Below, piece by piece: positions 1 to 64,000 of a DNA stretch of 64,000 nt. The notes below the pieces were generated by a model. That model was not told where the DNA came from and did not search any database. It saw only the letters and a program-made list of their open reading frames with translations. The stretch is taken from the NCBI GenBank assembly GCA_038133845.1, contig JAYPUA010000015.1, positions 2,268 through 66,267 of the forward strand, in the 5' to 3' direction. This stretch comes from Deltaproteobacteria bacterium. GTDB taxonomy: Bacteria; SAR324; NAC60-12. Positions within the stretch are counted from its first letter, which is position 1; each line of letters opens with the position of its first letter. The position numbers and the translations under genes are program-made.

Positions 1-1
1 C

Positions 2-727
2 CGCTTTGCACATGACCAGGTCTGGGACGAACGCCTTCCGGAGACACGGATGCCGTTCCCCGACCTCGTCAAGCAGGCCTACATGGAGCGCATCAGCCTG
101 GGTGAGCGGGGTTTCTATCGCACTCCCGGGGTCGACTTCAATCGGGAGACCGGGAGCGGCTATCCATTCTTCTACTACACCACCGGGGCTGCGGTGGCCG
201 AGGTGAGCATTGACAGATTCACCGGAAACCTTGCCCTGCGGCGGGCCGACCTGCTGATGGACATCGGCGAGTCCATCAATCCCGGGATCGACCGGGGCCA
301 GGTAATCGGCGGGTTCATCCAGGGCGTCGGTTGGGTCACCAACGAGGAACTGCGCTACTCGAGCGAGGGCGCGCTGCTCTCGCACTCTCCAACCACCTAC
401 AAGATCCCCAACATCCAGGACCTCCCGGAGATGCTGCAGGTGGACTTCATCCACAACCCGAACCACCAGATCAACGTCCGGCGCTCCAAGGCGATTGGCG
501 AGCCGCCGCTGATGCTCTGCATTTCGGTGTGGATGGCCGTCAAGCATGCCCTCTCCTGCGTCAGACCCGGGGTGATTCCCAGACTCAACCTCCCGGCAAC
601 CGGTGAAGAGATTCTCAAGCGGCTCAGCGAATTGGAGGGCTTCCCGGCGTTTCAAACTCCGGAGGCGGAGATTCCCCTGGTCGGAGTGAGCACACCGGCC
701 CCACCGGCCTCCTCCATCGCGGCCTGA
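2..727 (+). CDS. xdhB: Xanthine dehydrogenase molybdopterin-binding subunit, C-terminal part (5' truncated by window edge)
   Basis: Frame is open from position 2. C-terminal motifs GESINPGIDRGQVIGGFIQGVGW, TYKIP and SKAIGEPP are typical of XdhB. Confidence 0.9.
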   Translation, partial: RFAHDQVWDERLPETRMPFPDLVKQAYMERISLGERGFYRTPGVDFNRETGSGYPFFYYTTGAAVAEVSIDRFTGNLALRRADLLMDIGESINPGIDRGQVIGGFIQGVGWVTNEELRYSSEGALLSHSPTTYKIPNIQDLPEMLQVDFIHNPNHQINVRRSKAIGEPPLMLCISVWMAVKHALSCVRPGVIPRLNLPATGEEILKRLSELEGFPAFQTPEAEIPLVGVSTPAPPASSIAA

Positions 728-749
728 CCCCTTCTCAAACTCAGGAGAC

Positions 750-1322
750 GTGATGCGCTGGACCAGATCTCTGCTACACCGGCTGGGCGGAGGGCTCCTG
801 CTTGGAGCGCTCGCCGTGTCCTCGGCCTGGGCCGACCAGAACAGCCCTCGACTCGACGCCCTCTTTGGCCAACTGCACGTCGCCCGGAGTTCCTTTGAGG
901 CCGGGATGCTCGAACAGATGATCTGGGAGGTCTGGATTGAGCACGAAGACCCGCAGGTGCAGCGGCAGATGCGCTCCGCGGCAGACTTCATGAGCGCCCA
1001 GGAGTACGGGTCTGCCTTGGCACTCCTGGACACCGTGGTGGAGCAGGTCCCGGACTATGCCGAGGGCTGGAACCGAAGGGCGACCGTGCGCTTTCTGGCA
1101 GCAGACTACAAGGGGTCGGTAGAGGATATCGACCGCACGCTGGCGCTGGAGCCTCGACACTTCGGTGCACTCTCCGGATTGGGGCAGATCCGCATGATCC
1201 AGCAGCGCCCGGAGGAAGCGCTGGAGGCCTTTGAGCGCGCGCTGGAGGTCAACCCGCACATGCGCTCAGTCCGGACCATCCGAGACCGCCTGAAGCTTGG
1301 TCTGCAGCAGCAGGCCATCTGA
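750..1322 (+). CDS. Secreted tetratricopeptide-repeat protein
   Basis: Signal peptide (LLLGALAVSSAWA) followed by TPR helices (YAEGWNRRATVRF, HFGALSGLGQI, EEALEAFERALEVNP). Confidence 0.85.
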   Translation: MMRWTRSLLHRLGGGLLLGALAVSSAWADQNSPRLDALFGQLHVARSSFEAGMLEQMIWEVWIEHEDPQVQRQMRSAADFMSAQEYGSALALLDTVVEQVPDYAEGWNRRATVRFLAADYKGSVEDIDRTLALEPRHFGALSGLGQIRMIQQRPEEALEAFERALEVNPHMRSVRTIRDRLKLGLQQQAI

Positions 1323-1342
1323 ACCTTCCTGCCCTCCTCCGT

Positions 1343-1588
1343 ATGTCGACCTCGTCCCCTTCGGACACCTCGATCACGCTTGCCCCGCTGCATCGGGTGA
1401 CCTTTACCGTCACTCTCCATCCAGAACAACCTCACGCCGAGACGCGGCAACACGTGTTCTCTCTCCGGAGTCGTGTTCCAGAGCATGTGGAGGACTTCAT
1501 CTCCGCGCGGCTCTGGGATCTCTCCTTGCGCTACGAGTCCTTCTCCAGCAAGCAGTTCACCTACCAACTGGACGCCCTCACCTCCTGA
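1343..1588 (+). CDS. Hypothetical protein (81 aa)
   Basis: ORF fills the gap between the TPR gene and fmt on the same strand; no family recognised. Confidence 0.5.
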   Translation: MSTSSPSDTSITLAPLHRVTFTVTLHPEQPHAETRQHVFSLRSRVPEHVEDFISARLWDLSLRYESFSSKQFTYQLDALTS

Positions 1589-1669
1589 TCTCTTCAAAAA
1601 CGATTTGCGGGTCCGCCCTTTTCTGGGCAAACTAGCCCCTTGGTTCTTGGAGATGGACTTGGAAAGACA

Positions 1670-2617
1670 ATGAGATGGATATTCATGGGGACTCCGGAGT
1701 GGGCGCTGCCTTCTCTGGAGGCACTGCTCAATGCAGGAGAGGAAGTTGCGGGCGTGTTGACGCAGCCAGATCGACCCGTCGGCCGAAAGCAGGTGCAGAC
1801 GCCCTCTGCGGTCAAGGTGCGCGCACAGGAGCTGGGAATTCCCGTCTTCACCCCGGAGCGTGTGGGCGATTCGATTGGCCAAGAGGCGCTGAGGACGCTG
1901 CGTCCGGAGGCCCTGCTAGTCTGTGCCTACGGACAGCTTTTGCCACAATCGGTGCTGGACCTCCCGCCTCAAGGATGCTACAACCTGCACTTTTCCCTGC
2001 TGCCCCGGTGGCGCGGAGCCAGCCCAGTTCAGGCCGCAATTGCTGCCGGAGATGCTCACACCGGGGTGTCTCTGCAGAAGATGGTGATGAAATTGGATGC
2101 CGGCCCCCTCGTGGCCCGCTCAGAGGTTGTGCCGATTCAGGCACAGGACACGTCCGAGACTCTGGGAGCCCGGCTGGCTTCCTTGGGTGGCGAGTTGATC
2201 CGAGACGCTTTGCCGCTTCTGTCGGGTGGTGCTCCGGAGGCCCAGCCTCAGGATGAGGCTCAGGTTACCATCTGCCGCATCCTCCGCAAGGAGCAGGGGC
2301 GGATCCACTGGGATCAGGATACTGCCGTGAGCCTGGAGCGTCGGCTCCGGGCCTTCACCCCCTGGCCCGGGCTTTACTGTTTTGGTCCCGATGGGAAGCG
2401 GCTACAACTGACTCAGGTCGAGGCAAGAGCGGAGAGCGACGGAGGCTCGGAGGCCGCCTCCGTTCCCGGAATTGTGCTACCGGAGTTTTTTGTCGGGACC
2501 GCAGAGGGGACACTGCAGGTGCTGCGCCTCCGTCCGGAGGGCAAGGGAGAGATGACCGCTACCGAATTTCTCCGAGGGCGCTCCGACTGGGTGGGGAAAC
2601 ACCTGCGTGCCTCGTGA
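1670..2617 (+). CDS. fmt: Methionyl-tRNA formyltransferase
   Basis: MRWIFMGTPEWA N-terminus, HFSLLPRWRGASP and DAGP motifs. Start placed at ATG 1670. Confidence 0.95.
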   Translation: MRWIFMGTPEWALPSLEALLNAGEEVAGVLTQPDRPVGRKQVQTPSAVKVRAQELGIPVFTPERVGDSIGQEALRTLRPEALLVCAYGQLLPQSVLDLPPQGCYNLHFSLLPRWRGASPVQAAIAAGDAHTGVSLQKMVMKLDAGPLVARSEVVPIQAQDTSETLGARLASLGGELIRDALPLLSGGAPEAQPQDEAQVTICRILRKEQGRIHWDQDTAVSLERRLRAFTPWPGLYCFGPDGKRLQLTQVEARAESDGGSEAASVPGIVLPEFFVGTAEGTLQVLRLRPEGKGEMTATEFLRGRSDWVGKHLRAS

Positions 2618-2718
2618 GCCGGTGACCCAGCTCCCCAACTCGATCTTCTGCAGGCTCGCGCCTGCTGCTTTGAAATCCTGGAGCAGTCGCTTTTGCTCCT
2701 CCTTTGCTCAGGGTCTTC

Positions 2719-3492
2719 ATGCCCACAGTCATTTCATTTGCCAGCCAGAAAGGGGGCGTGGGGAAAACCACGTCGGCCATTCACCTCGCCTCAGCCTTTG
2801 CGCTCGGGGGCTACCGAACCTTGCTGATGGACCTCGACCCACAAGGCTCGGTTCACTCGGCCCTGGGCATCTCCAAGCGTCCGGAACGGGGAGTGCAGGA
2901 GTTGTTCTGCGACTCCGAGATCCCGATCAAGGACCTGATTCAGCACAGCGAACACGAGAACCTGGAGTACCTGCTCTCCAACATGGGGCAACTGACGGAG
3001 GAGCGAGAGGTATTGCAGGCCGCCTCGGACTACTACTTTCTGACTCAGCGGCTGGAGGAACTCCCGGAGAATGAGTATGACTTCATCCTGATCGACTCTC
3101 CGGCAGCAATCAACTCCTTGAGCATCAACGGCGTGATCGCCGCAGATCTGGTCATCGTTCCGCTCCAGTGCGAGGCCTTGGCCATCAAGTCGCTCAAGCG
3201 CTTCCTGTCGGCCTTCCGCGAGTTGCAGAGCAGCGTGGAACCCAACCTCCGAATCGCCGGGGTGCTGCTGACCATGTACAATCGGGGGATTCGTGCGCAC
3301 CAGCAGGTGGTGAGGCAGGTCTATCAGGCGCTGGGAGACTCGGTCTTTGAGACCATCATCCCGGAGTGTCCTCACATCGTCGAGGCAAGCGCACTGGGAG
3401 TGGATGTGATTCGGCAGCGCCTCAACTCCATCGGAGCGACGGGCTACATTCGGCTGGCCAATGAGTTGCTGGACCGCTTCCGGTTGCGCTAG
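2719..3492 (+). CDS. parA: ParA/Soj family ATPase
   Basis: Deviant Walker A KGGVGKTT, DLDPQGS, IDSPAA and VIVPLQCE motifs. Confidence 0.9.
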   Translation: MPTVISFASQKGGVGKTTSAIHLASAFALGGYRTLLMDLDPQGSVHSALGISKRPERGVQELFCDSEIPIKDLIQHSEHENLEYLLSNMGQLTEEREVLQAASDYYFLTQRLEELPENEYDFILIDSPAAINSLSINGVIAADLVIVPLQCEALAIKSLKRFLSAFRELQSSVEPNLRIAGVLLTMYNRGIRAHQQVVRQVYQALGDSVFETIIPECPHIVEASALGVDVIRQRLNSIGATGYIRLANELLDRFRLR

Positions 3493-4496
3493 CGCTTCTT
3501 GCGGCTGAGATCAAACAGCCTTCCACGCAGTTCTCCAAGGATTTCGTGGATGGGCATGTCCGGCATTTCCTCCCAACCCATCGTCCGGAGAATGTAGGCC
3601 AGCAGCAACGGCCGCCGCATGCCTCGGTCTTCCCAGATGCGGTGAATCTCCTCATGCTCTCGGGGCAGGGGGCGTCCGTCGATGTCGCGGCGCAAGAGAA
3701 ACTTGAGGGCCGAGTCCGGATACTCGCCAACAAACAGGGCCATCGAGGCCGCCGTGATCTCTCCGTTGCCAAAGACCACGTCTGCTTCGTCATCCGTCAC
3801 CTGAGCGAGCCCCAGTTTGCCTCCTTCCAGTTCCTCCAGATCGTCCAACTCGTCGAGATCTCCCGCAGGGAGTTCGACATCCAGCAGGTTGGCCGCAGAG
3901 ACCTCTTCAACAGAAGTCACAACCACTTCTTCCTCCAACGGTTCCTCCTCGAACTCTTCAGAGAGCGCCGCCGCTGAGGTAACTGTCCCCTCTGAATCGT
4001 CTCCGGCGATCTCCGACTCAACAGGAATCTCCAGGCTCTCTTCCGACAGTTCCTCCTGAACCGAGGCTTCTCCGGCCTCCAGTTCTTCGGCTACTGGGAT
4101 CTCCAGATCCTCCTCGGTGGAGGACTCCATTTCCGGACCTTCCTTCCCTGCGGCGCGGCGCCTGCGACGGTGCCCTTCCAGGTAGTCTCGGACGCGGGTA
4201 AAGGGAGGGAGTGGATTTTCAGGGATGAACTCTGGATCCAGAAAACGTCCTGCTCGGCGCAGTCGTTCATAGGTAACCGCAGGGGTCTGTTCGGACGTGT
4301 CCTCAACAAGTCTTAGGATGTCCTGAGGCATCACCCAGCCACTCGCCGGACGAGCCTTCGCCGGAACTCGGGCGCGGGAGGTCTGACGCGATTCATCGGA
4401 GAGGTGCGGGGATTCCGGATCGTGAACGGAGGCTGGGAGGTGGCGTTTCCAGAAGCCGTCCAGCAGAGCTTCGGCCTGGAAGCCGGAGAGAGGCAT
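3489..4496 (-). CDS. Hypothetical protein with long acidic low-complexity central region
   Basis: 335-aa ORF whose ATG overlaps the stop of the upstream flaG-like gene (TGATG). E/D-rich middle, predicted-helical C-terminal domain. Confidence 0.75.
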   Translation of the reverse strand: MPLSGFQAEALLDGFWKRHLPASVHDPESPHLSDESRQTSRARVPAKARPASGWVMPQDILRLVEDTSEQTPAVTYERLRRAGRFLDPEFIPENPLPPFTRVRDYLEGHRRRRRAAGKEGPEMESSTEEDLEIPVAEELEAGEASVQEELSEESLEIPVESEIAGDDSEGTVTSAAALSEEFEEEPLEEEVVVTSVEEVSAANLLDVELPAGDLDELDDLEELEGGKLGLAQVTDDEADVVFGNGEITAASMALFVGEYPDSALKFLLRRDIDGRPLPREHEEIHRIWEDRGMRRPLLLAYILRTMGWEEMPDMPIHEILGELRGRLFDLSRKKR

Positions 4497-4834
4497 CAGG
4501 CCTTGGTGCGGTAGACCATGCCGACTTCCTTCAGCAAGGCTCCGCTTCGGAGGATCCGTTCGAGGGGGTACTCGTGGAGGACTCGTCCTCCCTTCTGCAA
4601 TTGAATGAGGGTCTTGCCCGCGATCTCGATGGGGACGAACTCCATGGAGCGGGTTCGAGGGTGACGCTGCAGGCGAGAGTTGGCCTGCAGGACCAGGCGC
4701 CGCAGCTTGAGGCGGTCCAGGCGAGACTCTTCGGGCAAGGTGGACTCTGTGCGAGCCGGAGCCACCGGGCTTCCCGATTCAACAATCGGGGCGCTGTGTC
4801 CCACTGCTCCAACGGCATCCATGTTGATCGACAT
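4496..4834 (-). CDS. FlaG-like flagellar protein (divergent)
   Basis: Size 112 aa and C-terminal pattern (GRVLHEYPLERIL...G.VYRTKA) resemble FlaG (vIrqiPpeevl...G.l.d..a); flagellar context. Confidence 0.55.
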   Translation of the reverse strand: MSINMDAVGAVGHSAPIVESGSPVAPARTESTLPEESRLDRLKLRRLVLQANSRLQRHPRTRSMEFVPIEIAGKTLIQLQKGGRVLHEYPLERILRSGALLKEVGMVYRTKA

Positions 4835-4835
4835 C

Positions 4836-5303
4836 TCAGGCCTTGTTCTGACGGCGTAGGTTCATCAGCCGACCGGCACGACCGGCACCAGGCTGAATGT
4901 AGTTGACTTGATTGCGCAGTTGTCCGATCTCCCGAGACAGCTCTTGCCGATCCTTTTGGAGACGGGTCATGAACGAGTTTTCGGCTTCTTGAATCTGCTC
5001 CAGCAGTCGAGCCGATAACCGGAGCTGGCGAACCTCCCGATAGTTCGGGGGGCGCCGATGCCGCGCCCCCCAGCTTTCCATAAGCTGGTCCAGCTTCCGG
5101 AGCTCTTCCATGAGCTGCTCTTTCCGACCGAGCAGGAGTTCCAACTCGGCCGGTTCCATCGGTTCTCGAATCGCAAGCTGCTGCTGACTCAGCTCAACCC
5201 ACTGTTTGAGTTGGTCATTCTTGCGTTCGAGGATCAAGATCAAATCGCTGTCCGCGAGTGCTTCATCACTTGCCAATGCAGAACTCAGCGAAGATTTTTC
5301 CAA
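4836..5303 (-). CDS. FlgN/FliT-like coiled-coil flagellar chaperone (start uncertain)
   Basis: Helical heptad pattern (LLGRKEQLMEELRKLDQ; LLEQIQEAENSF) and flagellar context. The TTG start overlaps the mnmE 3' end, so the real start may be later. Confidence 0.55.
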   Translation of the reverse strand: MEKSSLSSALASDEALADSDLILILERKNDQLKQWVELSQQQLAIREPMEPAELELLLGRKEQLMEELRKLDQLMESWGARHRRPPNYREVRQLRLSARLLEQIQEAENSFMTRLQKDRQELSREIGQLRNQVNYIQPGAGRAGRLMNLRRQNKA

Positions 5304-6633
5304 GCAGGTCGTCCGGAGTGGTCGCTCCGACGATGGCCCCCAAGGCGTTGAGAGCCGTCCTCAGGTCCACCGCGAGGCACTCCTCTCCAACGTCCTGCAC
5401 CAGTCCATCTCTCACCCACTCCAACGCCTCCAGCGCTCGCTCTGCGGACTGCTGTTGTCGCAGGTTGGTGATCCAGATCTCTTCTCCTGCGGGGACCTCG
5501 CCCATCATGGCCTTGCGTACCAGCAAGGCTTCCAGCAATTCCAGACCCTCTCCTGTACGGGCGGAGAGCAACACCTGCTCTCCGGGAAGCTCCGGATGCA
5601 GCCAATGTGGAGGCTGAGAGCAAAGATCCATCTTGTTCAGCACAGTCACTGTGCGCTCTGGATCAGCCTCCTCGAGCAGCTGAAGACTCTCCGGACCGAG
5701 CGGGCGCGAGGCGTCCAGCAGGATCAGGGTCAGATCTGCCTGCTGCCAGGCGTTGCGGGATCGACGAATTCCTTCCTGCTCCACCACATCTGCAGTGGTC
5801 CGGATCCCTGCGGTGTCAATGATCCGGAAGGCGAGGCCTTTGAGGTGCAGTCTTTCTTCCAGACTGTCTCGCGTGGTCCCCGGAATCTCTGTGACGATCG
5901 CCCGCTGTTCTCGGAGCAGCGCGTTCATCAGCGAGGACTTCCCCACGTTGGGTTCGCCGATCAATGCAAGCGACACACCTTCGCGCATCCGGCGTCCCTG
6001 GTCCGCATGTTCCAACATGTGACGCAGGTCTGCAGAGGCTTGATCGATGCGCTTCAGGCAGTCCTCGTGATGGGTGAAGACGGTCCCTTCTTCCGGAAAC
6101 TCGATGCAGGCCTCCACTAGCGCCGCGACCTGTGCCACTTGCTCCTCGATCGCCTCAATCGCACGAAAGAGCTTGCCACGCAGCTGGCGGACTGCCACCT
6201 GACGTCCGGACTCGGAGCGCGCGTGGATCAGGTCCGAGACCGCCTCCACCTGGGTCAGGTCCAGTCGGCCGTTCAGGAAGGCTCTCCGGGTAAACTCTCC
6301 TGGCTCCGCGAGCCGGGCTCCGTTTTCCAAAACCATCCGGACCATGGCTTCCAGCGTCAGCGGGCTGCCGTGGCCTTGAATCTCTACAACCGTCTCCGCC
6401 GTGTAGGAGCGGGGGGCGCGCATCACTGCCACCAGGACCTCATCCAAAGGCTCCCCCGCTTTACTCATGATCCAGCCATGACTCAGCCGATGAGACGGCA
6501 CCCGATGCAGATCGGCTCCCTGAAAGTGTGTGGCGACACACTCCACGGCGCGGGGACCGCTGATGCGAAGGACTCCAATTCCGGATGGCTGCGGAGCCGT
6601 CGCGATGGCGACGATGGTATCGTCGAGGTGCAT
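5266..6633 (-). CDS. mnmE: tRNA modification GTPase MnmE
   Basis: DTIVAIATA, PRSYTAE, GEFTRRAFLNGRLDLTQVEAV, GEPNVGKSS, GTTRD, DTAG, NKMD and C-terminal FCIGK. Confidence 0.97.
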   Translation of the reverse strand: MHLDDTIVAIATAPQPSGIGVLRISGPRAVECVATHFQGADLHRVPSHRLSHGWIMSKAGEPLDEVLVAVMRAPRSYTAETVVEIQGHGSPLTLEAMVRMVLENGARLAEPGEFTRRAFLNGRLDLTQVEAVSDLIHARSESGRQVAVRQLRGKLFRAIEAIEEQVAQVAALVEACIEFPEEGTVFTHHEDCLKRIDQASADLRHMLEHADQGRRMREGVSLALIGEPNVGKSSLMNALLREQRAIVTEIPGTTRDSLEERLHLKGLAFRIIDTAGIRTTADVVEQEGIRRSRNAWQQADLTLILLDASRPLGPESLQLLEEADPERTVTVLNKMDLCSQPPHWLHPELPGEQVLLSARTGEGLELLEALLVRKAMMGEVPAGEEIWITNLRQQQSAERALEALEWVRDGLVQDVGEECLAVDLRTALNALGAIVGATTPDDLLGKIFAEFCIGK

Positions 6634-8096
6634 TACATCAGCGAGTGGACGTGTCTCACCGGAATGGAAGCAGCCTGCACATCCAGCAGCACCCGTAGGG
6701 CATTCTCCCGGATGCGATGGCTGTGGGCCAACAAGGCCATGCTCGCCTCGGTCACAATCTGGCGCCGGGTAAAGTCTGCCAGCTCCTTGGCCAGATCCAC
6801 GTCTCGGACAATTGATTCGGCGCTGCCGACGCTTTCCTGAGTCAGCCGCAAGACCGAATCGTGGTGGTCCAGAGAACGCTGTACCGACCCCAGATATCCG
6901 CGCACCGAAAGGAGCTGCTCCGTTGCACCATCAACCATCCGGACGGCATCGGCAGCCGACTGAGGTGAATCAAAATTGATGTCAGCCAGGCTATTGAACC
7001 CGCTGTTGTTCGGAACCCCTCGTCCCAACGCAGAGGAGTGGATGTTGGCCAGCGTGATCGGCATCTGCTGCCCAGCCTCCGTTCCAATCTGGAAGCGCGG
7101 TGCGTTCTGACGTACCGTGATCGAGCCGACACTTCCGGTCGAACTGCCCAAATAGGCGACCTGCAGGCCACTGGTGAACTCGTTGGAGGCCTTTCCAGTC
7201 AGGTAGGCTCCGTTCCCCATCGCCGGTTCTTCGTTGATGGAGCCCGCGATGTCAGTTCCAAAGTACAGCTCCGGTTCATTGGCCGAACTGGTCAGCACCC
7301 CGTCCTTGGACGTTGTGATCATGAACCCCTTGGCCAGTCCGTAGTCCTTGTGCTCAATCCGGATGTCCTCGTCATCATGCGTGATGGCGAGATTCATGTT
7401 TGCGTCCAGCACTGCCTGCGCGAGCCTGGTGTAGAGGCCTTCGGCACTGCTGAGCGGGTTGGCATGCACCGTCACTGCTCGCCCATCCTCCTCTTCGAGC
7501 ACAATTGTCAGTCCGGAGGCGTCATCATCATCCATGCTGCCTTCAAACACGGCACGTCGAGGCAACCGGGTAACCTCCACCGAGTAACCGTTGACCGGCG
7601 AACTCAGTGTCTCGGCTCCAGAGCGGATGAACACCAGCTCCGAGTTGTTGCTCGTTCCGACCGATCCCTGGCTTCCATCCAGCAGGTTCTTCCGACCAAA
7701 CTGGGTATTCCGTGAGAGGCGGTCGATGCCGTCAAGTGCCGTCTTCAATTCACTTTGAAAACCGGCGACGGTTGCCAGATCGTAGGGATCTGTATTTGCG
7801 GCGGCAAGGGCTGTCTGGCGAAGTCCCATGAGCAGTCGGGTCGCTACATTGATCGCATCGTCTGCCGTCTGGACGATGGAAAGCGAGAGTGCCGTATTCT
7901 CCAGAGCCTGTTCCACACTGGCCAACTGGGCCCGTAGTTGCTCCGACAGGATCAGGCTGGCCGGACCATCCGCAGCCCGGGTGAGTTTGCTTCCTGATGC
8001 CAGGCGTTCCAGAGAACGCGCCAGAGCGTTGTGGTTGACCGCAAGGTAATGAAGCGGATCCGGAGTCAGGCCGTCATTGCGTATTCCCAGAATCAT
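6633..8096 (-). CDS. Divergent long flagellin-like protein (487 aa)
   Basis: SLERLASGSKLTRAADGPASL, NTQFGRKNLLDGS, FQIG and IVRDVDLAKELADF; degenerate termini and a C-terminal extension. Confidence 0.85.
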   Translation of the reverse strand: MILGIRNDGLTPDPLHYLAVNHNALARSLERLASGSKLTRAADGPASLILSEQLRAQLASVEQALENTALSLSIVQTADDAINVATRLLMGLRQTALAAANTDPYDLATVAGFQSELKTALDGIDRLSRNTQFGRKNLLDGSQGSVGTSNNSELVFIRSGAETLSSPVNGYSVEVTRLPRRAVFEGSMDDDDASGLTIVLEEEDGRAVTVHANPLSSAEGLYTRLAQAVLDANMNLAITHDDEDIRIEHKDYGLAKGFMITTSKDGVLTSSANEPELYFGTDIAGSINEEPAMGNGAYLTGKASNEFTSGLQVAYLGSSTGSVGSITVRQNAPRFQIGTEAGQQMPITLANIHSSALGRGVPNNSGFNSLADINFDSPQSAADAVRMVDGATEQLLSVRGYLGSVQRSLDHHDSVLRLTQESVGSAESIVRDVDLAKELADFTRRQIVTEASMALLAHSHRIRENALRVLLDVQAASIPVRHVHSLM

Positions 8097-8189
8097 GACA
8101 GTTCACTCAAGTGAGTGGGTCCGGGATTCAGGAGCCTCCACCTTCCCGGGACCTCCCTGGGGGAAATCCCGGAAGTTGGGTGGAAGTCC

Positions 8190-9101
8190 TCAGGCGTTGA
8201 TCAAGCGCATCACGTTTTGTGGCATCACGTTGGCTTGAGCCAACTGAGCCATGGCGGACTGCGTCATGATCTGGTTCCGGGTGAACGTGGCCATCTCGGA
8301 GGCCATGTCCGTATCCCGGATCACCGACTCGGCTGCGGTCAAGTTCTCCTGAGCGACACGCAGGCTGGTCAGGTTGCTCTCCAGAGTGTTTTTCTGGAAG
8401 GCACCCAGCTCCCCACGGATGGTGGCGATCTGCTGAATCGCTGCGTCCACCATGCCGATGGAATCCTGAGCCCCGCTAGTCGATGTCACGTCGATGTCTG
8501 CCAAGGAGGCGAAGCCACTTCCGTTGCTCACCGACTCTACGGTCTTGCCCACCATCCGGCCGTTTTCACGCTGAATCGTGACGTTGAAGCCCAGATTCTG
8601 GGAAGCGACGCTGGGCAGTTCCACCGAGGTGGTCTGTCCGGCGTTTGCTCCAACCTGGAAGCTCAGGGTGGAGTTCTCTCCATTGAGCAGCTTCTTGCGG
8701 GCAAACTGCGTGTTGTCAGCAATCCGGTCGATGGCCATCAGGGCGTTCTCGATCTCTTGCTGGGAAGCCTCACGCATGGCCTCATCGTTGGTTCCTTCGT
8801 TGGAAGCGGCGATGGCCTGCTGGCGGATGTCGACGAGCAATCGACCCACTTCGTTCAGAGCGCCTTCTGCGGTCTGGACCATGGTGACGGCCGCTTCGTT
8901 GTTGCGAGTTGCCTGCTCCAACCCGCTGACCTGAGCCCGCATGTACTCCGAGATCACCAGGCTGGCAGGGCCATCTGCACCCCGGTTGATCTTCAGACCT
9001 GAAGACAAGCGCTCCAGGCTCTTGCCCATAGCTTCGGAGTTTTGGGTAAGGTTGCGGTGAGCAATGTTGGCACCGACGTTGTTGTTGATGCGAAGAGTCA
9101 T
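8190..9101 (-). CDS. fliC: Short flagellin (303 aa)
   Basis: LRINNN, SLERLSSGLKINRGADGPA, FQVGAN, RGELGAFQ, ESVIRDTDMASEM, AQLAQAN. Confidence 0.95.
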   Translation of the reverse strand: MTLRINNNVGANIAHRNLTQNSEAMGKSLERLSSGLKINRGADGPASLVISEYMRAQVSGLEQATRNNEAAVTMVQTAEGALNEVGRLLVDIRQQAIAASNEGTNDEAMREASQQEIENALMAIDRIADNTQFARKKLLNGENSTLSFQVGANAGQTTSVELPSVASQNLGFNVTIQRENGRMVGKTVESVSNGSGFASLADIDVTSTSGAQDSIGMVDAAIQQIATIRGELGAFQKNTLESNLTSLRVAQENLTAAESVIRDTDMASEMATFTRNQIMTQSAMAQLAQANVMPQNVMRLINA

Positions 9102-9104
9102 AAT

Positions 9105-9200
9105 TCCTCTTTAGGGTCAAGAAGTTGAGTAGAGATTCCTCCTGGAAATAAGCATCTCCTCCAATGAGATGCTCTCAACGTGGGATCCACCTTCCGATGG
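9105..9200 (-). promoter_or_regulatory. Flagellin 5' leader with GGA-containing hairpin (putative CsrA sites)
   Basis: Minus strand AGCATCTC-ATTGGAG-GAGATGCT stem with GGA in the loop, plus CCAGGAGGAA. Similar to the leader of the 12613 flagellin. Confidence 0.4.
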
Positions 9201-9301
9201 TGTCGCTTAGAACCTGATGTCAATTTCAGGCCTTTCCCATGCTCCTCTTGGAGCTGCGACTGACGAAACCTGCTCGGAACCTCCGCAACCGGCTAAGGAG
9301 C

Positions 9302-9323
9302 GGACCACCGTCCATGGCAATCC
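9302..9323. promoter_or_regulatory. Conserved 22-nt motif ~200 bp upstream of flagellin, copy 1
   Basis: GGACCACCGTCCATGGCAATCC; 20/22 identical to 12810-12831. Confidence 0.55.
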
Positions 9324-9370
9324 GCGTAAGCGGGAACCGAGGCTTTCGCCACAATAAAGACGTGTTGCCT

Positions 9371-9682
9371 TCAGCAGTACTGCGTTGACAACAGACGTTG
9401 CAAGGCCTGAGACGCCTGCTCCAGTCCCAGCCCGGAGCCTTCACTGCCGGAAGGGGCCGAGGCCGCCAGCGCACTTGCAACAGGGAGCTTGATGGAGACC
9501 GGTCCCAAGGCATCAAGCCGGGAACCCAGCCGGGATTCTCGATTCACACAACGGTCAATCGAGTCCAATGCGGCCTGAACCGCAAAAGCCTCACCTATCC
9601 CGGGGGATTCCGGGATCTCGGATTGCGGCTTTAACACGCGTCGGAGGTTCAGTTCCGAGCGGTCTTGAGGATCACGCCACAT
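9371..9682 (-). CDS. Orphan small protein A (103 aa), paralog of 12852-13190
   Basis: ATG preceded by AGGAG. Shares MW.D, ALDSIDR/ALESIDR and C-terminal E.A.QAL..LLST..C with its paralog. Confidence 0.7.
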   Translation of the reverse strand: MWRDPQDRSELNLRRVLKPQSEIPESPGIGEAFAVQAALDSIDRCVNRESRLGSRLDALGPVSIKLPVASALAASAPSGSEGSGLGLEQASQALQRLLSTQYC

Positions 9683-9706
9683 GTGCTTGCTCCTGAAAGT
9701 TGAGAA

Positions 9707-9771
9707 GCCCCCTTCTCCTGAATCAAGGTGCCTTCCCATGGCTCGCTCGAAACTTGAGCGGAGAAGGGGGC
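9707..9771. ncRNA. Conserved structured element, copy 1 (unknown class)
   Basis: 12-bp closing stem GCCCCCTTCTCC/GGAGAAGGGGGC around a core shared with 13214-13280. Confidence 0.5.
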
Positions 9772-9945
9772 AATAGTGGTAAAATAAGAGCTTCCTCGAG
9801 TCGTCACCAACGGGACTGCTGGAGGAAGTTTACGATGCGCGGGCCAAGCGGCATCGAATTCCAGAGAGCGTGTGGAGAGAAAGGTCCTCCGGACCGCTCC
9901 TGTATTTCGAGGGACCTTCCGTGAATCGGAGAGCCCCTGAGAGTC

Positions 9946-10167
9946 TCAGCACCCGCATTTGCGGGTAAAAAAGTTCTTGATCGCGCGTTGTTCATCTTCA
10001 ATCGCGCTGCAGTAGTTCGAGCAGCCAGAGTTGGTGCTGCAAGCTCCGAGGCCGATCAGGAGGACCAGGAGGCCTCCGATCAGGCGAATTCTCCAAGAGA
10101 GCGTTTCCCTGGAGCAGCTGTCTCCTGGGTTCAGTCTCAACATCGTGGAGTGCACCAGGCTCCTCAT
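9946..10167 (-). CDS. Small Cys-rich lipoprotein
   Basis: ATG directly follows the stop of the M24 gene. Hydrophobic stretch with lipobox LGAC; mature 31-aa peptide with 4 further Cys. Confidence 0.55.
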   Translation of the reverse strand: MRSLVHSTMLRLNPGDSCSRETLSWRIRLIGGLLVLLIGLGACSTNSGCSNYCSAIEDEQRAIKNFFTRKCGC

Positions 10168-11319
10168 TCAACAAACCACCAAATCCAGTGGGTGCCGGGA
10201 GAGCCGTTCGCACCCGGACTCCGTCACCACCACCGTGTGTCCCAGGCTCATCGCCTGATGGGCGGCGCTATCCATCAGGATCATGTGGAGGAAGAACACC
10301 ATGTTCGGCTCGGCCACTACCGGGTTGCCGTGATAGAACATGGGCCAATCCATCCAGTTCGGCGCGAAGGTGGTCCCCAGGCTGTAGCCTGTCGCGTTGA
10401 GTCGATGCTCCCGCATTCCGGCGGCATCACACGTTTGGGCGTAGGCATCAAAGACCGCCCCCACAGGGTTCCCCGGGACCAGTGCCGCCTCGCAGGCTTC
10501 CAGCGCTGCCACACAGACCTCGTGCATGAGCCGGTGCCGAGCCGTTGCCCGGCCGACCGGGATCGTGCGCATCATGGCCGCGTGGTAGTGTCGATACACT
10601 CCGGCCCACTCCAGCGTGAGTTGATCCTCCGGGTCCAGTTGGCGTCGTCCGGTGGAGTAACGGCAGAGCAGCGCCTGCGCTCCGGAGCCAATGATGAACT
10701 CGTTTCCCGGATAGTCCCCGCCTCCTCGAAAGATGGTCCCTTGCATCACGGCAAGGAGTTCTCCCTCGTCGGTGCCTGGCTCCAGAATCCGGAAGGCTTC
10801 ATCCAGCGCATCGTCTGCCAGCTCGGCTGCACGCCGGACGTAGCTCAGTTCCGCAGGGCTCTTGACCACCCGCAACTGGCTCACCAGTAGCGAGGCGTCT
10901 TCCAGCACGCAGAAGTTCCGGAGCGCTTGCTCCAGCCGCTTCCCGTTTGCCGCAGTCAGTCCATAGGCGTCGTACTCCACCCCTAGAGATTTTCCGGCAC
11001 ATCCAAACTCGCGGAGGGTCTCCCGGAGTTCTTCCGCAGGGTTTGCCCCAAATCCATCCGTCCAGATTCGAATGTCAGTGATCATGGACGTCTGCTGCGC
11101 CTGTCGCAGGTCCGCAGAGCGTGTCAACAGGAACAGGTCTCCGTTGACTCCCAGATACAGACACTGAAAGAACACATAGCCAAAGGAGTCGTAGCCCGTG
11201 AGATAGAACATGCTCTCCTGACGGAAGATCAAGATCCCGTAAAGGTTCGCCTGTTCCAGGGAGAAACAGACCTGCTCACGTCGTGTTGCCAGTTCTTCCC
11301 GCGAAAAGTGCAGGGGCAT
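10168..11319 (-). CDS. M24 family hydrolase, creatinase/ectoine-hydrolase-like
   Basis: Creatinase N-domain (QESMFYLTGYD), LRVVKSPAEL and pita-bread fold motifs; canonical metal ligands replaced. Confidence 0.85.
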   Translation of the reverse strand: MPLHFSREELATRREQVCFSLEQANLYGILIFRQESMFYLTGYDSFGYVFFQCLYLGVNGDLFLLTRSADLRQAQQTSMITDIRIWTDGFGANPAEELRETLREFGCAGKSLGVEYDAYGLTAANGKRLEQALRNFCVLEDASLLVSQLRVVKSPAELSYVRRAAELADDALDEAFRILEPGTDEGELLAVMQGTIFRGGGDYPGNEFIIGSGAQALLCRYSTGRRQLDPEDQLTLEWAGVYRHYHAAMMRTIPVGRATARHRLMHEVCVAALEACEAALVPGNPVGAVFDAYAQTCDAAGMREHRLNATGYSLGTTFAPNWMDWPMFYHGNPVVAEPNMVFFLHMILMDSAAHQAMSLGHTVVVTESGCERLSRHPLDLVVC

Positions 11320-11687
11320 GACTCCTGTTCAGTTCAGAGTGAAAGCCGAGGCCGCCTTGATGAAGACTCCGGAGCGTTCCGGAGTTCACGGGGCAACCTT
11401 TTGGAACAGGGCGAGACACAATCGAAAGCCGAGGCTTGCGTTTGGTTCTGTACGGACAGATTCGTTGTGCCGCCCCCTGATCCCGAAAGTCACGAGATTC
11501 CGGAGGGCTTGGCTTCCATGCACGGAACAACAGATGTCAAAGAACAAGGCGACAGAGGCGGTCACTTCCTGTGGTGCCTGTGGGCGTCACCAGTGAAGGT
11601 CCGAAGGGGCTCTTCAGGCCTTCGCTGGAGGCGTCCAGCACAACGTCGGGAGCTTAGAGTCGAAGCTCCAAGCTCCCGGCGAATCCT

Positions 11688-11712
11688 TCCAGGCAGGGAG
11701 TCCCTGCCTGGA
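11688..11712 (-). terminator. Strong hairpin downstream of the flagellin at 11723
   Basis: TCCAGGCAGGG/CCCTGCCTGGA 11-bp stem 10 nt after the stop. Further stems at 11648-11677. No clear U-tract. Confidence 0.45.
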
Positions 11713-11722
11713 GAGAGTGTGT

Positions 11723-12613
11723 TTAGCCGTTGATCAGCCGAAGCACATTTTGCGGGTTCATGTTCGCCTGGGCCAACTGAGCCGTTGCCGACTGGGTCAT
11801 GATCTGGTTGCGGGTGAACGTCGCCATCTCCGCAGCCATGTCCGCATCGCGGATGACCGACTCGGAAGCCTGCATGTTCTCCTGAGCAATGCGCAGGCTG
11901 TTCAGGTTGCTCTCCAAGGTGTTCTTCTGGAAGGCACCCAAACGACCTCGGGTGGAGGCCACCTGCTCAATCGCCGCATCCACCAGGTTGATGGTGTCCT
12001 GTGCCCCCAGCGTGGTGGTCACGTCCACGTCCGAGAGCGAGGCAAAACCGCTCCCGTTAGCCACAGCATTCTTGGCTCCGGTGGCCGGATCAACATCGAA
12101 TCCCAACTGGTTGGTTGCCATGTTGGGGACGTCGATGGTCACGGTCTGTCCGGAGTTGGCACCGACCTGAAAGGTCAGGGTCGGGTTGCTTCCGTCCAGG
12201 ATGTTCTTGCGGCCGAACTGGGTATCGCGAGAGATGCGGTCAATGGACTGCAGCGCGTTTTCGATCTCCTGCTGAGAGGCCTCTCGCATCGCCGGATCGT
12301 TGGTTCCTTCGTTGGCAGCGGCAACCGCTTGCTGTCGAACTGAAACCAGAAGTTTGCCCACCTCATCCAGTGCACCTTCTGCGGTCTGGACCATGTTGAC
12401 GGCGGTCTCGTTGTTGCGAGTTGCTTGCTCCAGGCCGTTGACCTGAGCCCGCATGTACTCGGAGATCACCAGAGCGGCAGGTCCATCTGCACCACGATTG
12501 ATCTTCATTCCGGAAGACAGGCGCTCCAGGCTCTTGCCCAAGGCTTCATTGTTGCCCACGAGGTTGCGGTGGGCGTTCATGGCACTGATGTTGTTGTTGA
12601 TTCGAAGAGACAT
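11723..12613 (-). CDS. fliC: Short flagellin (296 aa), close paralog of 8190-9101
   Basis: SLRINNN, SLERLSSGMKINRGADGPA, FQVGAN, RGRLGAFQKNTLESN, ESVIRDADMAAEM. Confidence 0.95.
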   Translation of the reverse strand: MSLRINNNISAMNAHRNLVGNNEALGKSLERLSSGMKINRGADGPAALVISEYMRAQVNGLEQATRNNETAVNMVQTAEGALDEVGKLLVSVRQQAVAAANEGTNDPAMREASQQEIENALQSIDRISRDTQFGRKNILDGSNPTLTFQVGANSGQTVTIDVPNMATNQLGFDVDPATGAKNAVANGSGFASLSDVDVTTTLGAQDTINLVDAAIEQVASTRGRLGAFQKNTLESNLNSLRIAQENMQASESVIRDADMAAEMATFTRNQIMTQSATAQLAQANMNPQNVLRLING

Positions 12614-12809
12614 AGGGACCTTTTTATTGGTAAGGTATTGTCAATTATCCTTCTTGGAAAATAGGCACAATCTCATCCATGTGATGGCCTGTATCAGGGG
12701 TTGCCTTTAGGCAACTGCCGCGGGAATGTTTGGTTCCATCCTCAATTCCTCCCTCCACCGGAAACCGGTGGGCGGTACCGGAGCATTTCCGAAGAAATCC
12801 TCGCGGGAA

Positions 12810-12831
12810 GGACCGCCGTCCATGGCAGTCC
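12810..12831. promoter_or_regulatory. Conserved 22-nt motif ~200 bp upstream of flagellin, copy 2
   Basis: GGACCGCCGTCCATGGCAGTCC; 197 bp from the ATG versus 201 bp for copy 1. Confidence 0.55.
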
Positions 12832-12851
12832 TAAAAAATCAAAACGATCTG

Positions 12852-13190
12852 TCAGCAGCGATCTGTGGAAAGCAGTTGGCGCAGGGCCTGGGCCGCTCGC
12901 TCCATGCGGGCGTTGACCTCTGCACGCTGGCTTTGCCAGTGATCCTGCCTCGGATTGCTCACCGGATCTGCATCGGTCTCCGACGAGGGGGCGTTTGCAC
13001 GAATTCTCCGTTTCCTGCTTACAGGAATTTTTGAATCCGGAACGCCGTGGCGGTCAATCGATTCCAGCGCCATGCGGATGGCTTCCGATTCGCGCTCGGC
13101 AGCACTCGCAGGGGACTGGAGCTTTACAGTCTGTGAGGAATCCGGAGCATCCCACTCTGGGACATCCAAGTAGTCATTCCACATATTCAT
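12852..13190 (-). CDS. Orphan small protein B (~110 aa), paralog of 9371-9682
   Basis: MNMWNDY...AIRMALESIDR...MERAAQALRQLLSTDRC. Start at 13190 or 13184. Confidence 0.7.
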   Translation of the reverse strand: MNMWNDYLDVPEWDAPDSSQTVKLQSPASAAERESEAIRMALESIDRHGVPDSKIPVSRKRRIRANAPSSETDADPVSNPRQDHWQSQRAEVNARMERAAQALRQLLSTDRC

Positions 13191-13213
13191 CTCAGCATTG
13201 GTGAATGCGAAGA

Positions 13214-13280
13214 GCCTCTTCCCTGAGCCGTCTAAGGTACCGTTCCATGGCTCGCTTGGACGAAACTCGAGGGAAGAGGC
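13214..13280. ncRNA. Conserved structured element, copy 2 (unknown class)
   Basis: 10-bp closing stem GCCTCTTCCC/GGGAAGAGGC; core AAGGT.CC.T.CCATGGCTCGCT...CGAAACT.GAG shared with copy 1. Confidence 0.5.
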
Positions 13281-13521
13281 AAATCCTCCTACTCCGTCCA
13301 ATGGAGATCCCGGCACGTACTTTCCGCTCAATGGAAAGTGGGTTGTAAGAGTTCTGTAGCGAACTCCGACCTCATCCACGAGGCCTCGCACCTGGATTGC
13401 TCCACGGCACAGGGTGAGACACGGCTTGATGTCCCTCCCTGTCACGCGGAAGGCTCCGGAGTGCAGGAGGTTCTACAGTCCTCGATTGTTCAAGAGCACA
13501 TGGATCTGCTCCATGGGGCAT

Positions 13522-14154
13522 TCAGTCAAAATCTGCAGGCCATTGCGGATTTCGGTGATGTTCAAACATGCGGGCCAGTTGACCGGACGTCACACGTTCG
13601 ATGGACAACTCCGGCAGTTCCTCTTCCCGGAAGAAGGTCGCCTGCTCGGTCTCCAGGTTGTCCACTGGAGTTCCTCCCAGCAGCCGACAGCGAATGAACA
13701 GCTTGTAGACGCTGTATGGGTGCGGAGGCTCATGCGGATGTCGGGCGCGGTCGTAGACCGCCAGCAGCTTCTCGGCTTGAACCCGGTATCCGGATTCCTC
13801 CCAGACTTCGCGCTCCACGGCCTCGCGCGGGGATTCGTTGGGATCCACCCAACCTCCCGGCAAGGTCCAGCGCCCATCGCTACGTTCCCGGACAAGGAGC
13901 AGCGCCTGGTCCCGAAAGATCACTCCACGAGAGTCAACCTTCGGGGTCTGGTATCCTGTTTCCTTTTGAAAGAGCGCGCGGATCTGCTCCGCAGGAAGAC
14001 CGCTTCCGGCCTCCATCATCTCTGCCGCGATCACACGGATCTGTTCATATCGCTCGCGATCAAATCCGTTCTCGGCATACGTGAGCCCATTTTGCGCCAG
14101 CGCCTGAAGCGCTCGCGCCCAGCGGAGCCACTGGGGGTCTTGTGGGTCTTTCAT
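13522..14154 (-). CDS. NUDIX hydrolase with N-terminal domain (YjhB-like)
   Basis: WARALQALAQNGLTY N-domain, YQTPKVDSRG and Nudix box GGWVDPNESPREAVEREVWEESG. Start at ATG 14154. Confidence 0.9.
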   Translation of the reverse strand: MKDPQDPQWLRWARALQALAQNGLTYAENGFDRERYEQIRVIAAEMMEAGSGLPAEQIRALFQKETGYQTPKVDSRGVIFRDQALLLVRERSDGRWTLPGGWVDPNESPREAVEREVWEESGYRVQAEKLLAVYDRARHPHEPPHPYSVYKLFIRCRLLGGTPVDNLETEQATFFREEELPELSIERVTSGQLARMFEHHRNPQWPADFD

Positions 14155-14260
14155 GACCTGAGCATCCTGCCCCGCCAAACCACAGCGAGACGTTCTTGGA
14201 GATCTCCCCAAAGGTGGGGGAACGTTCCTGAAGATCCGTTCCGGATCGGTAAACAGAGCC

Positions 14261-15265
14261 TCAGGAGTTCTGGACGAATTGCTGATACCGACGACTCCAC
14301 CTCCAGTCGCTCCCCGGATGAAGGTGTACCCCTCCAATCCAGAGGTCGTGAGCATGCAGCTTCAGCCAGTCGGCTTCACCATTCAGCACAGCTTCACCAA
14401 GCGGAGTCAGTTCCGCCTGAAACTCACGAAAGACCGGGTCCCGGACTTCACGAGGCACCGCCTGAAACGGCGCGGGCCCATGAATCCGCAAAAGCGGAGC
14501 ATCCGGGGATTCCAAGTCCAGGACTCGCCGCCAGAAAGACCAGTCGCCCATAAAGCGCACCGGCTCTTGGCGTTGGGTCTCCCGGAAAAGCTCCACAACT
14601 CGAGAGGTTCCGGAGGATACGGCCTCCAAGATTCTCTGCTGTGTGAGCGAGAGCCCGGAGTGTTCCTCTGGGAATTCCTCTGCAAGCCGGGTCAGTCCGG
14701 ACTTCAGGAAAGGCAGTTCCGCAAGATCCTGCTGAATCAACCTTCCCATTGATCCAGGAGTCGAAGCGGTAAACGCTACCCAGGCAGTTTTTCCAAGATC
14801 CTGCTGCTCAGGGCGGAGGTCTGTTCGTGCAGCCCACGCCTCCTGCAGCGTCGAAGGAGAGCCGGAGCCCCCCAGGTAATCCGCGACCAGGACCAGACGG
14901 ACCGGTGCGGGTGATGAGCCGGGCATCTGGGGAGTTCCCCGGATATCCGGCAAGGCATCAAGGATCTGCAACAGGTGGAGCTGGTCAAACAGCTCGTGAC
15001 TGTTCCAGATCACGATCTCTTCAGCCGCCTCCAACGCGGAGGTCAGCCGTTCGTCTCGAGCACGCAGTCGTGCCCGGGCGTTCTCCTCAGAATCCCATCC
15101 GCACACCGCGATGAAGCGGGCACGAGTGTCGATCAATTGTTCCGGAGGGAGCCCTCCGGGGACTGGTCCGTCGTGAAGCACGTCCAGCCAGTTGAGAAAA
15201 CTCCCCGGGACTTCAGTCCTGCGAAGCAGGGCAACCGCTGCATCCCCGTTGACCAGGTGCAGCAT
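14261..15265 (-). CDS. DUF1835-domain protein
   Basis: MLHLVNGD, DVLHDGPVPG, RLAEEFP...GLSLTQQRIL and FMGDWSF. Confidence 0.8.
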   Translation of the reverse strand: MLHLVNGDAAVALLRRTEVPGSFLNWLDVLHDGPVPGGLPPEQLIDTRARFIAVCGWDSEENARARLRARDERLTSALEAAEEIVIWNSHELFDQLHLLQILDALPDIRGTPQMPGSSPAPVRLVLVADYLGGSGSPSTLQEAWAARTDLRPEQQDLGKTAWVAFTASTPGSMGRLIQQDLAELPFLKSGLTRLAEEFPEEHSGLSLTQQRILEAVSSGTSRVVELFRETQRQEPVRFMGDWSFWRRVLDLESPDAPLLRIHGPAPFQAVPREVRDPVFREFQAELTPLGEAVLNGEADWLKLHAHDLWIGGVHLHPGSDWRWSRRYQQFVQNS

Positions 15266-15414
15266 GAGGTGCCTTTTCGCAACACATTCTGTCTTCAGGG
15301 AAGCCGCTCATCCATGAGCGGCAGCGAGCCGATCTTTGAAGAGGGCTGGCCTCTTTCAAGAACGGATCTCGCACTGAAGGAGCCTCTTCCAGACTCCATT
15401 TCGCACTCTCACTG

Positions 15415-16953
15415 TCAGCCAAACAGCTGAGAGTCCATCACTTTCAGGTCTGGTGCAACCTGGACCTCGAAGGGCAGATGCTCCAGAACTTCTCGTGAAT
15501 ACTCCACGCCAGGAGCCACTTCCGTCAGCTCCAGGGCCGGCAGTTTCCTGCCTGTCTCAGGGAGCAGTCGAAAGACCGCTCGCTCCGTGATGTACCACAC
15601 GGGTTGCCCGCATTCACGGGCATACTCTCCACTGAAGGTCACCTGCTCGACCTGAGGAACAAACTTCGGGAGCCCCTCACGGAGGATGCGCAGGCGTCCA
15701 TTCCCAACCTCCAACTCGGCCTTGGCCGAGAAGGTTCCGAGAAAATACAGGGCCTTGGCGTTCTGGCTGATGTTGATGAATCCGCCAGCTCCGGCCATCT
15801 TTGGCCCGAATTTGCTTACGTTGACATTTCCGGAGGCATCCAGTTGGGCCATTCCCAGAAACGCCTGGTCCAGCCCGCCTCCGTCATAGAAGTCGAACTG
15901 GTAGGGCTGATCGACAATGGCATCCGGGTTGTTCACCGCTCCGAAGCTCAGTCCGGATGCAGGGACTCCTCCGATGCCGCCCGGCTCAACCGTCATCGTG
16001 ATCCGGGAGAGTTGGCCTTCTTCAGACGCGACAGAGGCGACGCCTTCCGGCATGCCGATTCCCAAATTCACCACGGCCCCGGCTCGCAGCTCTTGAGCCG
16101 CCCGGCGGGCGATCACCTTGCGCGCGTCCAACTCCATCGTCGGTAGCGAGGAGAGCGGACGTCGAATGTCTCCGCAGTACGCTGGATTGAACGGTTCCGT
16201 CAGCGTCTGCCAGTGCTCTTCCGGAGGAGCCACAACCACCTGGTCCACCAGAATTCCTGGAATCTTGACCATCTGCGGAGGCAGACGGTGCTGCTCCGTG
16301 ACACGCTCGACCTGAACGATCACGGTGCCCCCCGAATTTCGGACGGCCTGAGCAATGGAGAGCGCCTCCAGTGTCAACGCCTCACGCTCCATGGTGATGT
16401 TGCCCGACAAATCCGAGGTCGTCCCTCGGATCAGGGCCACATCAATCGGGAAGGCCTTGTAGAACAGCCACTCCCGCCCTTGCAACTCCACCAGCTCCAC
16501 CAGCTCTTCAGTGGTCCGGTCGTTGAGTTTTCCGCCCTCCAGTCGAGGGTCGACGAAGGTCCTCAGTCCCACGTGGGTCAGGACTCCGGGCTTCTTCCCG
16601 GCAATCGCCCGATACAGGTGCGAGATCACGCCCTGAGGCAGACAATAGGCCTCCAGTTCTCCCGCAAGAGCCATCTCTCCGAGCTTGGGCACCAGGCCCC
16701 AGTGTCCGCCCACAACCCGGTGGACCATTCCGGGATGAGCGAAGTGGTTGACTCCACGTCGGTCCCCATCTCCTTGCCCCGCGGCATAGACCACGCTCAG
16801 GCCTCCCGGACCCCCGGTGCTCAGATATCGCGACTCCAAACCGCTCAGCAGATACTCCGGCGACCCGGTGGCCACAAAGCCTCCGGTGGCGATCGTATCT
16901 CCCGAGCGAATCCGGGCAAGCGCGACTTCAAGGGGCACCACCTTGGGTGACAT
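15415..16953 (-). CDS. Acyl-CoA:acetate/propionate CoA-transferase (YdiF/Pct family)
   Basis: [52 protein letters not shown] and ITERAVF. Confidence 0.9.
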
Positions 16954-17033
16954 GTCCCTCTCCTTGTTTTCAACACTCCTCCAGGCGGGCAGGAGAAGTT
17001 GCGAGTTTGAGGCACGCCCCGCTCGTCAGTCCG

Positions 17034-17687
17034 TTATGGACTCGCGGGCGGCCTCTGTGAGAGCTTTCGTGCTCTTGCGGTCTCTCCGTGGAGTTTCCAC
17101 AGATACCAGCACCCGACGGTCCGCCAGGGACGCCAAGCCTCTGTTTTTGCCGAAGCTTCGTCCTGCCACTTCTCTTCAGGAAGTGCGTAGAGGCTCCGTA
17201 ACGCAGCCTTGATCGCAGCATCTCCCAGCGGGAGGACGTCCGGGCGGTTCAGCGCAAAGATCAAATACATCTCTGCGGTCCAGCGCCCGATGCCCTTGAT
17301 GCAGCAGAGCGTGTGGATCAGCGCTTCATCTTCCAAGGCCTCCAGCTTTTCAGCGCTCAGGCCTCCGGATGTGAAGGCTTCCGCCAGCGCTTGAACGTAG
17401 CCGATCTTGGCCCGCGAGAAGCCGATCTCCCGAAACCTCGGGACTTCCCACTCCAAGACAGCCTCCGGAGTAGGCAAGCCGTCTGTAAACTGCTGGCGGA
17501 AGCGCGCTCGCAGCACCTGGGCCACCTGATTCGAGAGCTGTTGCCCCAGAATCGACTCGGCCAGCGTGACAAATCCGCCCTCCTGCGGCTGCAACGAACA
17601 CGGTCCGTGACGCTCAACAACCGCGCGCAACCTGGAGTCTGCACCACACAGATGCTCCTCTGCAGCTCGCCAGTCGGTGTCGCTCAA
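17034..17687 (-). CDS. alkA: DNA-3-methyladenine glycosylase II (HhH-GPD)
   Basis: SILGQQLS, IKGIGRWTAEMYLIFALNRPDVLPLGD and WRPWRTVGCWYLW. Confidence 0.88.
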   Translation of the reverse strand: MSDTDWRAAEEHLCGADSRLRAVVERHGPCSLQPQEGGFVTLAESILGQQLSNQVAQVLRARFRQQFTDGLPTPEAVLEWEVPRFREIGFSRAKIGYVQALAEAFTSGGLSAEKLEALEDEALIHTLCCIKGIGRWTAEMYLIFALNRPDVLPLGDAAIKAALRSLYALPEEKWQDEASAKTEAWRPWRTVGCWYLWKLHGETARARKLSQRPPASP

Positions 17688-18287
17688 TCAGCGCCCCCAC
17701 TTCCAGTTGAACTCCAGACCGAAGCTGTTGGTCTGCTTCAAGCCGGACTTCTCAAAACTTCCCAGCTTCAGGGCATACTCCCGGTTGTGGACAAAGAGCC
17801 GGACCACTCCAAGCTGCAGCGCTCCTCCGCGGACCGTGGTGTCCATATAGCCGTCAAAACGGTTTTCTGTCGGAGAGCCCGGATCAGTCACCACCACCTC
17901 GTAGAGTTGGGTGTGCCGCTTTCCGGCATAGAGGCTGACAAACTGCCCCGCACCCAAAGCCAAGTCGAGCCCGCTGTTCAGCCCGGATCCGGTCAAAGTG
18001 TCCGAGTTCTCGTCCTCCAGGCGAAGCATGCCGCCGTATAATCGGACGGAGACCGGGAAATCGCTCCCGCGCCGTCCACCGCCTAGCTGAGTTTCCAGCC
18101 CCAGGTGTGCTTCATGAAACTCGACGCGTTCGGTGTTGCTGTAGCTCGGGTTGATCGAACTCAGCGGCAGCGGCTTGGTCTCATGGGCCGGCGACTGTTC
18201 ATAGTTCAGGAACAGGCTTTTCTGCGAGCATCCTGCCAGCAACAAGGCTCCTCCAAGGAGCACAGAAAGGATTCTGATGTTCTTCAT
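17688..18287 (-). CDS. Hypothetical lipoprotein, possibly beta-rich outer-membrane type
   Basis: GGAGG RBS, lipobox LLAGC, alternating beta-strand pattern ending GLEFNWKW. Confidence 0.7.
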   Translation of the reverse strand: MKNIRILSVLLGGALLLAGCSQKSLFLNYEQSPAHETKPLPLSSINPSYSNTERVEFHEAHLGLETQLGGGRRGSDFPVSVRLYGGMLRLEDENSDTLTGSGLNSGLDLALGAGQFVSLYAGKRHTQLYEVVVTDPGSPTENRFDGYMDTTVRGGALQLGVVRLFVHNREYALKLGSFEKSGLKQTNSFGLEFNWKWGR

Positions 18288-18358
18288 GGAGAGCACCTCC
18301 ATCGCTTTTCAGAATGTGTTGATCTCACACGGTTCGGAGTTCCGGACTGTGTGGGCAT

Positions 18359-20008
18359 TCACCCTTGGGGACGAATGCAGGTCTGGGCCGAGACTCCGGC
18401 CGCTCGCAGTTGGGCCTTCTGCACCTTGTTCGTGGGCGTTTTGGGGAGCACATCCACGAGTTCGAGGTACAGAGGCTGCATGGTTTTTGGAAGTCGACTC
18501 TGGCAAAAGGCCCAGATCGACTCCGGACTTGGCACTTTTTGAGCGTGAGGAACAATCACCAGCTTAATCTCGTCCTCTCCTCCGGCAATTTCCGAAGGAA
18601 CGGCAATCGCCGCCACTTCGGCAACTTCCGGATGCTCCAGCAGGGCGGACTCCACCTCGAAGGAGGAGATGTTCTCCCCGCGACGGCGGATGCAGTCCTT
18701 GATGCGGTCCACAAAGTAGAAGTAGCCGTCGTCATCGACACGGCCCGCATCTCCGGTGTGAAACCAGAAGTTGCGACACGCCTCCACAGTCTTCTCCGGA
18801 AGGCCATGGTATCCCTGCATGAAGCCATAGGGTTGCCGCGGGCGTACACAGATCTCGCCGACGTGATTCGGCGAGAGCGGTTCATCCGTCTCGGGATGGA
18901 GTACGGACACTTCATAAAATCGTTCCCAAGGCTTCCCGCAGCTTCCCGGACGCGGAGCTTCCAGCGGGGTGTAGAGTGGAATGTTCACCTCCGTCATCCC
19001 GTAGAGTTCGATGAAGTGTCGGACTCCGAAGCGTTGCTTGAACGGCTCCACCTGCTCTGGCGGAAGCGGTGCGGCAGTCACCACGCGCAAGGAGTGGTCG
19101 CCCTCCTGCTCGGACGGCGGTTGGCGGAGGAGAAACTCCACCATCACTCCAAGTGTGTTGGTGACGGTACACCCGTGATTCCGGATGTCTGCCAGCCACT
19201 CCGAGGCGCTGAAGCGTTCCCGGAGCACGGCCGTCATTCCACCGATGAGCACCGCGTAAAGCTGCATGAACAGGGCGTTTGCGTGAAATAGAGGAAGACA
19301 GATGTAGTACACATCGTCTTCCTGCAGCTCCAGATTGCAGATGCTTCCCAGCCCAAACAGGTAGTTGTGGGCATGCGGCATCAGCACCCCCTTGGAAGGT
19401 CCTGTGGTTCCCGAGGTGTAGAGGATGGAGGCGATGTCCTGATAAGACACCTCCCCGGCCTCTTCCGGAGGACCCGCCACCTCGCTCAGAAGTTCTCCCA
19501 GAAATACCTGCTTGATGACACGCCCGGCGCTTGCAGGGAGTGGTCTTCGGAGTCCAAGAGGCTCCGGAGAAGATCGCGCAGCATGCAGGGTGGGCGGACA
19601 GACCACCACGACCTGCAGGTCTTGCAACTCTTCGGAAATCTCGCTCAAGTTGTCCAAGAACTCGGGAACCGTGAACAGCACACGGGCCTGACTGTTGACC
19701 AGCACGTGCTTCAGAAAGCTCCCTCGGTATTCCAGATTGACCGCGACGTGGATTGCTCCCAGACGCGCACACGCCAGCCAGGCCAGCACGTGCGGCAGTC
19801 CATTCGGAAGCAGCAGCGCCACGCGATCTCCGAAACCGACGTCCAGGCGCTTCAAGCCATGAGCTAGCTGATTCGCCTGTACGTCCGCATCGGAGTAGGT
19901 CAGAGCCTCCCCCTGCGTCGTCTTTACAAAAACCTTGTCCGGTCGTTGATGAGCCCTACAAGATAGTTGGACTCCCAGCGACCATTCCTTGACAGAATGG
20001 TGGACCAT
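18359..20008 (-). CDS. AMP-dependent CoA ligase, CaiC-like
   Basis: YTSGTTGPSKG, YGMTE, WFHTGDAG, YFVDRIKDCIRRRGENISSFEVE and PKTPTNK. Confidence 0.9.
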   Translation of the reverse strand: MVHHSVKEWSLGVQLSCRAHQRPDKVFVKTTQGEALTYSDADVQANQLAHGLKRLDVGFGDRVALLLPNGLPHVLAWLACARLGAIHVAVNLEYRGSFLKHVLVNSQARVLFTVPEFLDNLSEISEELQDLQVVVVCPPTLHAARSSPEPLGLRRPLPASAGRVIKQVFLGELLSEVAGPPEEAGEVSYQDIASILYTSGTTGPSKGVLMPHAHNYLFGLGSICNLELQEDDVYYICLPLFHANALFMQLYAVLIGGMTAVLRERFSASEWLADIRNHGCTVTNTLGVMVEFLLRQPPSEQEGDHSLRVVTAAPLPPEQVEPFKQRFGVRHFIELYGMTEVNIPLYTPLEAPRPGSCGKPWERFYEVSVLHPETDEPLSPNHVGEICVRPRQPYGFMQGYHGLPEKTVEACRNFWFHTGDAGRVDDDGYFYFVDRIKDCIRRRGENISSFEVESALLEHPEVAEVAAIAVPSEIAGGEDEIKLVIVPHAQKVPSPESIWAFCQSRLPKTMQPLYLELVDVLPKTPTNKVQKAQLRAAGVSAQTCIRPQG

Positions 20009-20078
20009 TGTCTCTTCTCGCGTCCATGCGTTGAAGTGAAGTATGGCTGCTGCTGCTTCGCGTCCATGCGATGCCAGA

Positions 20079-20151
20079 CTGGGCTCCCGTTTTCACGGGA
20101 GTGACCTGTGCTGTTGCTCAATCCGCCATGCCCGCGAAGGCGGGGATCCGG
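20079..20151. repeat. Inverted pair of REP-like palindromes (GTCAYKCCCG.GAA..CGGG..YCC family)
   Basis: 20079-20105 reverse complement GTCACTCCCGTGAAAACGGGAGCCCAG and 20125-20151 GCCATGCCCGCGAAGGCGGGGATCCGG. They translate to the typical PAKAGI / PRLRG peptides. Confidence 0.6.
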
Positions 20152-20348
20152 ACTCGAGACAAACAGCCTCCTGCAAAAGAAAACCACCCGACATCGTGCA
20201 ACGGATGCCGGACACACCTCTCCCTGGAAAAACACACTCCGCATTTTTCCTAAAAAATTTATATTTCTTATAGTTGGGCAGAGACTCGGTGCGGAAAGCC
20301 TTCTTGAGTGGCTTCCCGGACGGAGACTCCGCGTTCGGATGAAGCCGA

Positions 20349-20372
20349 CTCCGGCATTGGGAGATGCCGGAG
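20349..20372. terminator. Hairpin downstream of the fliS pair
   Basis: CTCCGGCAT-TGGGAG-ATGCCGGAG, 9-bp stem; no U-tract on the minus strand. Confidence 0.35.
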
Positions 20373-20458
20373 CCTGGCGTTTTCACTCCGGAGCGACTCT
20401 GCTCCGGTCAATCAAGCGATTCACCTTTTCTTCACCAGGGAAGAGGGCCCTCGCCTGT

Positions 20459-20899
20459 TTATCCTTGGGCGCGGAAGGTCCCGCGTGCAGCCGCCTGGGC
20501 TGCAGCACGCTGCTTCTGCTCCACACTCTGCTGCCGGAGCTGAGTCCAGCCCTGACGCAGGGTATCGGTAATCTTGATCAGTTCTCCAATGATTTCCGGA
20601 TCCTTGCGGAGGTTGGCCTCCACAATGCGGCGGAACATGTACAGGTAGAGTTCACGCAGGTTCTTGCCGACGTCTCCGGTATTCTCCACACGCAAGGTGG
20701 AGAGCAGTTCGTTCACGATGTCTTTGCTCCGCATCAGATAGTTGTGCGTGCCTTCAATGTCGTTGGCCTGGGCTCGGGACTCGGCTTTCTTGAGAAAGCG
20801 GATCATCCCGTCGTAGAGCATGATGATCAAGGTCAACTGATCGGAAGTCTGGACGTTCGTTTGATAGTACGCCCGATAAGACTGGTTGGGGGTGCGCAT
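20459..20899 (-). CDS. fliS: Flagellin export chaperone FliS (copy 2)
   Basis: Y.QTNVQT.DQLTLIIMLYDGMIRFL and NLRELYLYMFRRIVEAN. Confidence 0.9.
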   Translation of the reverse strand: MRTPNQSYRAYYQTNVQTSDQLTLIIMLYDGMIRFLKKAESRAQANDIEGTHNYLMRSKDIVNELLSTLRVENTGDVGKNLRELYLYMFRRIVEANLRKDPEIIGELIKITDTLRQGWTQLRQQSVEQKQRAAAQAAARGTFRAQG

Positions 20900-20914
20900 A
20901 TTCCTCCTGGATGA

Positions 20915-21370
20915 TTACCCTCTAAGATTGACACGTTTGTTGTCTGAAGCGCCGGGAGCCGGACGAACCGGTTGCTGGCCGGGGGCTGCCGTCTTCTGCG
21001 GCGTGCCGATATAGACCCAGGCTTCCCGTAATTCCCTGAGCAAGTCCAAGGCGACCTTGGCTGGCTTCGGATTCTTGTGAATGTTGGCCTCGATGAGTTG
21101 GTTGAACATGAAGTTGTAGAGGCTTTGGAGATTCTTTGCGATCTCTCCTCCCTTCTCCAGGTTCAGCGAGGACATCAGCTCTGCCACAATGTTCTTGGCC
21201 TTGACCAGGGCATTGTGGGTGCGCTCGATCTCATTACGTTGCATGGACTCGAGGGCAAACTGAATGTTCTTGATTGCTCCGTCGTAGAGCATGACGATCA
21301 GCTTGTTCTGATCCAGCGTGTTGACCGCCGCGCGTTTGTAGGCGTTTTGATAACCGCTGTAAGGGTTCAT
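20915..21370 (-). CDS. fliS: Flagellin export chaperone FliS (copy 1)
   Basis: AYKRAAVNT...LIVMLYDGAI, SSLNLEKGGEIAKNLQSLYNFM and LREAW. Confidence 0.93.
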   Translation of the reverse strand: MNPYSGYQNAYKRAAVNTLDQNKLIVMLYDGAIKNIQFALESMQRNEIERTHNALVKAKNIVAELMSSLNLEKGGEIAKNLQSLYNFMFNQLIEANIHKNPKPAKVALDLLRELREAWVYIGTPQKTAAPGQQPVRPAPGASDNKRVNLRG

Positions 21371-21416
21371 GATGATATTCCCTGAAAACGGGGTTTATGA
21401 TTCATGATTTAAGAGA

Positions 21417-24400
21417 TCAGCCGTCTTTCTTCTGACCGCCATTTGCTCCGCCCAAGGCGGAGAGCTGTTGACTGACATAGCTCTGTTGCGAGCGCAGACG
21501 TCCCATCGTGCTGTCCAGCTTGGCGAACTTCAGCTGAAGCTGCTGCTGTTTGGCGTCGATTCGCTCGTTCATCTTCTTCAGTTGATCATCGTAGCTGCTC
21601 AACTGCTCGCTCAGGTCCTGGCTGAGCTTCTTGTACTTTCCATCGACCGGGCTGTTGATGTCCTGCAGCTTCTCCTGCAGTTTCACGGCAACGCCCTTGG
21701 TTACGGTCACGCTGGCTTCCGGTCCGTCCATCAGGTCTTTTTCCGTCAGCGACACATAGATGCGCAGGCCCTCGGAGTCGTGATCATCCGGGCCGATCAG
21801 CAACTGCCCTCGTCCAGGAGCCTCGACTCCGTCGATGGTCCCGACCACATCCTGTCCGTTCTCTTGTGTTCCGCCGGCGAGCCCCAAGCCGTCCAGAGAC
21901 TTCTTCTCTCCCGGCTCCACCTCGATGGAGGAACTCTTGCCGTACGATCCGGACGTGAAGCGCAGGCCACCGTTGTAGGTATCCACCTGAATGCCTCGGC
22001 GTCCCAGAACCTTGTCTTCATTCAGAAGCTTCTGGATCGACTTGGCCAGGCTGGACACCGTGTAGACGTCCTTGCGCAGCTCCAGAGGTTCGGAGCTTCG
22101 ACCATTGTTGCGGATGACGATCACGTTGTTCGAGTCGTCTACCCGAATCATTCCTCCCGGAATCGGCTCGCCGATGAAGCGGCCCTTCTTGGCCACCTCA
22201 CTGACATCGATCTTGTAGCCGTCCGGGCTGATGCGCGTCCGATCTCCGAGTCCCACGAACGTCACGCCCGGGTTGTCGGATTCTCCGTTGCTGCGAAACA
22301 GGTTCGCCACGGAGGTGTATTCGTTCTCGATCTTCTCGCTCAGCTTCTTTTCATCAAGCGACATGATCCCCTTGTCGTTGATGCGCAGCCCGACCGAGAA
22401 GAGCATGTTGCTCGACTGAGGCAGGCCAGCCACCGTCGCGATCGTCGTTGTCGCCAGATCGTTGGTGATCTGCGCGAGGTTGCGGTCACTCAACAGCGGC
22501 GCTGCCGTGTTCGTTGACTTGTCGAACTTCGACACCTCCGTCGAGGTCGCCTGGTACGTGTTGTAGGCGTCGACAAAGTCCCGGATGCGCTCACGCGCCT
22601 TCTCCGTATCTCCAATCACGGACACCGTGACCAGCTCCTTGTTTGAGGACAGGAACTCCAGGTCCAAGCCCGGAATGATGTCGCTCGCCTTGTTCTCAGA
22701 GCGCCTCACCTCCAGACCCCCTCCCTGATCGGAAGCTCCCAGGCGAACCACCAGATCCTGGGCCTGCCTCATGGTTGAGGTGTAGGTGTTGATCTCGAAG
22801 CTGTCGCCTTCGTACAGATCTCCGCGTCCCAGCGACAGACTCAATCCTCGATCAAAGAAGATCGATTCGCCTGGACGGTAGCCTTCTCCCACGTTGAGCA
22901 CCCCCTTGTTGCCCAGCTCGTCTTGCCACTCCAGCAACAGGGCTCGAGTGATCCCGACTCCGCCACGCCGACGCACCGTGAAGGTGTACGTCTTGGAGAT
23001 GTCTCCGATGAACTCTCCGGAGATTTCGATGGGAGCCGTGCTGACGTTTGCGCCGTAGTCGGGAATGCCATCCTCGACCGCAGGGCGCGACAGGTCGCGT
23101 TCCTCCTCATCGTCATAGTCCTCAAAGGGTCGCCACTCTGCCTTGGTGTCAACCTCTCCGGTCACGCCTCTTACTCCGTCCGGCAACCACCACCAGTCTT
23201 CCGACGAGGGGGCTACCAGTTCGATGTCAGCCGTGTCTCCGTCTCTCAGGACGCCTGGAGGAATCTCCACAAACAACCCGTTTCCAATCGGAAGCTTGGT
23301 CGGTGGAGCCTCTCCGCTTTCCCCGTTGAACTTGAGATCAAACAGGGCTTCGCCATCTTTGGCATCGTACGCCGTCGCATCGCTCGGGCGCTCTTCGGAA
23401 CTCTCGGACTGGTAGGGGTAGCTGAGATCCAGTTGACCTCGCTCTCCTGTTCCGGAGAATTCGTAGTGCAGGATCAGCGACTTCTTTCCGCCAACCTGAC
23501 CGCTTCCCTCGACCCGGAAGATCACATTCTGATCCTGGTCGCCTTCATACTTTCCGGTGACCTGAATGCCTCCGGAGCGTTCCTTGGACCCCCAATCCGT
23601 CGGTTTGGAGATCTTGGCGGCCCGATCTGCGTCGTTCAGCCACCAGAGCATCGGGGAGCGAGCGGCGCGGGCTTCCACCTTGAAGTCATCTCCACCAACG
23701 ACCTCTCCGTCGCTGAAGCGCAGCTGAATTCCATCAACCACCTCGACCGGTGTCCCGGGAGCGTAGTTGTATTCGTTGATCTCGATCTGCCCTTCACGTC
23801 CAAGCGAGTCGGACCAGCCCAGCACTACGCCTTCCGCAGAAGGGATCGTCCCAGGCTTGAGCACCCGGAAGACCATCTCGATGTCATCTTCACCGGTGTA
23901 CACACCAGCCACATCGATGATCGGGGTGGACGATCCAACCCCGCCTCGTTCCAGCACATCCGGAGGGAGCAGGTCCAGGCCTTTCCATTCCGACGTGCGA
24001 TCAAAGTCGTTCCGGAAGTCCGGAGCGTTCTCCTCGTTGAGGTTGACCTCGATCGAGATGCGCCCTTCTGCACCTGTGCGTTTGCTTGTCAGCAGCAGGC
24101 GATAGGGGAGGTCTCCGTGGGTCTTGGCAATGAAGGCCTCAACCTCGGCATCCTCCTCGTTGATTGCTCGACGAAGCCCCTCAAGGGTGTTGTTGTCTTC
24201 ATCAAGCGTAATCGTCACCGGAGAGTCTTCAGGGTCGTCTCCGACCTTGATGCTCACCGTTCCCTCGCCGATTCGAGTATCTTCGGTCTCAAACCCCTGC
24301 GAGGCAATTTGGTGCGAGAGAGCAACCGAATCCACCGCAATCACGGTCTTTCCAGGCTTGGCGTCTCGACGTGCACGCGCGATCACCACATCCGGATTGG

Positions 24401-24641
24401 ACGACTCAACGGAACGGGCTTCCCAGATCTCTGCGCTGTCCAGCGATCCAACCACCTCTTGGAGCTTGTCCAACTCCGCCTTGACGATGCTCCAGGCTTC
24501 GATCTCCTTGAGCTTCTCGTCTTTGCGCTGCTGGATGGGCTCCAGCCTGCGCTTCTCGATGTTGACGAAACGCTCCACGATTTCCTGGGTGTTCATCTTC
24601 GACCCCAGGCCCGTGACCGCGTTCGGATTCAGTTCCGCCAA
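21417..24641 (-). CDS. fliD: Very large flagellar filament cap protein FliD (~1074 aa)
   Basis: N-terminus TGLGSKMNTQEIVERFVNIEKRRL and C-terminal FliD_C features (FVDAYN, LLSDRNL, LQLKFAKLDSTMGRLRSQQSY). Start placed at TTG 24641. Confidence 0.88.
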   Translation of the reverse strand: MAELNPNAVTGLGSKMNTQEIVERFVNIEKRRLEPIQQRKDEKLKEIEAWSIVKAELDKLQEVVGSLDSAEIWEARSVESSNPDVVIARARRDAKPGKTVIAVDSVALSHQIASQGFETEDTRIGEGTVSIKVGDDPEDSPVTITLDEDNNTLEGLRRAINEEDAEVEAFIAKTHGDLPYRLLLTSKRTGAEGRISIEVNLNEENAPDFRNDFDRTSEWKGLDLLPPDVLERGGVGSSTPIIDVAGVYTGEDDIEMVFRVLKPGTIPSAEGVVLGWSDSLGREGQIEINEYNYAPGTPVEVVDGIQLRFSDGEVVGGDDFKVEARAARSPMLWWLNDADRAAKISKPTDWGSKERSGGIQVTGKYEGDQDQNVIFRVEGSGQVGGKKSLILHYEFSGTGERGQLDLSYPYQSESSEERPSDATAYDAKDGEALFDLKFNGESGEAPPTKLPIGNGLFVEIPPGVLRDGDTADIELVAPSSEDWWWLPDGVRGVTGEVDTKAEWRPFEDYDDEEERDLSRPAVEDGIPDYGANVSTAPIEISGEFIGDISKTYTFTVRRRGGVGITRALLLEWQDELGNKGVLNVGEGYRPGESIFFDRGLSLSLGRGDLYEGDSFEINTYTSTMRQAQDLVVRLGASDQGGGLEVRRSENKASDIIPGLDLEFLSSNKELVTVSVIGDTEKARERIRDFVDAYNTYQATSTEVSKFDKSTNTAAPLLSDRNLAQITNDLATTTIATVAGLPQSSNMLFSVGLRINDKGIMSLDEKKLSEKIENEYTSVANLFRSNGESDNPGVTFVGLGDRTRISPDGYKIDVSEVAKKGRFIGEPIPGGMIRVDDSNNVIVIRNNGRSSEPLELRKDVYTVSSLAKSIQKLLNEDKVLGRRGIQVDTYNGGLRFTSGSYGKSSSIEVEPGEKKSLDGLGLAGGTQENGQDVVGTIDGVEAPGRGQLLIGPDDHDSEGLRIYVSLTEKDLMDGPEASVTVTKGVAVKLQEKLQDINSPVDGKYKKLSQDLSEQLSSYDDQLKKMNERIDAKQQQLQLKFAKLDSTMGRLRSQQSYVSQQLSALGGANGGQKKDG

Positions 24642-24710
24642 GGCAATTCGTGCTGCAAACGTACGGACTTGCCGCCGCTCAGGCAGAAATTGCCGTTGCG
24701 GGAAACCTGC

Positions 24711-24777
24711 AAGCCTCTGAAAAAATTGGCTCTCTTCATTTGCGTCGTGCGGACGCAAAGGGAGCACTCAGAGGCTT
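24711..24777. other. Long imperfect hairpin in the flagellin-fliD intergenic region
   Basis: AAGCCTCTGA/TCAGAGGCTT outer stem, GCTC/GAGC middle, TTTGCGTC/GACGCAAA inner stem. Confidence 0.5.
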
Positions 24778-24824
24778 CAAAAAACGTTCCACCGCTTCCG
24801 CCTCAGCGAGGCGTTTACTCAGTC

Positions 24825-26582
24825 CTACTGTCCGACGTTCAGGAGTTGCAGGACGGAGCGAGGAACCTGATTTGCCTGAGCGAGCATCGCGGTGCCGGAG
24901 GAGAGCAGGATCTGATTCTTGACCAGGTTGCTCATCTCTTCGGCCATGTCCGTGTCGGCCAGTTGCGACTCGGAGGCAGTCAGGTTCTCCTGAGCAACCC
25001 GGAGGTTGTTCAGGTTGGTTTCCAGGGCATTCTTCTGGAAGGATCCCAGGCGTCCACGCAGCGACGAGACCTCCTCGATGGCCTGATCGACCACGAGCAG
25101 CGCGTCCTGAGCCAGGTCGGCTCCCCGGACATCGATGTCTGCCAAGCTGCGGAATCCGCTCTCGTTCTCCAGATTGTTTGCCAGAAATTCGGGGTTGATG
25201 CTGCGGACCGAGATCTTGCTCTGGTGTCCTTGATTGGGGCCAATCTGAAAGGCCAGAGCATTCTGGGTCACGTGAACGTAGCCATCGACAGGTTCGCCCA
25301 CCAGCAGGTCGTTCGAGTTTTCACGACGGAAGAGTCCGGCTACACGGTTGTCCAAGCGATTGAACACTTCGTAGATCACATCATCCGTGGTGTTGGAGTA
25401 GCGAACGGTCACACCTTCTGCGACCGATCCGGGCGCTCCGGTGAGGAACTGCCCGTCTCCAATGGCCGGCTCGCCGGAGCCAAACTCCGGACTGCCGCCA
25501 ATCGAGCCCTCGACGTCTCGTCCGGGAACGGAGAACGTGGCCTCGTTTGCCGGAGTGTCGTCCTTGAAGAAATCGTCCAAGGTGGTCGAGACCGTGAAGT
25601 TTGGGTCGCTGCCGAACTCCCGGTGTCGGATCACGATCACCTCCTCGTCTCCCACCAGGTCTCTCACCTCTCCCGGATACTCGGCGATCTTGCTCAGAGC
25701 ATCATTCAGGGTGTCGAAGCTGGAGAGGAAGGCTCCCAGTTGCTCTGCCGGGCGGTAGACGAACACATCCAGTTCCATCCCGGCCTCGTCGACCTGCCGC
25801 TGCATCTCTGATGCGATCAGCTGCTGCACTGCTCGCTCGGCATTGGCGATCGCCTCCGGGCTGCCATCTCGTGTCGCCGCGCTGGCAATCTTCTCGATCT
25901 GAGAGTTGAGCTCCTTGTTCTTTCCCAAGTCCACCCCGACTGTTCGGCCACCTTCGTTGATCACAAAGGAGACCACCTTGCTCGGATCGGAGGACACCAC
26001 GTCTTCCAAGCGCAAGGCTCGGGTTCCAACGAGGAAGGAGCGAGTGGCCACCTGAGTGATATTGACCTTGTAGCCTTCTGCCGGAGAGGACTTGCTGGTT
26101 TCAGTGGCACTGATGAAGTTCAGCCCGTCTCCAACGGCAACTCCGTCGGAGGCATTGCTGCCGTCCAGCAGGGTCTGGGTGCCAAACTGAGTGTTGCGGG
26201 CAATGTTGCGAACCGTTGAGAGCAGGTTCTCTACCTCAATCTGATCGGCCTCCAGCATCTTCTCATCGTTTCCGCCTTCGTTCGCCGCGTGTACGGCCAG
26301 TTGGCGCAGATTGATCAGAATGCTGCTGACCTCGCTCAATGCGCTTTCTGTGGTCTGGACCATCGAAACAGACGTCTCCGAGTTCCGGATTGCCTGTCCC
26401 AAGGACTCGATCTGGGCCTTCATCTGCTCGGAAATCACCAGAGAAGCCGGTCCATCCGCAGCGCGATTGAGACGTCTTCCAGACGAGAGTCGCTCCAGAT
26501 TCGTGGTCAGCGCCTGCTCTGTGCGATTCAATTGCCTCAGAGCGTTCAGGGCTGCTATGTTGGAGTTGACTCGAAGTGCCAT
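24825..26582 (-). CDS. fliC: Long flagellin (585 aa)
   Basis: MALRVNSNIAALNA, LERLSSGRRLNRAADGPA, FQIGPN, RGRLGSFQ, ESQLADTDMAEEM, MLAQANQ. Confidence 0.95.
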   Translation of the reverse strand: MALRVNSNIAALNALRQLNRTEQALTTNLERLSSGRRLNRAADGPASLVISEQMKAQIESLGQAIRNSETSVSMVQTTESALSEVSSILINLRQLAVHAANEGGNDEKMLEADQIEVENLLSTVRNIARNTQFGTQTLLDGSNASDGVAVGDGLNFISATETSKSSPAEGYKVNITQVATRSFLVGTRALRLEDVVSSDPSKVVSFVINEGGRTVGVDLGKNKELNSQIEKIASAATRDGSPEAIANAERAVQQLIASEMQRQVDEAGMELDVFVYRPAEQLGAFLSSFDTLNDALSKIAEYPGEVRDLVGDEEVIVIRHREFGSDPNFTVSTTLDDFFKDDTPANEATFSVPGRDVEGSIGGSPEFGSGEPAIGDGQFLTGAPGSVAEGVTVRYSNTTDDVIYEVFNRLDNRVAGLFRRENSNDLLVGEPVDGYVHVTQNALAFQIGPNQGHQSKISVRSINPEFLANNLENESGFRSLADIDVRGADLAQDALLVVDQAIEEVSSLRGRLGSFQKNALETNLNNLRVAQENLTASESQLADTDMAEEMSNLVKNQILLSSGTAMLAQANQVPRSVLQLLNVGQ

Positions 26583-26625
26583 CTTTAAGGTTCCGAGAGT
26601 TGAGTAAAGACTGTTGCTGAGATCC

Positions 26626-26652
26626 TTATCGGCAGCGTGGAAAATTTCTTTA
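26626..26652 (-). promoter_or_regulatory. Sigma28 (FliA) promoter, proximal
   Basis: TAAA-N15-GCCGATAA, an exact consensus match 44 nt upstream of the flagellin ATG. Confidence 0.85.
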
Positions 26653-26742
26653 GCACGCCGCTTCTTTTTTTTGGATTCAGAGGCGAGGCTTGCACGAAAG
26701 GATCACCTCAAAACAGACCCGGCATCACCTCGACTTGCTTCC

Positions 26743-26769
26743 TTATCGACCGCTCTCCAGATTTCTTTA
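26743..26769 (-). promoter_or_regulatory. Sigma28 (FliA) promoter, distal
   Basis: TAAA-N15-GTCGATAA, one mismatch to consensus. Confidence 0.7.
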
Positions 26770-26783
26770 GCAAAAAATACGTC

Positions 26784-27872
26784 ATGCCCCCGGAATCCCT
26801 CCCGGCCTTCCAGCAGGCCCTGGTCGCCTGGTTCCAGAGCGCGCAGCGCAACCTGCCCTGGCGGCGAGCCTACGACCCCTACCAGGTCTGGATCTCCGAG
26901 ATCATGCTGCAGCAGACTCAGGTGAAGACGGTCCTTCCTTATTATGAACGCTGGATGAGACGACTTCCGGACCTGCAGCAACTGGCGGAGGTAGAGGAGT
27001 CGGAGCTGATGAAGCTGTGGGAGGGGTTGGGGTATTACTCGCGCGCGCGAAATCTAAAGAGAGCCGCTCAGCAAGTCTGTGCCGAGCATGGGGGAGAGCT
27101 TCCCCGGAATGTGGCAGAGCTGAAGCAGCTCCCGGGGATCGGCCCATACACCGCCGGAGCGATTGCCAGCATCGCCTACAACCAGGACGCCCCGATTGTG
27201 GACGGAAACGTCCTCCGGGTGCTTTGCCGGCTGGAGGCGCTGGACGCTCCTCCGGACACGCCGGCGCTTCAAAAGCAGCTCTGGCAGCTGGCTCAAGAGT
27301 GGATCCCTTCCGGGCAAGCCCGCTGGTTCAACCAGGGGCTCATGGAGTTGGGAGCAACCGTCTGTCTCCCCCGGAACCCTGAGTGCCTGCTCTGCCCAGT
27401 CCGTGCACACTGTCAGGCTCTGGCTCAGGGACGGGTGAGCGAGTTGCCGCGCCCCAAGGCACGCAAGGCCCCTACGGAGGTGAACAAGGCGGTTGCCGTG
27501 ATCCGCTGGGGCGAGGCGTTGCTCATTCGCCAACGCCGGGAGCCCGGGCTGATGCAGGGGCTGTGGGAGCTGCCCACCGTGGAGTGCCCTCAGAACCAGC
27601 CTCTGCCCGGGCTACTGGAAGCCTGGCTTCACCAAGAACTTGGCACCTCTGCCGCTCCCGGAGCCTTGCTTCAACAAGCCACCCACCGCTACACCACCTT
27701 CAAGGCCACCCTCCACTGTTTCAATGTCTCCTTGAAACCCCTCCCGCTCCCGGAACACTGGACTCCTGTGCGACAATCCAACGTCGCTCAGTACGCCTTT
27801 CCAACTGTTTACCGAAAATTGATCATCCAATTCTTCAAGAAACTGCTTGAAGATGATCCTTTTCTTAAGTAA
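26784..27872 (+). CDS. mutY: A/G-specific adenine glycosylase MutY
   Basis: RNLPWR, YQVWISEIMLQQTQV, WEGLGYYSRARNL, LPGIGPYTAGAIAS, VDGNV and Fe-S motif C-x6-C-x2-C-x5-C. Confidence 0.95.
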   Translation: MPPESLPAFQQALVAWFQSAQRNLPWRRAYDPYQVWISEIMLQQTQVKTVLPYYERWMRRLPDLQQLAEVEESELMKLWEGLGYYSRARNLKRAAQQVCAEHGGELPRNVAELKQLPGIGPYTAGAIASIAYNQDAPIVDGNVLRVLCRLEALDAPPDTPALQKQLWQLAQEWIPSGQARWFNQGLMELGATVCLPRNPECLLCPVRAHCQALAQGRVSELPRPKARKAPTEVNKAVAVIRWGEALLIRQRREPGLMQGLWELPTVECPQNQPLPGLLEAWLHQELGTSAAPGALLQQATHRYTTFKATLHCFNVSLKPLPLPEHWTPVRQSNVAQYAFPTVYRKLIIQFFKKLLEDDPFLK

Positions 27873-27947
27873 TCTTGAAACTAGTTTTATTTCAGGTCTG
27901 TCTCAGACAGGTCCTGTTTTCCCCTTCGTCCCTTTCCTGGAGCACCT

Positions 27948-28295
27948 GTGAAACACATCCCCCTCGTTCTCAGAGAGCGAGTCCATGAGCTCAAGAAAAT
28001 CGGCTACACTCAGAACCATATTGCGGAAGCCCTGGGGATCTCACGCAGCAGTGTGGCCCGGATTCTTCAACGACAGCCCACCGACCTCGGACGCCGTCCC
28101 GGAAGCGGTTTCAAAGGCCTGATCCACGAAAAGGAGCTGGAGTGTCTGCGTGAGTTCTACCAAAAGAACCCAAACGCGCGCTTACGTGAATTTGCTGCTG
28201 AACTGGCAAGCCGCTGCCAAGTCCAAGTCAGCCTCACGACAGTCTCCAACCACCTGAATCGAATGGGCCTCAAGCGCAAGCAGAAGCAGCGCTGA
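27948..28295 (+). CDS. Stand-alone IS630/Tc1-type double-HTH protein (no DDE domain seen)
   Basis: HTH (TQNHIAEALGISRSSVARIL) plus winged HTH (NPNARLREFAAEL...VSLTTVSNHLNRMGL). No catalytic ORF follows. Confidence 0.6.
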   Translation: MKHIPLVLRERVHELKKIGYTQNHIAEALGISRSSVARILQRQPTDLGRRPGSGFKGLIHEKELECLREFYQKNPNARLREFAAELASRCQVQVSLTTVSNHLNRMGLKRKQKQR

Positions 28296-28589
28296 GCGCC
28301 AGAATCCGCCTCTCGCTTCACCTGATGCAGGCTGGATGCTCGAGCCTGCGCTTCTCACACCTGACGTTCTCTCAGAAACCGTCCGGTCTTTGCAGAAGGA
28401 AACGAGAAGTTTCTGCTGGCCGGTCCTCAAGAGGCTTTCTGTGATTTCAGGAAAGTGGAGAAGAGGGAGGGATGAAGAGGGGGATCCGCTTGAGAGTTCC
28501 CGGAGAGCATACCGTCGAGCGGAGCGCTGACAGATTCAGAGCCTTGGCAGGGAGGAGAGGATCAGGAAGGGCTGAAGCCGGAGGAAGGC

Positions 28590-29576
28590 TTACTCCGCAG
28601 CTTGCCGCTCCTGAATAATCGCTTCAGTGTTGTTGCGGAGCAACGGAGCGCTGTTACGAATGGGTTGCTCCCAGAGGCGCAAGATTCGGTCTGCCAAGCG
28701 GTTGACATCGTCTGCCAGGGTCGAGTCGGGAGCGCTGCCCATCAGGGTTTGTCGTTGCCGCGTCAACTCCGAGGCCAGCCCGTCAGCAAAGACAAATCCA
28801 AAAAAATCCACTCGCAGCTTCAGACTCTGCTCCAGGCTGGTCTGAATCTGCTCCAGCGTCCCCAGATCCTCCGGGCCCTGCCCACGGTTGAAGACAATCC
28901 GGGGGCGGTATCCCAGCCACCGTTTGCCTATCCCCTCTCCCAACTCCGGAGAGTCCTTGCTGATCACCTCCATCAACTCGTCCATGGTGAGCGGCTTTTC
29001 AGGGTCTTGGTTCTGCAACATCCGCTGCACCTGCTGGCGCAGAAAAGACTTGGGGGGAAGCGCCCGCTCCACTGTCCGGAAGGCAAAGTTCTTCAGGAAG
29101 GTCATCATGTTCATCAAGGTCGCGTACTCCGGGACCGTGATGATCAGACCGTTGGGGCTCATCCCAAAGTAGTCGAGTGTGTTGTAGCTGCTCCCGGCCC
29201 CCAGGTCGAGCAGGACGTAATCGGCTTGCAGGCGGGTCAGGTTGAGCAGGAGTTTTTGCTTTTGAGCATGAGGCAGGTTGGCCAGAAACGGAGTCCGACC
29301 ATCTCCGGGGAGGAAGCGCAGGTGTTCCCAGGATGTGGGAACCAGCAGCTCCTCCAGGCCCCCTCCACGGTGGAGGAAGTCTCCGATTCCCGGCGAGTTG
29401 TTGCCCAGGCCCAGGTAGGTGTGCAGGTTCGATCCTCCGAGGTCCAGATCCACCGCAATCACCTTTTGCCCCATCTGAGCCAGGGCAATCGCCAGGTTCG
29501 CCGTCAGAAAGGTCTTCCCTACTCCGCCCTTGCCGCTGGCCACCGGGATGAACGTTGGGATCTTGTTGGGTTCCAT
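28590..29576 (-). CDS. FlhG/FleN-like MinD family ATPase
   Basis: SGKGGVGKT, DLDLGGSNLH, LDLGAGSSYNTLDYF and PEYATLMN. Confidence 0.8.
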   Translation of the reverse strand: MEPNKIPTFIPVASGKGGVGKTFLTANLAIALAQMGQKVIAVDLDLGGSNLHTYLGLGNNSPGIGDFLHRGGGLEELLVPTSWEHLRFLPGDGRTPFLANLPHAQKQKLLLNLTRLQADYVLLDLGAGSSYNTLDYFGMSPNGLIITVPEYATLMNMMTFLKNFAFRTVERALPPKSFLRQQVQRMLQNQDPEKPLTMDELMEVISKDSPELGEGIGKRWLGYRPRIVFNRGQGPEDLGTLEQIQTSLEQSLKLRVDFFGFVFADGLASELTRQRQTLMGSAPDSTLADDVNRLADRILRLWEQPIRNSAPLLRNNTEAIIQERQAAE

Positions 29577-29588
29577 CAGGCCTCAGCG

Positions 29589-30011
29589 TTACAGTTGAGA
29601 CGGCACCGCCCAGGGAGGCCACTCTTCCGGAGTGGTGAAGGGCTGGAGATTTTGCAGCCCGCGCAAGGCGTGCTCACTGAACTCCAGCAACGCCATCGGG
29701 CTGGTGAAGTAGTACACATGCTGCTGTCCCCCGACACGCAGCAGCGCCAGGTAGCAGGTCGGCTTGCGGTTCGTCTCGCTGGAGAAGATCCGCAAGGAGA
29801 GCATGCCCTCGTTCTCTCCATAGAAGGACGCCAGCTCATTGGCCACAAAACCGTTGCGCTGCATCGCCTCTGCAACAGGATCGTCCGGACTCTCCAGACG
29901 GAAGGCCTCTCCAGGACGTTGAGTCCGCGGTACCTTCCACAGGATCTCGATCGTTTGCTGCTTCTCCCGGGATTCGTAGTGAACCACATTCAGCTTTCGT
30001 TCTTCCAGCAT
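29589..30011 (-). CDS. Hypothetical protein (140 aa)
   Basis: Protein-like composition; 12 nt upstream of the FlhG-like gene on the same strand. Confidence 0.65.
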   Translation of the reverse strand: MLEERKLNVVHYESREKQQTIEILWKVPRTQRPGEAFRLESPDDPVAEAMQRNGFVANELASFYGENEGMLSLRIFSSETNRKPTCYLALLRVGGQQHVYYFTSPMALLEFSEHALRGLQNLQPFTTPEEWPPWAVPSQL

Positions 30012-30176
30012 ACCGGCTTCTTCTTGGATTGAGATACGTTACAGGCCTCCAGAGACCTCCTCTGACCTAGAGCTTGCGTCGTGATGTTCTTGTTTTTTAT
30101 GATGGAACCTGAATCGCCTTTCCCCTGAATTCCGAAAGGCCCCTTCTTCAAGCTCAAGCGATTGAGGAGAAGACCC

Positions 30177-31301
30177 ATGAAATCCACAGCCTTTCCCTTC
30201 AACTGGAGCGCATGGAAGCGATACGGATTTCTGATCGGGCTGACGACTCTGACTCTGCCCCTTCTGTCCTGGCTCCACATGGAGCGCTCACAGAGTGAGG
30301 CCTACGCCTGGCTCCCCCTCTTCATCATCTTCGGAGTTGTCCCACTCCTGGACTGGATCATCGGCTCAGATCGTCACAACCCCGAACCGGAGGCCTTCAA
30401 GCCGCTGGAGCAGGACCGCTGGTACACGCTCCTGCTCTTGTCCGTTGTCCCCCTCCAACTGGCCTTGATCTTCTGGGGGGTCGGCCTCTATGCCTCTCCG
30501 GAGTTGAGCCTTTGGGGCAAGCTGGGCTGGATGCTCTCCATGGGAGCCGTGCTGAGCACCGCAGGCATCACCGTGGCGCATGAGCTGGTCCACCGCAAAT
30601 CTCCCCTTGAATCCAACGCCGGAGGCCTGCTTCTGGCGAGCGTCTGCCTCGGGAGCTTCAAGGTAGAACACGTCCGGGGGCACCATCAGTATGTGGGTAC
30701 TCCAGAAGACGCCTCATCGGCTCCACTGGGACGTACTGTGTACTCGTGCATTCTAAGTGCCATTTTGAGCAATTTTTTCAAAGCGTGGGAACTCGAAGCC
30801 CAGCGACTGGCCAAGAACGGCCGCTCCGCATGGCACTGGAGCAACGAAGTTCTGGGGTGGTCTCTCGCCTCCGGAGGGCTGCTTTTCCTCTTGATTCAGC
30901 AGCATGGAGTCTGGGGGGGCCTGGGTTTTCTCGGTCAAAGCCTCGTGGCCACCTCGCTGCTGGAGGTGGTCAATTACGTTGAGCATTACGGGCTCCAGCG
31001 GCGGGCGCTGGGCAACGGGCGCTACGAGCCCGTAAGCGCAGCACACTCCTGGAACTCCTCAGCCCTGCTCACCAATCTGCTCCTCTTTCACCTGCAACGC
31101 CACTCGGACCATCACCTCTATGCCCGACGTCCCTATCAGGTGCTACGCAACCACGAAGCAAGCCCACAGCTCCCCTTCGGCTACGGGACCATGGTGCCTT
31201 TGGCCCTGATCCCTCCTCTGTGGTTCTGGATCATGAACCCCCGGGTGGAGGCTGTCATGCAAAAGCATCACGCAACACACCCTTTACCCGAAGCCGTATG
31301 A
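30177..31301 (+). CDS. alkB: Alkane 1-monooxygenase (membrane di-iron)
   Basis: His boxes HELVH, EHVRGHH, NYVEHYG (HYG motif) and LQRHSDHH; several TM helices; GAGGAG RBS. Confidence 0.9.
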   Translation: MKSTAFPFNWSAWKRYGFLIGLTTLTLPLLSWLHMERSQSEAYAWLPLFIIFGVVPLLDWIIGSDRHNPEPEAFKPLEQDRWYTLLLLSVVPLQLALIFWGVGLYASPELSLWGKLGWMLSMGAVLSTAGITVAHELVHRKSPLESNAGGLLLASVCLGSFKVEHVRGHHQYVGTPEDASSAPLGRTVYSCILSAILSNFFKAWELEAQRLAKNGRSAWHWSNEVLGWSLASGGLLFLLIQQHGVWGGLGFLGQSLVATSLLEVVNYVEHYGLQRRALGNGRYEPVSAAHSWNSSALLTNLLLFHLQRHSDHHLYARRPYQVLRNHEASPQLPFGYGTMVPLALIPPLWFWIMNPRVEAVMQKHHATHPLPEAV

Positions 31302-32149
31302 GCGCGAACAAATCACTCTTTGAACAGCAGGGCTTCCTCGTACTGGAGAATTTTGTCTCTACCGAGGCCTGCGAGCGCTTGCAAGCACGCACTCGGGAGT
31401 TGATCGATGCCTTTGATCCGGAGACGCACCGGAGCTTCTTCACCACCAACGAGCAGCAGCGCAACTCGGACGAGTACTTCCTGACCTCCGGAGACCAGGT
31501 CCGTTTCTTCTATGAAGAAGAGGCTTTTGATGACCAAGGGCACCTCCGGCGGGCCAAGGAGGACTCGCTGAACAAGCTGGGGCACGCCATGCATGACCTG
31601 GATCCGGAGTTCTCGCACTTCTCCTACACTTCGCAACTGGCCCATCTGCTGCGCGAGCTTGGATACGTCCGTCCTCAGGCCCTGCAGTCAATGTACATCT
31701 TCAAGCAGCCACACATCGGTGGAGCGGTGAACTGCCACCAGGACGGCACCTTCCTCTACACGGAGCCGCTGAGTGTGACCGGATTCTGGTTTGCGCTGGA
31801 GGATGCGGATCAGGAAAACGGATGCCTCTGGGCCATCCCCGGAGGGCACCGCACTCCGCTCAAGTCTCTGTTTCGGCGGGATGGTTCGGGAGGTATGCGG
31901 TTCGAGGTGCTGGAAGAGCGCGAGTGGCCCCTGGAGCAAGCGGTTCCTTTGGAGGTTCCACGTGGGACGCTGGTGGTGCTTCACGGACAGTTGCCGCACC
32001 TGAGCAAGGCCAATCGATCCCCCCGGACCCGGCACGCCTACACGCTGCACTTCATTGAGGGTGAGGCAAACTATCCGGAGTGGAACTGGCTTCAGCGTCC
32101 GAACCTGCCTCTGCGCGACTACTACGCTACCGTTTCAGCATCGGCCTGA
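31298..32149 (+). CDS. Phytanoyl-CoA dioxygenase family (PhyH/PHYHD1-like) Fe/2OG enzyme
   Basis: QSMYIFKQPHIGG...HQD, ALEDADQENGCLW and HGQLPHLS..NRS. ATGA overlap with the alkB stop. Confidence 0.88.
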   Translation: MSANKSLFEQQGFLVLENFVSTEACERLQARTRELIDAFDPETHRSFFTTNEQQRNSDEYFLTSGDQVRFFYEEEAFDDQGHLRRAKEDSLNKLGHAMHDLDPEFSHFSYTSQLAHLLRELGYVRPQALQSMYIFKQPHIGGAVNCHQDGTFLYTEPLSVTGFWFALEDADQENGCLWAIPGGHRTPLKSLFRRDGSGGMRFEVLEEREWPLEQAVPLEVPRGTLVVLHGQLPHLSKANRSPRTRHAYTLHFIEGEANYPEWNWLQRPNLPLRDYYATVSASA

Positions 32150-33362
32150 GCTGTCCGCTCTGCGGATCCGCCACCCGGATGTCCCACTGGTACTTGTTCT
32201 CCGGACGGTCGCTCATCACTCCTTCCCGCCCTTGGCCATCCGGAGCATAATCCACGATGGCCAGCGGGTTCCCGTCTGCATCCTCCAACACCACGGTAAC
32301 AAACTCGAAGCGCTTGCCCTCGGCGTTGCGCTGGTTGACCAGGTCCTGTGCTGCCTTGGCCGCAATCCGGGCGTACTCCTGCGGGGAAACGGCTTCCGGA
32401 GCGGTGATGCTTGCCTGGGCCCGAGAGCGGGTCGCCACGCTGCGATCCTCCATGCTGTTCAGGGAATAGCTGGGCAGCGTGTCCGGGTTCAAGGTGGGCT
32501 TCTTGGGCTCCTCCAGCAAGAGCAGCAGCAGGGCAATCAGCAAGAGCAGCAGCAGCAGCAGCCCCCACAGTCCACGCCGAGTCCACTCGCCACGCAGGGC
32601 CGGGAACTTCATCGCGATCCGGTCCCAGATTCCAGGCATGAAGGTCAAGCTCATCACCGCCAGCGCGATTCCAGGAATCAGCCCCACCCCCAGGGGCATC
32701 AGCATCGCCATCGCCACTCCGGCGGCAACTCCCGCTGCCGTGAGCCCATAAGGCGCTGCCGCCTGAGCCGCCTGGGCCACATCCGCTGCCGTGACCGCAG
32801 GCTTGCCATCTCGCTCACTGTCTTCTCCACCACCGCCAGCCAGTTCGGGCTCCTCAGGGACATCGGGGTCGGCTGGAGGCGGGTTTGGAGACTCTGCAGC
32901 ATTGGGATCGGCCGGCATGTACATTGAGGTACACCAGCGGTGCTCCGACGTCAGCGTGCTCAGGCACTTGCGGTTCGGCACCGGGAGCGTGAAGAGCGCC
33001 TTCTGGGTGCCCAGCACCACGTTGTGCAGCTTGGCACACTCCGCACAGCATGCGCTGGCGTTGATCTTCACCTTGTCGGTGTTCGCCTCCTTGAGCTGCT
33101 TCAGCCGGCACTGATGCGACTTCTGCTGCTCCTTCCACGAGTCCTTCCCCCGGGAATCCTTGAAGACCGCCAGGTTCCAGTAGAGCACCTGCAGCACATC
33201 CCAGTTTCGCGCCTTCTTGATCAGGTCATGAAACAGCCCCTCAACGACCAGGTCCGGCTCAGGCTCCTTGCCATCCTTCTTGGTCATGGCCTTGAGCTTG
33301 CGCTTGTAGTCTTTGTCGGAAATGCCGTAAGTTTGAAGGTCTTCTGGAAGCGGAACTGCCAT
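32127..33362 (-). CDS. Membrane protein with N-terminal Cys cluster and C-terminal DUF4875-like domain
   Basis: CCAEC...PVPNRKC...RWC, hydrophobic TM stretches, then SRAQASITAPEA...LAIVDYAPDGQG...WDI. The DUF4875 similarity is from memory. Confidence 0.65.
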   Translation of the reverse strand: MAVPLPEDLQTYGISDKDYKRKLKAMTKKDGKEPEPDLVVEGLFHDLIKKARNWDVLQVLYWNLAVFKDSRGKDSWKEQQKSHQCRLKQLKEANTDKVKINASACCAECAKLHNVVLGTQKALFTLPVPNRKCLSTLTSEHRWCTSMYMPADPNAAESPNPPPADPDVPEEPELAGGGGEDSERDGKPAVTAADVAQAAQAAAPYGLTAAGVAAGVAMAMLMPLGVGLIPGIALAVMSLTFMPGIWDRIAMKFPALRGEWTRRGLWGLLLLLLLLIALLLLLLEEPKKPTLNPDTLPSYSLNSMEDRSVATRSRAQASITAPEAVSPQEYARIAAKAAQDLVNQRNAEGKRFEFVTVVLEDADGNPLAIVDYAPDGQGREGVMSDRPENKYQWDIRVADPQSGQLRPMLKR

Positions 33363-33547
33363 GTCAGATAAGCTGTCTCTCTTGTCGCCCGGGGCAAAAA
33401 GGAAGGCGTGCGGTGGCCCCTCCCGGATCGTTTCGCGCCCCGCAGGTCAGGCGTGTGTTCCCTGAATCGACCGAGCAAGGACCAAGGGGCCAAACGGTCA
33501 TACTGTGCGGGCTTTCGCCCGAACCCTCAATGCAAAACAAAGGACGC

Positions 33548-34738
33548 ATGTTTTTGGAAAATCCTCCCCTGATTGAAGTTCCGGGCTTTCGCTGGATGGG
33601 AACCAGCCTGGGCATCAAGGACACCAGCCTCGACTTTGGCGTGCTCGCGTCAGATGTTCCCTGCTCTGCTGCGGCGGTGTTCACCCGCAGCACCATGCCT
33701 GGAGCCCCGATCCTGGTTGGACGGGAACACGTCAGCAAGGGGCAGCTTCAGGCGGTGGTCGTCAACTCCAAGAATGCCAACGTGGCCACCGGAGCCGGAG
33801 GAATCGCCGACGCCCGGGAAATGTGTCAGGGAGTCGCCGAAGCCTTGGGGATCACCCCAGAGTGGGTTCTGCCCTCCTCCACGGGGGTGATCGGACGCCG
33901 CCTGCCGATGTCAAAAATCCGTGAAGGCTTCTCCCGCATCATCCCGGAGTTGGGGTCCAGTACCGCCCACATCGAGTCCTTTGCCCGAGCGATCATGACG
34001 ACTGACACCGTGCCCAAGTGGGCTGTGGGACGCGTGGGGACCGCCACCATCGTCGCTGTAGCCAAAGGGTCCGGCATGATCGAGCCGAACATGGCGACCA
34101 TGCTGAGCTACTTTGCCACGGATGCACAAATCGCTCCGGAGGTGCTGCAACCGCTGCTCACACGAGTTGTCAACCGGAGCTTCAACCGGGTCACCGTTGA
34201 CTCCGACACCTCGACCAGCGATACGGTCGTCCTGCTCGCCAACGGCCAGGCTGGGCCGGTGGGTCTGCAGGAGTTTGAGGATGTCTTCACGCAGATGGCC
34301 ACCTCCCTGGCCCGCAAGCTGGCACGTGATGGAGAGGGTGCGACCAAGCTCATTGAACTGACCGTCTCCGGAGCCCGCAGTCCGGAGATGGCTCTGCAGG
34401 TGGCCAAAACCGTGATCAACTCTCCGCTGGTCAAAACGGCCATCCACGGAGCAGACCCGAACTGGGGGCGCTTTGTCATGGCCGTGGGGAAGGCCTTCGA
34501 ATATCCGGTCCAGCGCGAGGACCTGAGGATCTACTTTGGGCGAGGGGATGAACGGAAGGTCATTGATGCAGAGGGCATGGAGCAGGGAACCGTGGATCTG
34601 GAGGCCATCTCGGAACTCCTGCGCCTTGAGGACGTGCCCATCGAGTTGGTCGTCGGGAAAGGAGACTTCCGGGAGGTCGTCTGGGGATGCGACCTCTCCC
34701 GGGAGTATGTCGCCATCAATGCCGACTACACGACCTGA
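33548..34738 (+). CDS. argJ: Bifunctional ornithine acetyltransferase ArgJ
   Basis: NSKNANVATG, SSTGVIGRRL, IMTTDT, KGSGMIEPNMATML, autoproteolysis site DTSTSDT, DGEGATK, INADYTT. Confidence 0.95.
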   Translation: MFLENPPLIEVPGFRWMGTSLGIKDTSLDFGVLASDVPCSAAAVFTRSTMPGAPILVGREHVSKGQLQAVVVNSKNANVATGAGGIADAREMCQGVAEALGITPEWVLPSSTGVIGRRLPMSKIREGFSRIIPELGSSTAHIESFARAIMTTDTVPKWAVGRVGTATIVAVAKGSGMIEPNMATMLSYFATDAQIAPEVLQPLLTRVVNRSFNRVTVDSDTSTSDTVVLLANGQAGPVGLQEFEDVFTQMATSLARKLARDGEGATKLIELTVSGARSPEMALQVAKTVINSPLVKTAIHGADPNWGRFVMAVGKAFEYPVQREDLRIYFGRGDERKVIDAEGMEQGTVDLEAISELLRLEDVPIELVVGKGDFREVVWGCDLSREYVAINADYTT

Positions 34739-34831
34739 GGCGTTTTTGCTCCAAAGCGGCAGGAGCCTCGCAATCCACGCTCCTGTCGGCTCAAGCCGCG
34801 TCGGTCTCAGCCTGGCCGCTGAGGTCCGGAG

Positions 34832-35176
34832 TCACTCGCAGGAGACGCTGGAGTCCTTGGCCTTGGCTTCTTCACATGCTGCGGCCTTCTGTGCTGCTGC
34901 GTCTTCATCCGCAGAGTCCTTCTTCGCCTCTGCATCCGATTTCAGCGAGTCGGCCTTCTCCGACGCCGAAGCTTTCTTGGACTCTGCATCTTCGTTGGCT
35001 GAGGCTTTTTTCGCCTCCGCATCCGATTTCAGCGAGTCAGCCTTCTCCGAGGCTGCAGCCTTCGTGGACTCGGCCTTGCCCTTCAAGGAGTCCAACTTGT
35101 CGTTCAGGGAAGCTTGCTGGGCTCCGGTGCAGCCGAACAGCAGAAGAGAGGCGTAGATCGCGAACTGTTTTCTCAT
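34832..35176 (-). CDS. Small hydrophilic lipoprotein with 29-aa internal duplication
   Basis: Lipobox LFGC; ASEKADSLKSDAEAKK.SA.EDA occurs twice (87-nt offset: 34923-34963 and 35010-35050). Confidence 0.75.
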   Translation of the reverse strand: MRKQFAIYASLLLFGCTGAQQASLNDKLDSLKGKAESTKAAASEKADSLKSDAEAKKASANEDAESKKASASEKADSLKSDAEAKKDSADEDAAAQKAAACEEAKAKDSSVSCE

Positions 35177-35265
35177 TGAAAATCTTTTCCTTAATCAGTG
35201 AACAAAGAAGGGACCTGCAGGCTTTCCCTGGCGGTCCTGAGGGAACAAGAGCGACTCCATCCTGC

Positions 35266-36759
35266 TCAGGAAGGCTTCACTCCGGAGACACGTCTCACCG
35301 CATCGCGCGAGCCGTGGTGCAGCAGCATCTGGAAAGCTTCCGTTACAGCGGCCGCAAAATCCTCGTCTGCGGCCAGATCCGTACCAAACACCTCGTGCAC
35401 CTGCAACAGCGCCTGTACATAGGCCGGTCCTCGCTCCGGGTGCCACCCCCTCGCATCACACAGTCCCGAAGTCTCGGCAAGCGTCTGGAAGCGTTCAGAC
35501 AGCGGGTCTTGCACCGTGAACTCCTCCTGCTGCTCGCTGCGCCCCGTGACGTAGCGCATCCACCCCGCCACAGCGAGGACAATCCCAGGGCTTGACGCTC
35601 CGGAGCGTCGCCGATCCCGGAGCGTCCCCAGCAGGCGCTGCGGGAGCTTCTGCGAGCCATCCATCGCGATCTGATACAGCCGGTGCCGCAACGCCGGGTT
35701 GGCGTAGCGCTCCAGCAGCGCGTCCCGGTAGGCTGAGAGGTCCGTTCCAGCAGGCATGTTCAGCGTTGGCCGGATCTCCTCGTCCATCATCTTCCGGATC
35801 AACCCGGCAAACTCAGGGGTGCTTACGGCATCGGAGACGAACTCCAGCCCGGCCAAGAACCCGAGATAGGCCAGGGTCGAATGCGTCCCGTTGAGCATCC
35901 GCAGCTTCATGTGCTCGAAGGGCCGGACGTCCTCCACCATCTGTGCTCCGACCTGATTCCACCCGGGCCGGCCTGCGGCAAAGCGGTCCTCGATGACCCA
36001 CTGACGGAACGGCTCACCAATCACCGGACTTGCGTCCTTTCCTCCCAGCAAGCGCTCCACGGCAGCGCGGTCGGCCTCCGTTGTTGCCGGGACGATGCGG
36101 TCGACCATTGTACAAGGGAAGGTCACCTCCTGTGAAATCCACTCCGCCAGTTCCGGACTCTGCAGGCGGGCCAGCTCCAGGGTCAACCCCTGCACCATGT
36201 GGCCATTCTCCGGGAGGTTGTCGCAGCACAGGACGGTGAGCCCGGTGCCTCCAGCCTGGCGGCGGCGGTTCAGCGCCTCAACGATGAGCCCCAGCGCGCT
36301 GTGAGGCGAGCCTGGATCTCTGAGGTCGTGAGCAATGTCCGGATGTTCCGGATTGAGCTTGCCGGTCGCCGGGTCGTGGCAGTAGCCCTTTTCGGTCACC
36401 GTCAGCGAGACGATCCGCGTCTGCGGAGCAGCCATTCGATTCAGGACCGCCTCTGGAGCTTCCAGAGCGAACAGGATCTCCCGGACCGCTCCGATCACCC
36501 GAATTTGGTCCCCGGAGCCATCACGTTCCAGCAGGGTGTAGAGCCCCTGTTGCGGTTGAAGCTGATCACGGATGTCCGGACGCTTCAGGCTGACGCCACA
36601 AATCGCCCAGTCTCCACCGAAGCGCTCCAGCACCTCGTCCGTGTACAGCGCCTGATGCGCTCGATGAAAAGCCCCCAGTCCCAGATGGACGATGCCAATT
36701 TCCGAGGCCTCGCGCTGATAGCGCCGGGCGAAGTGTTCTTGCAGTGCAGCAGCAGTCAT
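35266..36759 (-). CDS. uxuB: D-mannonate (fructuronate) oxidoreductase, mannitol dehydrogenase family
   Basis: IVHLGLGAFHRAHQA, SLTVTEKGY, CCDNLPENG, TMVDRIVP, KLRMLNGTHS and DGSQKLPQR; adjacent to uxaC. Confidence 0.85.
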   Translation of the reverse strand: MTAAALQEHFARRYQREASEIGIVHLGLGAFHRAHQALYTDEVLERFGGDWAICGVSLKRPDIRDQLQPQQGLYTLLERDGSGDQIRVIGAVREILFALEAPEAVLNRMAAPQTRIVSLTVTEKGYCHDPATGKLNPEHPDIAHDLRDPGSPHSALGLIVEALNRRRQAGGTGLTVLCCDNLPENGHMVQGLTLELARLQSPELAEWISQEVTFPCTMVDRIVPATTEADRAAVERLLGGKDASPVIGEPFRQWVIEDRFAAGRPGWNQVGAQMVEDVRPFEHMKLRMLNGTHSTLAYLGFLAGLEFVSDAVSTPEFAGLIRKMMDEEIRPTLNMPAGTDLSAYRDALLERYANPALRHRLYQIAMDGSQKLPQRLLGTLRDRRRSGASSPGIVLAVAGWMRYVTGRSEQQEEFTVQDPLSERFQTLAETSGLCDARGWHPERGPAYVQALLQVHEVFGTDLAADEDFAAAVTEAFQMLLHHGSRDAVRRVSGVKPS

Positions 36760-36762
36760 GAC

Positions 36763-38181
36763 TCACTCAAACAGGTAGGCTCTCTTGACGAGCCGGTAGG
36801 CCAGGTCGATGGCAACCTCGCAGGCTTCCTCCTCGGGCAGACGGTGCTCACAGACCAGTTCGGCCAGGAAGCGACAGTCGATGCGTCGGGCCATGTCGTG
36901 ACGAGCTGGGATCGAGAGAAACGCCCGGGTGTCGTCGTTGAATCCAACTGTGTTGTAGAATCCAGCGGTCTCGGTGGTATGCTTGCGAAAGCGCAACATG
37001 CCTTCCGGGCTGTCGTGGAACCACCACGCCGGTCCCAGCTTGAGGACGGGATAGTGTCCGGCAAGTGGCGCCAGCTCACGGCTGTAGCTGGTCTCATCCA
37101 GCGTGAAGAGGATGATGCTCAGACCAGGCTCATTCCCAAAGCGGTTGAGCAGCGGCTGCAAGGCCTGCACGTAGTCGGTACGCGTTGGAATGTCCGCCCC
37201 CTTGTCACGTCCAAAGCGTTGGAACAGCGGCACGTTGTGATTGCGGAAGGAGCCCGGATGAATCTGCATCACCAGCCCATCCTCCAAGCTCATCCGGGCC
37301 ATCTCCGTGAGCATCTGCCCTCGGAACATCTCGGCCCGCTTCCCGGAGAGTTCACCGGCCTGCGCCTGCGCGAACAGCTTCTCACACTCCGAGGCCTCCA
37401 GGTTGGCCGTCACTGCGCTCGGGTGCCCATGGTCGGTGGAGGTCGCTCCCAGGCTCTTGAAGAACTCCCGGCGCTGCATCAGCGCCTTCAGGTAGCCGGA
37501 CCAAGTCCGTGTGTCCTCTCCGGTCAGCTCTCCCAGACCCTCCACGTTCGCCGCAAAGCCTTCAAACTCCGGGTCCACTACCGGGTCCGGCCGATAGGCT
37601 GTGACCACCCTTCCGGACCAACCCGATTCGCGAATCTTTCGGTGGTGCCTCAATTCATCCAGCGGAGACTCGGTCGTCGCGATCACCTCAATGTTGAAGC
37701 GCTCGAACAGCGACCGCGGGAGAAAGGCCTCTGTGGACAGCTTCGCGTTGACCTCGTCATAGATCGCGTCCGCGTTCTCCGGAGTGAAGGGCAACTCCAC
37801 CCCAAGCACTTCGTGCAGCGCGTGGTCAAACCACATCCGCGACGGGGTCCCCCGGAAGAGAAAGAAGTTCCGGGCAAAGGTGTTCCAGATCTGGCGTCGG
37901 TCCGACTCCACCTCCGTACCGTCCTGCGCCGGAATGCCCAGAGACTCGAGAGAGATCCCCTGACTGTAGAGCATCCGGAAGAGGTAATGGTCCGGAATCA
38001 GAAACAGATCCGTGGCATTCCCAAACGGCGCGTTCTCGGCAAACCAGGACGGGTCCGTGTGACCGTGTGGGCTAACGATCGGAAGATCTCGAACCTCAGC
38101 ATAGAGCCGGCGCGCCACAGCACGCTGATCCGGGTCCGAAGCGAACAGACGATCGGGGTGATTGTAGCGAGATTCAGTCAT
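36763..38181 (-). CDS. uxaC: Glucuronate isomerase
   Basis: LPIVSPHGH, PDHYLFRML, MQIHPGSFRNHN, GADIP, LGPAWWFHDS and FNDDTRAFLSIPARHD. Confidence 0.95.
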   Translation of the reverse strand: MTESRYNHPDRLFASDPDQRAVARRLYAEVRDLPIVSPHGHTDPSWFAENAPFGNATDLFLIPDHYLFRMLYSQGISLESLGIPAQDGTEVESDRRQIWNTFARNFFLFRGTPSRMWFDHALHEVLGVELPFTPENADAIYDEVNAKLSTEAFLPRSLFERFNIEVIATTESPLDELRHHRKIRESGWSGRVVTAYRPDPVVDPEFEGFAANVEGLGELTGEDTRTWSGYLKALMQRREFFKSLGATSTDHGHPSAVTANLEASECEKLFAQAQAGELSGKRAEMFRGQMLTEMARMSLEDGLVMQIHPGSFRNHNVPLFQRFGRDKGADIPTRTDYVQALQPLLNRFGNEPGLSIILFTLDETSYSRELAPLAGHYPVLKLGPAWWFHDSPEGMLRFRKHTTETAGFYNTVGFNDDTRAFLSIPARHDMARRIDCRFLAELVCEHRLPEEEACEVAIDLAYRLVKRAYLFE

Positions 38182-38226
38182 GGGCTCAGCAGAATGTTCA
38201 AGGGTTACAGACACTTTTTCGGTCGA

Positions 38227-38238
38227 TTAATATATCAA
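38227..38238. promoter_or_regulatory. Near-palindromic GntR-type operator upstream of uxaC
   Basis: TTAATATATCAA (minus strand TTGATATATTAA), between uxaC and a GntR gene. Confidence 0.4.
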
Positions 38239-38294
38239 TCCGCCGTTGAGGATAGCGGCAAGTGAAGTGGAGTTCAAGCGCTTCGTGGGCTTTT

Positions 38295-38993
38295 TCAGGA
38301 CGCTGGAGCGTTGAGGCTGGGAATGAGGTTGCGCCGCGACCACTGCACGATGTGCTCATCCAGTTGGGCAACGGCCTCGGAGAGGTGTCCAGAGTGGATC
38401 AACCGGGCGATGTGCACATGCCCGGCAAGCGAGGTTTGGGTGGCTTCGTCCGAGCGGGAGATGTAGTGGCGCAGCGTCTCGATCATGGAGTTGATCTGGT
38501 CGTAGTGCTCGAGCAGGAAGCTGTTGCTGCTCGCGAGGAAGAAGTTCCGGTGAAACTCCGTGTCCAGACGCAGATAGTCTTCACGGTCTTCGGCCCCCTG
38601 ATGCTGCTCCATCTGCTGCAACGTCGCGTTCAGCTGAGCGTCCAGTTGCTCCGGGTTGCGCTCCACCGCATAGCGCAACGCCTGAGACTCCAAGGCAAAA
38701 CGCAGCTCGCAGAAGGCCACCAGTTGCTCCTGGTTCATGGAGAACACCTTGTAGCCCTTGTGCGTTTCCGAAACCACAATCCCTTCAGACTTGAGGACCG
38801 AGAGCGCCTCCCGGACGGGAGTTTTGCTGATCCCCAACGCCTGCGAGAGCGCCACTTCAGTGAGCGGTTGGCCCAGCACCAGCTCTCCCCGGATGATGCT
38901 GTTCCGGATACTTTCCACCGAGGCCTCCACCAAAGACTTCGGACGGTTCTTCAATTCCAGCACTCGTCTCCTCAGAACATCATAAAGCGGCAT
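38295..38993 (-). CDS. GntR family regulator (FCD domain)
   Basis: IIRGELVLGQPLTEVALSQALGISKTPVREAL..L and LDTEFH. Confidence 0.9.
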   Translation of the reverse strand: MPLYDVLRRRVLELKNRPKSLVEASVESIRNSIIRGELVLGQPLTEVALSQALGISKTPVREALSVLKSEGIVVSETHKGYKVFSMNQEQLVAFCELRFALESQALRYAVERNPEQLDAQLNATLQQMEQHQGAEDREDYLRLDTEFHRNFFLASSNSFLLEHYDQINSMIETLRHYISRSDEATQTSLAGHVHIARLIHSGHLSEAVAQLDEHIVQWSRRNLIPSLNAPAS

Positions 38994-39069
38994 CGAGCCG
39001 GATTTCAAAATCGCTCCGGCTCCAAGAAAAACACTTGCGCTTTCCTGAACGCTCCTCAAATATCAGACA

Positions 39070-39079
39070 TCGTATACAA
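39070..39079. promoter_or_regulatory. Putative GntR operator in the divergent promoter
   Basis: TCGTATACAA, one mismatch to the palindrome TTGTATACAA. Confidence 0.4.
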
Positions 39080-39140
39080 TATCTCAAGAAGAAATTCAGG
39101 GAGGAGGATACGAAACCATGCATTCAGGGAGGAGGAGCAC

Positions 39141-40199
39141 ATGAGCCGCAAAGCGCGGATTGCCGTTGTCGGGGCCGGATGGTGGGCCTGTGAGTACCAC
39201 ATCCCGCACGTTCTGGCCAACCCGGATGCCGAGTTGGTGGGCATCTCTCGGCTGGGATCCGAGGAGCTGCAGAGAATCCAGGAGCGATTCGGGATTCCGT
39301 TTGGAACCGAGGACCACACGAAGCTGTACCACCAGTCTCTGGATGGCGTGATCGTCGCTTCCCCTCACGTCCTGCATGCGGAGCATGCGTCCCACGCGCT
39401 GCGGCAGGGCTGTCATGTCCTCGTCGAAAAGCCAATGGCGACCCGGGCCGAGGAAGCTCGCCTGCTGCAGGCGCTGGTGCAGGAGTCCGGCAAAGCGCTG
39501 ATGACCCCGTACGGATTGAATCACACCCACTACATGGAAGCCGCTGCCGACCAGGTGCATTCCGGACGCATTGGCGAGATCCAGCATGCCGTGCTGCACA
39601 TGTCTTCGGCGCTGATGGACCTGTTTGGCGGCGAGCCGATGCTAGAGACCCAGGACCACATGTACCGTCCTCTGGCCTCCACCTGGTCCGACCCTCAGCG
39701 CGCCGGCGGATATGGCTGGGGACAGCTGTCTCACGCACTGGCGGCCTTGTTCTTCGTCGCCCCGCTTGAGCCCCGAAGCGTCCACGCTCACACCGTCCGC
39801 TCCTCAACTGGGGCGGACTACTTCGACGCTGCCGTGGTGCGTTTTCAAAACGGCGCCTCGGCGACTCTCTCCGGAGCGGCCGGTCTCCCCAAGCACGCGC
39901 CTCCCCAACTCGACCTCAAGCTCTACGGCACCGAAGGAATGCTCCTGCTCGATGTCGAGCCTGAGCGTGAGCGCCTGCAAGTCCGACGCTTTGATGAAGA
40001 CGACACCTTCGTGACCATTGAGCGAAACGGAGGGTTCGGATCCTACTCCACCCAAGAGTCCGTGAACCGCTTCATCAGCCTCTGCCTCGGGCAGCCGGCG
40101 CGCAACTGCGGAGATGTCCACGTGGGAGCCCAAACTGTCCGGGTCCTTGAGGCGCTGTATGCTTCGGCACACGCAGGAGAAACCATTGTCTGCCCCTGA
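39141..40199 (+). CDS. Gfo/Idh/MocA family oxidoreductase
   Basis: RIAVVGAG Rossmann motif and HVLVEKPM; strong GGAGGAG RBS before ATG 39141. Confidence 0.9.
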   Translation: MSRKARIAVVGAGWWACEYHIPHVLANPDAELVGISRLGSEELQRIQERFGIPFGTEDHTKLYHQSLDGVIVASPHVLHAEHASHALRQGCHVLVEKPMATRAEEARLLQALVQESGKALMTPYGLNHTHYMEAAADQVHSGRIGEIQHAVLHMSSALMDLFGGEPMLETQDHMYRPLASTWSDPQRAGGYGWGQLSHALAALFFVAPLEPRSVHAHTVRSSTGADYFDAAVVRFQNGASATLSGAAGLPKHAPPQLDLKLYGTEGMLLLDVEPERERLQVRRFDEDDTFVTIERNGGFGSYSTQESVNRFISLCLGQPARNCGDVHVGAQTVRVLEALYASAHAGETIVCP

Positions 40200-40205
40200 G
40201 CGCTC

Positions 40206-41096
40206 ATGAACCTTCAGCAAGAATACATCCAGCAGGGCTTCACCCTCGTTGAGGAGTTGTTTCGGGAGGAGGACGTCCGTGCCCTGCAGCAGGCAACCGA
40301 TGAGTTGATCGAGCGATCTCGGGAGCACACGGCCTCCGACCATCGGTTCGACTTGGAGCCGGATCACTCTCCGGAGCGTCCCCGGGTGCAGCGCATCAAG
40401 GTGCCTCACAAGCAGCATCCGGTCTTTGCAGAGGCCGTGAGGCATCCTGGGGTGCTGAACGTGTTGCGCGAGCTGCTGGGCGAAAACGTACGATTCCGCA
40501 ACAGCAAGCTCAACATCAAGGCGGCTCAAGGCGGCTCGGCTGTGGACTGGCACCAGGACTGGGCCTTCTATCCGCACACCCACTCCGGCTTGCTGGCCGT
40601 GGGGATCATGATTGATGACATTGGGGAGGACAACGCTCCGCTGATGGTGGTTCCGGGCAGCCACCAAGGGCCCGCGCTGAACCACCATTTCAATGGAGTC
40701 TTCAGCGGTTCGGTCAATCCGGAGCAAGAGGGTGTCGACCTCTCTCAGGCAGTCAAGCTCACTGGCCGTGCCGGCTCGGCCAGCTTTCATCACGTCAAGG
40801 CGCTACACGGTTCCAGCCCCAACCACTCGGAGCGTCCGCGGCGTCTCCTGCTCTTTGAATATGCCGCAGCCGATGCCTGGCCGCTGGTTGACTTCGAGGT
40901 GTACGGAGACTTCGCTGAATACGAGGAGAAGATGGTCCTCGGCCACAGCACGTTGCAGCCGCGGTGCGAGCCAGAGCAGATCATCATGCCCTACCCGCGC
41001 CCGCCGAATCCGGACTCGATCTACCGGATACAGGAATTCCGTCGGCAGTCTCTTGGATCGACTGCGGCTCAACCTCTTCATGGAGTGCAATCATGA
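40206..41096 (+). CDS. PhyH family Fe/2OG dioxygenase
   Basis: KLNIKAAQGGSAVDWHQDW, NAPLMVVPGSH and HVKALHGSSPN.S..PR. Confidence 0.88.
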   Translation: MNLQQEYIQQGFTLVEELFREEDVRALQQATDELIERSREHTASDHRFDLEPDHSPERPRVQRIKVPHKQHPVFAEAVRHPGVLNVLRELLGENVRFRNSKLNIKAAQGGSAVDWHQDWAFYPHTHSGLLAVGIMIDDIGEDNAPLMVVPGSHQGPALNHHFNGVFSGSVNPEQEGVDLSQAVKLTGRAGSASFHHVKALHGSSPNHSERPRRLLLFEYAAADAWPLVDFEVYGDFAEYEEKMVLGHSTLQPRCEPEQIIMPYPRPPNPDSIYRIQEFRRQSLGSTAAQPLHGVQS

Positions 41097-41410
41097 GTCA
41101 GAACTTTGCCTGGATCCTTGAAGTCCGTCCCGGCTACGAGGAGGAGTACAAGAAGCGCCATGAAGAAATCTGGCCGGAAATGGTCGAGATGCTCCGCGAT
41201 GCCGGAGTGCGCAACTACTCGATCTTCCGGCACGGCCTGACGCTCTTTGGCTACTTCGAGACCGATGACCTTGAGCAAACCATCGAGGCCATCAACGCGA
41301 GTGACGTCAACCGGCGCTGGGGCGAGTACATGAGCCCGATCATGAAGATCGAGGTCGATCCGCAACGCAACTTTCCCTACCTGCTGCCGTTGCAGTGGCA
41401 CATGGATTGA
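41093..41410 (+). CDS. rhaM: L-rhamnose mutarotase
   Basis: [14 protein letters not shown]...GVRNYSIF...LFGYFE; ATGA overlap with the upstream gene. Confidence 0.85.
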
Positions 41411-41429
41411 CCCGCCTCTGAGGAAATCT

Positions 41430-42941
41430 GTGAACTCTACCGTCCCTCCCATCCTGGAAGTCCAGGGGCTCTCCAAGCGCTTCGACATGACGCAGGCGCT
41501 ACGAGACGTCTCGCTGCAGCTCCATCCGGGAGAAATTCATGCTCTGGTTGGAGAAAATGGCGCCGGGAAATCGACCCTGATCAAGATCCTCACCGGAATC
41601 CAGGGTGCAGACGAAGGAGAGATGCGACTCGCCGGAAACCCCGTCCGCCTCGCCAACTCCCAAGAGGCTCAGGCGCAGGGAGTCGCGGCAATCTATCAGG
41701 AGCCCATGGTCTTTCCGGACCTGGATGTGGCCGAGAACATCTTCATCAGCCACCGCAACCGAGGAGCCTGGGTCCGCTGGGGCAAGATGTACGAGGACGC
41801 AGAGAAGATCCTCTCCGATCTGGGGATGAACCTGGACGTCCGGGCTCCGGCAAGTGGGCTGACTCTGGCCTCGCAGCAGGCGGTCGAGATCGCCAAGGCC
41901 ATCTCGCTCAACGTCAAGGTGCTCATCATGGACGAGCCCACAGCCTCGCTCTCCAACCACGAGGTCGAGCAGCTCTTCAAGGTTGCCCGCAAGCTGCAGC
42001 AGGAGAACGTCGCGGTGCTCTTCATCAGCCATCGCTTGGATGAGGTCTTTGAGATCGCCGACCGGATCACCGTACTTCGTGACGGACAGCACATCTCCAC
42101 GCGCCCGGTTGCCGAGGTCACACGGGAGAGCCTGATCCAGGAGATGGTTGGCCGGGAGGTCGATCAGTTCTATGCCTCGCGCCAGGCCCGCCAGCGCGGC
42201 AAGCGCCTGCTCTCGGTCCGGAACCTGGGACGCGAGGCCACCTTTTCCGGGATTCAGTTTGACCTGCATGAAGGCGAGGTTCTGGGATTTGCCGGACTGG
42301 TCGGTTCGCGAAGGACCGATGTGGGGCTGGCGCTGTTCGGCATTCAGCCTGCCGACTCCGGAACCATTGAGCTGGAAGGACAGACCGTGACCCTCACCAA
42401 CCCCCGGATTGCCCAGAAGCTGGGGCTGGCGTACATGACGGAAGACCGTCGCAAGCTCGGGCTGGCCATGCCGCTCTCGATCACCTCCAACATCACCCTC
42501 CCGGCTTTGGGACGCTACCTCGCTGGCCTCGGGTTCATCCGGACAGACCAGGAGCGGCAGACCGCGGAAGAATACAAGAGCCGCCTGCAGATCAAGGCAC
42601 CCACGCTTGCCCATGAGGTCGGGAAGCTCTCCGGAGGGAATCAGCAGAAGGTGATGTTCAGCAAGTGGCTCAACACTCAGCCCAAGGTCTTCATTTTGGA
42701 TGAACCCACCCGCGGCATTGACGTCGGGGCAAAAGCCGAGGTCCACGCCATGGTCCGGGAGTTGGCCGAACAGGGGATGGCCATCCTCTGCATCTCCTCG
42801 GACCTCCCGGAGGTGCTGGCCATGAGCGACCGGATCCTGGTGATGCGCGAAGGGCGGCAGATGGGCATTGTCGATGGAGCCACCGCCACCCAGGAATCGG
42901 TCATGTCCCTGGCGATGGGAGAGTCCCGGGAGGCCGCATGA
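41430..42941 (+). CDS. Sugar ABC transporter ATP-binding protein (CUT2, RhaT-like)
   Basis: [26 protein letters not shown] and [13 protein letters not shown]. Confidence 0.93.
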
Positions 42942-43965
42942 ACGCGCTGCAGGGACTGCGCCCGGAGAAGCTGCGAGAACTGGTGCTGCTGCTGCTGATC
43001 GTGGCGGTGCTGGTCTTCTTCAGCAGCATGATCGAGAACTACCTCAACGCCCGGCTGTTCAACCGAGTCTCGGCCAGTGTGGCCCTGATGGCGGTGCTGG
43101 CCATCGGGCAGACAATGGTGGTGCTGACACGCAACATCGACCTGTCCGTGGGCTCCATCGTCGGGTTTACCGCCTACTTTGTCGGCCAGCAGCTTTCCCA
43201 GAACAACGAAATGCATCCGGTGCTGGCGATCGTGATGGCCGTGGGGGTCGGGGCCTTGATGGGAGGAATCAACGGGGTCTTGGTGGCTTACTGCCGGATC
43301 CCCTCAATCATTGTCACTCTGGGGACGATGGCGCTCTACCGGACGCTGCTGGTCGAGTACTCCGATGCCCAGACCGTCCTGACGGTCAATCTGCCTCGCT
43401 GGCTGCTCAACCTCCCCAGCCTGAACGTCTTCAGCATCGACCGGCTCCACTTGCGGGTGATGGTGTTGGGCATGATCGCAGTTGTGGTGCTCTTTCAGAT
43501 TCTGCTCAGATACACCTCTTTCGGGCGCAAGCTCTATGCGATCGGCTCCAACCCGGAGGCCGCCAGGATGGCCGGATTTGCAAATCAGCGCATCGTGCTC
43601 TCCGCGTTTCTGCTCTGCGGAGCGCTGGCCGGGCTGACCGGGTTCATGTTCCTCGCACGCTTCGGCAACATCACCGTGGTCGCCGGAATCGGGTTTGAGC
43701 TGAAGTCCGTGGCGGCAGTCGTCGTTGGCGGGGTCAACATCTTTGGAGGCTCCGGAAGCGTGGTTGGAGCGTTCCTCGGTGCCGCCCTGATCGACCTGTT
43801 GGAAAACAGCCTGATCCGCTGGCTCCAGATCAGCGAGTTCTGGCGCGACGCGCTGCTCGGACTGCTGATCCTCACGTCCGTGGCCACCGACAGCGTGATC
43901 ATGAAGCGCTTCCAAGGCTACTGGGCCCGGAAGCAGGCTCAGGCAGTTCCGGAAACTCAGGAGAG

Positions 43966-43969
<4 letters not shown>
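42938..43969 (+). CDS. Sugar ABC permease (RhaP-like)
   Basis: [23 protein letters not shown] and [12 protein letters not shown]. Confidence 0.92.
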
Positions 43970-44931
<962 letters not shown>

Positions 44932-45021
44932 ACTCTTTCGGGAACTTGCCTATGCTGCCATGACTACTCTTGAGCCCCAAACCCACTTTGATTGCAACCC
45001 CTCAAAACAAGGGAAAAACAG

Positions 45022-46059
<1,038 letters not shown>

Positions 46060-46073
46060 GCCTGCCCACTCAC

Positions 46074-46093
46074 GCGGGGGTTTCGGCCCCCGC
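46074..46093 (+). terminator. Stem-loop after the binding-protein gene
   Basis: GCGGGGG-TTTCGG-CCCCCGC; weak U-run. Confidence 0.45.
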
Positions 46094-46122
46094 CTTCACT
46101 CCGAAACAAACAGGAATGTCAC

Positions 46123-46875
46123 ATGAATCAGATTGATCTGAAGGGGAACCGGGCGGTCGTGACCGGCGCGGCTCAAGGAATCGGCCTGGCCGTCACTCGG
46201 CGCCTGCTGGCCTCCGGGGCAAGCGTGAGCCTCTGGGACATGGATGCCGAACAGCTTCAGGCAACCATGGTCGAGTTGGGGGTTCCGGAGCAGACGGATT
46301 CCCAGGTCGTTGACGTGTCGGATCTGGACTCGGTGGAGAACGCTGTCGCCGGGACAAAGGCACGGTTCGGAGGCGTGGACATTCTGGTCGCCAATGCCGG
46401 AATCGCCGGCCCCAACCACAAGCTCTGGGAATATCCGGTGGAGGCGTGGCAGCAGGTGATGGACATCAACATCAACGGTGTGTTTCACTGCAGCCGGGCC
46501 ATTGCGCCGCTGATGGTCGAGCAGAAGTACGGGCGTATCGTCAACGTCGCTTCGATCGCGGGAAAGGAAGGCAACCCAAACGCTTCCGCCTACAGTGCCT
46601 CCAAGGCCGCAGTGATCGCCATCACCAAATCCCTCGGCAAGGAGTTGGCTGGCTACGACATCTCTGTCAACTGCATCACGCCTGCCGCCGCACGGACCCG
46701 GATCTTCGACCAGATGACGCAGGAGCACATCGACTTCATGCTCTCCAAGATTCCCCGCAACCGTTTCCTGGAAGTCGATGAGGCCGCGGCCCTGGTGACG
46801 TGGCTGGTCTCCCGAGAGAACTCCTTCACCACCGGAGGCGTCTTTGACCTCAGTGGAGGACGAGCCACCTACTGA
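46123..46875 (+). CDS. SDR family dehydrogenase, possibly 2-keto-3-deoxy-L-rhamnonate dehydrogenase
   Basis: TGAAQGIG, YSASK, GKEGNP and SGGRATY; adjacent to the rhamnonate dehydratase. Confidence 0.8.
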   Translation: MNQIDLKGNRAVVTGAAQGIGLAVTRRLLASGASVSLWDMDAEQLQATMVELGVPEQTDSQVVDVSDLDSVENAVAGTKARFGGVDILVANAGIAGPNHKLWEYPVEAWQQVMDININGVFHCSRAIAPLMVEQKYGRIVNVASIAGKEGNPNASAYSASKAAVIAITKSLGKELAGYDISVNCITPAAARTRIFDQMTQEHIDFMLSKIPRNRFLEVDEAAALVTWLVSRENSFTTGGVFDLSGGRATY

Positions 46876-46887
46876 CCCCGGAGCCTT

Positions 46888-48081
46888 ATGGAAACCACAA
46901 CCATCAAAGATGTCCGGGCCTATGTTCTTGAGCAGAAGGGCTCCGGAGGCGACTACCACGACCGGGAAGCCGGGCACTGGCTGGTGGACTCGCTGATTGC
47001 CACCCCAATGTCCGGATACCCGGACTACCGGGCCTCCCGGACCAGCTTTGGCATCAACGTGATGAACAGCATCGTCGTGGAGATCGAGACCTCCAACGGC
47101 GTCCTGGGGGTCAGCGCCGGGCAGGGGGGCGCTCCAGCCTGCTACATCATCGAGAAGCACTTCAAGCGCTTCCTCTTGGGGAAGGACCCTCGGCAGGTCA
47201 ACTTGTTCTGGGACGAGATGTTCCGGGCCAGCCTGTACTACGCCGGGAAGGGCGTGCCGCTGTGGGCCTTGAGCGCTGTGGATCTTGCGCTCTGGGACAC
47301 GCTGGGCAAGCTCCGAGAAGAGCCCATCTACCAGATGATCGGTGGAAAGGTCCGTGACGAAATCTCGCTCTACTGCACCGGGGTGCGCCCGGATGTCGCC
47401 CAGGCGAACGGATTCATCGGCGGGAAGATGCCGCTCTCTCACGGCCCGGCAGATCGGCTGGAGGGGCTCAGTGCAAACTACGAGATGTTCCGGGACATGC
47501 GGGAGAAGGTGGGACCGAACTTCATGCTGATGGCAGATTGCTGGATGGCACTGGATGTTCCGTATGCCACGGAGCTGGCTCACACGCTCCGGGATCTCAA
47601 GCTCTACTGGCTGGAGGAGGTGCTGCCGCCCTACGACTTCGACGGACACACCCTGCTCAAGCAGCGCGTCCCGTGGATGCGCTGGACCACCGGCGAGCAT
47701 GAGTACACGCGCTACGGCTTCCGCAAGCTGATCGAGAGCCGGGCCGTGGACATCCTGCAGCCGGATGTGATGTGGTGCGGCGGGCTGACCGAACTGCTCC
47801 GGATCTCGGCCCTGGCCGCTGCCTATGACATCCCGGTGGTTCCGCATGGCAGCGGCGCATACAGCTACCACTTCGTGATCACCCAACCGCACTGCCCGTT
47901 CTGCGAGTACCTGAACACCAGCCCGGACTGCCTCTCGTTCCCGGCGGTCTTCGGAAACATGTTCACCAACGAGATCCTTCCGGATCAGGGGAAGATCCGT
48001 CTTGGCGATGAACCCGGCTGGGGGCTGACCCTCAATCGAGAGGCCTTGAGCCTGAAACGTCCTCATGCGGAGGAAGCATGA
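46888..48081 (+). CDS. rhmD: L-rhamnonate dehydratase (enolase superfamily)
   Basis: HW...IATPMSGYPDYRASRTSFGINV, LMADCWMAL, WLEE, TGEHEYTRYGF and QPDVMWCGG. Confidence 0.88.
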   Translation: METTTIKDVRAYVLEQKGSGGDYHDREAGHWLVDSLIATPMSGYPDYRASRTSFGINVMNSIVVEIETSNGVLGVSAGQGGAPACYIIEKHFKRFLLGKDPRQVNLFWDEMFRASLYYAGKGVPLWALSAVDLALWDTLGKLREEPIYQMIGGKVRDEISLYCTGVRPDVAQANGFIGGKMPLSHGPADRLEGLSANYEMFRDMREKVGPNFMLMADCWMALDVPYATELAHTLRDLKLYWLEEVLPPYDFDGHTLLKQRVPWMRWTTGEHEYTRYGFRKLIESRAVDILQPDVMWCGGLTELLRISALAAAYDIPVVPHGSGAYSYHFVITQPHCPFCEYLNTSPDCLSFPAVFGNMFTNEILPDQGKIRLGDEPGWGLTLNREALSLKRPHAEEA

Positions 48082-48992
48082 AGCTTTGGGACCCACACTT
48101 TCACATCTGGGATGTCTCTCCAAACACGAGCAGTGGGCACGATCCCGCCGTGCTCTTTGCTCCGGAAGACGCCCCGATCTACTCGCTCTCACGCTTGGAA
48201 GCGGACTTGGCCCCCTCCGGGCTGGAGTTGATCGGAGGAGCCTTTGTCGAGGCCACCAGCGTCTGCCACATCGCAGAGGATGGGTGGCGCTACTCCTCCG
48301 CCTGTGTTGCCGAGACCTGGTGGGGGTCCCAGCAGTTTCAGCGCTCGCCTCTGGACTACCGGATCGTCTCGGCCGCACCTCTGGAAGATCCGCAGATTCG
48401 GCAGATTCTCAGTGAACTGACGCGCTACCCGAACGTCTGTGGCATTCGACAGATCCTCAACCATGAGCCCTCCTGGCCTCGCAACGGGAGGCTCGGGAAT
48501 CTGTTCGAGAATGAGCCGTGGCGTCGAGGCTACGCCCAACTCGCAGACTTTGGACTCTCCTTTGATCTGCAGCTCAACCCGCATCAGTTCCGCCAGGCCG
48601 CAGCGCTCTCGGCACAGCATCCGGAGATTCCCTTGATCATCGGGCATCTGGGCAGTCCCACGCTGGAAGACCTGCAGAAGGGGAAGCGCTACTGGGAGGG
48701 AATGCAGGCTCTGGCAGACCTCCCCCATGCGTCCATCAAGCTCTCGATGCTTTCCTATCCGGACCGCAACTGGGAGACCAACGCCCTGGTCAAGGAGGCC
48801 GTCCTCCGGCTCATTGACCTCTTTGGTGTGGACCGCTGCTTCTTTGCCTCCAACTTTCCGGTAGAGGCCAAAGACGGCTGGCCTGCGGAGAAGCTCTTCC
48901 GGGAATTGCGCAACCTCGTCTCCTCCTTCTCTGCGGAGGAGCAGCAAAAGCTCTTTGCCACAAATGCACAGCGCGTGTATGCCCGACCCTGA
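48078..48992 (+). CDS. Amidohydrolase_2 family, probable sugar-acid lactonase
   Basis: DPHFHIW, GIRQIL, LSFDLQ, IIGHLG and FGVDRCFFASNFP. Confidence 0.8.
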   Translation: MKLWDPHFHIWDVSPNTSSGHDPAVLFAPEDAPIYSLSRLEADLAPSGLELIGGAFVEATSVCHIAEDGWRYSSACVAETWWGSQQFQRSPLDYRIVSAAPLEDPQIRQILSELTRYPNVCGIRQILNHEPSWPRNGRLGNLFENEPWRRGYAQLADFGLSFDLQLNPHQFRQAAALSAQHPEIPLIIGHLGSPTLEDLQKGKRYWEGMQALADLPHASIKLSMLSYPDRNWETNALVKEAVLRLIDLFGVDRCFFASNFPVEAKDGWPAEKLFRELRNLVSSFSAEEQQKLFATNAQRVYARP

Positions 48993-49218
48993 GCTTTGGC
49001 GAGGCACCCCACCCGGAAACGGTCCCCCTCAGGTGAGGGCCTGCTCCACGGCAGGTCAACCTGGCCTGATGCACGTCTGCTGTAGAGTGCTTGAATGGGT
49101 TGACATCTCCAAGACAGACGTGTAAAGCTTCGCATCCTGGTCCGGTTTTTTCGGACCCACTTGTCTCGGAGGAGTGAAATGACTCGCTCTCTCCGGTTTT
49201 TTCAACCAATAGGAGGTT

Positions 49219-50439
49219 TTGATGTTGTCCATGCGTAACGCCCTGCTTGGCGCCTTGTGCGTCGTGCTCTTGCCCTTTGCCGCCAGCGCCCAGAAGATCA
49301 CCTTTCTCACTCCGTCCTGGGGAGTTCCTCCGGACAAGTCGTTGCTGGAGTCCTTTCAGCGCGACTCCGGAATCACGGTGGAGATTCAGTCCGTACAGAA
49401 CAAAGACCTCTTCAGCCGGGTCCAGGTTGCCGCGGCCACTGGACAGGCTGCGGCCGATGTGATTTTCCTCACCGAAGAGGCCCCCTCAAACGTGGTGGCC
49501 ACCAATGTGATGCGCGCGCTCAACGACCTTGCGGCCAAGGACCCTCTGGAAGCAGACCTGAGAGGCCAGGAGTTCTGGCGAGTCGATGGAGAGCTTTACG
49601 GAATTCCGGTGTACTCCCAATTGGTGATGATGGACTACAACCAGGCGCGCCTTCAGCAGGCAGGTTTCAACGCTCCGCCCAAGACCTGGGCCGAGTTGAA
49701 GCGCATGGCCGAACAGCTCAAGTCCAAGGGCATCGACAAGCATCCGATCGCCATGAAGGCCAGTGACTGGTCCTGGTACCTGATCGCCCTGTCGATGGGA
49801 GATCCGATGTTTGATGACGAGCTGAACCCGGTCTTTGCCGACTCCGGATCCAAGGCGCGCCAGGCCATGAGCCTGCTGTTGGAGTTCTTCTCCGAGGAGT
49901 TGATCAGCCCGGAGATCGTCGCCGGCACCGTGAACCAGCACTCCATCTTCTGGAGTGGCTCCGGGACCTTCCATCAGGGCTGGCAGGGCTCCATCCGGGT
50001 CGGGAACAACCCGGAGCGTTCGAAGCAGGCTCCGAATGTCGCCTACATGGTCCTCCCTGAGGCCGGCAACACCTGGAGTTTCCCCGCAGCCATCGGAATT
50101 GCAGAGAACTCAAAGAACGCCGAGGCCGCCTGGAAGTTCATCCGCTGGTACACGGGAGCAGCCAACCAGAAGAGCATCTACAACGCGTTCGGCCTCTATC
50201 CGTCCCGGACCTCCGTGGCTGCCGAGTTGAACGGAGAAGGCGCAATTGCGGGCTACGGAGAGATCGTGGCTCAGGCAGATCGTGTGAACGAGCTTCCGCG
50301 CTACACCCTCTGGTGGGGCCCCTTCACGGCCAAGGTCTCGGAGACGATTCTGACCGCCGTCCAGACCGGCATGAGCGCGGATCAAACGGTCGATCAACTC
50401 GCCGAGATCTGGAACGACCTCAAGTCCGAGTACGAGTAA
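49219..50439 (+). CDS. CUT1 ABC transporter substrate-binding protein
   Basis: AGGAGG RBS, signal peptide, DGELYGIP and AAWKFIRW. Confidence 0.88.
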   Translation: MMLSMRNALLGALCVVLLPFAASAQKITFLTPSWGVPPDKSLLESFQRDSGITVEIQSVQNKDLFSRVQVAAATGQAAADVIFLTEEAPSNVVATNVMRALNDLAAKDPLEADLRGQEFWRVDGELYGIPVYSQLVMMDYNQARLQQAGFNAPPKTWAELKRMAEQLKSKGIDKHPIAMKASDWSWYLIALSMGDPMFDDELNPVFADSGSKARQAMSLLLEFFSEELISPEIVAGTVNQHSIFWSGSGTFHQGWQGSIRVGNNPERSKQAPNVAYMVLPEAGNTWSFPAAIGIAENSKNAEAAWKFIRWYTGAANQKSIYNAFGLYPSRTSVAAELNGEGAIAGYGEIVAQADRVNELPRYTLWWGPFTAKVSETILTAVQTGMSADQTVDQLAEIWNDLKSEYE

Positions 50440-50519
50440 TCGTTGCCTCGGGAACGCCTGCGGTGCTCCGTCACAAACGGCTGAGCCGCAGGCGCTCCTG
50501 CTTCGTCTGAGACCTTTTC

Positions 50520-51422
50520 ATGGGCCGCGCCTCAAGACGCGATCTGCTCTTTCTGCTGGTCATCCTCCTTCCGCTGGTCGTTCTGGTGGCGGCGCTGATC
50601 TACTATCCGGCGCTGGACACCTTCCTGACCTCGCTGACCAACGAGAACCTGCGGATCCGCCGTCCCCCAAAATTCATTGGCTGGAGTAACTACGCCAAGT
50701 TGCTGGGGCAGTCCGAGTTCTGGACCGTCACCTTGCGCTCCCTGCTCGTCGTCGCCTTGACTCTTCCGCTGGAGCTTGGGGTCGCGCTCGGGTTGGCCTT
50801 GCTCCTGACAGAGGTCTTTCCCGGACGATCCTTTGTCCGCACCCTGGTCCTCTTGCCCTGGATGCTGCCTCCGATTGTCAACGGCTTCCTCTGGGGCTGG
50901 CTGCTCAACGGAGAGTACGGGGCCCTGAACGGGCTGCTGTATCAGCTTGGGTGGATCGACGAGTACGTCACCTGGCTGCGGAATCCGGACACCCAGATTC
51001 TCTGGGTGGCGGTGGTCCAGACCTGGACCCGCTTCGCCTTCCCGACCATCATTCTGCTTGCGGGGCTGCAGTCGATCCCCACCGACTTGCTGGATGCGGC
51101 CAAAGTCGATGGTGCCTCGGCCTGGCAGAACTTCCGGCACGTGGTGTTTCCGCTGCTGCTGCCCAGCTTTGCCGTGGCCCTGACCATTGAGTTCATCGCC
51201 TCGTTCCAGATCTTTGATGTCATCTGGACTCTCACCGCCGGAGGCTCTGCAGGAGGAGCCATCAACCCGTTCACCAAAACGCTGATGCTTTACAACTACG
51301 AGCTGGTCTTCCGGGACCTGCGGATCGGGCTGGGAGCGGCGCTCTCGTACCTGATCCTCTTCCTCTCTTTGGGAGTGGCCATCGTGTTTGTCACCCGGCT
51401 CTACAACCAATCCGTTCGCTAG
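50520..51422 (+). CDS. CUT1 ABC permease (MalF-like)
   Basis: LAGLQSIPTDLLDAAKVDGASAWQNFRHVVFP (EAA loop). Confidence 0.92.
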   Translation: MGRASRRDLLFLLVILLPLVVLVAALIYYPALDTFLTSLTNENLRIRRPPKFIGWSNYAKLLGQSEFWTVTLRSLLVVALTLPLELGVALGLALLLTEVFPGRSFVRTLVLLPWMLPPIVNGFLWGWLLNGEYGALNGLLYQLGWIDEYVTWLRNPDTQILWVAVVQTWTRFAFPTIILLAGLQSIPTDLLDAAKVDGASAWQNFRHVVFPLLLPSFAVALTIEFIASFQIFDVIWTLTAGGSAGGAINPFTKTLMLYNYELVFRDLRIGLGAALSYLILFLSLGVAIVFVTRLYNQSVR

Positions 51423-51436
51423 CCACAGAGGGCCCC

Positions 51437-52321
51437 ATGACCTCACTCACACACCAGAACAGCCCCCTGCGCCTGTTGCTGATCTACGGGCTGTGCGCGC
51501 TGGCGCTCCTCTGGGCCATCGGCCCCATCTACTGGGTCGCGGTCTCGTCCATCTCCACTCGCATGGAACTGTACGCCACTCCGATCAAGTCGTGGTTTCC
51601 TTCAGAGCCGACCTGGGACGCCTACATCCGTTTGTTTTCCGGAGGAGGGCAGTACCGCGGTGGCGAGGTGAGCCCCACCGATGGGCTGATGTGGTCCGGG
51701 CTCGTCAACACCCTGATCGTCTCGATCCTCTCTGCGGTGTTGGTCACGGTGCTCTCCACGAATGCCGGCTACGTGTTTGCCCGGATGAAGTTCCGCGGGA
51801 AGGGCTTCGTCTTCTTCTTCTTGATGCTGATGATGCCTCTACCCATCTGGGTTTCCCTGATCGCCCTGTTCTTTCTGGTCAGTCAGGTGGGACTGCTGGA
51901 CACGCTGCATGGGATGATTCTGCTCTTTGTTGTCTTTCTGCTGCCGCTGGGAATCTGGCTGATGTCCACCTTCGTCCGGGAGATCAACCCGGAGATTGAG
52001 GAGGCCGCAATGGTGGATGGCTGCAACCGCTGGCAGTTGATGCGCTGGATCATCTATCCGCTCTCGAAAGCCGGGATGGCCGCTGTGTTTCTGGTCTCCT
52101 TGCTGACTGTCTGGAACAACTTTCTGCTGCCGTTGATCTTCACCCGCGGTCCGGATTCCCAGATGCTCACAGTGGTGCTTTCGCTCTTTGTCGGTCAGTA
52201 CGAGGTCGCCTGGGAAGACATGGCCGCAGCCGCCGTGGTCACCATGCTGCCTCCCTTCATCATCGCCCTCTTCTTCCAACGCTTCCTCATCCGAGGCATG
52301 ACCCTGGGAGCCGTCAAGTGA
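51437..52321 (+). CDS. CUT1 ABC permease (MalG-like)
   Basis: EIEEAAMVDGCN, WNNFLLP and FQRFLIRGMTLGAVK. Confidence 0.92.
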   Translation: MTSLTHQNSPLRLLLIYGLCALALLWAIGPIYWVAVSSISTRMELYATPIKSWFPSEPTWDAYIRLFSGGGQYRGGEVSPTDGLMWSGLVNTLIVSILSAVLVTVLSTNAGYVFARMKFRGKGFVFFFLMLMMPLPIWVSLIALFFLVSQVGLLDTLHGMILLFVVFLLPLGIWLMSTFVREINPEIEEAAMVDGCNRWQLMRWIIYPLSKAGMAAVFLVSLLTVWNNFLLPLIFTRGPDSQMLTVVLSLFVGQYEVAWEDMAAAAVVTMLPPFIIALFFQRFLIRGMTLGAVK

Positions 52322-53892
52322 GTACAGACCTTGAAACGCTGGCCAGCCGAGCCGGAGAACTCTTCCTGCTGGCCTTTGCCGGAAGCGACCCTGCCCCGGC
52401 ACAGCAGATGATCCGCAACTATCACCTCTCCGGGCTCTACCTGAGCAACGACAACATCCCGGACACCTCGTCGGCCCGAGCCTTGACGAAAGCGGTTCAG
52501 GAGACGGCTCGCGACTCCGGAGAGGCCTTCCCGCTGCTGCTCGGAGTCGACCAGGAAGGAACCTGGTCGGTCATGGCCACCGACTCACATCCCGGACCGG
52601 GAAACCTCGCGCTGGGTGCTGCAGGAGCTCCGGAGTTGACCCACGCTCGCTACCGAGACCTGGCGCTGGAACTGCGGCAGAATGGGCTCAACCTCCTGCT
52701 TGCGCCCTGTGCCGATGTCAACACCAACCCGCACAACGCAATCATCGGCATGCGCTCCTTCGGCACCCATCCGGAGGCTGTCGGGAAACACGTCGCTGCC
52801 GCAGTGCAGGGAGCGCGCTCGGGAGGAGCCCTCAGCACCCTCAAGCACTTTCCGGGACATGGAGACACGCTGGTGGATTCCCACCGCGACCTGCCCACCG
52901 TCAGCCGCAGCCGAGAGGATGTCTGGGACATCGACCTGGCCCCCTTCCGGTGTGGAATTGAGGCCGGGGTTGACCTGGTGATGACCTCACACATCTGCTT
53001 CGATGCGCTCGATCCGGACACCCCCGCGACGTTCTCCCGAAAGATCTTGCACGACCTGCTGCGAAAGGAGATGGGCTTTTCCGGGCTGGTGATCTCGGAC
53101 TCGATGAACATGCACTCGCTGCGCAAGCACTTCGACCCGGTCGAGGCTGCCGTCCGGGCGATCTCTGCTGGAGTCGACCTGATCATGCTGGCCGAAGAGC
53201 ACTACGACCATGACGGCGCCTACCAGACTCGACAGCGCCAACTCATCGAAGGACTGGCTGCAGAAATTCGCAAAGGACGCATCCCGGAAGCACGTCTGGA
53301 AGAAGCATTGAACCGAATTCAGGCCGTCAGGAAGTCTCTGAGTTCCGCCACTCCGGACACCTCTGCAGACTTTGCTCAGAGCGCAATTCAGGCAGCACGG
53401 CAGGCCCTGAGGGTCCACCATCAGAACCCCCGGTGGCGCTCCCCGCAGCCGGGCGCCACGGTTCGCCTGATACGCTCCTCCCCCGACTCCGCGTTCCTTG
53501 CCGCAACCCAGACCCGAGGAATCGGCCCAAACCCTCAGTGCTCGGCCTTTGATGCCCTGCACAAGGCGCTGGAACCGCATTTCTCTGTACACCTTCAACC
53601 TCCGTTTGCAGCGGTTTCCCAGGAAGATCCGGTGGTCTTGGTACTGGAAAACTACACCCTCCCCGGAGCGGATTTTGACCGCTCCCGCGACCCGGAGGTC
53701 ATCCGCTGGGCGCAGTCGCTTGACCCGGCACAGGTCACCGTGATCGCTCTGCGGGATGCGTTTGAGTTGGTGGAGACGCATCCGCTGACCACGCTGTGCG
53801 CCTACAGCTTCCGGGAAGAGTCTGCAGAGCAGGCGGCGCTGTGGCTTGCCGGGCAGGTCCCGGAAGTTCGGAAAGGAGGAGCCTTTGGGTAA
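52318..53892 (+). CDS. GH3 beta-N-acetylhexosaminidase (NagZ-like), no signal peptide
   Basis: GVDQEG, APCADVNTNP...IGMRSFG, KHFPGHGDT..DSH and ISDSMNM. Confidence 0.88.
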   Translation: MSTDLETLASRAGELFLLAFAGSDPAPAQQMIRNYHLSGLYLSNDNIPDTSSARALTKAVQETARDSGEAFPLLLGVDQEGTWSVMATDSHPGPGNLALGAAGAPELTHARYRDLALELRQNGLNLLLAPCADVNTNPHNAIIGMRSFGTHPEAVGKHVAAAVQGARSGGALSTLKHFPGHGDTLVDSHRDLPTVSRSREDVWDIDLAPFRCGIEAGVDLVMTSHICFDALDPDTPATFSRKILHDLLRKEMGFSGLVISDSMNMHSLRKHFDPVEAAVRAISAGVDLIMLAEEHYDHDGAYQTRQRQLIEGLAAEIRKGRIPEARLEEALNRIQAVRKSLSSATPDTSADFAQSAIQAARQALRVHHQNPRWRSPQPGATVRLIRSSPDSAFLAATQTRGIGPNPQCSAFDALHKALEPHFSVHLQPPFAAVSQEDPVVLVLENYTLPGADFDRSRDPEVIRWAQSLDPAQVTVIALRDAFELVETHPLTTLCAYSFREESAEQAALWLAGQVPEVRKGGAFG

Positions 53893-54931
53893 CCCCTCCC
53901 GCTCCGCCTCCCTGTCTCGGTTGGCCTATCCCGGTTCCGGATGGGCGGTCGCTTTGGGCTCCGAGAACGCGTGGCAGGTCGAATGCTTTGGAACCACCGG
54001 TCCGTCCGGAGCGGCGATCACGGAGTCCACGCTCTTTGACGTCGCCTCGCTGACCAAGGTGGTGGCCACGCTCCCGGCATGCCTGGTGCTGATGAAAGCC
54101 GGGGAGTTGGACCTGGACCGTCCGCTCCGAGAGTACATCTCCAGCATTGGCTGGTTCCAGGAGCCGTCGCTGGGATCCGTGACCGCCCGACAGCTCCTGA
54201 CCCACATCAGCGGACTTCCTGCATGGAAACCGCTGTTTGCGCAGTCCTCCAACCGCTCCGTGCTGGCCGCCGCAGTTCTGCAGTCGACGGTCGGACCTCC
54301 GGGCAAACGGGAGTACAGCGACCTCGGCCTGATTCTGCTCGGACACCTGATTGAGTTGCTCTCCGGGAAGCCTCTGGATCAGTTTGTCGACCAGCAGGTG
54401 CTGCAGCCTCTGGGCATGCACCACACCGGGTTCAACCCGCAAGAGCGCTGGCCGGGAGTCGAGTGTGTGGCCACCGAGCGCTGCGGGTGGCGCAAAATGC
54501 TGCTTCAGGGAGTGGTGCATGACGAGAACGCCTTCGCGCTCGAGGGCGTCTCCGGACACGCCGGACTGTTCTCCAGCGTCCGTGACCTCGCACGATACCT
54601 GGAGGCCTGGCTGAACGAGCTGGCTCCGCTGGAGTTGGAGGCTCAGGCCCGGGAGATCTTCCAGACCGTGTCCACTCCCGGCGGAGCCCCGGAGTATGGG
54701 CTCGGATGGCGAGTGGCTCCTGGGCTCGATTTCTCTGGCCCAGGCAATCGCCCGGGAGCGTTTGGGCACACCGGCTATACCGGAACCAGCCTCTGGTTTC
54801 ATCCGGAGGCACAGCAGGCCCTCGTGCTGCTCAACAACCGTGTCTACCCGACCCGGGTCGGAACCGACTCGGCCATTCATGCGCTTCGCCAGCAGGTGCA
54901 CGAGCACTTTTTGCGCGATCGCATTCGCTGA
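53885..54931 (+). CDS. Serine hydrolase, beta-lactamase family (AmiE/YbbE-like)
   Basis: FDVASLTKV (SxxK), LLTHISG, YSDLG, VHDENA..L.GVSGHAGLF and GHTGYTG. TTG start after GGAGGAG. Confidence 0.85.
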   Translation: MGNPSRSASLSRLAYPGSGWAVALGSENAWQVECFGTTGPSGAAITESTLFDVASLTKVVATLPACLVLMKAGELDLDRPLREYISSIGWFQEPSLGSVTARQLLTHISGLPAWKPLFAQSSNRSVLAAAVLQSTVGPPGKREYSDLGLILLGHLIELLSGKPLDQFVDQQVLQPLGMHHTGFNPQERWPGVECVATERCGWRKMLLQGVVHDENAFALEGVSGHAGLFSSVRDLARYLEAWLNELAPLELEAQAREIFQTVSTPGGAPEYGLGWRVAPGLDFSGPGNRPGAFGHTGYTGTSLWFHPEAQQALVLLNNRVYPTRVGTDSAIHALRQQVHEHFLRDRIR

Positions 54932-55086
54932 AATCAGGTCTCAGGCCTCCTCGGAGCCTCAGGCTTTTTTCTTTGCAAGATTTTCAGGCTGCACGTACTC
55001 TGCAACCCAGCCTTGAGGCCCGGCTTCATCCGGACTGCAGAGGCGCAGGCTTGATCGCATCACAATCTTTTTTTCTGGAGAATCAC

Positions 55087-56055
55087 ATGCACTTGCTCAT
55101 CACCGGCGCCGCGGGAATGCTGGGCCGCAAATTTGTGGAACGCCTCATCAAGGAGCCCGAGCTTGGAGGCCGTGAGGTGACGCGACTGACACTGGTCGAC
55201 CTCGGGACGCCGGAGGGATTCGAGGCGTTTTCAGGAACCTGCGAGGCGCAGGGAGTGGATTTGGGAGAGCCTGGCGTGGCCGACCAGTTGGTCGCCCAGC
55301 GTCCGGACATGATCTTCCACCTTGCCGCCGTGGTTTCCGGAGAGGCCGAGGCCGACTTCGAGAAGGGCTACCGGGTCAATCTGGACAGCACCCGCATGCT
55401 GCTGGAGGCCGTCCGGGCACAGGACAACTACAAACCTCGCTTCGTCTTCGCCTCGTCGATTGCCGTCTATGGCGCGCCGTTCCCGGATCCGATTCATGAT
55501 ACCCACCACCTCACCCCGCTCACCAGCTACGGGACCCAGAAGGCGATCGGCGAACTGCTGCTTGCAGACTACTCTCGCCGGGGATTTCTGGAAGGCATCG
55601 GGCTGCGCCTGCCAACACTGTGCATCCGCCCGGGCAAGCCCAACAAGGCGGCCTCCAGCTTCTTCTCCGGGATCTTGCGCGAGCCGCTGAATGGGAAGGA
55701 GGCCCTCCTCCCGGTTTCTGAAGACGTCCGGCACTGGCACGCCAGCCCGCGTGCTGCGGTCGGTTTTCTGGTACATGCCGCCTCGCTGGACCTGGGCCGT
55801 GTGGGGACCGCCTGCAACCTGAGCATGCCCGGGCTGTGCGCCACGGTTCGCGAACAGATTGAGGCGCTCGATCGCGTGGCCGGTCCGGAAGCGGTCAAGC
55901 TGATCCGACGTGAACCGGATCCGGTGGTGCAGAAAATTGTCGCCGGGTGGCCCCAGTGCCTCGACCCGCAACGGGCGCTGTCACTGGGCTTTCAGGCGGA
56001 GACGACCTTCGACGAGATCATCCGGGTGTACCTGGAGGAGGAGAAAGGGGAGTAG
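55087..56055 (+). CDS. denD: D-erythronate dehydrogenase-like NAD-dependent epimerase/dehydratase
   Basis: TGAAGMLG, FHLAAVVSGEAEADF, PLTSYGTQKA, LRLPT..IRPGKPNKAASSF and IVAGWP. Confidence 0.8.
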   Translation: MHLLITGAAGMLGRKFVERLIKEPELGGREVTRLTLVDLGTPEGFEAFSGTCEAQGVDLGEPGVADQLVAQRPDMIFHLAAVVSGEAEADFEKGYRVNLDSTRMLLEAVRAQDNYKPRFVFASSIAVYGAPFPDPIHDTHHLTPLTSYGTQKAIGELLLADYSRRGFLEGIGLRLPTLCIRPGKPNKAASSFFSGILREPLNGKEALLPVSEDVRHWHASPRAAVGFLVHAASLDLGRVGTACNLSMPGLCATVREQIEALDRVAGPEAVKLIRREPDPVVQKIVAGWPQCLDPQRALSLGFQAETTFDEIIRVYLEEEKGE

Positions 56056-56065
56056 CCCCGAAGAC

Positions 56066-57367
56066 TCAAGGGAGCAGATCGCGCAGGCGAAAGTAGGCCA
56101 TGGCGAGCACGAGGGAAGGCATGCGGAGCAGCTTGCCTCCCGGAAAGTCGGAGTGTGGGATGCGGCTGAAGACATCGAACCGTTCGGCCGATCCGGCGAC
56201 CCCTTCCGCCATCAGCTTCCCGGCCAGGGGCGCCATCGCCACCCCATGTCCGGAGAAGCCTTGGGCATACAGCACGTTGGGGGCCAGCCACCCCAGGTTT
56301 GGAGCCCGGTTCATGGTGATCCCGACAAACCCGCCCCAGGCATACTCCATCCGAGCCTCCTGAAGCTGAGGGAACACCAGCAGCATCCGCTCCCGCATGG
56401 CCTCCGCCAGATTCCGAGGCTCCATGGTCGAGTAGCTCACCCGCCCTCCAAAGAGCATTCGGTGGTCGGCCGAGAGCCGGTAGTAGTCCAGAACAAAGTT
56501 GATGTCGGCCACCGCCATGTTGTCGCGGATCAGTTCTCGGGCACGTGCCTCGCCCAGCGGCTCCGTGGCGCCGATGTAGGTCCCAACCGGCATCAGTCGC
56601 CTCCGGAGTGGACGTGACACCTCGCCAAGGTAGGCGTTCCCCGCCAACACCACAAACTTTGCCCGCAACGTCCCCCGGTCCGTGCGGATCCTCGCCGGGT
56701 CTCCAGCCTCCACCTCATGCACCGCAGTCGACTCGTGAATCACCGCGCCCGCACGCTCTGCGGCCTCGGCCAGCCCCAGCGTGAAGTTCAGCGGATGCAG
56801 GTGCCCGCTGTTCGGGTCAAAGAGCCCCGTGCGGTAGCGCTCCGTCTGAATCCGCTCACGCAGTTCGTCGCCCTCCCAAAGCTCCAGTCCGGAGTAGCCA
56901 TACTCGCTCTCCAGGTCCTCTTTCCAGGCATGAAGGTCCTCGCTCTGCCGAGGCTTGATCGCCGCGTGCATCTGTCCTTGAACCAGGTCGCATTCAATCT
57001 GGTGAGTGCCCACCAGCTCCCGGACCAGCTCCAGGGACTCCAAGGACATCTTCCAGAGCTTGAGGGAGTCCTCACGTCCCACCAGGCTGCGCATCACCGG
57101 CATGTCGCAGCTGAAACCGAAGATGAACTGTCCTCCGTTGCGTCCGGAGGCCCCCCAGCCGACCCGCTGAGCCTCAAGCACCTTCACCCGGTAACCATGC
57201 TCGGCAAGGTGCAAGGCCGCCGAAAGCCCGCACAGTCCGGCCCCCACCACGCACACGTCCGTCTCCTCCTCTCCGGAAAACGCCGGCCTCGCAGGGGCAC
57301 GATGTGCCGAGGCCGCATAGTACGAGTTCGGATGCTCAGAGGTGAGGGAGGCGGAAGGTGCAGTCAT
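56066..57367 (-). CDS. puuB: Gamma-glutamylputrescine oxidase-like FAD oxidoreductase
   Basis: SYYAAS, VVGAGLCGLSAAL, GASGRNGGQ, LHPLNFTLGLA and QGFSGHGV. Confidence 0.82.
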   Translation of the reverse strand: MTAPSASLTSEHPNSYYAASAHRAPARPAFSGEEETDVCVVGAGLCGLSAALHLAEHGYRVKVLEAQRVGWGASGRNGGQFIFGFSCDMPVMRSLVGREDSLKLWKMSLESLELVRELVGTHQIECDLVQGQMHAAIKPRQSEDLHAWKEDLESEYGYSGLELWEGDELRERIQTERYRTGLFDPNSGHLHPLNFTLGLAEAAERAGAVIHESTAVHEVEAGDPARIRTDRGTLRAKFVVLAGNAYLGEVSRPLRRRLMPVGTYIGATEPLGEARARELIRDNMAVADINFVLDYYRLSADHRMLFGGRVSYSTMEPRNLAEAMRERMLLVFPQLQEARMEYAWGGFVGITMNRAPNLGWLAPNVLYAQGFSGHGVAMAPLAGKLMAEGVAGSAERFDVFSRIPHSDFPGGKLLRMPSLVLAMAYFRLRDLLP

Positions 57368-57491
57368 GAATGCCTGGAGAACGAAGGGACCTCCGGGACG
57401 GAAGCCGGAGGTCTCGGGGATTTCTGATCAGCTGGGTGGAGGAACGAGGCCCAGCACTTCAGTGTGGAGGATGCCCGAAAGGAGCGCAAGC

Positions 57492-58847
57492 TCAGAGCGT
57501 CTTCAGGTACCAGTCGTATTCAAGCGGATGGAAGAACTCCTGGAAAAGTTCCTGCTCTCCCCGCTTGAAGTTGGAGAACAGGCGCCAGAAGTCGCGCCCC
57601 AGCGCCTCCGGGAGGACCTGGGCGTTTTCAAACGCCAGGGTCGCCTGCTCCCAGCTTCGAGGCAGATCCGGCCCGAGCGAGTAGGCATCTCCCATCACAG
57701 GAGGCGGAGGCTCCAACTCCTTGTTGATCCCGTGCTCCAGGCCCACCAGCAGGATGGCCACCAACAGGAACGGGTTCGCTCCGGCTCCGGCCAGCCGATG
57801 CTCGATGCGCGTCGACTCCGGGAGTCCGGCAGGAATCCGCAAGGCGGTGGTTCGGTTGTTCCAGCCCCAAGTCCGGTTGCAGGGGGCGAAGGACCCTGGC
57901 TTGAAGCGCTGGTAGGAGTTCGCGTGCGGTGCACAGATCAGCATCGACTCCCTCATCAGATCCAGGATTCCGGCAATCGCGTGCTTGAGGGTCTTGCTCC
58001 CGTAGACGTCCTCGCCTTGAAAGAGGTTCTTGCCGTGCTCATCGAGCAAGCTCAGGTGCACATGCATCCCGTTTCCGGCCTGGTCCTGATAAGGCTTGGG
58101 CATGAAGGTCGCCTCCATGTCGTGACGCAGGGCCACGTTGCGGATGATGTGCTTGAGCATCAGGGCCTGTCCGCAGGCGAGCACCGGATCGGTCACGTGC
58201 TGCAGGTTCACCTCGAACTGCCCGGCATCCAGTTCGGCCACCGCGGTGTCTGCCGGGATGCCAAGGTCGTGTGCAGCACGCTGTACCTCCTTGAGGAAGG
58301 CTCCGTACGTGTCCAGCGCCCGGAAGGAGTACAGCTGGCTCTCCTTCTCGCGCACTCCGGTTCTCGGAGAGCGAGGCGGCTGCGGGAGGCCTTGACGGGT
58401 GAGCAGCTTGTCGATCAGGTAGAACTCCATCTCAATCGCCACCACCGGGGTGATCTTGCGCTCCTGAAAGCGTCGAACCACCGACTCCAACACCGTCCGG
58501 GGGTCACCGTAGTACCACCCGCCGCTGTCGCCTTCCATGCGCAGCTGCACCTGAGCAAGCCCCGGATGCCAGGGCACCACGCTGAAACTCTCCGGAATGA
58601 GCTGGCACCGACTGTCGCCATCACCGCTGGCAAACCCCAGCCCGGTACGTTCAATCGTCTGTCCGGTCACGCTGAGCCCAAACACCGAGGTTGGCATGAA
58701 GGCACCTTCCGAAAAGATCTTGGGAAGTTTGGCCACGGAAACCCGCTTGCCCCGGAAAATCCCGTGCATGTCGGCAATCTGCAGATCCACAAATTCCAGT
58801 TCCGGATGCTCGGAGAGCACCCGGTTGATGGTTTCCTCGTTGTTCAT
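57492..58847 (-). CDS. puuA: Glutamine synthetase-like gamma-glutamylpolyamine synthetase
   Basis: DMHGIFRGK, EMEFYL, ELDAGQFEVNL, TFMPKPY, GNGMHVHLSL, NSYQRF, WGWNNRT and RIEHR; paired with puuB. Confidence 0.8.
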   Translation of the reverse strand: MNNEETINRVLSEHPELEFVDLQIADMHGIFRGKRVSVAKLPKIFSEGAFMPTSVFGLSVTGQTIERTGLGFASGDGDSRCQLIPESFSVVPWHPGLAQVQLRMEGDSGGWYYGDPRTVLESVVRRFQERKITPVVAIEMEFYLIDKLLTRQGLPQPPRSPRTGVREKESQLYSFRALDTYGAFLKEVQRAAHDLGIPADTAVAELDAGQFEVNLQHVTDPVLACGQALMLKHIIRNVALRHDMEATFMPKPYQDQAGNGMHVHLSLLDEHGKNLFQGEDVYGSKTLKHAIAGILDLMRESMLICAPHANSYQRFKPGSFAPCNRTWGWNNRTTALRIPAGLPESTRIEHRLAGAGANPFLLVAILLVGLEHGINKELEPPPPVMGDAYSLGPDLPRSWEQATLAFENAQVLPEALGRDFWRLFSNFKRGEQELFQEFFHPLEYDWYLKTL

Positions 58848-58886
58848 TTTAGGGGTGTTGAGAGAAGAGGGGGGCGGCGGGAGCCG

Positions 58887-59258
58887 TCAGCACTGGCGTT
58901 CCAGAGCACGGTTCCGGTAGGCCTTTTCGCGGTTCACGTCCTTTTGGGTAGGCAGACGCGGGGGAGGCGTGCCCTGAAGCATCTGGCGGAGGCGATGCTG
59001 CTGCCCATAGGAGAGCGGGATTCCCTTGCGCTTCCGGTTCCACGCGTCCAGTTCCATCATCCGTTGATGCTCTCCCGTGAACTGAGGCCGCTCCAGTTCC
59101 TCTTCCACTTCACGTTGCACCTTGTTCCGGCAGTTGGTCTTGAAGTGCTCTTTGAGAAACAGCCGATCCGTCGCATACTCCTGCGCTTGGGTCCACCCCG
59201 CAGAGAGGGCTCCTGCAAGGAGCAGCAAGGGAAGGAGCAGCAAGGGTCTGAAAAGCAT
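58887..59258 (-). CDS. Secreted hypothetical protein (123 aa)
   Basis: Signal peptide MLFRPLLLLPLLLLAGALSAGWTQA. The longer 220-aa ORF extension is judged spurious. Confidence 0.7.
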   Translation of the reverse strand: MLFRPLLLLPLLLLAGALSAGWTQAQEYATDRLFLKEHFKTNCRNKVQREVEEELERPQFTGEHQRMMELDAWNRKRKGIPLSYGQQHRLRQMLQGTPPPRLPTQKDVNREKAYRNRALERQC

Positions 59259-59272
59259 TTTTCGATCGGGGC

Positions 59273-59300
59273 TCAAGTTTTTGCCAGAAGTTGCCGATAA
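59273..59300 (+). promoter_or_regulatory. Sigma28-type promoter
   Basis: TCAAG-N15-GCCGATAA, with a perfect -10 box. Confidence 0.7.
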
Positions 59301-59304
59301 CGCA

Positions 59305-59825
59305 GTTAAGGATTGCCTTACCTTCAGGAAGGCAAGCAAATTTAACGCCCGAAATCCGTGCCGGCTCTCTTTGGGGAAATCAAGCTTTCCCAGAGAACGG
59401 CTGGATTCCAGTGTGTTTGTTCTTGGAAATCCCGAACCGAGTTCCTCTAGGCTTGCGCAGAGCCGCAGGAGAAACAAGTCGAACCACAGGGAACCGTCTC
59501 TTTCAGGACACCTCTCTGCGGGCCGGATGGGTTTGTTCTGGCTTCGCACAGTCCTCTTGACCTTGGCCAGGCTCCCTTGTGTCGATTTGCCTGAACGCCG
59601 GAGGGGTGGTTTCTCCCCTTCCCAAGTTCAGCCCAAGGCAAGAACTTGAGCGGGGAGCATTGCCCCCGCAGGTCAGATGTTGAGACCTGCAAGCAGACTG
59701 GGTCGAGGAACGTTACCCAACTGCAAGAAGGCTGGGTCGAGGAACGATACCCAACTGCAAGCACTCCTTGGAAAAGGAGAGCGCTGTGTTGTCGGGAATT
59801 CAGGAACCGTATTCTTTTTTTCATC
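59305..59825 (+). ncRNA. Candidate GGA-rich structured RNA (CsrB/RsmZ-like) or long leader
   Basis: Consecutive stem-loops, many AGGA/GGA motifs, no credible same-strand ORF, U-run at 59815-59822. Confidence 0.45.
59687..59762 (+). repeat. Tandem repeat, 2 x 34 nt plus partial third unit
   Basis: CTGCAAGCAGACTGGGTCGAGGAACGTTACCCAA / CTGCAAGAAGGCTGGGTCGAGGAACGATACCCAA, 31/34 identical. Confidence 0.9.
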
Positions 59826-59865
59826 CCCTTTACGGGGTTCATCCTTTAACATGGAGAAGAGCGTC

Positions 59866-60090
59866 ATGACGCCATCGGAACAGAAGATCGAACAGTACCA
59901 TGCGATCGTCGGAGACGATACCAGCTATCGCTTTGAGCACAAGATCGCTCAGGCGGTTCAGGAACTGGCAGAGTCCTTGGAGAACAACTTCATGGACGAT
60001 GAGGCCAAAGTCGACTATGCCACCCACGTGTTCGCAAAAATGCTGGACGATCTCGCAGACTTTCTGGAAAATCCTCGCTTGATCAATTGA
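59866..60090 (+). CDS. Small acidic helical hypothetical protein (74 aa)
   Basis: GGAG RBS, protein-like composition, TGA overlaps the next ATG. Confidence 0.7.
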   Translation: MTPSEQKIEQYHAIVGDDTSYRFEHKIAQAVQELAESLENNFMDDEAKVDYATHVFAKMLDDLADFLENPRLIN

Positions 60091-61481
60091 TGGGAACTCC
60101 TTCGCCCGAGGCTCTTCGGGCGTGGCTGGAGCAACAACGCCTGCGACATGGACTCCAACTGTTTGGAGTCAGCTTCCTCGGAGCCGCCTCCGGGTTGCTG
60201 GTGCTGTTTCTCTGGTCAGACTCTCCGGCTCTGGAGCACTGGTTCCTGGCCAACCTGGCGCTCCTGTTGCTGTGCCTCGCAGGAAGCTGGTCTCTCAGCG
60301 AGCGCTTCTTCTCCTCACGACTCGCCCGGAAACATCCGGAACTTGCCGAGTCCCTGAGAACCCTGCAAGACCTGGAGTCCACTTCGGCCTCAGGGCCGGA
60401 GTTTGTCTTCTTCCGAGAGCAGCACCGGCGTCGGACCGAGCAGAGCCTGCAGGGCCCTGCCTCCGGGTTTCGCTCCTCCTGGAAGGGGCCCTTCGCGCTG
60501 GCGGTGCTGGTGCAGTGCCTGTGGTTCGCGGCGCTCTGGTGGGTGCCCGGAAATCCGGAATTTCTCGCTTGGCGAGACGGACCGCCGGTGAACCTGCAGG
60601 AATCCTATCGCCTCCTCTACCCCTCCTACTTGAACCGAGAGCCCCTGGTCTTGGAGCAGCTTCCGGAACGCCTCTCTCTTCCACAGGGAACCCGGCTGGA
60701 GATTTTGGCCGCGGAAGCCCCGGAAGACCGCAGCCGCTTTGAAATTCCCGGTCGGAAGCCGGAGCCTCTGCGCTGGTTTGAACAGCAGGGGCACTGGATG
60801 ACCGCCATCGCCCCGGACCTCTCCGGAATCCTGACCTTGCAGTGGAAACGCCTGCAACTTCCGGTTGAGGTCGTCCCGGATCAGGCGCCGGAGCTGCTGG
60901 TCATCTGGCCCAGCCTGGAGCACATCTTCGACAGTTCTCCCCTGCCTGTGGACCTGAGCACTTCAGACGATCATGCGCTGCTCAACATCATCCTTCACTA
61001 TCAGGTGGAGTTGACCGGAGATCCCTACCGAGAGATCATCCAAGCCTTCGAGACCCCTGTCCGGGAGCATCAGGAACTGTACATCTGGGAGCTCTCCGGG
61101 ACGCCGCTCAAGGCCGGAGACAACGTCACCGCCTGGATCGAGGTCAGCGACCGGGACACGCTGAACGGGCCGCACATTGCGCGATCCCAGGAGTTTCGCT
61201 TTCAGGTGGAGAGCCTCAAGGAGTTCCACGAGCGGTTGCTCGCCAAGTTCTGGAAGGTCGACGAGGAGCTGCGCACACTCCTGGGATATCTGGACCAAAA
61301 GGTCCTTCCAGAGACCGCCCTCCAGGAAGAGGCGATCGACGCGCTGCTTGAAGAGATCCAGCGGGACATGGTGTGGGACCTGCTGCTCTCAGATGCCCTC
61401 AAGAACCTGACCCGGGAGATGCGCTCCAAGCTTGAATACTACCGAGAGCAGCGACAGCTTTCCGGCTCGCGTCCCAGCTAG
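60087..61481 (+). CDS. Membrane-anchored protein, DUF4175-like
   Basis: N-terminal TM pair; VVPDQAP, SDDHAL and W.EVSDRDTLNGP...S.EF motifs. Confidence 0.65.
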   Translation: MMGTPSPEALRAWLEQQRLRHGLQLFGVSFLGAASGLLVLFLWSDSPALEHWFLANLALLLLCLAGSWSLSERFFSSRLARKHPELAESLRTLQDLESTSASGPEFVFFREQHRRRTEQSLQGPASGFRSSWKGPFALAVLVQCLWFAALWWVPGNPEFLAWRDGPPVNLQESYRLLYPSYLNREPLVLEQLPERLSLPQGTRLEILAAEAPEDRSRFEIPGRKPEPLRWFEQQGHWMTAIAPDLSGILTLQWKRLQLPVEVVPDQAPELLVIWPSLEHIFDSSPLPVDLSTSDDHALLNIILHYQVELTGDPYREIIQAFETPVREHQELYIWELSGTPLKAGDNVTAWIEVSDRDTLNGPHIARSQEFRFQVESLKEFHERLLAKFWKVDEELRTLLGYLDQKVLPETALQEEAIDALLEEIQRDMVWDLLLSDALKNLTREMRSKLEYYREQRQLSGSRPS

Positions 61482-61536
61482 ACCTCCCCAAAAATCATCT
61501 AAAAGATTAGAGGTTTAAACCTTCAGAGAAGAAGCC

Positions 61537-61564
61537 TTGACCTGTAACTTCTCTCCTGTAGAAT
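61537..61564 (+). promoter_or_regulatory. Sigma70-type promoter
   Basis: TTGACC-N16-TAGAAT, ~100 nt upstream of a small ORF. Confidence 0.55.
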
Positions 61565-61664
61565 TGACGCTAGTCAGCTTAAATGGATTTAGGCCGCGGT
61601 ACGCATTGGAAGCAGTCAGGAGTTCTGTCCGAACAGAGCCTCACCCTCCTTTCAATGAGGTCGC

Positions 61665-61751
61665 ATGATGAAATTCCTGGAGGTCGTTGAGCCCATTGCC
61701 GCCATCTTTGCCTTTCTTGGCACGATCGCGACTTTCGCCTTCTTCTACTGA
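61665..61751 (+). CDS. 28-aa single-helix membrane peptide MMKFLEVVEPIAAIFAFLGTIATFAFFY
   Basis: GAGG RBS, hydrophobic helix, own promoter; below the ORF-track cutoff. Confidence 0.6.
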   Translation: MMKFLEVVEPIAAIFAFLGTIATFAFFY

Positions 61752-61966
61752 GCGCATGACCTCATCGTCTGGTGCGCTGCTCTTGCGCCCAACTCGGAGA
61801 CTCAGGGGTGGCCTCTCATCGGGCAGACCACTGAGCCTCTGAGTCCAGGCCTCCCTTCTTCACGCCCTTTCCTCCAGCTTCTTCAAGCCCTACACGTCAT
61901 CGCCTGAAACCGGCAGACCCCCCTATGGCAGGTTGCGCAAGCCAGCCTTGAGACAAGCGCTGCCGT

Positions 61967-63898
61967 TCATTTCGAAGGGATTTCTCCGGCGAGATGTTCT
62001 GGCAAACCGGACTCTGTCTGAGAGAGTTTCTGGATCAAGTCTTCCGGGATGTCATCGAACGAGGCGTAGTTGAGCGAGTAGAGCCGGGCGTAGAGTCCCC
62101 CCAGTTCCATCAACTCGCCATGACTTCCAGTCTCAATGATCTGCCCGTCCTGCAGAACGATGATCTGGTCGGCCTTGCGCACCGTCGCCAGTCGGTGTGC
62201 AATGATCAGGGCGGTTCGATTTTCCAGCAGCCGGTCCAAGGCTTCCTGCAGCAACCGCTCGCTCTTCGAGTCGATTGATGCCGTGGCCTCGTCGAGGATC
62301 AGCAGCGGCGCGTTGGTCACCAGCGCCCGCGCAAAGGAGATCAACTGGCGCTGCCCAAGCGAGAGGTTGGACCCACGCTCTTCCACGACCGTTTCGTAGC
62401 CGTTGGGCAGGGCGCTGATGAACTCGTGTGCCCCCACGATCTTCGAGGCCCGGATGACGTCCTCCCGACTGGCGGAGGCGGTGTTGTAGCGGATGTTCTC
62501 CAGGAGTGAGGTGGAGAAGAGGTAGGGTTCCTGAAGGACCATCGCGATCTGGCGGCTCAGTGAATCCTGGGTCAGGCTCCTGATGTCGTGGCCGCCAATC
62601 CGGATCTGCCCCTCAAAGGTGTCGTAGAAGCGGTGGATCAGTGAGGCGATTGAGGATTTCCCACATCCGGTGGGTCCGACCAGGGCCACGGTCTTTCCTT
62701 CCGGAATCTCCAGGTGGATCTGACGCAGCACCGGATACTGAGGGTTGTAGCCGAAGGTCACGTCCTCAAAGTCTACCGACCCGCTGGTACGGCCAACGTC
62801 TTGTGCAGAGGGACTGTCCGTAATCCCTACCGGGACATCGAGCACCTCGAAGATGCGCTCTCCGGAAGCCATGGCGCGCTGGAAGGCGTTGTAATGCAGC
62901 GTGAGCGCCCGGATCGGGTCAAAGAACCGCTGAACGTACAGGATGTAGGCGATCATGACCCCGGCGGTCAGTTCGCCCTGCAGCACCAGGCTGCCTCCCA
63001 CCAGGGCGATGATCGCCATGGCCACGCCGGTCAGGGTGTCCACCGTGGGGAGCATGATCTGCGCGATGGCCGCCGCCCGGACTGTGGCCACAAAGTGATC
63101 GTTGGCCTTGATCTCATAGAGATCGCGGTTGACCCGCTCTCGGGTCATGCCCTGAACCACCTTGATGCCCCGGATGTTCTCACACATCGTCGCCGTGACC
63201 ACGGACGACGTGATCCGGGCGCGCACAAAGGCCTTGCGCGCAATCGGGAGCCAGTAGATCCGGATGATCAGCAAAACCGGAAGCAAGGCCAGGGTCATGG
63301 CTCCCAGGCGCAGGTCCATCCAAAGCAGGACAAAGATGATTCCAAACAGCAGGATCAGGTCCCCAATCGCATAAACCAGCGCCTCCAGAAACTCCTGAAG
63401 CGCCCCGACGTCTCCTTGCAGGCGTGACATCAGCCGTCCGGTTTCGGTCTTGTCCATGAACGACAGGGAGACGCGTTGCAGGTGTTCAAACATTCCGCGA
63501 CGGAGGTCGAAGAGCAGTCGCTGGGCAACCCGGGAGACCAGCAGTTCCATACCAAAGTGGCTCATGAAGTTCACAAGAACCACCAAGGCAAAGAGCAGAA
63601 TGCCGAACTCCAAGGAGCTGAGATTGGACAGTCCCCCGAGCTCTCCATCCAAGGTCTTTTGGATGATGAGGGGGAACAGGACCTGCGTCAGGGTGTAGAC
63701 CATGAGCCCCAACACTGCAATCAGCACGGTCTTCCGGTAAGGATGAATGAGGTCCAGAAACCGCTTCACCACATCCTGGTTGTAACCTGAGCTGAACATG
63801 TCCTCTTCGGCCACCTCCGGAGGGGGAGCAACCGCCCCAGGAGGCAAGGGATCGTCCGCCAGGTGGCGGTGCATGAAGAGCAGGGAGCGCTGGCTCAT
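61967..63898 (-). CDS. ABC exporter (TMD+NBD half transporter, MsbA/multidrug type)
   Basis: TM domain, GPTGCGKSS, LSLGQRQLISFARA, ILDEATASID and IAHRLAT. Confidence 0.93.
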   Translation of the reverse strand: MSQRSLLFMHRHLADDPLPPGAVAPPPEVAEEDMFSSGYNQDVVKRFLDLIHPYRKTVLIAVLGLMVYTLTQVLFPLIIQKTLDGELGGLSNLSSLEFGILLFALVVLVNFMSHFGMELLVSRVAQRLLFDLRRGMFEHLQRVSLSFMDKTETGRLMSRLQGDVGALQEFLEALVYAIGDLILLFGIIFVLLWMDLRLGAMTLALLPVLLIIRIYWLPIARKAFVRARITSSVVTATMCENIRGIKVVQGMTRERVNRDLYEIKANDHFVATVRAAAIAQIMLPTVDTLTGVAMAIIALVGGSLVLQGELTAGVMIAYILYVQRFFDPIRALTLHYNAFQRAMASGERIFEVLDVPVGITDSPSAQDVGRTSGSVDFEDVTFGYNPQYPVLRQIHLEIPEGKTVALVGPTGCGKSSIASLIHRFYDTFEGQIRIGGHDIRSLTQDSLSRQIAMVLQEPYLFSTSLLENIRYNTASASREDVIRASKIVGAHEFISALPNGYETVVEERGSNLSLGQRQLISFARALVTNAPLLILDEATASIDSKSERLLQEALDRLLENRTALIIAHRLATVRKADQIIVLQDGQIIETGSHGELMELGGLYARLYSLNYASFDDIPEDLIQKLSQTESGLPEHLAGEIPSK

Positions 63899-63906
63899 GG
63901 TTCCGT

Positions 63907-64000
63907 TCAGTCCAGAGTTTGCAGTCGATAGAGCTGGGCATAGTGTCCTCCGAGCTTGAGGAGTGCCTCGTGGTCTCCTTGCTCTTGAATCTGCCCGTGC
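63907..64000 (-). CDS. C-terminus of an upstream ABC half transporter (truncated by window edge)
   Basis: Reads HGQIQEQGDHEALLKLGGHYAQLYRLQTLD*, a typical NBD tail. Confidence 0.8.
   Translation of the reverse strand, partial: HGQIQEQGDHEALLKLGGHYAQLYRLQTLD

Follow-up and report, generated by a model that had tools for sequence, protein, structure and literature searches.

A probable lineage-specific oligonucleotide signature peaking at TCCGGA in SAR324 bacteria

Introduction

The uptake sequences DUS (Neisseria) and USS (Pasteurellaceae) are non-palindromic 9-12-mers, enriched at least 100-fold and often arranged as inverted pairs at terminators. TCCGGA resembles these words, which are short, over-represented genome-wide at about 1-2 per kb and also present inside genes, and differs in that its intergenic sites have neither an inverted partner nor an extended motif. 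In E. coli, Dcm and Vsr inflate CCWGG and lower CTAG-type words, and Vsr-type enzymes, as monomers, recognise an asymmetric 5-bp context. A 5-bp asymmetric repair enzyme of this kind could shape word frequencies without site function; unlike Dcm/Vsr, however, the TCCGGA pattern shows no deamination-neighbour depletion, and the base it favours is not part of the CCGG core. With Karlin-type genome signatures TCCGGA has in common its presence in coding and non-coding DNA, its uniformity and strand symmetry, its occurrence in relatives, and unconserved positions.

Like HIP1 (GCGATCGC), TCCGGA is a GC-rich palindrome and the top word of its length, found in each frame as well as outside genes and typical of a clade. 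The excess of HIP1 is 15-300-fold, and the case for selection on it rests chiefly on site conservation (PMC5861425, Xu et al. 2018). TCCGGA, in contrast, is a hexamer and not an octamer, with a 3-8-fold excess; as a whole it does not exceed independent half-sites, its sites are unconserved between genomes, and no cognate methyltransferase is known for it. Alternate HIPs include GCCGGC and GGCGCC (Elhai 2015, PMC4390886; Xu et al. 2018, PMC5861425). In the pattern described by Elhai, a methyltransferase core is over-represented only within a longer context (PMC4390886), as the CCGG core is here only with a T or A flank.

We analysed a stretch of 64,000 bases (GC 0.603), hereafter the window, from an estuarine, high-GC bacterium of the SAR324 phylum, in which the original prediction had proposed TCCGGA as a HIP1-like iterated palindrome. 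Our results indicate that TCCGGA is probably the peak of a SAR324 lineage-specific oligonucleotide signature rather than a collection of separate functional elements. Two genes of the window served as anchors:

5266-6633, minus strand: mnmE, which placed the organism in SAR324 and was an anchor for relatives
18359-20008, minus strand: acyl-CoA ligase gene with six TCCGGA sites, an anchor for finding syntenic relatives

Results

Abundance and placement of TCCGGA

TCCGGA occurs 159 times in the whole window (2.48 per kb) and ranks first among the 4096 hexamers by frequency. Its start positions are:

37-19563: 37, 658, 1173, 1270, 1464, 1693, 1903, 2233, 2533, 2880, 3584, 3715, 4132, 4414, 5096, 5312, 5591, 5690, 5799, 5823, 6092, 6205, 6336, 6580, 6938, 7358, 7512, 8059, 9888, 10681, 10788, 10917, 11368, 11378, 11499, 12149, 12509, 13036, 13141, 13455, 13789, 14240, 14609, 14696, 15141, 15829, 15952, 16220, 17364, 17464, 18341, 18522, 18627, 18795, 19180, 19464, 19563
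20147-39870: 20147, 20387, 20595, 21948, 23016, 23451, 23571, 23959, 24011, 24019, 24391, 25486, 26384, 26966, 27251, 28945, 29075, 29626, 29884, 30497, 30870, 31417, 31487, 31603, 32074, 32200, 32239, 32395, 34135, 34367, 34381, 34825, 35281, 35599, 35793, 36152, 36338, 36347, 36575, 37612, 37778, 37974, 37991, 38903, 39561, 39870
40370-63816: 40370, 40718, 41009, 41714, 42217, 42357, 42538, 42630, 43751, 43948, 44221, 44614, 45528, 46284, 46942, 47011, 47798, 47979, 48161, 48620, 48758, 49329, 49366, 49843, 50984, 51638, 52150, 52516, 52629, 52770, 53013, 53352, 53936, 54005, 54551, 54802, 55029, 55302, 55336, 55884, 56249, 56602, 56888, 57143, 57272, 58591, 58801, 60335, 60554, 60662, 60822, 62599, 62700, 62861, 63259, 63816

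The count recovered all ten positions given by the original prediction for the first 3 kb (37 to 2880), and its figure of seven sites in 22.8-24.6 kb was exact (23016, 23451, 23571, 23959, 24011, 24019, 24391). The expectation of about 1 per 3 kb likewise held (zero-order 20.9 sites, 1 per 3.07 kb), whereas the GC content had been put at about 62% and measured 0.603. Spacing is approximately random and slightly even, with a CV of 0.91 against 0.99 under random placement (P 0.14). Counts per 2-kb bin have a variance/mean of 0.63 in the window, and this evenness (0.6-0.7) falls at the 3rd-5th percentile among frequent hexamers.

Strength of the excess

Against Markov models of order 0, 1 and 2, the observed/expected ratio (O/E; O/E0 for order 0) of TCCGGA in the window is 7.6, 5.7 and 2.7, respectively. 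An O/E near 1 after control for codon usage and 4-5-mer content had been named in advance as the outcome that would count against a special role for TCCGGA; the excess survives control for tetranucleotide content (order 3, 1.66; 159 vs 95.9 expected) but not for pentanucleotide content (order 4, 1.05; 159 vs 151.8 expected).

A synonymous-codon shuffle holding the protein sequence and per-gene codon usage fixed gave 40.3 expected sites (sd 5.8) for 130 observed (z 15.5), or 39.9 for 141 with 55 gene calls. The codon-aware O/E in the window is thus 3.2-3.5, and no other hexamer reaches so high a z under this null. Adding junction context (1-3 nt) to the shuffle still left an O/E of 2.9-2.4 with z of at least 11.8. 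The claim that a preferred dipeptide does not explain the word was borne out by this large remaining excess, which codon usage does not explain either and which is carried by all three codon phases (TCC-GGA, 40 observed vs 15.4 expected; xTC-CGG-Axx, 21 vs 9.7; xxT-CCG-GAx, 69 vs 15.2) and by intergenic DNA too. The suspected mild enrichment of TCCAGA/TCTGGA was also seen (83 vs 56 codon-aware, or 1.49; 96 vs 85.5 under order 4), while TCNNGA as a family showed none.

Across 49 control loci, a zero-order O/E of about 7 is typical for the top hexamer (maximum 10.1), and beside these the raw TCCGGA ratio is not exceptional. TCCGGA is set apart by its absolute count and by a codon-aware z of 6.8-10.0 per 21 kb, where the top hexamer of 24 controls scores 3.4-8.0. 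In size the effect is modest, at roughly double the strongest bias of any hexamer in control genomes.

The half-site is the enriched unit

Half-sites (TCCGG/CCGGA) number 678 over both strands of the window, with no strand bias (330 TCCGG and 348 CCGGA on the plus strand); the self-complementary CCGG has a both-strand count of 1514, or 757 sites. The preceding base is T in 45% of cases for CCGG, compared with 31% for CC and 27-32% for CCGA, CCGC and CCGT. In the NCCGGN table, TCCGGA counts 318 vs 303.6 predicted by independent flanks, and the flank independence ratios are 1.05, 1.21, 1.14, 1.05 and 1.39 in the window and four relatives. Statistically, T(-1) and A(+1) flank CCGG independently of each other, which makes the half-site the true unit and the palindrome a by-product.

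In the codon shuffle, the excess of CCGG (164) matches that of TCCGG and CCGGA taken as a union (140+130-90), and the TCCG excess (127) is close to that of TCCGG; thus nothing below the pentamer is enriched by itself. T directly 5' of CCGG (or A 3') stands about 1.8-fold per flank over codon-aware expectation, and purines 5' of CCGG are disfavoured (about 0.75-fold). None of the single-step neighbours of TCCGG is clearly depleted (codon-aware TCTGG 1.23, TCCAG 1.12, TTCGG 0.84, CCCGG 1.28), so new sites have a diffuse source, and simple models of deamination or VSP do not fit. T at position 1 is coupled to G at position 5. This 5-bp span exceeds ordinary nearest-neighbour mutational context and would be compatible with protein recognition, also where the protein acts through selection.

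Distribution among bacteria and in intergenic DNA

TCCGGA also ranks first in the syntenic relatives L084/L089, L085/L086, L091 and L093 (codon-aware O/E 4.0, 2.9, 5.2 and 2.0, respectively). NCBI-named pelagic SAR324 MAGs with a GC content of 0.42-0.435 have an O/E0 of 8.4-9.4 and a codon-aware O/E of 3.0-3.5, and density is steady (O/E0 about 8) over genomes of 42-62% GC. Four loci labelled as SAR324 or related to it (L005, L092, L097, L099) are without the excess. Proteobacterial control loci (n = 79) contain 0-0.8 sites per kb, and metagenome loci 4 kb or longer (n = 68) have a median of 0.2 per kb, the top four being SAR324-like; the excess is absent in about 140 control loci from other bacteria. 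The suggestion of a trait proper to this lineage was upheld: the excess is heritable and fits a DNA-level cause, e.g., repair or modification.

Intergenic DNA of L001, L084 and L085 (8.0 kb by the collection's own gene calls) holds 18 TCCGGA sites, making it the top hexamer there (O/E0 8.0), and each of three low-GC SAR324 loci has 4 intergenic sites vs 0.5 expected. Contexts around the sites in L001, L084 and L085 are diverse, and no longer palindrome or repeat was found. One spacer of the window serves as an example:

11320-11722, no strand: intergenic spacer with three TCCGGA sites (11368, 11378, 11499)

The excess, found in every codon phase and just as strong between genes, therefore acts on DNA and not on translation.

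Site conservation between relatives

The original prediction had proposed a check of site conservation in orthologues, and in three genome pairs TCCGGA did no better than control hexamers. For the window and GCA_038150265.1 (18 kb, 70% identity), S was 0.224 vs 0.188 for control hexamers (rank 124/378), and lying inside a site brought the constituent codons no extra conservation. The corresponding values were 0.49 vs 0.417 (rank 62/263) for L084 and L085/86 (16 kb, 83% identity) and 0.18 vs 0.26 for L174 and L175 (14 kb, 74% identity). At amino-acid-compatible positions, occupancy was uncorrelated between orthologues (0.53 vs 0.42), and the relatives' one-off differences were scattered over all motif positions. 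Positional conservation above control hexamers was thus not found in pairs of 70-83% identity, with 14-18 kb per pair leaving room for weak per-site selection. No methyltransferase, Vsr or restriction genes were found within the 64-kb window or any relative locus analysed.

Discussion

A HIP-like functional palindrome, in which a dimeric protein (an orphan methyltransferase or a nucleoid protein) reads TCCGGA and its sites are selected, would account for a palindromic, GC-rich top hexamer in all frames and intergenic DNA, for abundance lasting over deep divergence and different GC contents, and for slightly even spacing that echoes HIP1's regular density. We consider it unlikely, since the palindrome is no commoner than its half-sites predict (order-4 O/E 1.05), its magnitude is 3-4-fold against 15-300-fold, and no methyltransferase was found near the loci. 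The sites, moreover, are unconserved beyond control hexamers in three pairs, with no extra conservation of the codons inside, the opposite of HIP1 (PMC5861425). Given this weaker excess, the half-site unit, the unconserved sites and a TCNNGA family without enrichment, the likeness to HIP1 did not hold up. Diffuse selection on half-site density, under which any site serves and positions drift while density is held, is possible but doubtful; the half-sites might act as a mismatch-repair strand-discrimination or nicking signal (Elhai-type), in self-recognition or uptake bias, or in loading a chromosome organiser. Constant density (O/E0 about 8) at 42-62% GC, an even distribution, a 5-bp recognition span, and over-representation of CCGG only with a T or A flank, resembling Elhai's pattern (PMC4390886), all favour such selection. 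The differences between relatives, however, are not end-concentrated, unlike in Elhai's model, a 5-6 bp word in 8-fold excess is a weak self-marker beside the 9-12-mer DUS/USS, and the evenness reaches merely the 3rd-5th percentile of frequent hexamers.

VSP hitch-hiking, in which an m5C methyltransferase acts on CCGG/TCCGGA and over-correction of T to C by a Vsr-like T:G endonuclease inflates the target word, is very unlikely, even though a monomeric Vsr with an asymmetric 5-bp context matches the half-site behaviour and a slight elevation of the CpG transition products TCTGGA/TCCAGA looks like decay from an abundant parent. Its defining footprint, depletion of T-containing neighbours, was not found: in the window, GCA_038150265.1, L085, L091 and L093, TCTGG/CCAGA stands at 1.23, 1.10, 1.18, 1.09 and 0.92, and TTCGG/CCGAA at 0.84, 0.79, 0.74, 1.27 and 0.95. 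The biased base also lies outside CCGG (T vs purines), and transition repair cannot turn A or G into T; the 64-kb window contains neither vsr nor m5C methyltransferase genes. A by-product of codon usage, dipeptide content or translational codon-pair preference is scarcely credible. TCC, GGA, CCG and CGG are all favoured codons in the window, and amino-acid adjacency alone lifts the expectation 1.6-fold (24.7 to 40.3), with a similar lift in homologues from other lineages, but the excess survives the synonymous shuffle (3.2-3.5-fold; 2.4-2.9-fold with junction context), is equally strong between genes and recurs at 42% GC with quite different codon usage. As a sufficient cause, such a by-product is refuted by the intergenic and low-GC SAR324 results.

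The lineage signature, which we favour as the probable explanation, starts from a strand-symmetric, DNA-level preference for T 5' of CCGG (A 3') that the data show. With the flanks independent, TCCGGA, which has two favourable ones, becomes the commonest hexamer. The flank bias is the same in every codon phase, between genes, and at 42% and 60% GC. The slightly even bin counts would also be expected from density selection and count against the signature. Compared with Karlin-type di- to tetranucleotide signatures, the context is unusually long (a 5-bp half-site), the word is unusually strong (codon-aware z 7-10 per 21 kb vs 3.4-8.0 in 24 controls), and its O/E is held over a 20-point GC range inside one phylum. 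Single sites appear to turn over at the background rate while density stays constant. A heritable context-specific mutation or mismatch-processing bias may lie behind this pattern, for example through an enzyme that recognises an asymmetric 5-bp context in a single strand and may be linked to CCGG-family modification, and such a bias would keep regenerating half-sites.

Abundance of TCCGGA in the window

The hexamer TCCGGA is the most common in the window, with 159 sites in 64,000 bases by direct count (GC 0.603); the next palindrome, CTGCAG, occurs 60 times. From base composition alone, 20.9 sites (1 per 3.07 kb) would be expected, so the observed/expected ratio at order 0 (O/E0) is 7.6. This abundance confirms the original prediction, all of whose listed positions were recovered together with exactly seven sites in 22.8–24.6 kb. 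Markov models of order 1 and 2 reduce the ratio to 5.7 and 2.7. The excess, which had been expected to outlast control for 4- to 5-mer content, survives the 4-mer control (order 3, 1.66; 159 vs 95.9) and is gone after the 5-mer control (order 4, 1.05; 159 vs 151.8 sites).

To construct a codon-aware null, genes were called with a self-trained codon model, checked against Pfam/NCBIfam matches and the collection's gene calls for the identical contig, and synonymous codons were shuffled gene by gene so that protein sequence and codon usage were preserved. Against this null, 130 TCCGGA sites were observed versus 40.3 ± 5.8 expected (z 15.5; O/E 3.2–3.5), the highest z among the 4096 hexamers. The sites occupy all three codon phases, as had been claimed, and each phase exceeds its shuffle expectation: TCC-GGA 40 versus 15.4, xTC-CGG-Axx 21 versus 9.7, and xxT-CCG-GAx 69 versus 15.2. 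Conditioning codons on 1, 2, or 3 preceding nucleotides leaves O/E values of 2.9, 2.5, and 2.4 (z at least 11.8). The mild enrichment noticed for TCTGGA/TCCAGA was likewise reproduced (1.49, codon-aware). Spacing of TCCGGA across the 64 kb is near random and slightly even (variance/mean 0.6–0.7).

We gauged the size of the effect against other bacteria, reusing as compositional controls 80 loci retrieved from the genome collection with the window's fructuronate reductase, a scan that yielded Alpha- and Betaproteobacteria (50–64% identity) and not the source lineage. The top hexamer of 49 control loci (~21 kb) reaches a median O/E0 of 6.95 and a maximum of 10.1, so a raw O/E0 of ~8 is not remarkable on its own. 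When 24 control loci are put through the same gene-finder and shuffle, their top hexamers give z 3.4–8.0 and O/E 1.5–2.75; for the window, split into thirds, TCCGGA gives z 9.7, 10.0, and 6.8 and O/E 3.8, 3.8, and 2.7. The effect is real and lies at or slightly past the upper end of ordinary context biases.

TCCGGA is equally the top hexamer between genes. In 8.0 kb of pooled intergenic DNA (GC 0.54; the collection's gene calls) from L001, a near-identical contig, and the relatives L084 and L085, it occurs 18 times (O/E0 8.0; order 3, 2.2), indicating that the cause acts on DNA and not on codon pairs. Across six loci, 28 intergenic sites lie in varied contexts that include no longer palindrome, hairpin, or repeat, and no inverted partner.

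The enriched unit is a half-site

In the window, T precedes CCGG in 45% of cases, irrespective of a following A. The T fraction is 0.27–0.32 before CCGA, CCGC, and CCGT; because T is favored before CCGG specifically, the context comprises five bases. TCCGGA occurs 318 times on both strands versus 303.6 predicted from independent flanks, and the corresponding ratio is 1.05–1.39 in relatives and 0.63 in L004, a contig discussed below. The O/E of NCCGGN words fits a multiplicative model with per-flank factors of 1.8 for T, 1.03 for C, 0.78 for G, and 0.73 for A. Given this flank independence, the unit is the half-site TCCGG/CCGGA, and the palindrome is the coincidence of two favored flanks.

Under the codon-shuffle null, the CCGG excess of 164 is covered fully by T- or A-flanked CCGG (140 + 130 − 90 = 180), and the TCCG excess of 127 is accounted for by the TCCGG excess of 140. 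Half-sites show no strand bias in the window (330 vs 348). Positions outside the hexamer are weakly informative (C at −2, 0.39), with little past 6–8 bp. In small numbers, the base favored at −2 differs between sub-lineages: the window prefers C (0.39; CTCCGGAG), whereas the relatives L091 and L093 prefer T (0.43; TTCCGGAW).

Gene content and lineage of the window

The window encodes a flagellar gene set and several long open reading frames (ORFs) without a Pfam or NCBIfam match:

6633–8096, flagellin paralogue
8190–9101, flagellin paralogue
11723–12613, flagellin paralogue
24825–26582, flagellin paralogue
20459–21370, two tandem FliS genes
21417–24767, FliD, unusually long (~1074–1116 aa)
46096–48378 (−), long ORF without match
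60090–61481 (+), long ORF without match
3489–4496 (−), long ORF without match
14261–15265 (−), long ORF without match

The window's MnmE is 59–60% identical to many proteins named SAR324 cluster bacterium by NCBI, and the window shares with those genomes a distinctive gene order: the giant FliD (~1070 aa), FliS, an M24 peptidase, and two flagellins, followed by MnmE, two genes of unknown function, and a NUDIX gene. Pelagic SAR324 genomes also have this order and a FliD of this length. The window sequence is present in estuary, lagoon, and salt-lake metagenomes. SAR324 Group 1 has been described as aquifer/estuarine, motile, and heterotrophic (PMC9031357), and we infer that the window organism fits this group.

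Near-identical strains yield different called lengths for FliD (1113 vs 1074 aa). Contigs from other samples join 8407 to 12492, omitting the 4,084 bp between the second and third flagellin paralogues, likely because a variant arose by recombination or deletion or because the assembly collapsed the paralogues. In a further contig, 968 is joined to 3580. Well-supported genes run antisense to the 760-aa ORF at 46096–48378, which is probably spurious. The other three unmatched ORFs have conserved counterparts in relatives, likewise of unknown function.

Distribution of the excess across SAR324

TCCGGA ranks first in the syntenic high-GC relatives: 2.7/kb in GCA_038150265.1 (L084/L089), 1.5–2.1/kb in the ENA loci L085/L086, and 2.8/kb in the groundwater locus L091. 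It reaches 1.4/kb in L093 (GC 0.52). Codon-aware O/E values are 4.0 for GCA_038150265.1, 2.9 for L085, 5.2 for L091, and 2.0 for L093. A metagenome scan with MnmE found nothing closer to the window and revealed low-GC SAR324 loci that carry the excess. In these pelagic loci (GC 0.42–0.435; L174, L175, and L176, and also JGI L094–96 and L098), TCCGGA occurs at 1.5/kb with O/E0 8.4–9.4, order-3 ratios of 1.7–1.95, order-4 ratios of 1.06–1.11, and codon-aware ratios of 3.0–3.5 in every phase; each has 4 intergenic sites versus 0.5 expected.

None of 79 proteobacterial control loci shows the excess (0–0.8/kb). Nor do the diverse bacteria recovered in the metagenome scan, whose 68 loci with a length of 4 kb or more have a median of 0.2/kb and, at GC 0.55–0.66, a maximum of 0.57/kb. 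The excess is also absent from L092 (GC 0.48, non-syntenic), L005 (SAR324 JCVI-SC AAA005), L097, and L099. Its presence in syntenic and low-GC SAR324 and its absence from controls identify TCCGGA as an old, heritable signature that depends on neither GC nor codon usage and specifically characterizes most of the SAR324 phylum.

Several further observations concern individual loci. L005 has 0.14 TCCGGA/kb (O/E0 0.69), and SAR324-labeled or MnmE-related loci without the excess provide a within-phylum contrast. L004 (CAZQXS010000062.1), labeled "uncultured Pseudomonadota", has a T-before-CCGG fraction of 0.45, like the window; its three commonest hexamers are TCCGGG/CCCGGA and TCCGGA, and its uxaC and fructuronate reductase genes have ~72–75% nucleotide identity to those of the window. 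It is probably a relative of the window lineage.

The window's own uronate genes (35266–38181; fructuronate reductase and UxaC) contain 11 TCCGGA in 3 kb, a density on a par with that of any other part of the window. Their nearest relatives in the species-representative genome collection, besides L004 (64%) and the SAR324-labeled L005 (55%), are from Alpha- and Betaproteobacteria (50–59%). If these genes were acquired, they have been fully ameliorated.

Other palindromes are strongly depleted. In window coding DNA, GAGCTC occurs 5 times versus 35.8 expected, CTCGAG 9 versus 33.5, and CAGCTG 13 versus 41.8; in GCA_038150265.1, CGCGCG occurs 0 times versus 11 and GCGCGC 3 versus 13.6, and several palindromes are at zero in L091. 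These species-differing depletions look like footprints of species-specific restriction systems, unlike the shared TCCGGA excess.

Conservation and turnover of sites

Selection on HIP1, the cyanobacterial highly iterated palindrome, was established by site conservation relative to controls (PMC5861425). We applied the same test, comparing the positional conservation score (S) of TCCGGA with that of control hexamers; contigs L001–L003 (99.6–99.9% identical to the window) were too close for substitution analysis and were left out. Between the window and GCA_038150265.1 (18 kb codon alignment, 70% identity), S is 0.224 versus 0.188 for controls (rank 124/378), and 32% of GC-matched control hexamers score above TCCGGA. 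For L084 versus L085/86 (16 kb, 83% identity), S is 0.49 versus 0.417 (rank 62/263), and for the pelagic pair L174 and L175 (14 kb, 74% identity) it is 0.18 versus 0.26 (rank 198/269). Conservation in orthologues, which the original prediction had offered as a check, is thus not above control hexamers in any of the three pairs. Sites turn over like any word while their density is held.

Codon-level comparison of the window and GCA_038150265.1 agrees, with TCC, GGA, CCG, and CGG no better conserved inside TCCGGA than outside (0.33/0.31, 0.33/0.28, 0.46/0.45, and 0.40/0.28, respectively). At positions that are amino-acid compatible in both orthologues, the relative has a site in 53% of cases with a window site and 42% without. 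As to a possible imprint on proteins, MnmE has 11–15 compatible positions in the enriched lineage versus 9.2 in other homologues, and acyl-CoA ligase shows no difference (13, 10, and 10 vs 10.0 ± 2.8). Among 40 of the 111 within-species SNP places listed for 20 kb, at least one lies in a site (13040 G>A) versus 0.7 expected, for strains that differ by just ~0.3–0.5%, too little to give the comparison power.

Origin of the excess

Repair of the very-short-patch (VSP; Dcm/Vsr) type enriches its target word and depletes the T:G-derived neighbors. The single-step neighbors of TCCGG have codon-aware ratios of 1.23 (TCTGG), 1.12 (TCCAG), 0.84 (TTCGG), 1.28 (CCCGG), 0.76 (TCGGG), and 0.72 (TACGG), and none is clearly depleted in five gene sets. 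In these sets, TCTGG/CCAGA stands at 1.23, 1.10, 1.18, 1.09, and 0.92, and TTCGG/CCGAA at 0.84, 0.79, 0.74, 1.27, and 0.95. The lack of a depleted neighbor removes a VSP footprint and simple deamination models. Deamination of CCCGGG or CCNGG as the source of T-flanked sites also conflicts with undepleted CCCGG (1.28, 1.05); the low ratios are found instead among purine-flanked forms. Avoidance of RCCGGY (Cfr10I-type) is contradicted by counts at independence (140 observed, 136 expected), an oriented Chi- or KOPS-like signal by the strand balance of the half-sites, and embedding in longer repeats or hairpins by the finding of none. The DNA-uptake words DUS/USS are 9–12-nt and non-palindromic, at least 100-fold enriched, and often form inverted pairs in terminators, whereas TCCGGA carries little information past 6–8 bp and its intergenic sites lack an inverted partner.

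HIP motifs have a cognate methyltransferase for the motif or its core and a periodic chromosomal distribution (10–90 kb periods). TCCGGA resembles them in occupying all reading frames and non-coding DNA, but the HIP1 analogy of the original prediction fails on three counts. The HIP1 excess is 15- to 300-fold over expectation (PMC5861425), whereas that of TCCGGA is 7.6 (order 0), 3.2–3.5 (shuffle), or 1.66 (order 3); the HIP unit is the full palindrome, whereas TCCGGA is no more than its half-sites (order 4, 1.05); and HIP1 sites are conserved between genomes, whereas TCCGGA sites are at the level of control hexamers. For alternate HIPs, Elhai proposed a methylation-directed ratchet (PMC4390886). 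The enrichment of CCGG solely in an extended context recalls this model, but one-off differences between relatives are not concentrated at the ends.

With these alternatives eliminated, the best-supported explanation is a heritable bias of mutation or mismatch processing that depends on sequence context. Such a process would read ~5 bp on one strand and would continually regenerate T-flanked CCGG. Diffuse selection on half-site density is a live rival, which would be consistent with the slightly even spacing (variance/mean 0.6–0.7) and with an O/E that stays constant as GC content varies. The window carries genes for MutY, for an HhH-GPD glycosylase with weak resemblance to AlkA, and for NUDIX proteins; methyltransferase, Vsr, and restriction-enzyme domains are absent from the window and from the Pfam lists of relatives' loci. 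A literature search returned nothing relevant on TCCGGA over-representation or SAR324 methylation, and three MAGs labeled "Deltaproteobacteria" were reported to have no m6A or m4C motifs (Hiraoka 2022).

A more specific form of the mutation or mismatch-processing bias is possible, although we consider it rather unlikely: SAR324 may have a conserved modification or mismatch-processing enzyme that reads asymmetric TCCGG and drives T-flanked CCGG to a fixed ~8-fold equilibrium whatever the GC content, with loss in L005- and L092-type lineages. If true, this drive would be a neutral "molecular ratchet" form of iterated palindrome outside cyanobacteria. Because some SAR324 lineages show the excess and others lack it, comparing the genes they contain could help to identify the enzyme responsible.

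Biological significance

The TCCGGA excess is genuine, acts at the DNA level, and is lineage-wide. It spans coding and non-coding DNA, is uniform and strand-symmetric, is common to relatives, and is absent from other lineages, all properties of a genome signature, and the excess is best regarded as a component of the SAR324 signature that is unusual in its length and strength. In practice, a T fraction of ~0.45–0.55 before CCGG is a simple marker for SAR324-type contigs, mislabeled ones such as L004 included, and the abundance of these BspEI/Kpn2I-type sites matters for future genetics in uncultured SAR324.

The debate over HIP1-type words sets maintenance by selection on sites against regeneration by biased repair. 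In SAR324, nature provides a contrasting example: the excess is clade-wide, GC-independent, and present in every frame and between genes without site conservation or palindrome cooperativity, which is the pattern that pure replenishment should give. TCCGGA thus appears to be a natural example of an iterated word maintained without site selection.

Follow-up and report, generated by a model that had tools for sequence, protein, structure and literature searches.

Few bacterial proteins are as abundant and as tightly controlled as flagellin. In Caulobacter, the small proteins FlbT and FlaF are encoded beside the flagellin genes and act post-transcriptionally on flagellin 5' leaders. To our knowledge, the known post-transcriptional controls of flagellin (CsrA-FliW, FlbT/FlaF and FlgM) all come from cultured model organisms. 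In the CsrA-FliW-flagellin system, represented by hag of B. subtilis and flaA of Campylobacter jejuni, the leader carries an A-N-GGA-N hexaloop closed by a C:G pair together with further GGA sites (PMC6529632, PMC4894983), and the CsrA consensus is AUGGA placed in an apical loop (PMC5207318). FlaG and FliS, small proteins of helical structure encoded in flagellin loci, bind either flagellin or the export gate (PMC11536152), and they normally come after the flagellin and fliD genes.

The window, that is, the whole 64-kb stretch of DNA analyzed, belongs to an uncultured SAR324-like lineage in which a conserved small gene under selection, here called the orphan, sits inside a flagellin leader of the CsrA type, and the entire cassette is duplicated. 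This leader has the same C:G-closed hexaloop as hag and flaA and likewise contains further GGA sites, but it differs in carrying at least three such hairpins over about 700 nt, in embedding a protein-coding gene between them and in the lack of GGA in most flagellin Shine-Dalgarno sites; moreover, neither csrA nor fliW turned up in the vicinity of the cassettes. The orphans resemble FlbT and FlaF in being small proteins encoded beside flagellin genes; however, they are acidic, disordered and without Pfam match, and there is one gene per flagellin instead of one pair per cluster. No sequence match links the orphan to FlaG or FliS, the window already has two copies of the latter, and the orphan precedes each flagellin. 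The first-pass annotation had proposed a dedicated, possibly undescribed module. The flanking RNAs are conserved and structured and the orphan protein family is, as judged from sequence, undescribed, but the RNA part is already known in kind, its loops being those of a CsrA-type flagellin leader.

Layout and inheritance of the cassette

The order 5' structured element (E1), small ORF, conserved motif (E2) and short flagellin was found twice on the minus strand, with the placement exact to the base and every part at the position given in the first-pass annotation. Short flagellin A (303 aa, 8190..9101, minus strand; Flagellin_N 4e-34, Flagellin_C 6e-21) and short flagellin B (296 aa, 11723..12613, minus strand; Flagellin_N 4.5e-36, Flagellin_C 9e-21) close the two units. 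Two related species represented by metagenome-assembled genomes (L007 and L008) each carry the cassette twice as well, with flagellins about 78% identical. Every orphan homologue found lies upstream of a flagellin: in the six members (three species, two paralogs each) the orphan stands directly before a short flagellin of the same strand, at 238-305 nt. Searches of 1.8 billion and of 5.8 billion proteins, together with the metagenome scans, yielded no other orphan or cassette.

Orthology was concordant for orphan and flagellin, with cassette A of the window grouping with L007_2 and L008_2 and cassette B with L007_1 and L008_1; flagellin A is nearest to the second flagellin of L007 and L008 and flagellin B to the first. 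This agreement indicates that each orphan-flagellin pair was inherited as a unit. An M24 peptidase operon separates the two cassettes in the window species only, and both cassettes are still intact. The cassette is a conserved unit, passed on intact in three species; as the family is three species deep, its synteny rests on few independent events. Two FliS paralogs were observed near the cassettes in the window, and relatives were seen to carry tandem flagellins about 1 kb apart without an ORF between them.

The small gene and its predicted protein

For orphan A (9371..9682, minus strand, 103 aa), the orthologues in L007 (8410-8763) and L008 (6521-6874) have a dN/dS of 0.13, and for orphan B (12852..13184, minus strand, 110 aa from Met-Trp) those at 5402-5737 of L007 and 3626-3961 of L008 have 0.12, whereas values outside the orphan frame were 1.9-2.3 for both paralogs. 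Differences at the three codon positions were 12/9/47 and 17/12/56 for the paralogs with dN/dS 0.12 and 0.13, respectively. All six copies keep an open reading frame, and five are preceded by a Shine-Dalgarno site, AGGAG or GGAG; in orphan A this site is AGGAG, 9 nt upstream of the start, and the protein begins with Met-Trp. A call of 197 aa for orphan B (GTG at 13445) is over-extended and reads through E1, the conserved Met-Trp start being located at 13184, and an alternative ATG at 13190 would give 112 aa. This substitution pattern shows the small ORFs to be genuine protein genes of about 105-117 aa under purifying selection.

Comparison of the six members confirmed the three protein islands described previously, including the terminal Cys, and the invariant positions are M1, W2, A34, A38, L39, I42, D43, R44, R55, E88, A90, A93, L94, L97, L98, T100 and C103. 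The protein is mostly disordered, with two conserved amphipathic helices between the invariant N-terminal Met-Trp and the terminal Cys. In the AlphaFold2 prediction of orphan A the helices span residues 29-46 and 83-99 and the remainder is disordered. The C-terminal helix of the protein reaches a pLDDT of up to 93. The isoelectric points range from acidic to neutral (4.9-7.9), a short Arg-rich stretch follows helix 1 (e.g. RKRRIR or RLRRNRE), and neither a signal peptide nor a membrane segment is present.

None of the searches performed placed this protein in a described family. Pfam/NCBIfam searches with the six members up to E=10 returned zero matches, including none to FlgM (PF04316) in any member; profiles of FlbT/FlaF (PF07378/PF07309), FliW (PF02623), FliS (PF02561) and FlaG (PF03646) were not matched by the orphan, nor was Flagellin (PF00669/PF00700) in Pfam even at E<=10. 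The PDB profile search gave chance matches only (E>=0.3). Sub-threshold matches of the orphan HMM (E 0.16-7) all fell on the flagellin ND1 segment EIENALxxIDRI, and hhalign of the orphan against the local flagellins aligned 14 columns with 2.6% probability.

Hairpins and promoters of the flagellin leaders

E1 was examined by folding and by comparison of the six cassettes; its 23-nt core, AGCGMGCCATGGAACGGTACCTT, has only two sites in 64 kb, one in each E1, with none expected. E1-A (9707..9771, minus strand) folds into a 12-bp CU/GA outer helix around a small hairpin with the loop AUGGGAA (MFE -33.9 kcal/mol, z -4.5) and ends about 25 nt ahead of the orphan A start codon, and E1-B (13214..13280, minus strand) has an 11-bp outer helix and the inner loop AUGGAAC (MFE -35.3 kcal/mol, z -5.1). 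The six cassettes share this architecture (z between -3.6 and -5.1) and show compensatory CG<->UA changes and inner loops AUGGAAC, AUGGACCC or AUGGGAA. Between L007_2 and L008_2, E1 is identical at 63/63 positions, and the synonymous sites of the adjacent ORF differ at 58%.

E2 was defined by folding, alignment and a covariance model that matches exactly once per cassette. E2-A (9300..9325, minus strand) is a 10-bp stem with the hexaloop AUGGAC located 46 nt past the orphan A stop codon (-15.3 kcal/mol, z -4.0, 38 bits), and E2-B (12809..12832, minus strand) is a 9-bp stem with the same hexaloop 20 nt past the orphan B stop codon (-16.3 kcal/mol, z -4.6, 46 bits). All six cassettes present AUGGAC or AUGGAA on a stem of 9-10 bp; 98% of the cells in the alignment are paired, there are two compensatory pairs, and an invariant U:G pair favors a sense-strand RNA. 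Folding and covariation identify E1 and E2 as conserved structured sense-strand RNAs. E2 could instead be a U-less terminator; the stem expected of an intrinsic terminator is present, but no U tract follows it, the tails being CUCCUUAG, UUCCCGCG, UUUCCUUG and CACCCUCA. At the gathering score, Rfam covariance models matched nothing in L007, L008 or the window; within positions 5000-16000, a limit of E<=5 yielded only chance matches.

A third element, along with single-stranded GGA tracts, precedes the flagellins. In the flagellin A leader (E3-A, 9136..9172, minus strand, conserved in L007_2 and L008_2), the hairpin GCAUCUC-AUUGGAG-GAGAUGC (9172-9152) is followed by CCAGGAGGAA (9145-9136). Motif inspection of the flagellin B leader (12646..12686, minus strand) located the GGA sites ACAUGGAUG (12682-12674) and GAAGGAUA (12653-12646), and the hairpin is weak there, but its L007_1 and L008_1 orthologues show it clearly. 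E3 loops read AUGGACC, AUUGGAG or AUCGGAG. GGA is enriched 2-3 times in every orphan-to-flagellin spacer, with TCC equally enriched, as expected of any hairpin-rich RNA, and conservation between L007 and L008 extends across the full spacer as far as the start of the flagellin gene.

By sequence comparison, the hairpin loops match the AUGGA-in-apical-loop consensus of CsrA, the binding being putative. The same stem and A-N-GGA-N hexaloop closed by C:G were found in leaders located directly downstream of fliW-csrA in other phyla, and the more distant flagellin leaders of L034 and SAR324 contain repeated UCAUGGA and a ACAAGGAG Shine-Dalgarno sequence. At E<=1, tblastn detected neither csrA nor fliW in the 64 kb of the window or in the SAR324-like loci retrieved. 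The flagellin Shine-Dalgarno sequence is GAGGAA in cassette A of the window only and AAGAGGU or AAAAGGU, lacking GGA, in the other five, so that the classical CsrA site overlapping the Shine-Dalgarno sequence appears to be missing in those five.

The promoter scan bore out the earlier view that the short flagellins lack the sigma28 consensus and the long flagellin has it. Upstream of the 585-aa flagellin (24825-26582) lie a perfect promoter, TAAA-N15-GCCGATAA, at 26652-26626 of the minus strand, and an 11/12 copy beginning at 26769, and no TAAA-N14-16-GCCGATAA site scoring at least 10/12 was present in the six cassettes (two in the window, four in relatives). The search for a cassette promoter identified none, so co-transcription of orphan and flagellin is unproven.

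Possible roles of the small protein

The best explanation, which we hold tentatively and at somewhat less than an even chance, is that each cassette gives rise to one mRNA whose translation is controlled in the CsrA manner, and that the orphan is co-expressed as an adaptor that binds proteins. A single mRNA starting just upstream of E1 would carry orphan and flagellin, since no sigma28 promoter or U-tract terminator lies between them. By analogy with hag/flaA-type leaders, the AUGGA-loop hairpins would be putative binding sites for a CsrA-family translational repressor, and the synthesis of both proteins would be tied to the state of flagellar assembly. The two helices of the orphan may contact one partner shared by both paralogs, be it flagellin, FliS, FliW/CsrA or the export gate. 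The protein would then add a checkpoint or adaptor step that follows the logic of FliW or FlgM, and would be neither an RNA binder nor a paralog-specific switch. The cassette thus suggests that flagellin control has an additional layer specific to this lineage; for the orphan itself, a regulatory role and differential flagellin expression are things that we only infer. If the orphan acts in flagellin homeostasis, the circuit would gain a new protein component, and the orphan would be a clean case of a regulatory gene arising and becoming fixed beside its target. With three clearly delimited RNA elements, the model lends itself to direct testing without culturing the organism.

It is unlikely, although worth considering, that a small, lineage-specific disordered protein, which arose within a long flagellin leader or as the remnant of a degenerate flagellin gene and is co-translated with its flagellin from an mRNA rich in AUGGA hairpins, replaces FliW as antagonist or partner of CsrA, or recognizes the hairpins itself, which would be a new kind of checkpoint.

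The annotation's claim that each minimal flagellin has a dedicated regulator was not supported, because the A and B paralogs do not differ in either their conserved protein islands or their hairpin loops, and this identity points to a shared partner. A regulator binding the hairpins of its own mRNA in the manner of FlbT/FlaF, with differential expression as the outcome, would agree with the strict one-to-one adjacency and co-inheritance, the Arg-rich stretch and the failure to find csrA locally; it is nevertheless rather improbable, as AUGGA[AC] loops and islands shared by both paralogs in three species leave no paralog-specific recognition visible, the isoelectric points are unlike those of typical RNA binders, and FlbT/FlaF were not matched.

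Adjacency without shared function, with E1 as a 5' mRNA stabilizer or attenuator and E2 as a U-less terminator separating two transcripts, also has a low probability. The GC-rich E2 stems right after the stop codon, a moderately U-rich tract after E1 and the very narrow family are consistent with it, but a terminator or stabilizer needs no loop conservation and the AUGGA(A/C) loop is invariant, the conservation between L007 and L008 crosses the whole spacer, and the pairs are still linked after rearrangement.

It is quite doubtful that the orphan is a decayed mini-flagellin or mimic, in which ND1-like (ALxxIDR) and CD0-like (QALRxLL) helices would titrate a factor of the FliS/FliW type. The ND1 matches of the HMM, the same 14 columns in hhalign, the flagellin-like order of the islands, the tandem flagellins of relatives and the two FliS paralogs fit this origin; against it, the hhalign probability is only that given above, Flagellin_N and Flagellin_C are absent at E<=10, and the similarity between orphan and flagellin leaders is not significant (z -0.1 to 1.6).

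The chances are similarly slim for a flagellar type III export substrate, either an FlgM-like anti-sigma factor or checkpoint or a minor secreted part, whose export would free flagellin expression. Like FlgM, the anti-sigma28 factor, the orphan is small and largely disordered, has helices in its C-terminal half, lacks a signal peptide or membrane segment and lies in a flagellar gene neighborhood. Nevertheless, FlgM was unmatched in Pfam/NCBIfam, and the cassette flagellins offer such a factor no sigma28 promoter to act on, whereas the 585-aa flagellin elsewhere in the window does. Export signals of flagellar type III substrates are degenerate, unlike the strictly conserved Met-Trp-x-Asp start.

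Finally, that the ORFs are untranslated and conserved only as RNA, as the disagreement of gene callers on the start of ORF B (197, 112 or 110 aa) and the lack of homologues outside the clade could indicate, is effectively refuted by the third-position bias, the in-frame versus off-frame dN/dS of both paralogs, the six open frames and the five Shine-Dalgarno sites. Even if the orphan were marginal, gene callers are shown to mis-start or skip such a gene (197, 112 or 103 aa).

Anatomy and inheritance of the cassettes

Two cassettes with an identical four-part order were found on the minus strand between positions 8190 and 13280, at exactly the coordinates proposed in the first-pass annotation. 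In cassette A, a structured element (E1-A, 9771-9707) precedes an orphan ORF of 103 amino acids (9682-9371), a short motif (E2-A, 9325-9300) and a short flagellin of 303 amino acids (9101-8190). Cassette B is composed of E1-B (13280-13214), an orphan ORF of 110 amino acids (13184-12852; 112 amino acids from a second ATG at 13190), E2-B (12832-12809) and a flagellin of 296 amino acids (12613-11723). Both flagellins carry Flagellin_N and Flagellin_C domains. The DNA alignment of both cassettes revealed sharp islands of identity amid diverged sequence, and the 23-nt core of E1 was found at only two sites in the window, one in each cassette, when none was expected. The cassette is solidly described as a conserved and duplicated unit that comprises a structured leader, a small gene under selection, AUGGA hairpins and a flagellin.

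Four flagellin genes are present in the window: the two short ones, a divergent gene coding for 487 amino acids directly after flagellin A (6633-8096) and another coding for 585 amino acids (24825-26582). Two adjacent FliS paralogs of 146 and 151 amino acids (20459-20899 and 20915-21370, minus strand) adjoin an unusually long FliD of 1116 amino acids (21417-24767, minus strand), and each of these chaperones may serve a different flagellin class. In addition, mnmE is followed by three consecutive genes (146, 112 and 335 amino acids; 3489-5303, minus strand) without Pfam match, with synteny in the comparison loci L084 and L002.

The closest flagellins, 78% identical, were found in two metagenome-assembled genomes from the one-genome-per-species GTDB set, L007 ("Deltaproteobacteria bacterium") and L008 ("uncultured bacterium"), followed by SAR324-cluster genomes at about 63% identity, which places the window in an uncultured SAR324-like lineage. 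A hidden Markov model of the two orphans, searched against six-frame translations of 82 loci, matched only L007 and L008, twice each, and every match sits just upstream of a short flagellin, the linkage that the first-pass annotation had suggested examining. The L007 orphans (5402-5737 and 8410-8763) are followed by flagellins starting at 6001 and 9065, and those of L008 (3626-3961 and 6521-6874) by flagellins starting at 4231 and 7180. In L007 and L008, the second orphans are orthologous to orphan A and the first ones to orphan B, and the flagellins pair likewise, so that orphan and flagellin were duplicated as one unit before the species split and have since been inherited together. The cassettes of the window species alone are separated by an M24 peptidase gene and a small ORF of 73 amino acids resembling a lipoprotein (9946-11319, minus strand); in L007 and L008 this interval consists of about 1.4 kb of non-coding DNA (6910-8300 in L007). 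Two conserved islands (6982-7025 and 7099-7160) were observed in this DNA of L007.

No orphan homolog beyond the six family members was retrieved by an exhaustive HMMER search of 1.84 billion representative proteins or by a word-indexed search of 5.8 billion proteins; two protein matches, P0024 and P0025, were discarded as spurious because both are Ig-repeat adhesins. A scan of metagenomes with an orphan protein pattern yielded nothing confirmed. Among the 28 loci recovered by scanning with an E1 DNA pattern, only two (L109 and L112) are cassettes, and these belong to the window species itself; the other matches fell by chance in coding DNA of high GC content. To the extent covered by public data, the orphan family is limited to three species with two paralogs each.

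RNA elements and likeness to CsrA-FliW leaders

A single E1 architecture is found in all six cassettes, with an outer helix of 10-15 bp whose 5' arm is rich in CU and whose 3' arm is rich in GA, inner hairpin loops AUGGAAC, AUGGACCC or AUGGGAA, and folding z-scores from -3.6 to -5.1. Paired CG to UA changes occur in the outer helix between cassettes, and G:U pairs are present in that of the second cassettes of L007 and L008. These two E1 elements are identical at 63 of 63 positions, with 58% of the synonymous sites different in the adjacent ORF. E2 is a stem of 9-10 bp with hexaloop AUGGAC or AUGGAA; 98% of its alignment cells are paired, compensatory changes occur at two pairs and one U:G pair is invariant, which favors a sense-strand RNA over a DNA palindrome. 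The E2 covariance model matched exactly once per cassette, and its only other match, a weak one, was a flagellin leader in the more distant genome L034 that includes three UCAUGGA repeats followed by a ACAAGGAG Shine-Dalgarno site. L034 (7650-8240) also contains direct repeats, each about 110 nt long and present as two pairs, in a non-coding leader of 1.4 kb between tandem flagellins of 476 amino acids. A third hairpin, E3, precedes the flagellin ATG by 55-75 nt; its loop reads AUGGACC, AUUGGAG or AUCGGAG, and it is followed by CCAGGAGGA or GAAGGAU. Between L007 and L008, conservation sets in roughly 100 nt ahead of the first orphan and 300 nt ahead of the second and, apart from short dips, persists as far as the start of the flagellin; the non-coding DNA around it cannot be aligned. 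None of the cassette RNA elements matched Rfam.

In Bacillus, Campylobacter, Clostridioides and spirochaetes, CsrA with FliW constitutes an established circuit of flagellin homeostasis (PMC6529632, PMC4894983). The fliW-csrA genes lie directly upstream of flagellin in several of the Halobacteroidaceae, Bacillaceae and Armatimonadota loci fetched (L015-L019, L026, L030, L031 and L038, at about 4950-6000), a position taken by the orphan in the SAR324-like clade. A stem of 5 bp, capped by a C:G-closed hexaloop A(A/G)GGA(A/C), occurs in the leaders of these loci and matches E2 and E3 in geometry. These leaders also bear a site over the Shine-Dalgarno sequence. GGA is enriched two to three times in each orphan-to-flagellin spacer, together with TCC, as expected for hairpins. 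The RNA part of the cassette belongs to an already known class of elements, here unusually arranged, and in the "possibly undescribed" module of the first-pass annotation only the protein lacks a described family. Two observations speak against assigning the cassettes to the CsrA-FliW class: neither csrA nor fliW was found in the 64-kb window or in any SAR324-like locus fetched, which represent a small part of the genomes, and the flagellin Shine-Dalgarno lacks GGA in five of the six cassettes.

In the whole window, 23 AUGGA hairpins were counted versus 8.5 in simple shuffles, an excess not taken as decisive given that natural sequences form more hairpins than shuffled ones. A further hairpin with this loop (GCCGCUC-AUGGAU-GAGCGGC, 15303-15322, minus strand), about 40 nt upstream of a DUF1835-like gene, and two adjacent ones inside the 146-amino-acid ORF after mnmE (5070-5116, minus strand) may be due to chance. 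ORFs of 38-47 amino acids called from the AUG of the E2 loop (MDGGP...; window 12823-12707, minus strand; L083 7497-7640; L084 724-858) are probably not genes, since only their first 4-5 codons, the hairpin itself, are shared. A separate conserved hairpin, GCAGUUGCC-(covarying inner stem)-GGGAGCUGC, precedes the flagellin ATG by 150-240 nt in four genomes assigned to Lambdaproteobacteria or SAR324-like bacteria (L036 5849-5900, L063 5761-5812, L069 5763-5812 and L077 about 5815-5870). It has no Rfam match and may represent a flagellin-leader RNA motif that is still undescribed; its 10-mer GGCAGUUGCC is also present in the leader of flagellin B (12716-12697, minus strand).

Transcription of short and long flagellins

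Upstream of the 585-amino-acid flagellin, a sigma28-type promoter with a perfect 12/12 match to TAAA-N15-GCCGATAA (26652-26626, minus strand) and, 117 nt from it, a tandem 11/12 site (about 26740-26769, minus strand) were identified. The leader of this gene is only about 35 nt long without GGA hairpins, and both features indicate a different control logic for long and short flagellins. As the first-pass annotation had noticed, the short flagellins lack the sigma28 consensus, with no match of at least 10/12 in the cassettes of any of the three species. No sigma54 or sigma70 consensus was detected in or before the cassettes, nor any promoter block common to the three species. E2 lacks a U tract, and it is therefore plausible that orphan and flagellin are co-transcribed, the transcript beginning shortly before E1.

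The orphan protein and its possible role

Orphans A and B are 36% identical and share three islands: an N-terminal M-W-x-D, a central ALxSIDR and a C-terminal E-x-A-x-QAL-xx-LLST-xx-C. No relatives were detected in Pfam, NCBIfam or a PDB profile search, and the orphan is a new protein family embedded in the leader. The orphan proteins have a pI of 4.9-7.9, with acidic residues prevailing in the N-terminal third and a short Arg-rich stretch after helix 1, and they contain no hydrophobic segment. AlphaFold2 predicted no compact fold for orphan A and the L008 B-type protein (pTM 0.22 and 0.27), with two helices (residues 29-46 and 83-99 in the former, 24-46 and 74-109 in the latter, pLDDT up to 93) that coincide with conserved islands and are joined by a disordered linker. 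The helices and hairpin loops are alike in both paralogs and in the three species, which points to a shared partner and does not support the dedicated regulator for each flagellin that had been put forward.

The most economical mechanism, proposed tentatively at somewhat below even probability, is a CsrA-type translational control acting on a single mRNA per cassette, in which the co-expressed and mostly disordered orphan would work as an adaptor through its two helices. The orphan could itself bind the hairpins like FlbT, a possibility that is considered unlikely. Similarly doubtful is an adjacency without shared function, with E1 as stabilizer and E2 as terminator; the orphan-flagellin pairs have remained intact despite changed surroundings.

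Helix 1 resembles the ND1 segment EIENALxxIDRI of flagellin over 14 columns, and one reading considered is that the orphan mimics flagellin or descends from a decayed copy of it and binds FliS or FliW; with an hhalign probability of 2.6% the homology is unsupported and kept as a lead only, and this explanation is improbable. Paralogy of the orphan and flagellin leaders was rejected as well, with Smith-Waterman scores that did not exceed those of shuffles. An exported FlgM-like substrate has an equally small likelihood.

A non-coding nature of the orphan ORFs is effectively refuted and barely conceivable, as they are under purifying selection, contrary to what would have argued against the first-pass proposal. 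Between L007 and L008, differences at codon positions 1/2/3 were 12/9/47 for the first orphan pair and 17/12/56 for the second, and dN/dS was 0.12 and 0.13 in the annotated frames versus 2.28 and 2.32 (first pair) or 1.88 and 2.20 (second pair) in the other two, the neighboring flagellin showing 0.05. Amino-acid polymorphisms within the window species are few and lie outside conserved orphan columns. Population SNPs were too sparse to be informative and came from a sample biased by the choice of loci with exact protein identity. The cassette finding is regarded as real and testable, apparently restricted to three uncultured species, with a function that we infer from sequence. A 197-amino-acid call for ORF B was rejected since it reads through E1 from a start without conservation. 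Met-Trp is the sole start common to the six orphan ORFs, and AGGAG or GGAG lies 6-9 nt upstream of the ATG in five of them.

Follow-up and report, generated by a model that had tools for sequence, protein, structure and literature searches.

Two flagellin genes in the window, that is, the whole 64-kb stretch of DNA analysed here, are each preceded by a small orphan gene whose 5' leader carries a conserved hairpin. Judged from sequence comparison, this element is a real, strongly constrained and unclassified structured RNA, whose structure is well supported, and it is very probably a functional RNA structure of the gene strand. Its role is proposed tentatively, with a little less than even confidence: it would be a cis-acting hairpin in the 5' leader of the orphan-flagellin unit, most likely a binding site of the CsrA/RsmA type exerting translational control. 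That the binding partner is itself of the CsrA type is held somewhat more tentatively, and translation would be the step affected. The host belongs to an uncultured SAR324-related lineage for which no regulatory biology is known.

Two orphan-flagellin units and their relatives

The two units of the window comprise the following features, with apical loops given in square brackets.

13214-13280, minus strand: element copy 2 (W2), with an 11-bp closing helix (13280-13270 with 13224-13214)
13234-13257, minus strand: apical module of W2, AAGCGAGCC[AUGGAAC]GGUACCUU
12852-13184, minus strand: orphan 2 gene, 110 aa from the conserved MW start
11723-12613, minus strand: flagellin 2, 296 aa, 3' of orphan 2
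9707-9771, minus strand: element copy 1 (W1), a leader hairpin 5' of orphan 1, with a perfect 12-bp closing helix
9771-9760 and 9718-9707, minus strand: 5' and 3' closing arms of W1 as read on the gene strand
9725-9748, minus strand: apical module of W1, GAGCGAGCC[AUGGGAA]GGCACCUU, the nearly invariant tip with a GGA motif in its loop
9690-9694, minus strand: Shine-Dalgarno sequence AGGAG of orphan 1, 7 nt 5' of the ATG, read directly from the sequence
9371-9682, minus strand: orphan 1 gene, 103 aa, starting MW... and ending ...ALQRLLSTQYC, preceded by W1
8190-9101, minus strand: flagellin 1, 303 aa, 3' of orphan 1, with the Pfam domains Flagellin_N and Flagellin_C

Both copies of the element lie on the minus strand, which is the gene strand, and are properly read as the reverse complement. 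The initial annotation had placed them upstream of both orphans, with perfect closing stems, and its coordinates proved exact. W1 is closed by a perfect 12-bp inverted repeat, GCCCCCTTCTCC (9707-9718) with GGAGAAGGGGGC (9760-9771), with 41 nt inside; in W2, GCCTCTTCCC(T) at 13214-13224 pairs perfectly with (A)GGGAAGAGGC at 13270-13280 around 45 nt, the 11-bp repeat being GCCTCTTCCCT / AGGGAAGAGGC when written in full. Perfect inverted repeats of at least 11 nt with spaced arms number three in the 64-kb window; W1 and W2 are two of them, and the third, at 11688-11712, is a terminator-like hairpin. The inner strings said to be shared by the two copies are also borne out: a 23-nt block (9725-9747 and 13234-13256) is 87% identical, and CGAAACT.GAG is common to both.

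The unit of element, orphan and flagellin is a diverged duplication, the two members of which lie ~3510 bp apart with an M24 peptidase gene between them, so that W1 and W2 are paralogues. The gap from orphan to flagellin is ~240-270 nt in both. The likeness of the two cores is more than chance, because the orphan proteins are only ~31% identical and the leader DNA around W1 and W2 is unalignable, the core itself being nearly identical.

A scan of a one-genome-per-species collection with flagellin 2 as the query found the closest flagellins, at 78% identity, in two metagenome-assembled genomes, referred to here as L010 ('Deltaproteobacteria bacterium', JAYOTF01) and L011 (uncultured bacterium, CBFIGY01); flagellins of the SAR324 cluster followed at ~63% identity. 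Both genomes contain two orphan-flagellin units apiece (A and B), with the element 25-35 nt 5' of the conserved MW start of the orphan. Gene order, together with flagellin and orphan identity, identifies the B units as the orthologues of W1 and the A units as those of W2. There are thus six copies of the element in three genomes, five of them distinct, and every one precedes an orphan homologue and a flagellin gene. The copies are 63-68 nt long, always lie ~25-35 nt 5' of the orphan gene start, the distance being ~25-30 nt for W1 and W2, and all begin straight after a TT(G/C) junction. In other assemblies of the window species (L001-L009, L091 and L092) the elements are identical. Blocks of AAGC/TGTTTT occur 5' of some copies at variable spacing.

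A Pfam search with the orphan protein returned no family and no known RNA-binding domain. An AlphaFold2 model of low confidence (pLDDT 58) predicts a largely disordered protein that has two helices, and the predicted C-terminal helix ends in an invariant Cys. Between L010 and L011 the orphans have a dN/dS of 0.12-0.13, with differences mostly at third codon positions, and by this measure they are real genes under purifying selection. The public 197-aa call for orphan 2, which runs through the element, is probably too long; public gene calls that cross the element (this one and a 131-aa ORF in L011) should be shortened.

Structure, conservation and strand of the element

The predicted fold is one irregular hairpin of 22-26 pairs and -27 to -35 kcal/mol, with the Shine-Dalgarno sequence and the start codon outside the helix. 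A single hairpin displaying AUGGA in the apical loop is the free minimum-energy fold of four of the five distinct copies, and enforcing this design on the remaining one, W1, costs only 0.7 kcal/mol. The W2 minimum-free-energy fold has 26 pairs in total, further helices included. At the base is a closing helix of 10-14 bp with pyrimidine and purine arms, which read as follows on the gene strand (5' arm / 3' arm).

W1: GCCCCCUUCUCC / GGAGAAGGGGGC
W2: GCCUCUUCCCU / AGGGAAGAGGC
L010A: CCCCUUCCCC / GGGGAAGGGG
L011A: GCCCUUCUCC / GGAGAAGGGC
L010B and L011B: GCCUCUUCUCU / GGAGAAGAGGC

The middle helix is unrelated in sequence between copies and is always paired, as in GAGU..CGUC / GACG.GCUC (W2), UGGGAG / CUUCCA (L011A) and UGUG / CAUG (L010B). 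The tip is almost invariant, AAGCGMGCC[AUGGRAM]GGYACCUU, or in a looser form AAG.G.GCC[AUGGRAM]GGY.C.CUU, and its apical loop of 7-8 nt displays a CAUGGA motif; preceded by C, the loop is AUGGAAC or AUGGACCC in five of the six copies and AUGGGAA in W1.

The element alignments made with MAFFT placed the arms out of register, and a model-based alignment was therefore used, with a covariance model seeded from the three cleanly aligned copies (W2, L010B and L011B). This model recovered the other three copies at E = 1e-7 to 1e-10. Of the cells of the named pairs in the closing helix, 98.7% form standard pairs, a share that falls to 43-66% if the 3' partners are displaced by 1-3 columns; five of the 11 pairs of this helix are changed on both sides, and none of 500 shuffles reached the observed covariation score. 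These counts refer to a structure-aware alignment of six sequences, five distinct, from three genomes, in which gene conversion between paralogues could blur the number of independent events. The stem sequence types (C-G or U-A at the fourth pair of the helix) are distributed opposite to orthology, and the compensatory double changes therefore arose more than once. The closing stems that had been described as divergent yet intact carry compensatory changes, and the homologues in L010 and L011 confirm the covariation.

Constraint on the sequence is also strong. Element B is identical between L010 and L011 at 63 of 63 positions, versus 55-86% in the flanking leader, and the orphan genes of these two genomes have a dS of 0.9-1.1 (~1.1 beside element B), with synonymous sites near saturation. 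When the leaders of the window species and L010 are compared, no block other than the element aligns well. This conservation is not at the protein level, because the inner ATG shares the frame of the orphan in copy 1 (9739 versus 9682, 57 nt) but not in copy 2 (13248 versus 13184, 64 nt), a difference that had been noted correctly; on neither strand do the copies keep a common reading frame through the element. A leader-peptide ORF starting from the inner ATG is not conserved either, a 1-nt indel between L010B and L011B shifting its frame.

Rfam 15 gave no match at gathering thresholds anywhere in the window, and at E <= 10 over 9100-13500 it gave nothing at the element and only unrelated chance matches, with the mir-874 and Tymo_tRNA-like matches located elsewhere. 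An intrinsic terminator or attenuator can be discarded because there is no U-tract: 41-46 nt separate the arms, UUCUC or UCUUC follows on the 3' side, and a terminator scan reported nothing at the element.

The element is, as far as the sequences searched extend, of narrow distribution, known from three uncultured species only. Orphan profile searches of 5.8 billion clustered proteins and 1.84 billion representatives led to the same three species, one additional match (P0008) being a repetitive protein of 1175 aa in which no domain match was meaningful. Scanning a metagenome collection for the core pattern yielded only these same two loci again, plus five chance matches without a stem. Covariance models run against 76 flagellin loci of relatives found no further element; a match at L032 5144-5181 corresponds to a terminator-like hairpin that follows a flagellin gene, and one at L012 818-880 is weak (E = 5.8) and lies in a GGA-rich SAR324 flagellin leader. 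With an improved covariance model, 677 kb of sequence contained the six orthologous and paralogous copies only. Together with the metagenome-collection scan, this confinement to orthologous and paralogous sites rejects a dispersed DNA repeat of the REP or MITE kind. A family in the style of Rfam could be built from the six sequences together with the modelled structure.

The two strands have similar fold energies, which do not discriminate between them; the assignment of the strand rests on G.U pairs and on position. G.U pairs that fit the gene strand occur at alignment columns 34-47 in five copies and at columns 12-63 in two; the G.U of the tip is present in five copies and is G-C in W1. At the inner end of the closing helix, L010B and L011B have a U.G pair intermediate between the C-G and U-A states found elsewhere, and tandem U.G/G.U pairs lengthen this helix. 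One counter-example exists, a tip C.A mismatch that would be G.U on the other strand. In the hairpins that follow the orphans, described below, a U.G pair is invariant in six of six, which shows RNA-level selection on the gene strand across the unit. On the plus strand, the gene-strand G.U pairs become A.C mismatches, and in the model search that strand scores 40-55 bits below the gene strand. The G.U pairs of the element favour the gene strand. No match to the sigma-54 (GG-N10-GC; TGGCAC-N5-TTGC) or sigma-28 (TAAA-N15-GCCGATAA) patterns was found in or near the element, among six leaders and six orphan-flagellin spacers, and no sigma-70-type promoter was recognised in or near it. On this reading, the orphan mRNA would include the element.

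Recurrence of the loop motif and a proposed CsrA-type reading

The loop motif of the element is found again in further hairpins of the window units.

13292-13306, minus strand: small hairpin 11 nt 5' of W2, CUCC[AUUGGAC]GGAG
12809-12832, minus strand: hairpin after orphan 2, AGGACUGCC[AUGGAC]GGCGGUCCU
9300-9325, minus strand: hairpin after orphan 1, CGGAUUGCC[AUGGAC]GGUGGUCCG, with a CANGGANG-type hexaloop and three gene-strand G.U pairs
9151-9174, minus strand: hairpin before flagellin 1, GAGCAUCUC[AUUGGAG]GAGAUGCU, ~55 nt 5' of the flagellin 1 start

A hairpin with a C[AUGGAC/AUGGAA]G hexaloop and a covarying stem lies 26-66 nt after the orphan stop in every unit. Four of the six units also have a clear hairpin 55-70 nt 5' of the flagellin start, with loops AUGGACC, AUGGAGU or AUUGGAG, the counterparts in L010 and L011 having different stems and the first two of these loops. 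A small hairpin 5' of the element is present in three of six units, namely W2, L010B and L011B, the loops of the latter two being ACAUGGAAG or ACAUGGAUG. On the gene strand between 12600 and 13520, CATGGA occurs five times versus ~0.35 expected from the window rate (24 per strand in 64 kb). In the flagellin loci fetched from SAR324- and Lambdaproteobacteria-like relatives, the 200 nt 5' of flagellin genes contain the motif 49 times in sense versus 8 times in antisense orientation, and the Shine-Dalgarno sequence of these relatives is CAAGGAG, which is also that of Firmicutes loci where csrA adjoins flagellin. Pairings of the apical GCCAUG with the start region AUGUGGC, of GGUACCUU with the flagellin ribosome-binding sites and of the pyrimidine arm with the Shine-Dalgarno sequence were considered and dropped, as each was inconsistent between copies.

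CsrA represses flagellin translation through two leader GGA stem-loops in C. jejuni and B. subtilis, and it also binds between the genes of operons (PMC4894983, PMC13443453). The motif of CsrA-bound RNA in C. jejuni is (C/A)A(A/T)GGA (PMC4894983), and CAUGGA fits it; by the motif definition of that study, the element has a GGA in an ANGGA or (C/A)A(A/T)GGA context within a predicted hairpin loop. The element is read as the first site of a CsrA-type pair because the motif recurs in the unit, fits the CsrA motif and is accompanied by the same signature in the leaders of relatives. The two sites of a CsrA dimer would be expected ~10-63 nt apart. A second GGA lies near the orphan Shine-Dalgarno sequence, ~35-50 nt from the apical GGA, in GAAAGGAGA (L010A and L011A), UCAGGAGC (W1) and UUGGAGU (L010B and L011B), W2 being without a clear GGA there; the Shine-Dalgarno sequence of orphan 1 itself includes GGA, ~45 nt 3' of the apical GGA of W1.

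Under the CsrA-type reading, the orphan-flagellin transcription unit of the minus strand would carry the element in its 5' leader as a structured RNA acting in cis. It would provide a long-stemmed first site, with the orphan ribosome-binding site as the second, and one regulator dimer would contact both the apical GGA loop and the Shine-Dalgarno region ~35-50 nt 3' of it, with its GGA. Binding of the dimer would set the translation of the orphan gene and perhaps also its stability, and the CAUGGA-loop hairpins after the orphan and before the flagellin would place the whole unit under the same regulator, comparable to the CsrA-FliW-flagellin circuits. If this is so, GGA-hairpin homeostasis of flagellin would extend to this phylum-level group in a variant design, in which the regulated gene codes for a small lineage-specific protein before each flagellin gene.

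Several observations do not sit easily with a CsrA site. The W1 loop is CAUGGGA rather than CAUGGA, and at the ribosome-binding site W2 has no GGA and the B copies only UUGGAG. Moreover, the invariance of the 24-nt apical module goes far beyond what a CsrA site calls for, whereas the stems after the orphans covary freely. This excess invariance implies recognition or pairing that takes in more than the loop; the reader may be a lineage-specific protein, for which the co-distributed orphan is the obvious candidate, or an RNA partner or an alternative pairing. If the partner is not of the CsrA type, the invariant tip would point to a new RNA-protein pair. A tblastn search with the CsrA proteins of E. 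coli and B. subtilis found no csrA in the 64 kb of the window or in those flanks of L010-L017 that were fetched, and it found csrA adjoining flagellin in ~20 loci of other phyla, mostly Firmicutes. The gene is present in only ~30% of bacterial genomes (PMC13443453). Within the literature collection searched, no paper mentions SAR324 together with CsrA.

Alternative readings and comparison with known systems

The stabiliser hairpins at the 5' ends of the ompA and aprE leaders, like the leader sites of RNase III, present a long stable helix 5' of a free ribosome-binding site and need no conserved loop sequence. A structural hairpin of this kind, acting on mRNA half-life as a stabiliser or processing site with no dedicated regulator, is a rather unlikely explanation of the element, although the length and stability of its helix, its closeness to the gene start and the freedom of the Shine-Dalgarno sequence and start codon would all suit it. 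The TT(G/C) junction at the foot of all six copies and the lack of a visible promoter farther 5' make a transcription start at the helix foot possible, as a stabiliser would have it; against this, the leaders of W2, L010B and L011B have conserved hairpins 5' of the element, which suggests that the transcript starts farther upstream. Such a hairpin needs its helix and not a 24-nt invariant tip, which in the element is the most conserved part, unlike in the ompA and aprE stabilisers, nor does it account for the recurrence of the CAUGGA loop motif in three other hairpins of the unit. The invariance of the tip suggests sequence-specific reading of stem and loop, and a further reading is a lineage-specific protein other than CsrA, most economically the orphan as an autoregulator, or else a flagellar checkpoint factor (FlbT-like, acting on flagellin leaders, or FlgM-like and secreted). 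Element and orphan share an exact and very narrow distribution and were duplicated together with the flagellin, and the orphan's purifying selection and its two helices in a mostly disordered chain are compatible with a role as the binder. This reading is nevertheless unlikely, as the loop motif is of the generic CsrA type and also occurs 5' of flagellins in relatives that have no orphan; for the orphan itself, the absence of a Pfam match or known RNA-binding domain and the low-confidence model count against it. In a more elaborate and still less likely form, hairpin and orphan would make up a self-contained post-transcriptional module that travels with each flagellin, the orphan binding the apical module of its own leader, or competing with CsrA there, and so coupling flagellin synthesis to filament assembly or export. 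Were this true, the module would be a new flagellar checkpoint beside FlgM, FliW-CsrA and FlbT/FlaF.

A DNA-level element, whether an operator for a dimeric factor, an unusual promoter in the core or a short invertible or cruciform flagellin switch, is very unlikely. The core does contain two 6-bp palindromes (CCATGG and GGTACC), invariant in the manner of protein-binding DNA sites, and its position would suit a promoter or operator of the orphan, for which no other promoter was recognised. The arms and the middle region, however, change in sequence and keep their complementarity, which indicates selection on pairing rather than on a DNA sequence and is not the behaviour of a DNA palindrome bound by a protein; spacing within the core varies by 1 nt between copies, and the pattern searches gave no sigma-54 or sigma-28 match in or near it. 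An invertible segment is further contradicted by its size, 41-46 bp being far too small for known invertases, and by its single orientation in 11 of 11 independent assemblies (L001-L006, L008, L009, L091, L092 and the window). The initial annotation had favoured an unclassified cis-regulatory RNA resembling a riboswitch or attenuator, or else an antisense RNA. Its description of the element as unclassified, conserved, non-coding and structured stands, and such an element in a 5' region, with a plus strand that folds about equally well, is what would recommend these readings; a ligand-sensing riboswitch or attenuator, or a plus-strand antisense RNA, is nonetheless highly improbable. A single hairpin offers a riboswitch neither junction nor pocket, and the Rfam models, those of the c-di-GMP classes (GEMM) included, do not match it. 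The GNRA tetraloop and 11-nt receptor proposed for the plus strand do not recur consistently in the six copies: the receptor string TCTAAG occurs in copy 2 only, the others having CTTGAT, CTTTAC or CTTTCTG, and the GAAA string is on the opposite strand in L010B and L011B and absent from L010A and L011A. In a c-di-GMP-I type RNA both motifs would be conserved, the receptor as CCUAAG...UAUGG, and would sit in separate helices around a junction. Attenuation would call for a U-tract or an alternative terminator, neither of which is present, and an antisense RNA is opposed by the plus-strand A.C mismatches and model scores and by the gene-strand G.U pairs of both the element and its neighbouring hairpins.

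Among known systems, the Rfam flg-Rhizobiales motif and the c-di-GMP-I and -II riboswitches are likewise conserved structured RNAs 5' of motility genes; the element differs from these flagellar and c-di-GMP families in being a single hairpin that none of their models matches. The hairpins after the orphans resemble the high-affinity CANGGANG hexaloops bound by RsmE and CsrA in hcnA and in sponge RNAs of the RsmZ type, in having a C[AUGGAM]G hexaloop on a covarying stem and in occurring several to an RNA. The element's own loop, unlike these hexaloops, has 7-8 nt (AUGGAAC, AUGGACCC or AUGGGAA), and the RNA here, unlike the sponge RNAs, is the transcript of a protein-coding operon.

With the CsrA sites SL1 and SL2 of C. 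jejuni flaA and BS1 and BS2 of B. subtilis hag, the element shares its presumed place in the untranslated RNA of a flagellin unit, an ANGGA or (C/A)A(A/T)GGA in the apical loop, in copies other than W2 a second GGA at or near the Shine-Dalgarno sequence tens of nucleotides 3', stems backed by compensatory changes between relatives and further sites between the genes of the operon (PMC4894983). It differs from them in preceding a small orphan gene rather than the flagellin itself, in a helix of 22-26 bp as against 3-7 bp, in the CAUGGGA of W1 and the missing ribosome-binding-site GGA of W2, in an invariant part that takes in the 24-nt apical module as against the loop alone, and in a spacing to the Shine-Dalgarno sequence of ~35-50 nt as against 18-21 nt in flaA.

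The orphan protein family and its gene calls

The orphan proteins, encoded by the small genes that precede the flagellin genes, form a family of 103-117 aa found in three genomes only. In the window, orphan 1 occupies 9371-9682 and orphan 2 occupies 12852-13184, both on the minus strand. Features common to the family are an MW start, an A(I/V)Q.AL..IDR helix and, at the C-terminus, LEQAAQALRQLLAT.RC, whose last residue is an invariant Cys. The proteins are predicted to be disordered over most of their length, with two helices. The orphan and flagellin genes have been duplicated as one, and a dN/dS of about 0.12 shows purifying selection on the orphans. As a guess, the orphan may be a flagellin-linked regulator or a secretion substrate. 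In public gene calls, orphan 2 appears as a protein of 197 aa (12852-13445, minus strand), with a GTG start at 13445 and an ORF that crosses the element, the conserved leader RNA hairpin. Since the MW N-terminus is common to six orphan homologues and the upstream extension is not conserved, this call is, judging from the sequence comparison, probably too long, and the same probably holds for the 131-aa ORF at 1566..1961 of L011, a related uncultured genome.

Hairpins within and around the flagellin units

9300-9325 and 12809-12832, minus strand (about 3781-3808 and 6826-6850 in L010, a second related genome): hairpin after each orphan gene
9151-9174, minus strand (about 3932-3952 in L010; about 2160-2185 in L011): hairpins before flagellin start codons
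11688-11712: perfect 12-bp hairpin with arms TCCAGGCAGGGA / TCCCTGCCTGGA and a 1-nt loop
6633-8096, minus strand: third, longer flagellin-family gene (487 aa), which comes after flagellin 1

At 26-66 nt past each orphan stop codon lies a hairpin whose hexaloop, C[AUGGAC/AUGGAA]G, belongs to the CANGGANG type. The stem of this hairpin exhibits covariation, one U.G pair being invariant in all six copies. From its sequence, this hairpin looks like a candidate high-affinity site for the RNA-binding regulators CsrA/RsmE, in textbook form and placed between two operon genes. The 12-bp hairpin lies immediately after the stop codon of flagellin 2 and probably serves as the terminator for that unit.

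Another group of hairpins occurs 55-70 nt ahead of flagellin start codons, with AUUGGAG, AUGGACC or AUGGAGU loops and stems that differ entirely in sequence from species to species. In the 93-nt spacer upstream of the third flagellin-family gene (8097-8189), a CCGGGA...UCCCGG hairpin has CAGGGAGG as part of its loop. The Shine-Dalgarno sequence of this gene, GAGUGAAC, is similar to that of the B-type orphans. Between a 73-aa ORF and the orphan 1 leader there is a small G+C-rich hairpin (9940-9970), which reads ACCCGCAAAUGCGGGU in the direction of the genes; on that strand its U-run is 5' rather than 3' of the hairpin.

Flagellin leaders in SAR324 genomes

The flagellin loci of five SAR324 genomes (L012-L016) contain neither an orphan gene nor a copy of the element. 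In their leaders, the conserved motifs CAAUGGAU and CAUGGAGGAUGG precede the flagellin gene by 120-150 nt, and the Shine-Dalgarno sequence reads ACAAGGA(G/A). Together, these motifs and the Shine-Dalgarno sequence form a dual-site pattern, as in CsrA-controlled flagellin genes.

Follow-up and report, generated by a model that had tools for sequence, protein, structure and literature searches.

The window, by which we mean the whole 64-kb stretch of SAR324 DNA that was analysed, holds four flagellin-family genes, fliD and fliS and, on its forward strand, two overlapping genes that form an operon. The first (59866..60090) encodes an acidic protein of 74 amino acids with three predicted helices (predicted model pLDDT 78), for which searches with Pfam, NCBIfam, the PDB sequence profile and Foldseek returned no family or fold; its orthologues are 58-86% identical, and it is found in only 22 clusters among 1.84 billion representatives. 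The second (60087..61481), whose start overlaps the stop of the first, encodes a 464-aa membrane protein with a low-confidence AlphaFold model (pLDDT 61.7) and a distant orthologue that matches DUF4175. The preliminary description of this DNA had seen no credible same-strand ORF upstream of the 74-aa gene, which holds, and had left its start at either 59851 or 59866; since every orthologue begins with MT(P/Q)... and a GGAG lies at 59854-59857, the true start is 59866 rather than 59851. Five mechanical ORFs can be drawn in the DNA upstream. Those at 59646-59849 and 59677-60090 run across a 34-nt repeat and are not credible because its copy number varies among strains and would shift the frame, and the rest lie in sequence that is unconserved in relatives. 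A conserved small ORF in this region was rejected on the same two grounds. On the reverse strand, a gene for a 123-aa secreted protein (58887..59258) points away from the operon. This neighbour is conserved in the window and in the loci L001 (assembly GCA_038150265.1)/L004, L016/L017/L022 and L006, with weak matches in L011 and L025.

Between the divergent genes, at 59273..59300 on the forward strand, lies a FliA (sigma-28)-type promoter of the form TCAAG-N15-GCCGATAA, composed of the -35 element TCAAGTTT, a 12-nt spacer and the -10 element GCCGATAA. The -10 agrees with the sigma-28 consensus at 8 of 8 positions and the -35 with TAAAGTTT at 7 of 8. When both strands of the window (128 kb) were scanned with the relaxed pattern T[AC]AA-N14-16-NCCGA[TA]AN, only two matches were returned, this site and the promoter of a flagellin gene, TAAAGAAA-N11-GCCGATAA (26626..26652, reverse strand), which ends 43 nt upstream of that gene (24825-26582). 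About 14 SAR324 loci also carry a sigma-28-like site, of the form (C/T)T(C/A)AAGTT...(G/T)CCGAT, ahead of their orthologue of the 74-aa gene; a metagenome scan contributed just three loci. In every locus the site is oriented toward the 74-aa gene with no conserved ORF in between, at distances to the ATG of 85, 94/168, ~134, 299, ~345, 464-469, 483-484, 565, 581 and 641 nt. The promoter had already been called in the preliminary description, and the flagellin promoter in the same window together with the conservation at orthologues bears this out far beyond chance. Relative to FliA class-3 promoters (TAAA-N15-GCCGATAA), the site has the same perfect -10, which also precedes the flagellin gene in the window, a -35 of TCAAGTTT against TAAAGTTT and a spacer within one base; it differs in that most SAR324 copies carry C for A at the second -35 position and in that it precedes genes that are not among the known flagellar ones, dependence on FliA being putative. 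The fliA gene itself was not found in the 64-kb window, a FliA tblastn query retrieved only sigma-70-family (RpoD-like) genes in L001, L004 and L008, and a tblastn query with FlgM found nothing in either the window or the fetched loci. A CAAGTTT-like box was rejected by eye as a second sigma-28 promoter, having no -10 at the right spacing, and another, unrecognised promoter may lie closer to the 74-aa ORF. With the 7-9 nt expected between a sigma-28 motif and its start site, transcription would start near 59307-59309. Given such a site ahead of the orthologue in about 14 loci, the promoter most likely serves the operon of the 74-aa and 464-aa genes, and the region between is its leader.

This 5' leader (59301..59865, forward strand) is 565 nt long, holds no conserved ORF and belongs to no Rfam family. 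Conservation is confined to two islands, one of about 50-85 nt at its 5' end and one of about 70 nt at its 3' end, the latter holding the ribosome-binding region. In the window the 5' island (59301..59352) consists of a hairpin, TTGCCT (59313)/AGGCAA (59330), with CAGGA at the loop and a local fold z of -2.8, followed by the box CAAGCAAATTT (59333-59343) and AACGCC. The 3' island (59795..59865) carries the U-run, a hairpin CCCC (59825)-TTTAC-GGGG (59837), CATCCTTTAAC and the Shine-Dalgarno (SD) sequence, AUGGAG at 59852-59857; about 50 nt upstream of the latter, a CAGGAAC (59801-59807) is predicted to be paired. The distant loci L005, L008 and L025 share a motif of this island, CATC..TTTAAC(T/A)TGGAG, and variants of it occur in L019 and L020. 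Between the islands lies a variable, hairpin-rich body (59353..59794), which contains most of the stems and GGA motifs. Comparison of L001 with L004 gives identities of 94% for the 5' island, 44% for the body and 83% for the 3' island, while the flanking genes are 50-52% identical at their 4-fold sites. The leader of the window shows 17 differences from that of the near-identical locus L027, every one of them in the body, and divergence over the whole leader is 3.0% compared with 1.5% at codon position 3. A blastn search with the body found no similarity to relatives. By these comparisons, the 300-450 nt of the leader body evolve like neutral, unconstrained DNA. At the same time, the length of the leader, or something inside it, may matter, since 565 nt is unusually long and several lineages have leaders of more than 450 nt. 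Pairing of the 5' box with distant sequence further downstream was considered and dropped, as the partners differ per lineage and are not conserved, and predicted duplexes of the 5' island with the ORF gave no useful information.

Within the body, two tandem 34-nt units (59687..59754, forward strand) each form a hairpin (C)TGGGT/ACCCA(A) with the loop CGAGGAACGWT. One copy of the unit is present in L026, two in the window, L027 and L028, and four in L030 and L031, which are independent assemblies; the unit is missing from L001 and L004. As for the other structures that had been described, each listed stem pair is present at a plausible position, and the U-run exists but extends over 59815-59821 and counts seven T, one fewer than described. 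In the local fold it is predicted to pair with the SD, and no stem adjoins it. A seven-T run is found at a similar position in three GC-rich lineages, and the view of the leader as a neutral spacer leaves that run unexplained.

The GGA content had been the main argument for a role in CsrA binding. The hand count of at least 15 GGA was confirmed, as 59273-59825 contains 17, including four CAGGA. Their density (3.2 per 100 nt compared with 2.5-3.0 window-wide) lies at genome background, which the preliminary description itself had named as speaking against its proposal: among 553-nt windows on the forward strand of the 64 kb, the mean is 13.6 GGA (sd 4.3) and 25% reach 17 or more. Enrichment over dinucleotide shuffles (z = 1.8, genome tiles averaging 1.06) was discounted because coding tiles of the same genome show the same bias. 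The one thing that stands out in the leader is the tetramer AGGA, with 8 occurrences against a tile mean of 2.9 (sd 1.9) and 0.9% of tiles at 8 or more. The statement that several GGA sit in loops was generous: a simple hairpin scan does place 6 of 18 in loops (z = 2.1), but in the thermodynamic ensemble only 3 of 19 are mostly unpaired, with a mean unpaired probability of 0.20 for GGA versus 0.35 for all positions. The region folds better than shuffles on the forward strand (z = -3.1), though no better than on the reverse strand (z = -4.1). No Rfam family matched at the gathering score, and permissive thresholds (E up to 10) added three chance hits unrelated to Csr/Rsm, so that the family check suggested earlier found no Csr/Rsm match at either level. 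A single weak terminator-like match was found at 59400-59412, against 2.1 expected by chance. A terminator at the U-run was rejected, there being no terminator-like stem and the ORF beginning 44 nt past the run. Finally, tblastn searches of the window and of L001-L022, for which the queries were FliW and the CsrA of E. coli and of B. subtilis, found neither csrA nor fliW, whose presence was to be confirmed.

These results bear on the headline of the preliminary description, which envisaged an independent sigma-28-driven non-coding RNA of about 520 nt that ends at the U-run, sequesters CsrA through many GGA hairpins and complements or replaces FliW. Such an RNA is very unlikely here. The sigma-28 promoter is real, 17-18 GGA and hairpins are in the sequence, the fold beats shuffles, the tandem GGA-loop module is the type of unit able to multiply binding sites, and the literature leaves open whether RNA antagonists and FliW occur together (PMC7652899). 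Nevertheless, the proposal fails most of the tests run, namely GGA density, pairing, terminator, Rfam, conservation of the body, which evolves as if neutral, and promoter-to-ORF distance, and the antisense strand folds better still. In L021, L008 and L006 the orthologous promoter lies 85-170 nt from the 74-aa ORF, which leaves no room for a sponge and argues that the promoter's conserved job is expression of the ORF. The sponges CsrB/CsrC and RsmX/Y/Z are separate sRNAs with a terminator of their own, carry densely spaced GGA in single-stranded form and usually answer to regulators of the BarA/UvrY type (Pourciau et al., 2020, PMC7652899); the leader is like them in being non-coding with repeated GGA-loop hairpins and a tandem unit, but its GGA are at background density and mostly predicted paired, it has neither terminator nor Rfam match, and an ORF follows directly. 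In E. coli, UTR-derived sRNAs that depend on sigma-28 (Melamed et al., 2023, PMC10578931) and, in C. jejuni, a FliA-dependent sRNA (PMC11187230) are likewise non-coding output of late flagellar promoters, some of it from UTRs, but they are short, base-pairing RNAs with mapped ends, whereas the leader gives no indication of processing or of a base-pairing seed. A stand-alone CsrA-sponge RNA is therefore poorly supported, with little sign of it at this locus. The fallback offered alongside it, a long CsrA-controlled leader for the 74-aa ORF, fared better in that the leader part is the best-supported reading, the CsrA part being hypothetical. As a refinement of that reading rather than an alternative to it, the leader would be a candidate CsrA target and possibly a modest titrator, with CsrA binding the 5' GGA-loop hairpin, the repeat hairpins and the GGA-containing SD region and so coupling translation of the operon to flagellar assembly, a proposal we regard as doubtful. 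In its favour, a GGA-loop hairpin lies at about +20 to +45 in three lineages with differing stems (TTGCCT/AGGCAA in the window, TTCTTCA-GGAGT-TGAAGAA in L001, CTCCC-ATGGAC-GGGAG in L016), which are too few lineages for a covariation statistic; the SD of L001/L004 sits in a hairpin loop (AACGT-TAAGGA-GCGTT), L011 has ACAAGGATGT, close to the SELEX consensus RUACARGGAUGU (PMC7652899), and the leaders of L016/L017/L022 reach 4.1-5.7 GGA per 100 nt. Over 12 leaders, GGA is the most loop-enriched trinucleotide (33 observed versus 13 expected in short hairpin loops), and 26% of GGA are in loops compared with 16.9% of all trinucleotides (p = 0.006), an excess that the antisense strand does not show, although this p value would fail correction over 64 trinucleotides had GGA not been pre-chosen. 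The AGGA excess of the window leader and the repeat in one to four copies point the same way. On the other hand, GGA also comes first when coding tiles of this genome are compared with dinucleotide shuffles, so part of the signal is compositional; at the level of the window the density is at background with most GGA predicted paired, csrA and fliW were not found in the window or L001-L022, and GGA-loop hairpins are absent from the short leaders (L006, L008, L021) and from the 581-nt leader of L005. The precedent is the flaA leader of C. jejuni, a 45-nt, sigma-28-driven flagellin leader with two ANGGA stem-loops showing compensatory changes, which is both target and titrator of CsrA (Dugar et al., 2016, PMC4894983). 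The leader described here would likewise be part of a sigma-28-driven mRNA, with GGA-loop hairpins and a GGA in its ribosome-binding site, and could in principle be repressed by CsrA and titrate it, but it is 565 nt long, mostly unconstrained and precedes a 74-aa protein without a family, with CsrA not found in the window or the fetched loci. The hag leader of B. subtilis, known for CsrA-FliW partner switching (PMC7652899), is similar in its sigma-28-family (SigD) promoter and may be so in its CsrA site over the SD and its upstream hairpin site, since leaders of the hag/flaA type combine a GGA site at the SD with a second GGA hairpin 10-63 nt upstream, but it is short and encodes flagellin, and csrA and fliW are demonstrably present in that organism. 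Quite unlikely is the further step to a dual-function RNA, in which the leader carries the message for the 74-aa and 464-aa proteins while its GGA-loop hairpins, including the 34-nt module in one to four copies among co-occurring strains, bind CsrA and tune late-flagellar translation. CsrA control of the leader may thus be kept as a minority hypothesis, sustained by the modest sense-strand excess of GGA in loops and the variation in repeat copies.

Two further readings concern parts of the leader at the level of DNA. In the first, which is unlikely, the 34-nt units would belong to a small dispersed palindrome, either REP-like or bound by a protein as DNA, that multiplied through slippage and plays no role as RNA in the leader. 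Several features would fit: a closely related palindrome, GCTGGGT-GGAGGAACGAG-GCCCAGC, occurs in another intergenic region (57430-57454) whose flanking genes are on the opposite strand and is kept in L026, copies vary from one to four among near-identical strains, both copies in L027 have an uncompensated stem mismatch, and the unit is missing from L001/L004. Against this stand the presence of just two sites in 64 kb, a loop that is better conserved than the stem, which would be unusual for a purely structural palindrome, and the AGGAA within that loop, a motif expected of CsrA-type sites. The 5' island could also act mainly as DNA, with its conserved box, read on the reverse strand as GGGCGT-TAAAT-TTGCT (59335..59350), serving as a sigma-54-like -24/-12 element that points at the 123-aa gene; the long intergenic region would then be a shared divergent control region with overlapping sigma-54 and sigma-28 and perhaps activator sites. 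We consider this possible but only tentatively so. The start codon of the 123-aa gene is 14 nt from the -35 element of the sigma-28 promoter, which necessarily places the promoter of that gene within the leader DNA, and no sigma-70-like promoter for it was found on the minus strand. The two genes are conserved as a pair, and the exact GG-N10-GC spacing is invariant in three lineages, the window, L001/L004 (AGGCGTTAAACTTGCT) and L016/L017/L022 (CGGCTCCAAACTTGCT), about 75-85 nt from the divergent start codon. In many polar flagellates, sigma-54 controls the middle flagellar genes (see also PMC4894983). However, against the consensus TGGCAC-N5-TTGCW the box has three mismatches (two in L016/L017/L022), and such matches arise by chance at 0.58 per kb per strand. 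Neither sites for an activator nor conserved sequences upstream were found, the intergenic regions of L006 and L011 have no such box despite the divergent gene, and L025 has only a 3-mismatch match about 690 nt from it. Moreover, there is no positive control, as a clear sigma-54 promoter was not found at the other flagellin genes of the window, and the G-U pairs of the L001 hairpin favour an RNA of the forward strand.

We therefore consider it probable that the sigma-28 promoter transcribes the operon of the 74-aa and 464-aa genes through a 565-nt mRNA leader rather than a separate RNA gene, with only the ends of the leader under selection. The motif, its uniqueness in the window next to the flagellin promoter, its conservation upstream of the orthologous gene and the pattern of conservation along the leader are observed directly, and from them we infer, on sequence grounds, promoter activity, start site, 3' end, read-through and translational control. 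A FliA-type late-flagellar promoter would initiate transcription at about 59307, and the transcript would read through into a bicistronic operon, first for the small helical protein and then for the membrane protein. The 5' island of about 50 nt, with its GGA-loop hairpin and the box CAAGCAAATTT, appears to be under selection; the 3' island, some 70 nt surrounding the ribosome-binding site, could sequester the SD through its U-run and adjacent bases, and translation of the operon may be controlled via these two islands. The body between them would drift freely in sequence and length, including the 34-nt repeat with its one to four copies among strains.

Taken together, the finding is mainly a well-supported promoter with a long leader and not a new class of regulatory RNA. 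A gene pair that is uncharacterised and restricted to SAR324, a marine phylum both abundant and uncultured, is thereby assigned to the late-flagellar (sigma-28) regulon predicted for that phylum, and a concrete sigma-28 motif becomes available for annotating the regulon in SAR324. If the leader binds CsrA, it would bear on the question raised by Pourciau et al. (2020, PMC7652899) of whether RNA antagonists and FliW ever act together, and a dual-function leader, if true, would put an RNA antagonist to work in a lineage for which use of FliW is expected, with its capacity tuned by copy number at the level of strains.

The 607-bp divergent intergenic region at 59259-59865 is flanked on the minus strand by a gene for a 123-aa secreted protein (58887-59258) and on the plus strand by a 74-aa ORF (59866-60090), which is overlapped by a 464-aa membrane-protein gene (60087-61481). 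The sigma-28 promoter reported in this region, TCAAG-N15-GCCGATAA at 59273-59300, is present, and a relaxed sigma-28 pattern has exactly two matches on both strands of the window: this site and TAAAGAAA-N11-GCCGATAA at 26626-26652 on the minus strand, which ends 43 nt upstream of a flagellin gene (24825-26582). On sequence grounds, the site at 59273-59300 is a real promoter of ordinary FliA type.

Besides fliD and fliS, the 64-kb window carries four flagellin-family genes, all on the minus strand (6633-8096, 8190-9101, 11723-12613 and 24825-26582), only one of which has a recognisable sigma-28 promoter. A second near-copy of that promoter, GCTAAAGAAATCTGGAGAGCGGTCGATAA, lies at ~26745-26772 on the minus strand, ~120 nt further upstream of the site at 26626-26652, and the two may be tandem late promoters. 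The leader of the 8190-9101 gene contains CAGGAGGAA within a GAGAT/ATCTC hairpin together with an AGAGGAA Shine-Dalgarno sequence, a layout reminiscent of flagellin leaders under CsrA control. Directly upstream of fliD, as its start is listed, TGGAAC-GTTTT-TTGAA (24768-24800, minus strand) is sigma-54-like with GA for GC at -12; the gene may in fact start further downstream.

Orthologous loci from SAR324 relatives (L-numbers) were gathered using both downstream proteins as queries. About 14 of them have a sigma-28-like site, (C/T)T(C/A)AAGTT...(G/T)CCGAT, ahead of the 74-aa gene, and across these loci the small protein is 43-86% identical. The distance from site to ATG is 85 nt in L021, 94 and 168 nt in L008, which has two copies of the site, ~134 nt in L006, 299 nt in L011, ~345 nt in L016, L017 and L022, 464-469 nt in L001 and L004, 483-484 nt in L019 and L020, 565 nt in the window, 581 nt in L005 and 641 nt in L025. 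Since the site faces the gene in every case while its distance ranges from 85 to 641 nt, its conserved job is, by this comparison, expression of the 74-aa/464-aa pair, and the long leader appears as a variable, lineage-specific feature. The stretch at 59301-59865 is thus probably best explained as a long leader for the 74-aa ORF, the fallback of the preliminary description, which had placed it under CsrA control.

Between L001 and L004, the first 83 transcribed nt of the leader are 94% identical and the last 72 nt 83%, whereas the ~310-nt middle is 44% identical, no better than the neutral yardstick of ~50% at 4-fold degenerate sites of the flanking genes. When relatives were compared with the window by blastn, only the promoter and ~50 nt after it were recovered; alignment revealed that the surroundings of the ribosome-binding site are conserved as well. 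The window and L027 are nearly identical, and the 17 differences in their leaders all fall within the body (59353-59794); the leader as a whole thus differs by 3.0%, compared with 1.5% at third codon positions. The stretch that had drawn attention for its hairpins and GGA motifs is therefore the least constrained part of the leader. In the 5' island (59301-59352), the hairpin stems differ in three lineages with GGA in the loop each time (TTGCCT/AGGCAA in the window, TTCTTCA-GGAGT-TGAAGAA in L001, CTCCC-ATGGAC-GGGAG in L016), and a near-invariant box, (A)CAAGCAA(G/A)TTT, follows. The 3' island (59795-59865) contains a U-run together with a CCCC/GGGG hairpin and CATCCTTTAAC-ATGGAG. Three distant loci, L005, L008 and L025, also have the motif CATC..TTTAAC(T/A)TGGAG, and L019 and L020 carry variants of it. 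The ORF start at 59866 is fixed by orthologues, with GGAG at 59854-59857.

The body contains a 34-nt unit (59687-59754; stem CTGGGT/ACCCAG, loop CGAGGAACGAT) whose copy number is one in L026, two in the window, L027 and L028, and four in L030 and L031; all these sequences stem from independent assemblies, and their leaders are otherwise >97% identical. A palindrome closely resembling this hairpin, GCTGGGT-GGAGGAACGAG-GCCCAGC, lies at 57430-57454 on the plus strand (615-639 in L026) between a GlnA-like gene and an FAD-oxidoreductase gene of the minus strand, and it may be a small dispersed element. As described earlier, the region holds no credible same-strand ORF, since two mechanical ORFs span the 34-nt repeat, whose strain-variable copy number shifts the frame, and the remainder sit in non-conserved sequence.

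The preliminary description had proposed that 59273-59825 encodes a GGA-rich CsrA sponge. Every stem pair it listed is present and its hand count of at least 15 GGA and four CAGGA agrees with the 17 and four found; the U-run exists too, but as seven T at 59815-59821 rather than through 59822. The enrichment, however, is absent: the mean over the window is 13.6 GGA (sd 4.3) per 553 nt, and one in four stretches of that length reaches 17, while the z-score of 1.8 obtained with dinucleotide shuffles is unremarkable in a genome where GGA is more frequent everywhere than its dinucleotides predict (tile mean z = 1.06). AGGA alone stands out: the region has 8, whereas tiles average 2.9 and 0.9% of them have at least 8. 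Most of the motifs are also predicted to be paired, with 3 of 19 GGA mostly unpaired in the folding ensemble. Both strands of the region fold better than shuffled sequence, with a slight edge for the minus strand. A terminator scan found none at the U-run, which is predicted to pair with the Shine-Dalgarno region in the local fold rather than to trail a terminator stem. The sponge interpretation is therefore not supported, and the region differs from CsrB/Rsm-type sponges (PMC7652899) on every testable defining feature, namely motif density, single-stranded GGA, terminator and family similarity. The sigma-28-dependent sRNAs known in E. coli and Campylobacter are short base-pairing RNAs (PMC10578931, PMC11187230).

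An involvement of CsrA in the leader itself is unlikely, although several features would suit it. No trinucleotide is more over-represented than GGA in the short hairpin loops of 12 leaders (33 observed, 13 expected), an excess missing from their antisense strand, but this shuffle-based signal is partly compositional, since coding tiles also rank GGA first. By a stricter conditional test, 26% of GGA lie in loops against 16.9% of all trinucleotides (p = 0.006), the corresponding values for control intergenic regions being 19.8% and 16.1%. Furthermore, ACAAGGATGT in L011 is close to the SELEX consensus RUACARGGAUGU (PMC7652899), GGA reaches 5.7 per 100 nt in L017, the Shine-Dalgarno of L001 and L004 is placed in a UAAGGA loop, and the 34-nt repeat hairpin varies in copy number among strains. 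Yet tblastn found neither csrA nor fliW in the window or in loci L001-L022, a near-copy of the repeat hairpin sits in the unrelated intergenic region 57430-57454, and both repeat copies of L027 carry an uncompensated stem mismatch. The closest functional analogue of a CsrA-binding leader would be the sigma-28-driven flaA mRNA of C. jejuni, whose 45-nt leader is repressed by CsrA and also titrates it (PMC4894983). The conserved 5' box could instead be kept mainly as a promoter element for the 123-aa gene, a conserved divergent partner of the 74-aa/464-aa pair. This gene starts 14 nt from the sigma-28 -35 element, so its promoter must be inside the leader DNA, and on the other strand the box reads as a sigma-54-like -24/-12 element, GGGCGT-TAAAT-TTGCT (59350..59335, minus strand), that faces the gene and keeps the exact GG-N10-GC spacing in three lineages, the window, L001/L004 (AGGCGTTAAACTTGCT) and L016/L017/L022 (CGGCTCCAAACTTGCT). 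Because the match is imperfect and equal-quality matches occur at 0.58 per kb per strand, this reading can be entertained only tentatively.

The 123-aa gene contains a perfect 15-nt tandem duplication (AAGGAGCAGCAAGGG twice, 59217-59246) in its signal-peptide coding part, encoding a repeated LLLLP stretch. For the 74-aa protein, three helices are predicted (pLDDT 78), searches of Pfam, NCBIfam, PDB sequences and Foldseek gave no match, and the family is tiny (22 clusters among 1.84 billion representatives). The 464-aa protein is modelled with N-terminal helices and a beta-rich middle, and matches DUF4175 only via distant orthologues in L008 and L005 (P0004). At 4-fold degenerate sites the 74-aa ORFs of L001 (9776-10000) and L004 (7803-8027) are 90% identical (27/30), unlike the flanking genes at only ~50%, a sign either that the ORF itself is constrained at the nucleotide level or that it was recently exchanged. 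In several relatives, cheR and large hybrid sensor kinase/response-regulator genes adjoin the locus (L001 1-5584, L004 2-3925, L006 479-6138), a chemotaxis-type neighbourhood absent immediately upstream in the window.

From the sigma-28 promoter ahead of the 74-aa/464-aa pair, the two proteins are predicted to act in late flagellar or motility-linked functions and, should the sigma-54-like box be real, sigma-54 and sigma-28 promoters would overlap back to back at this locus.
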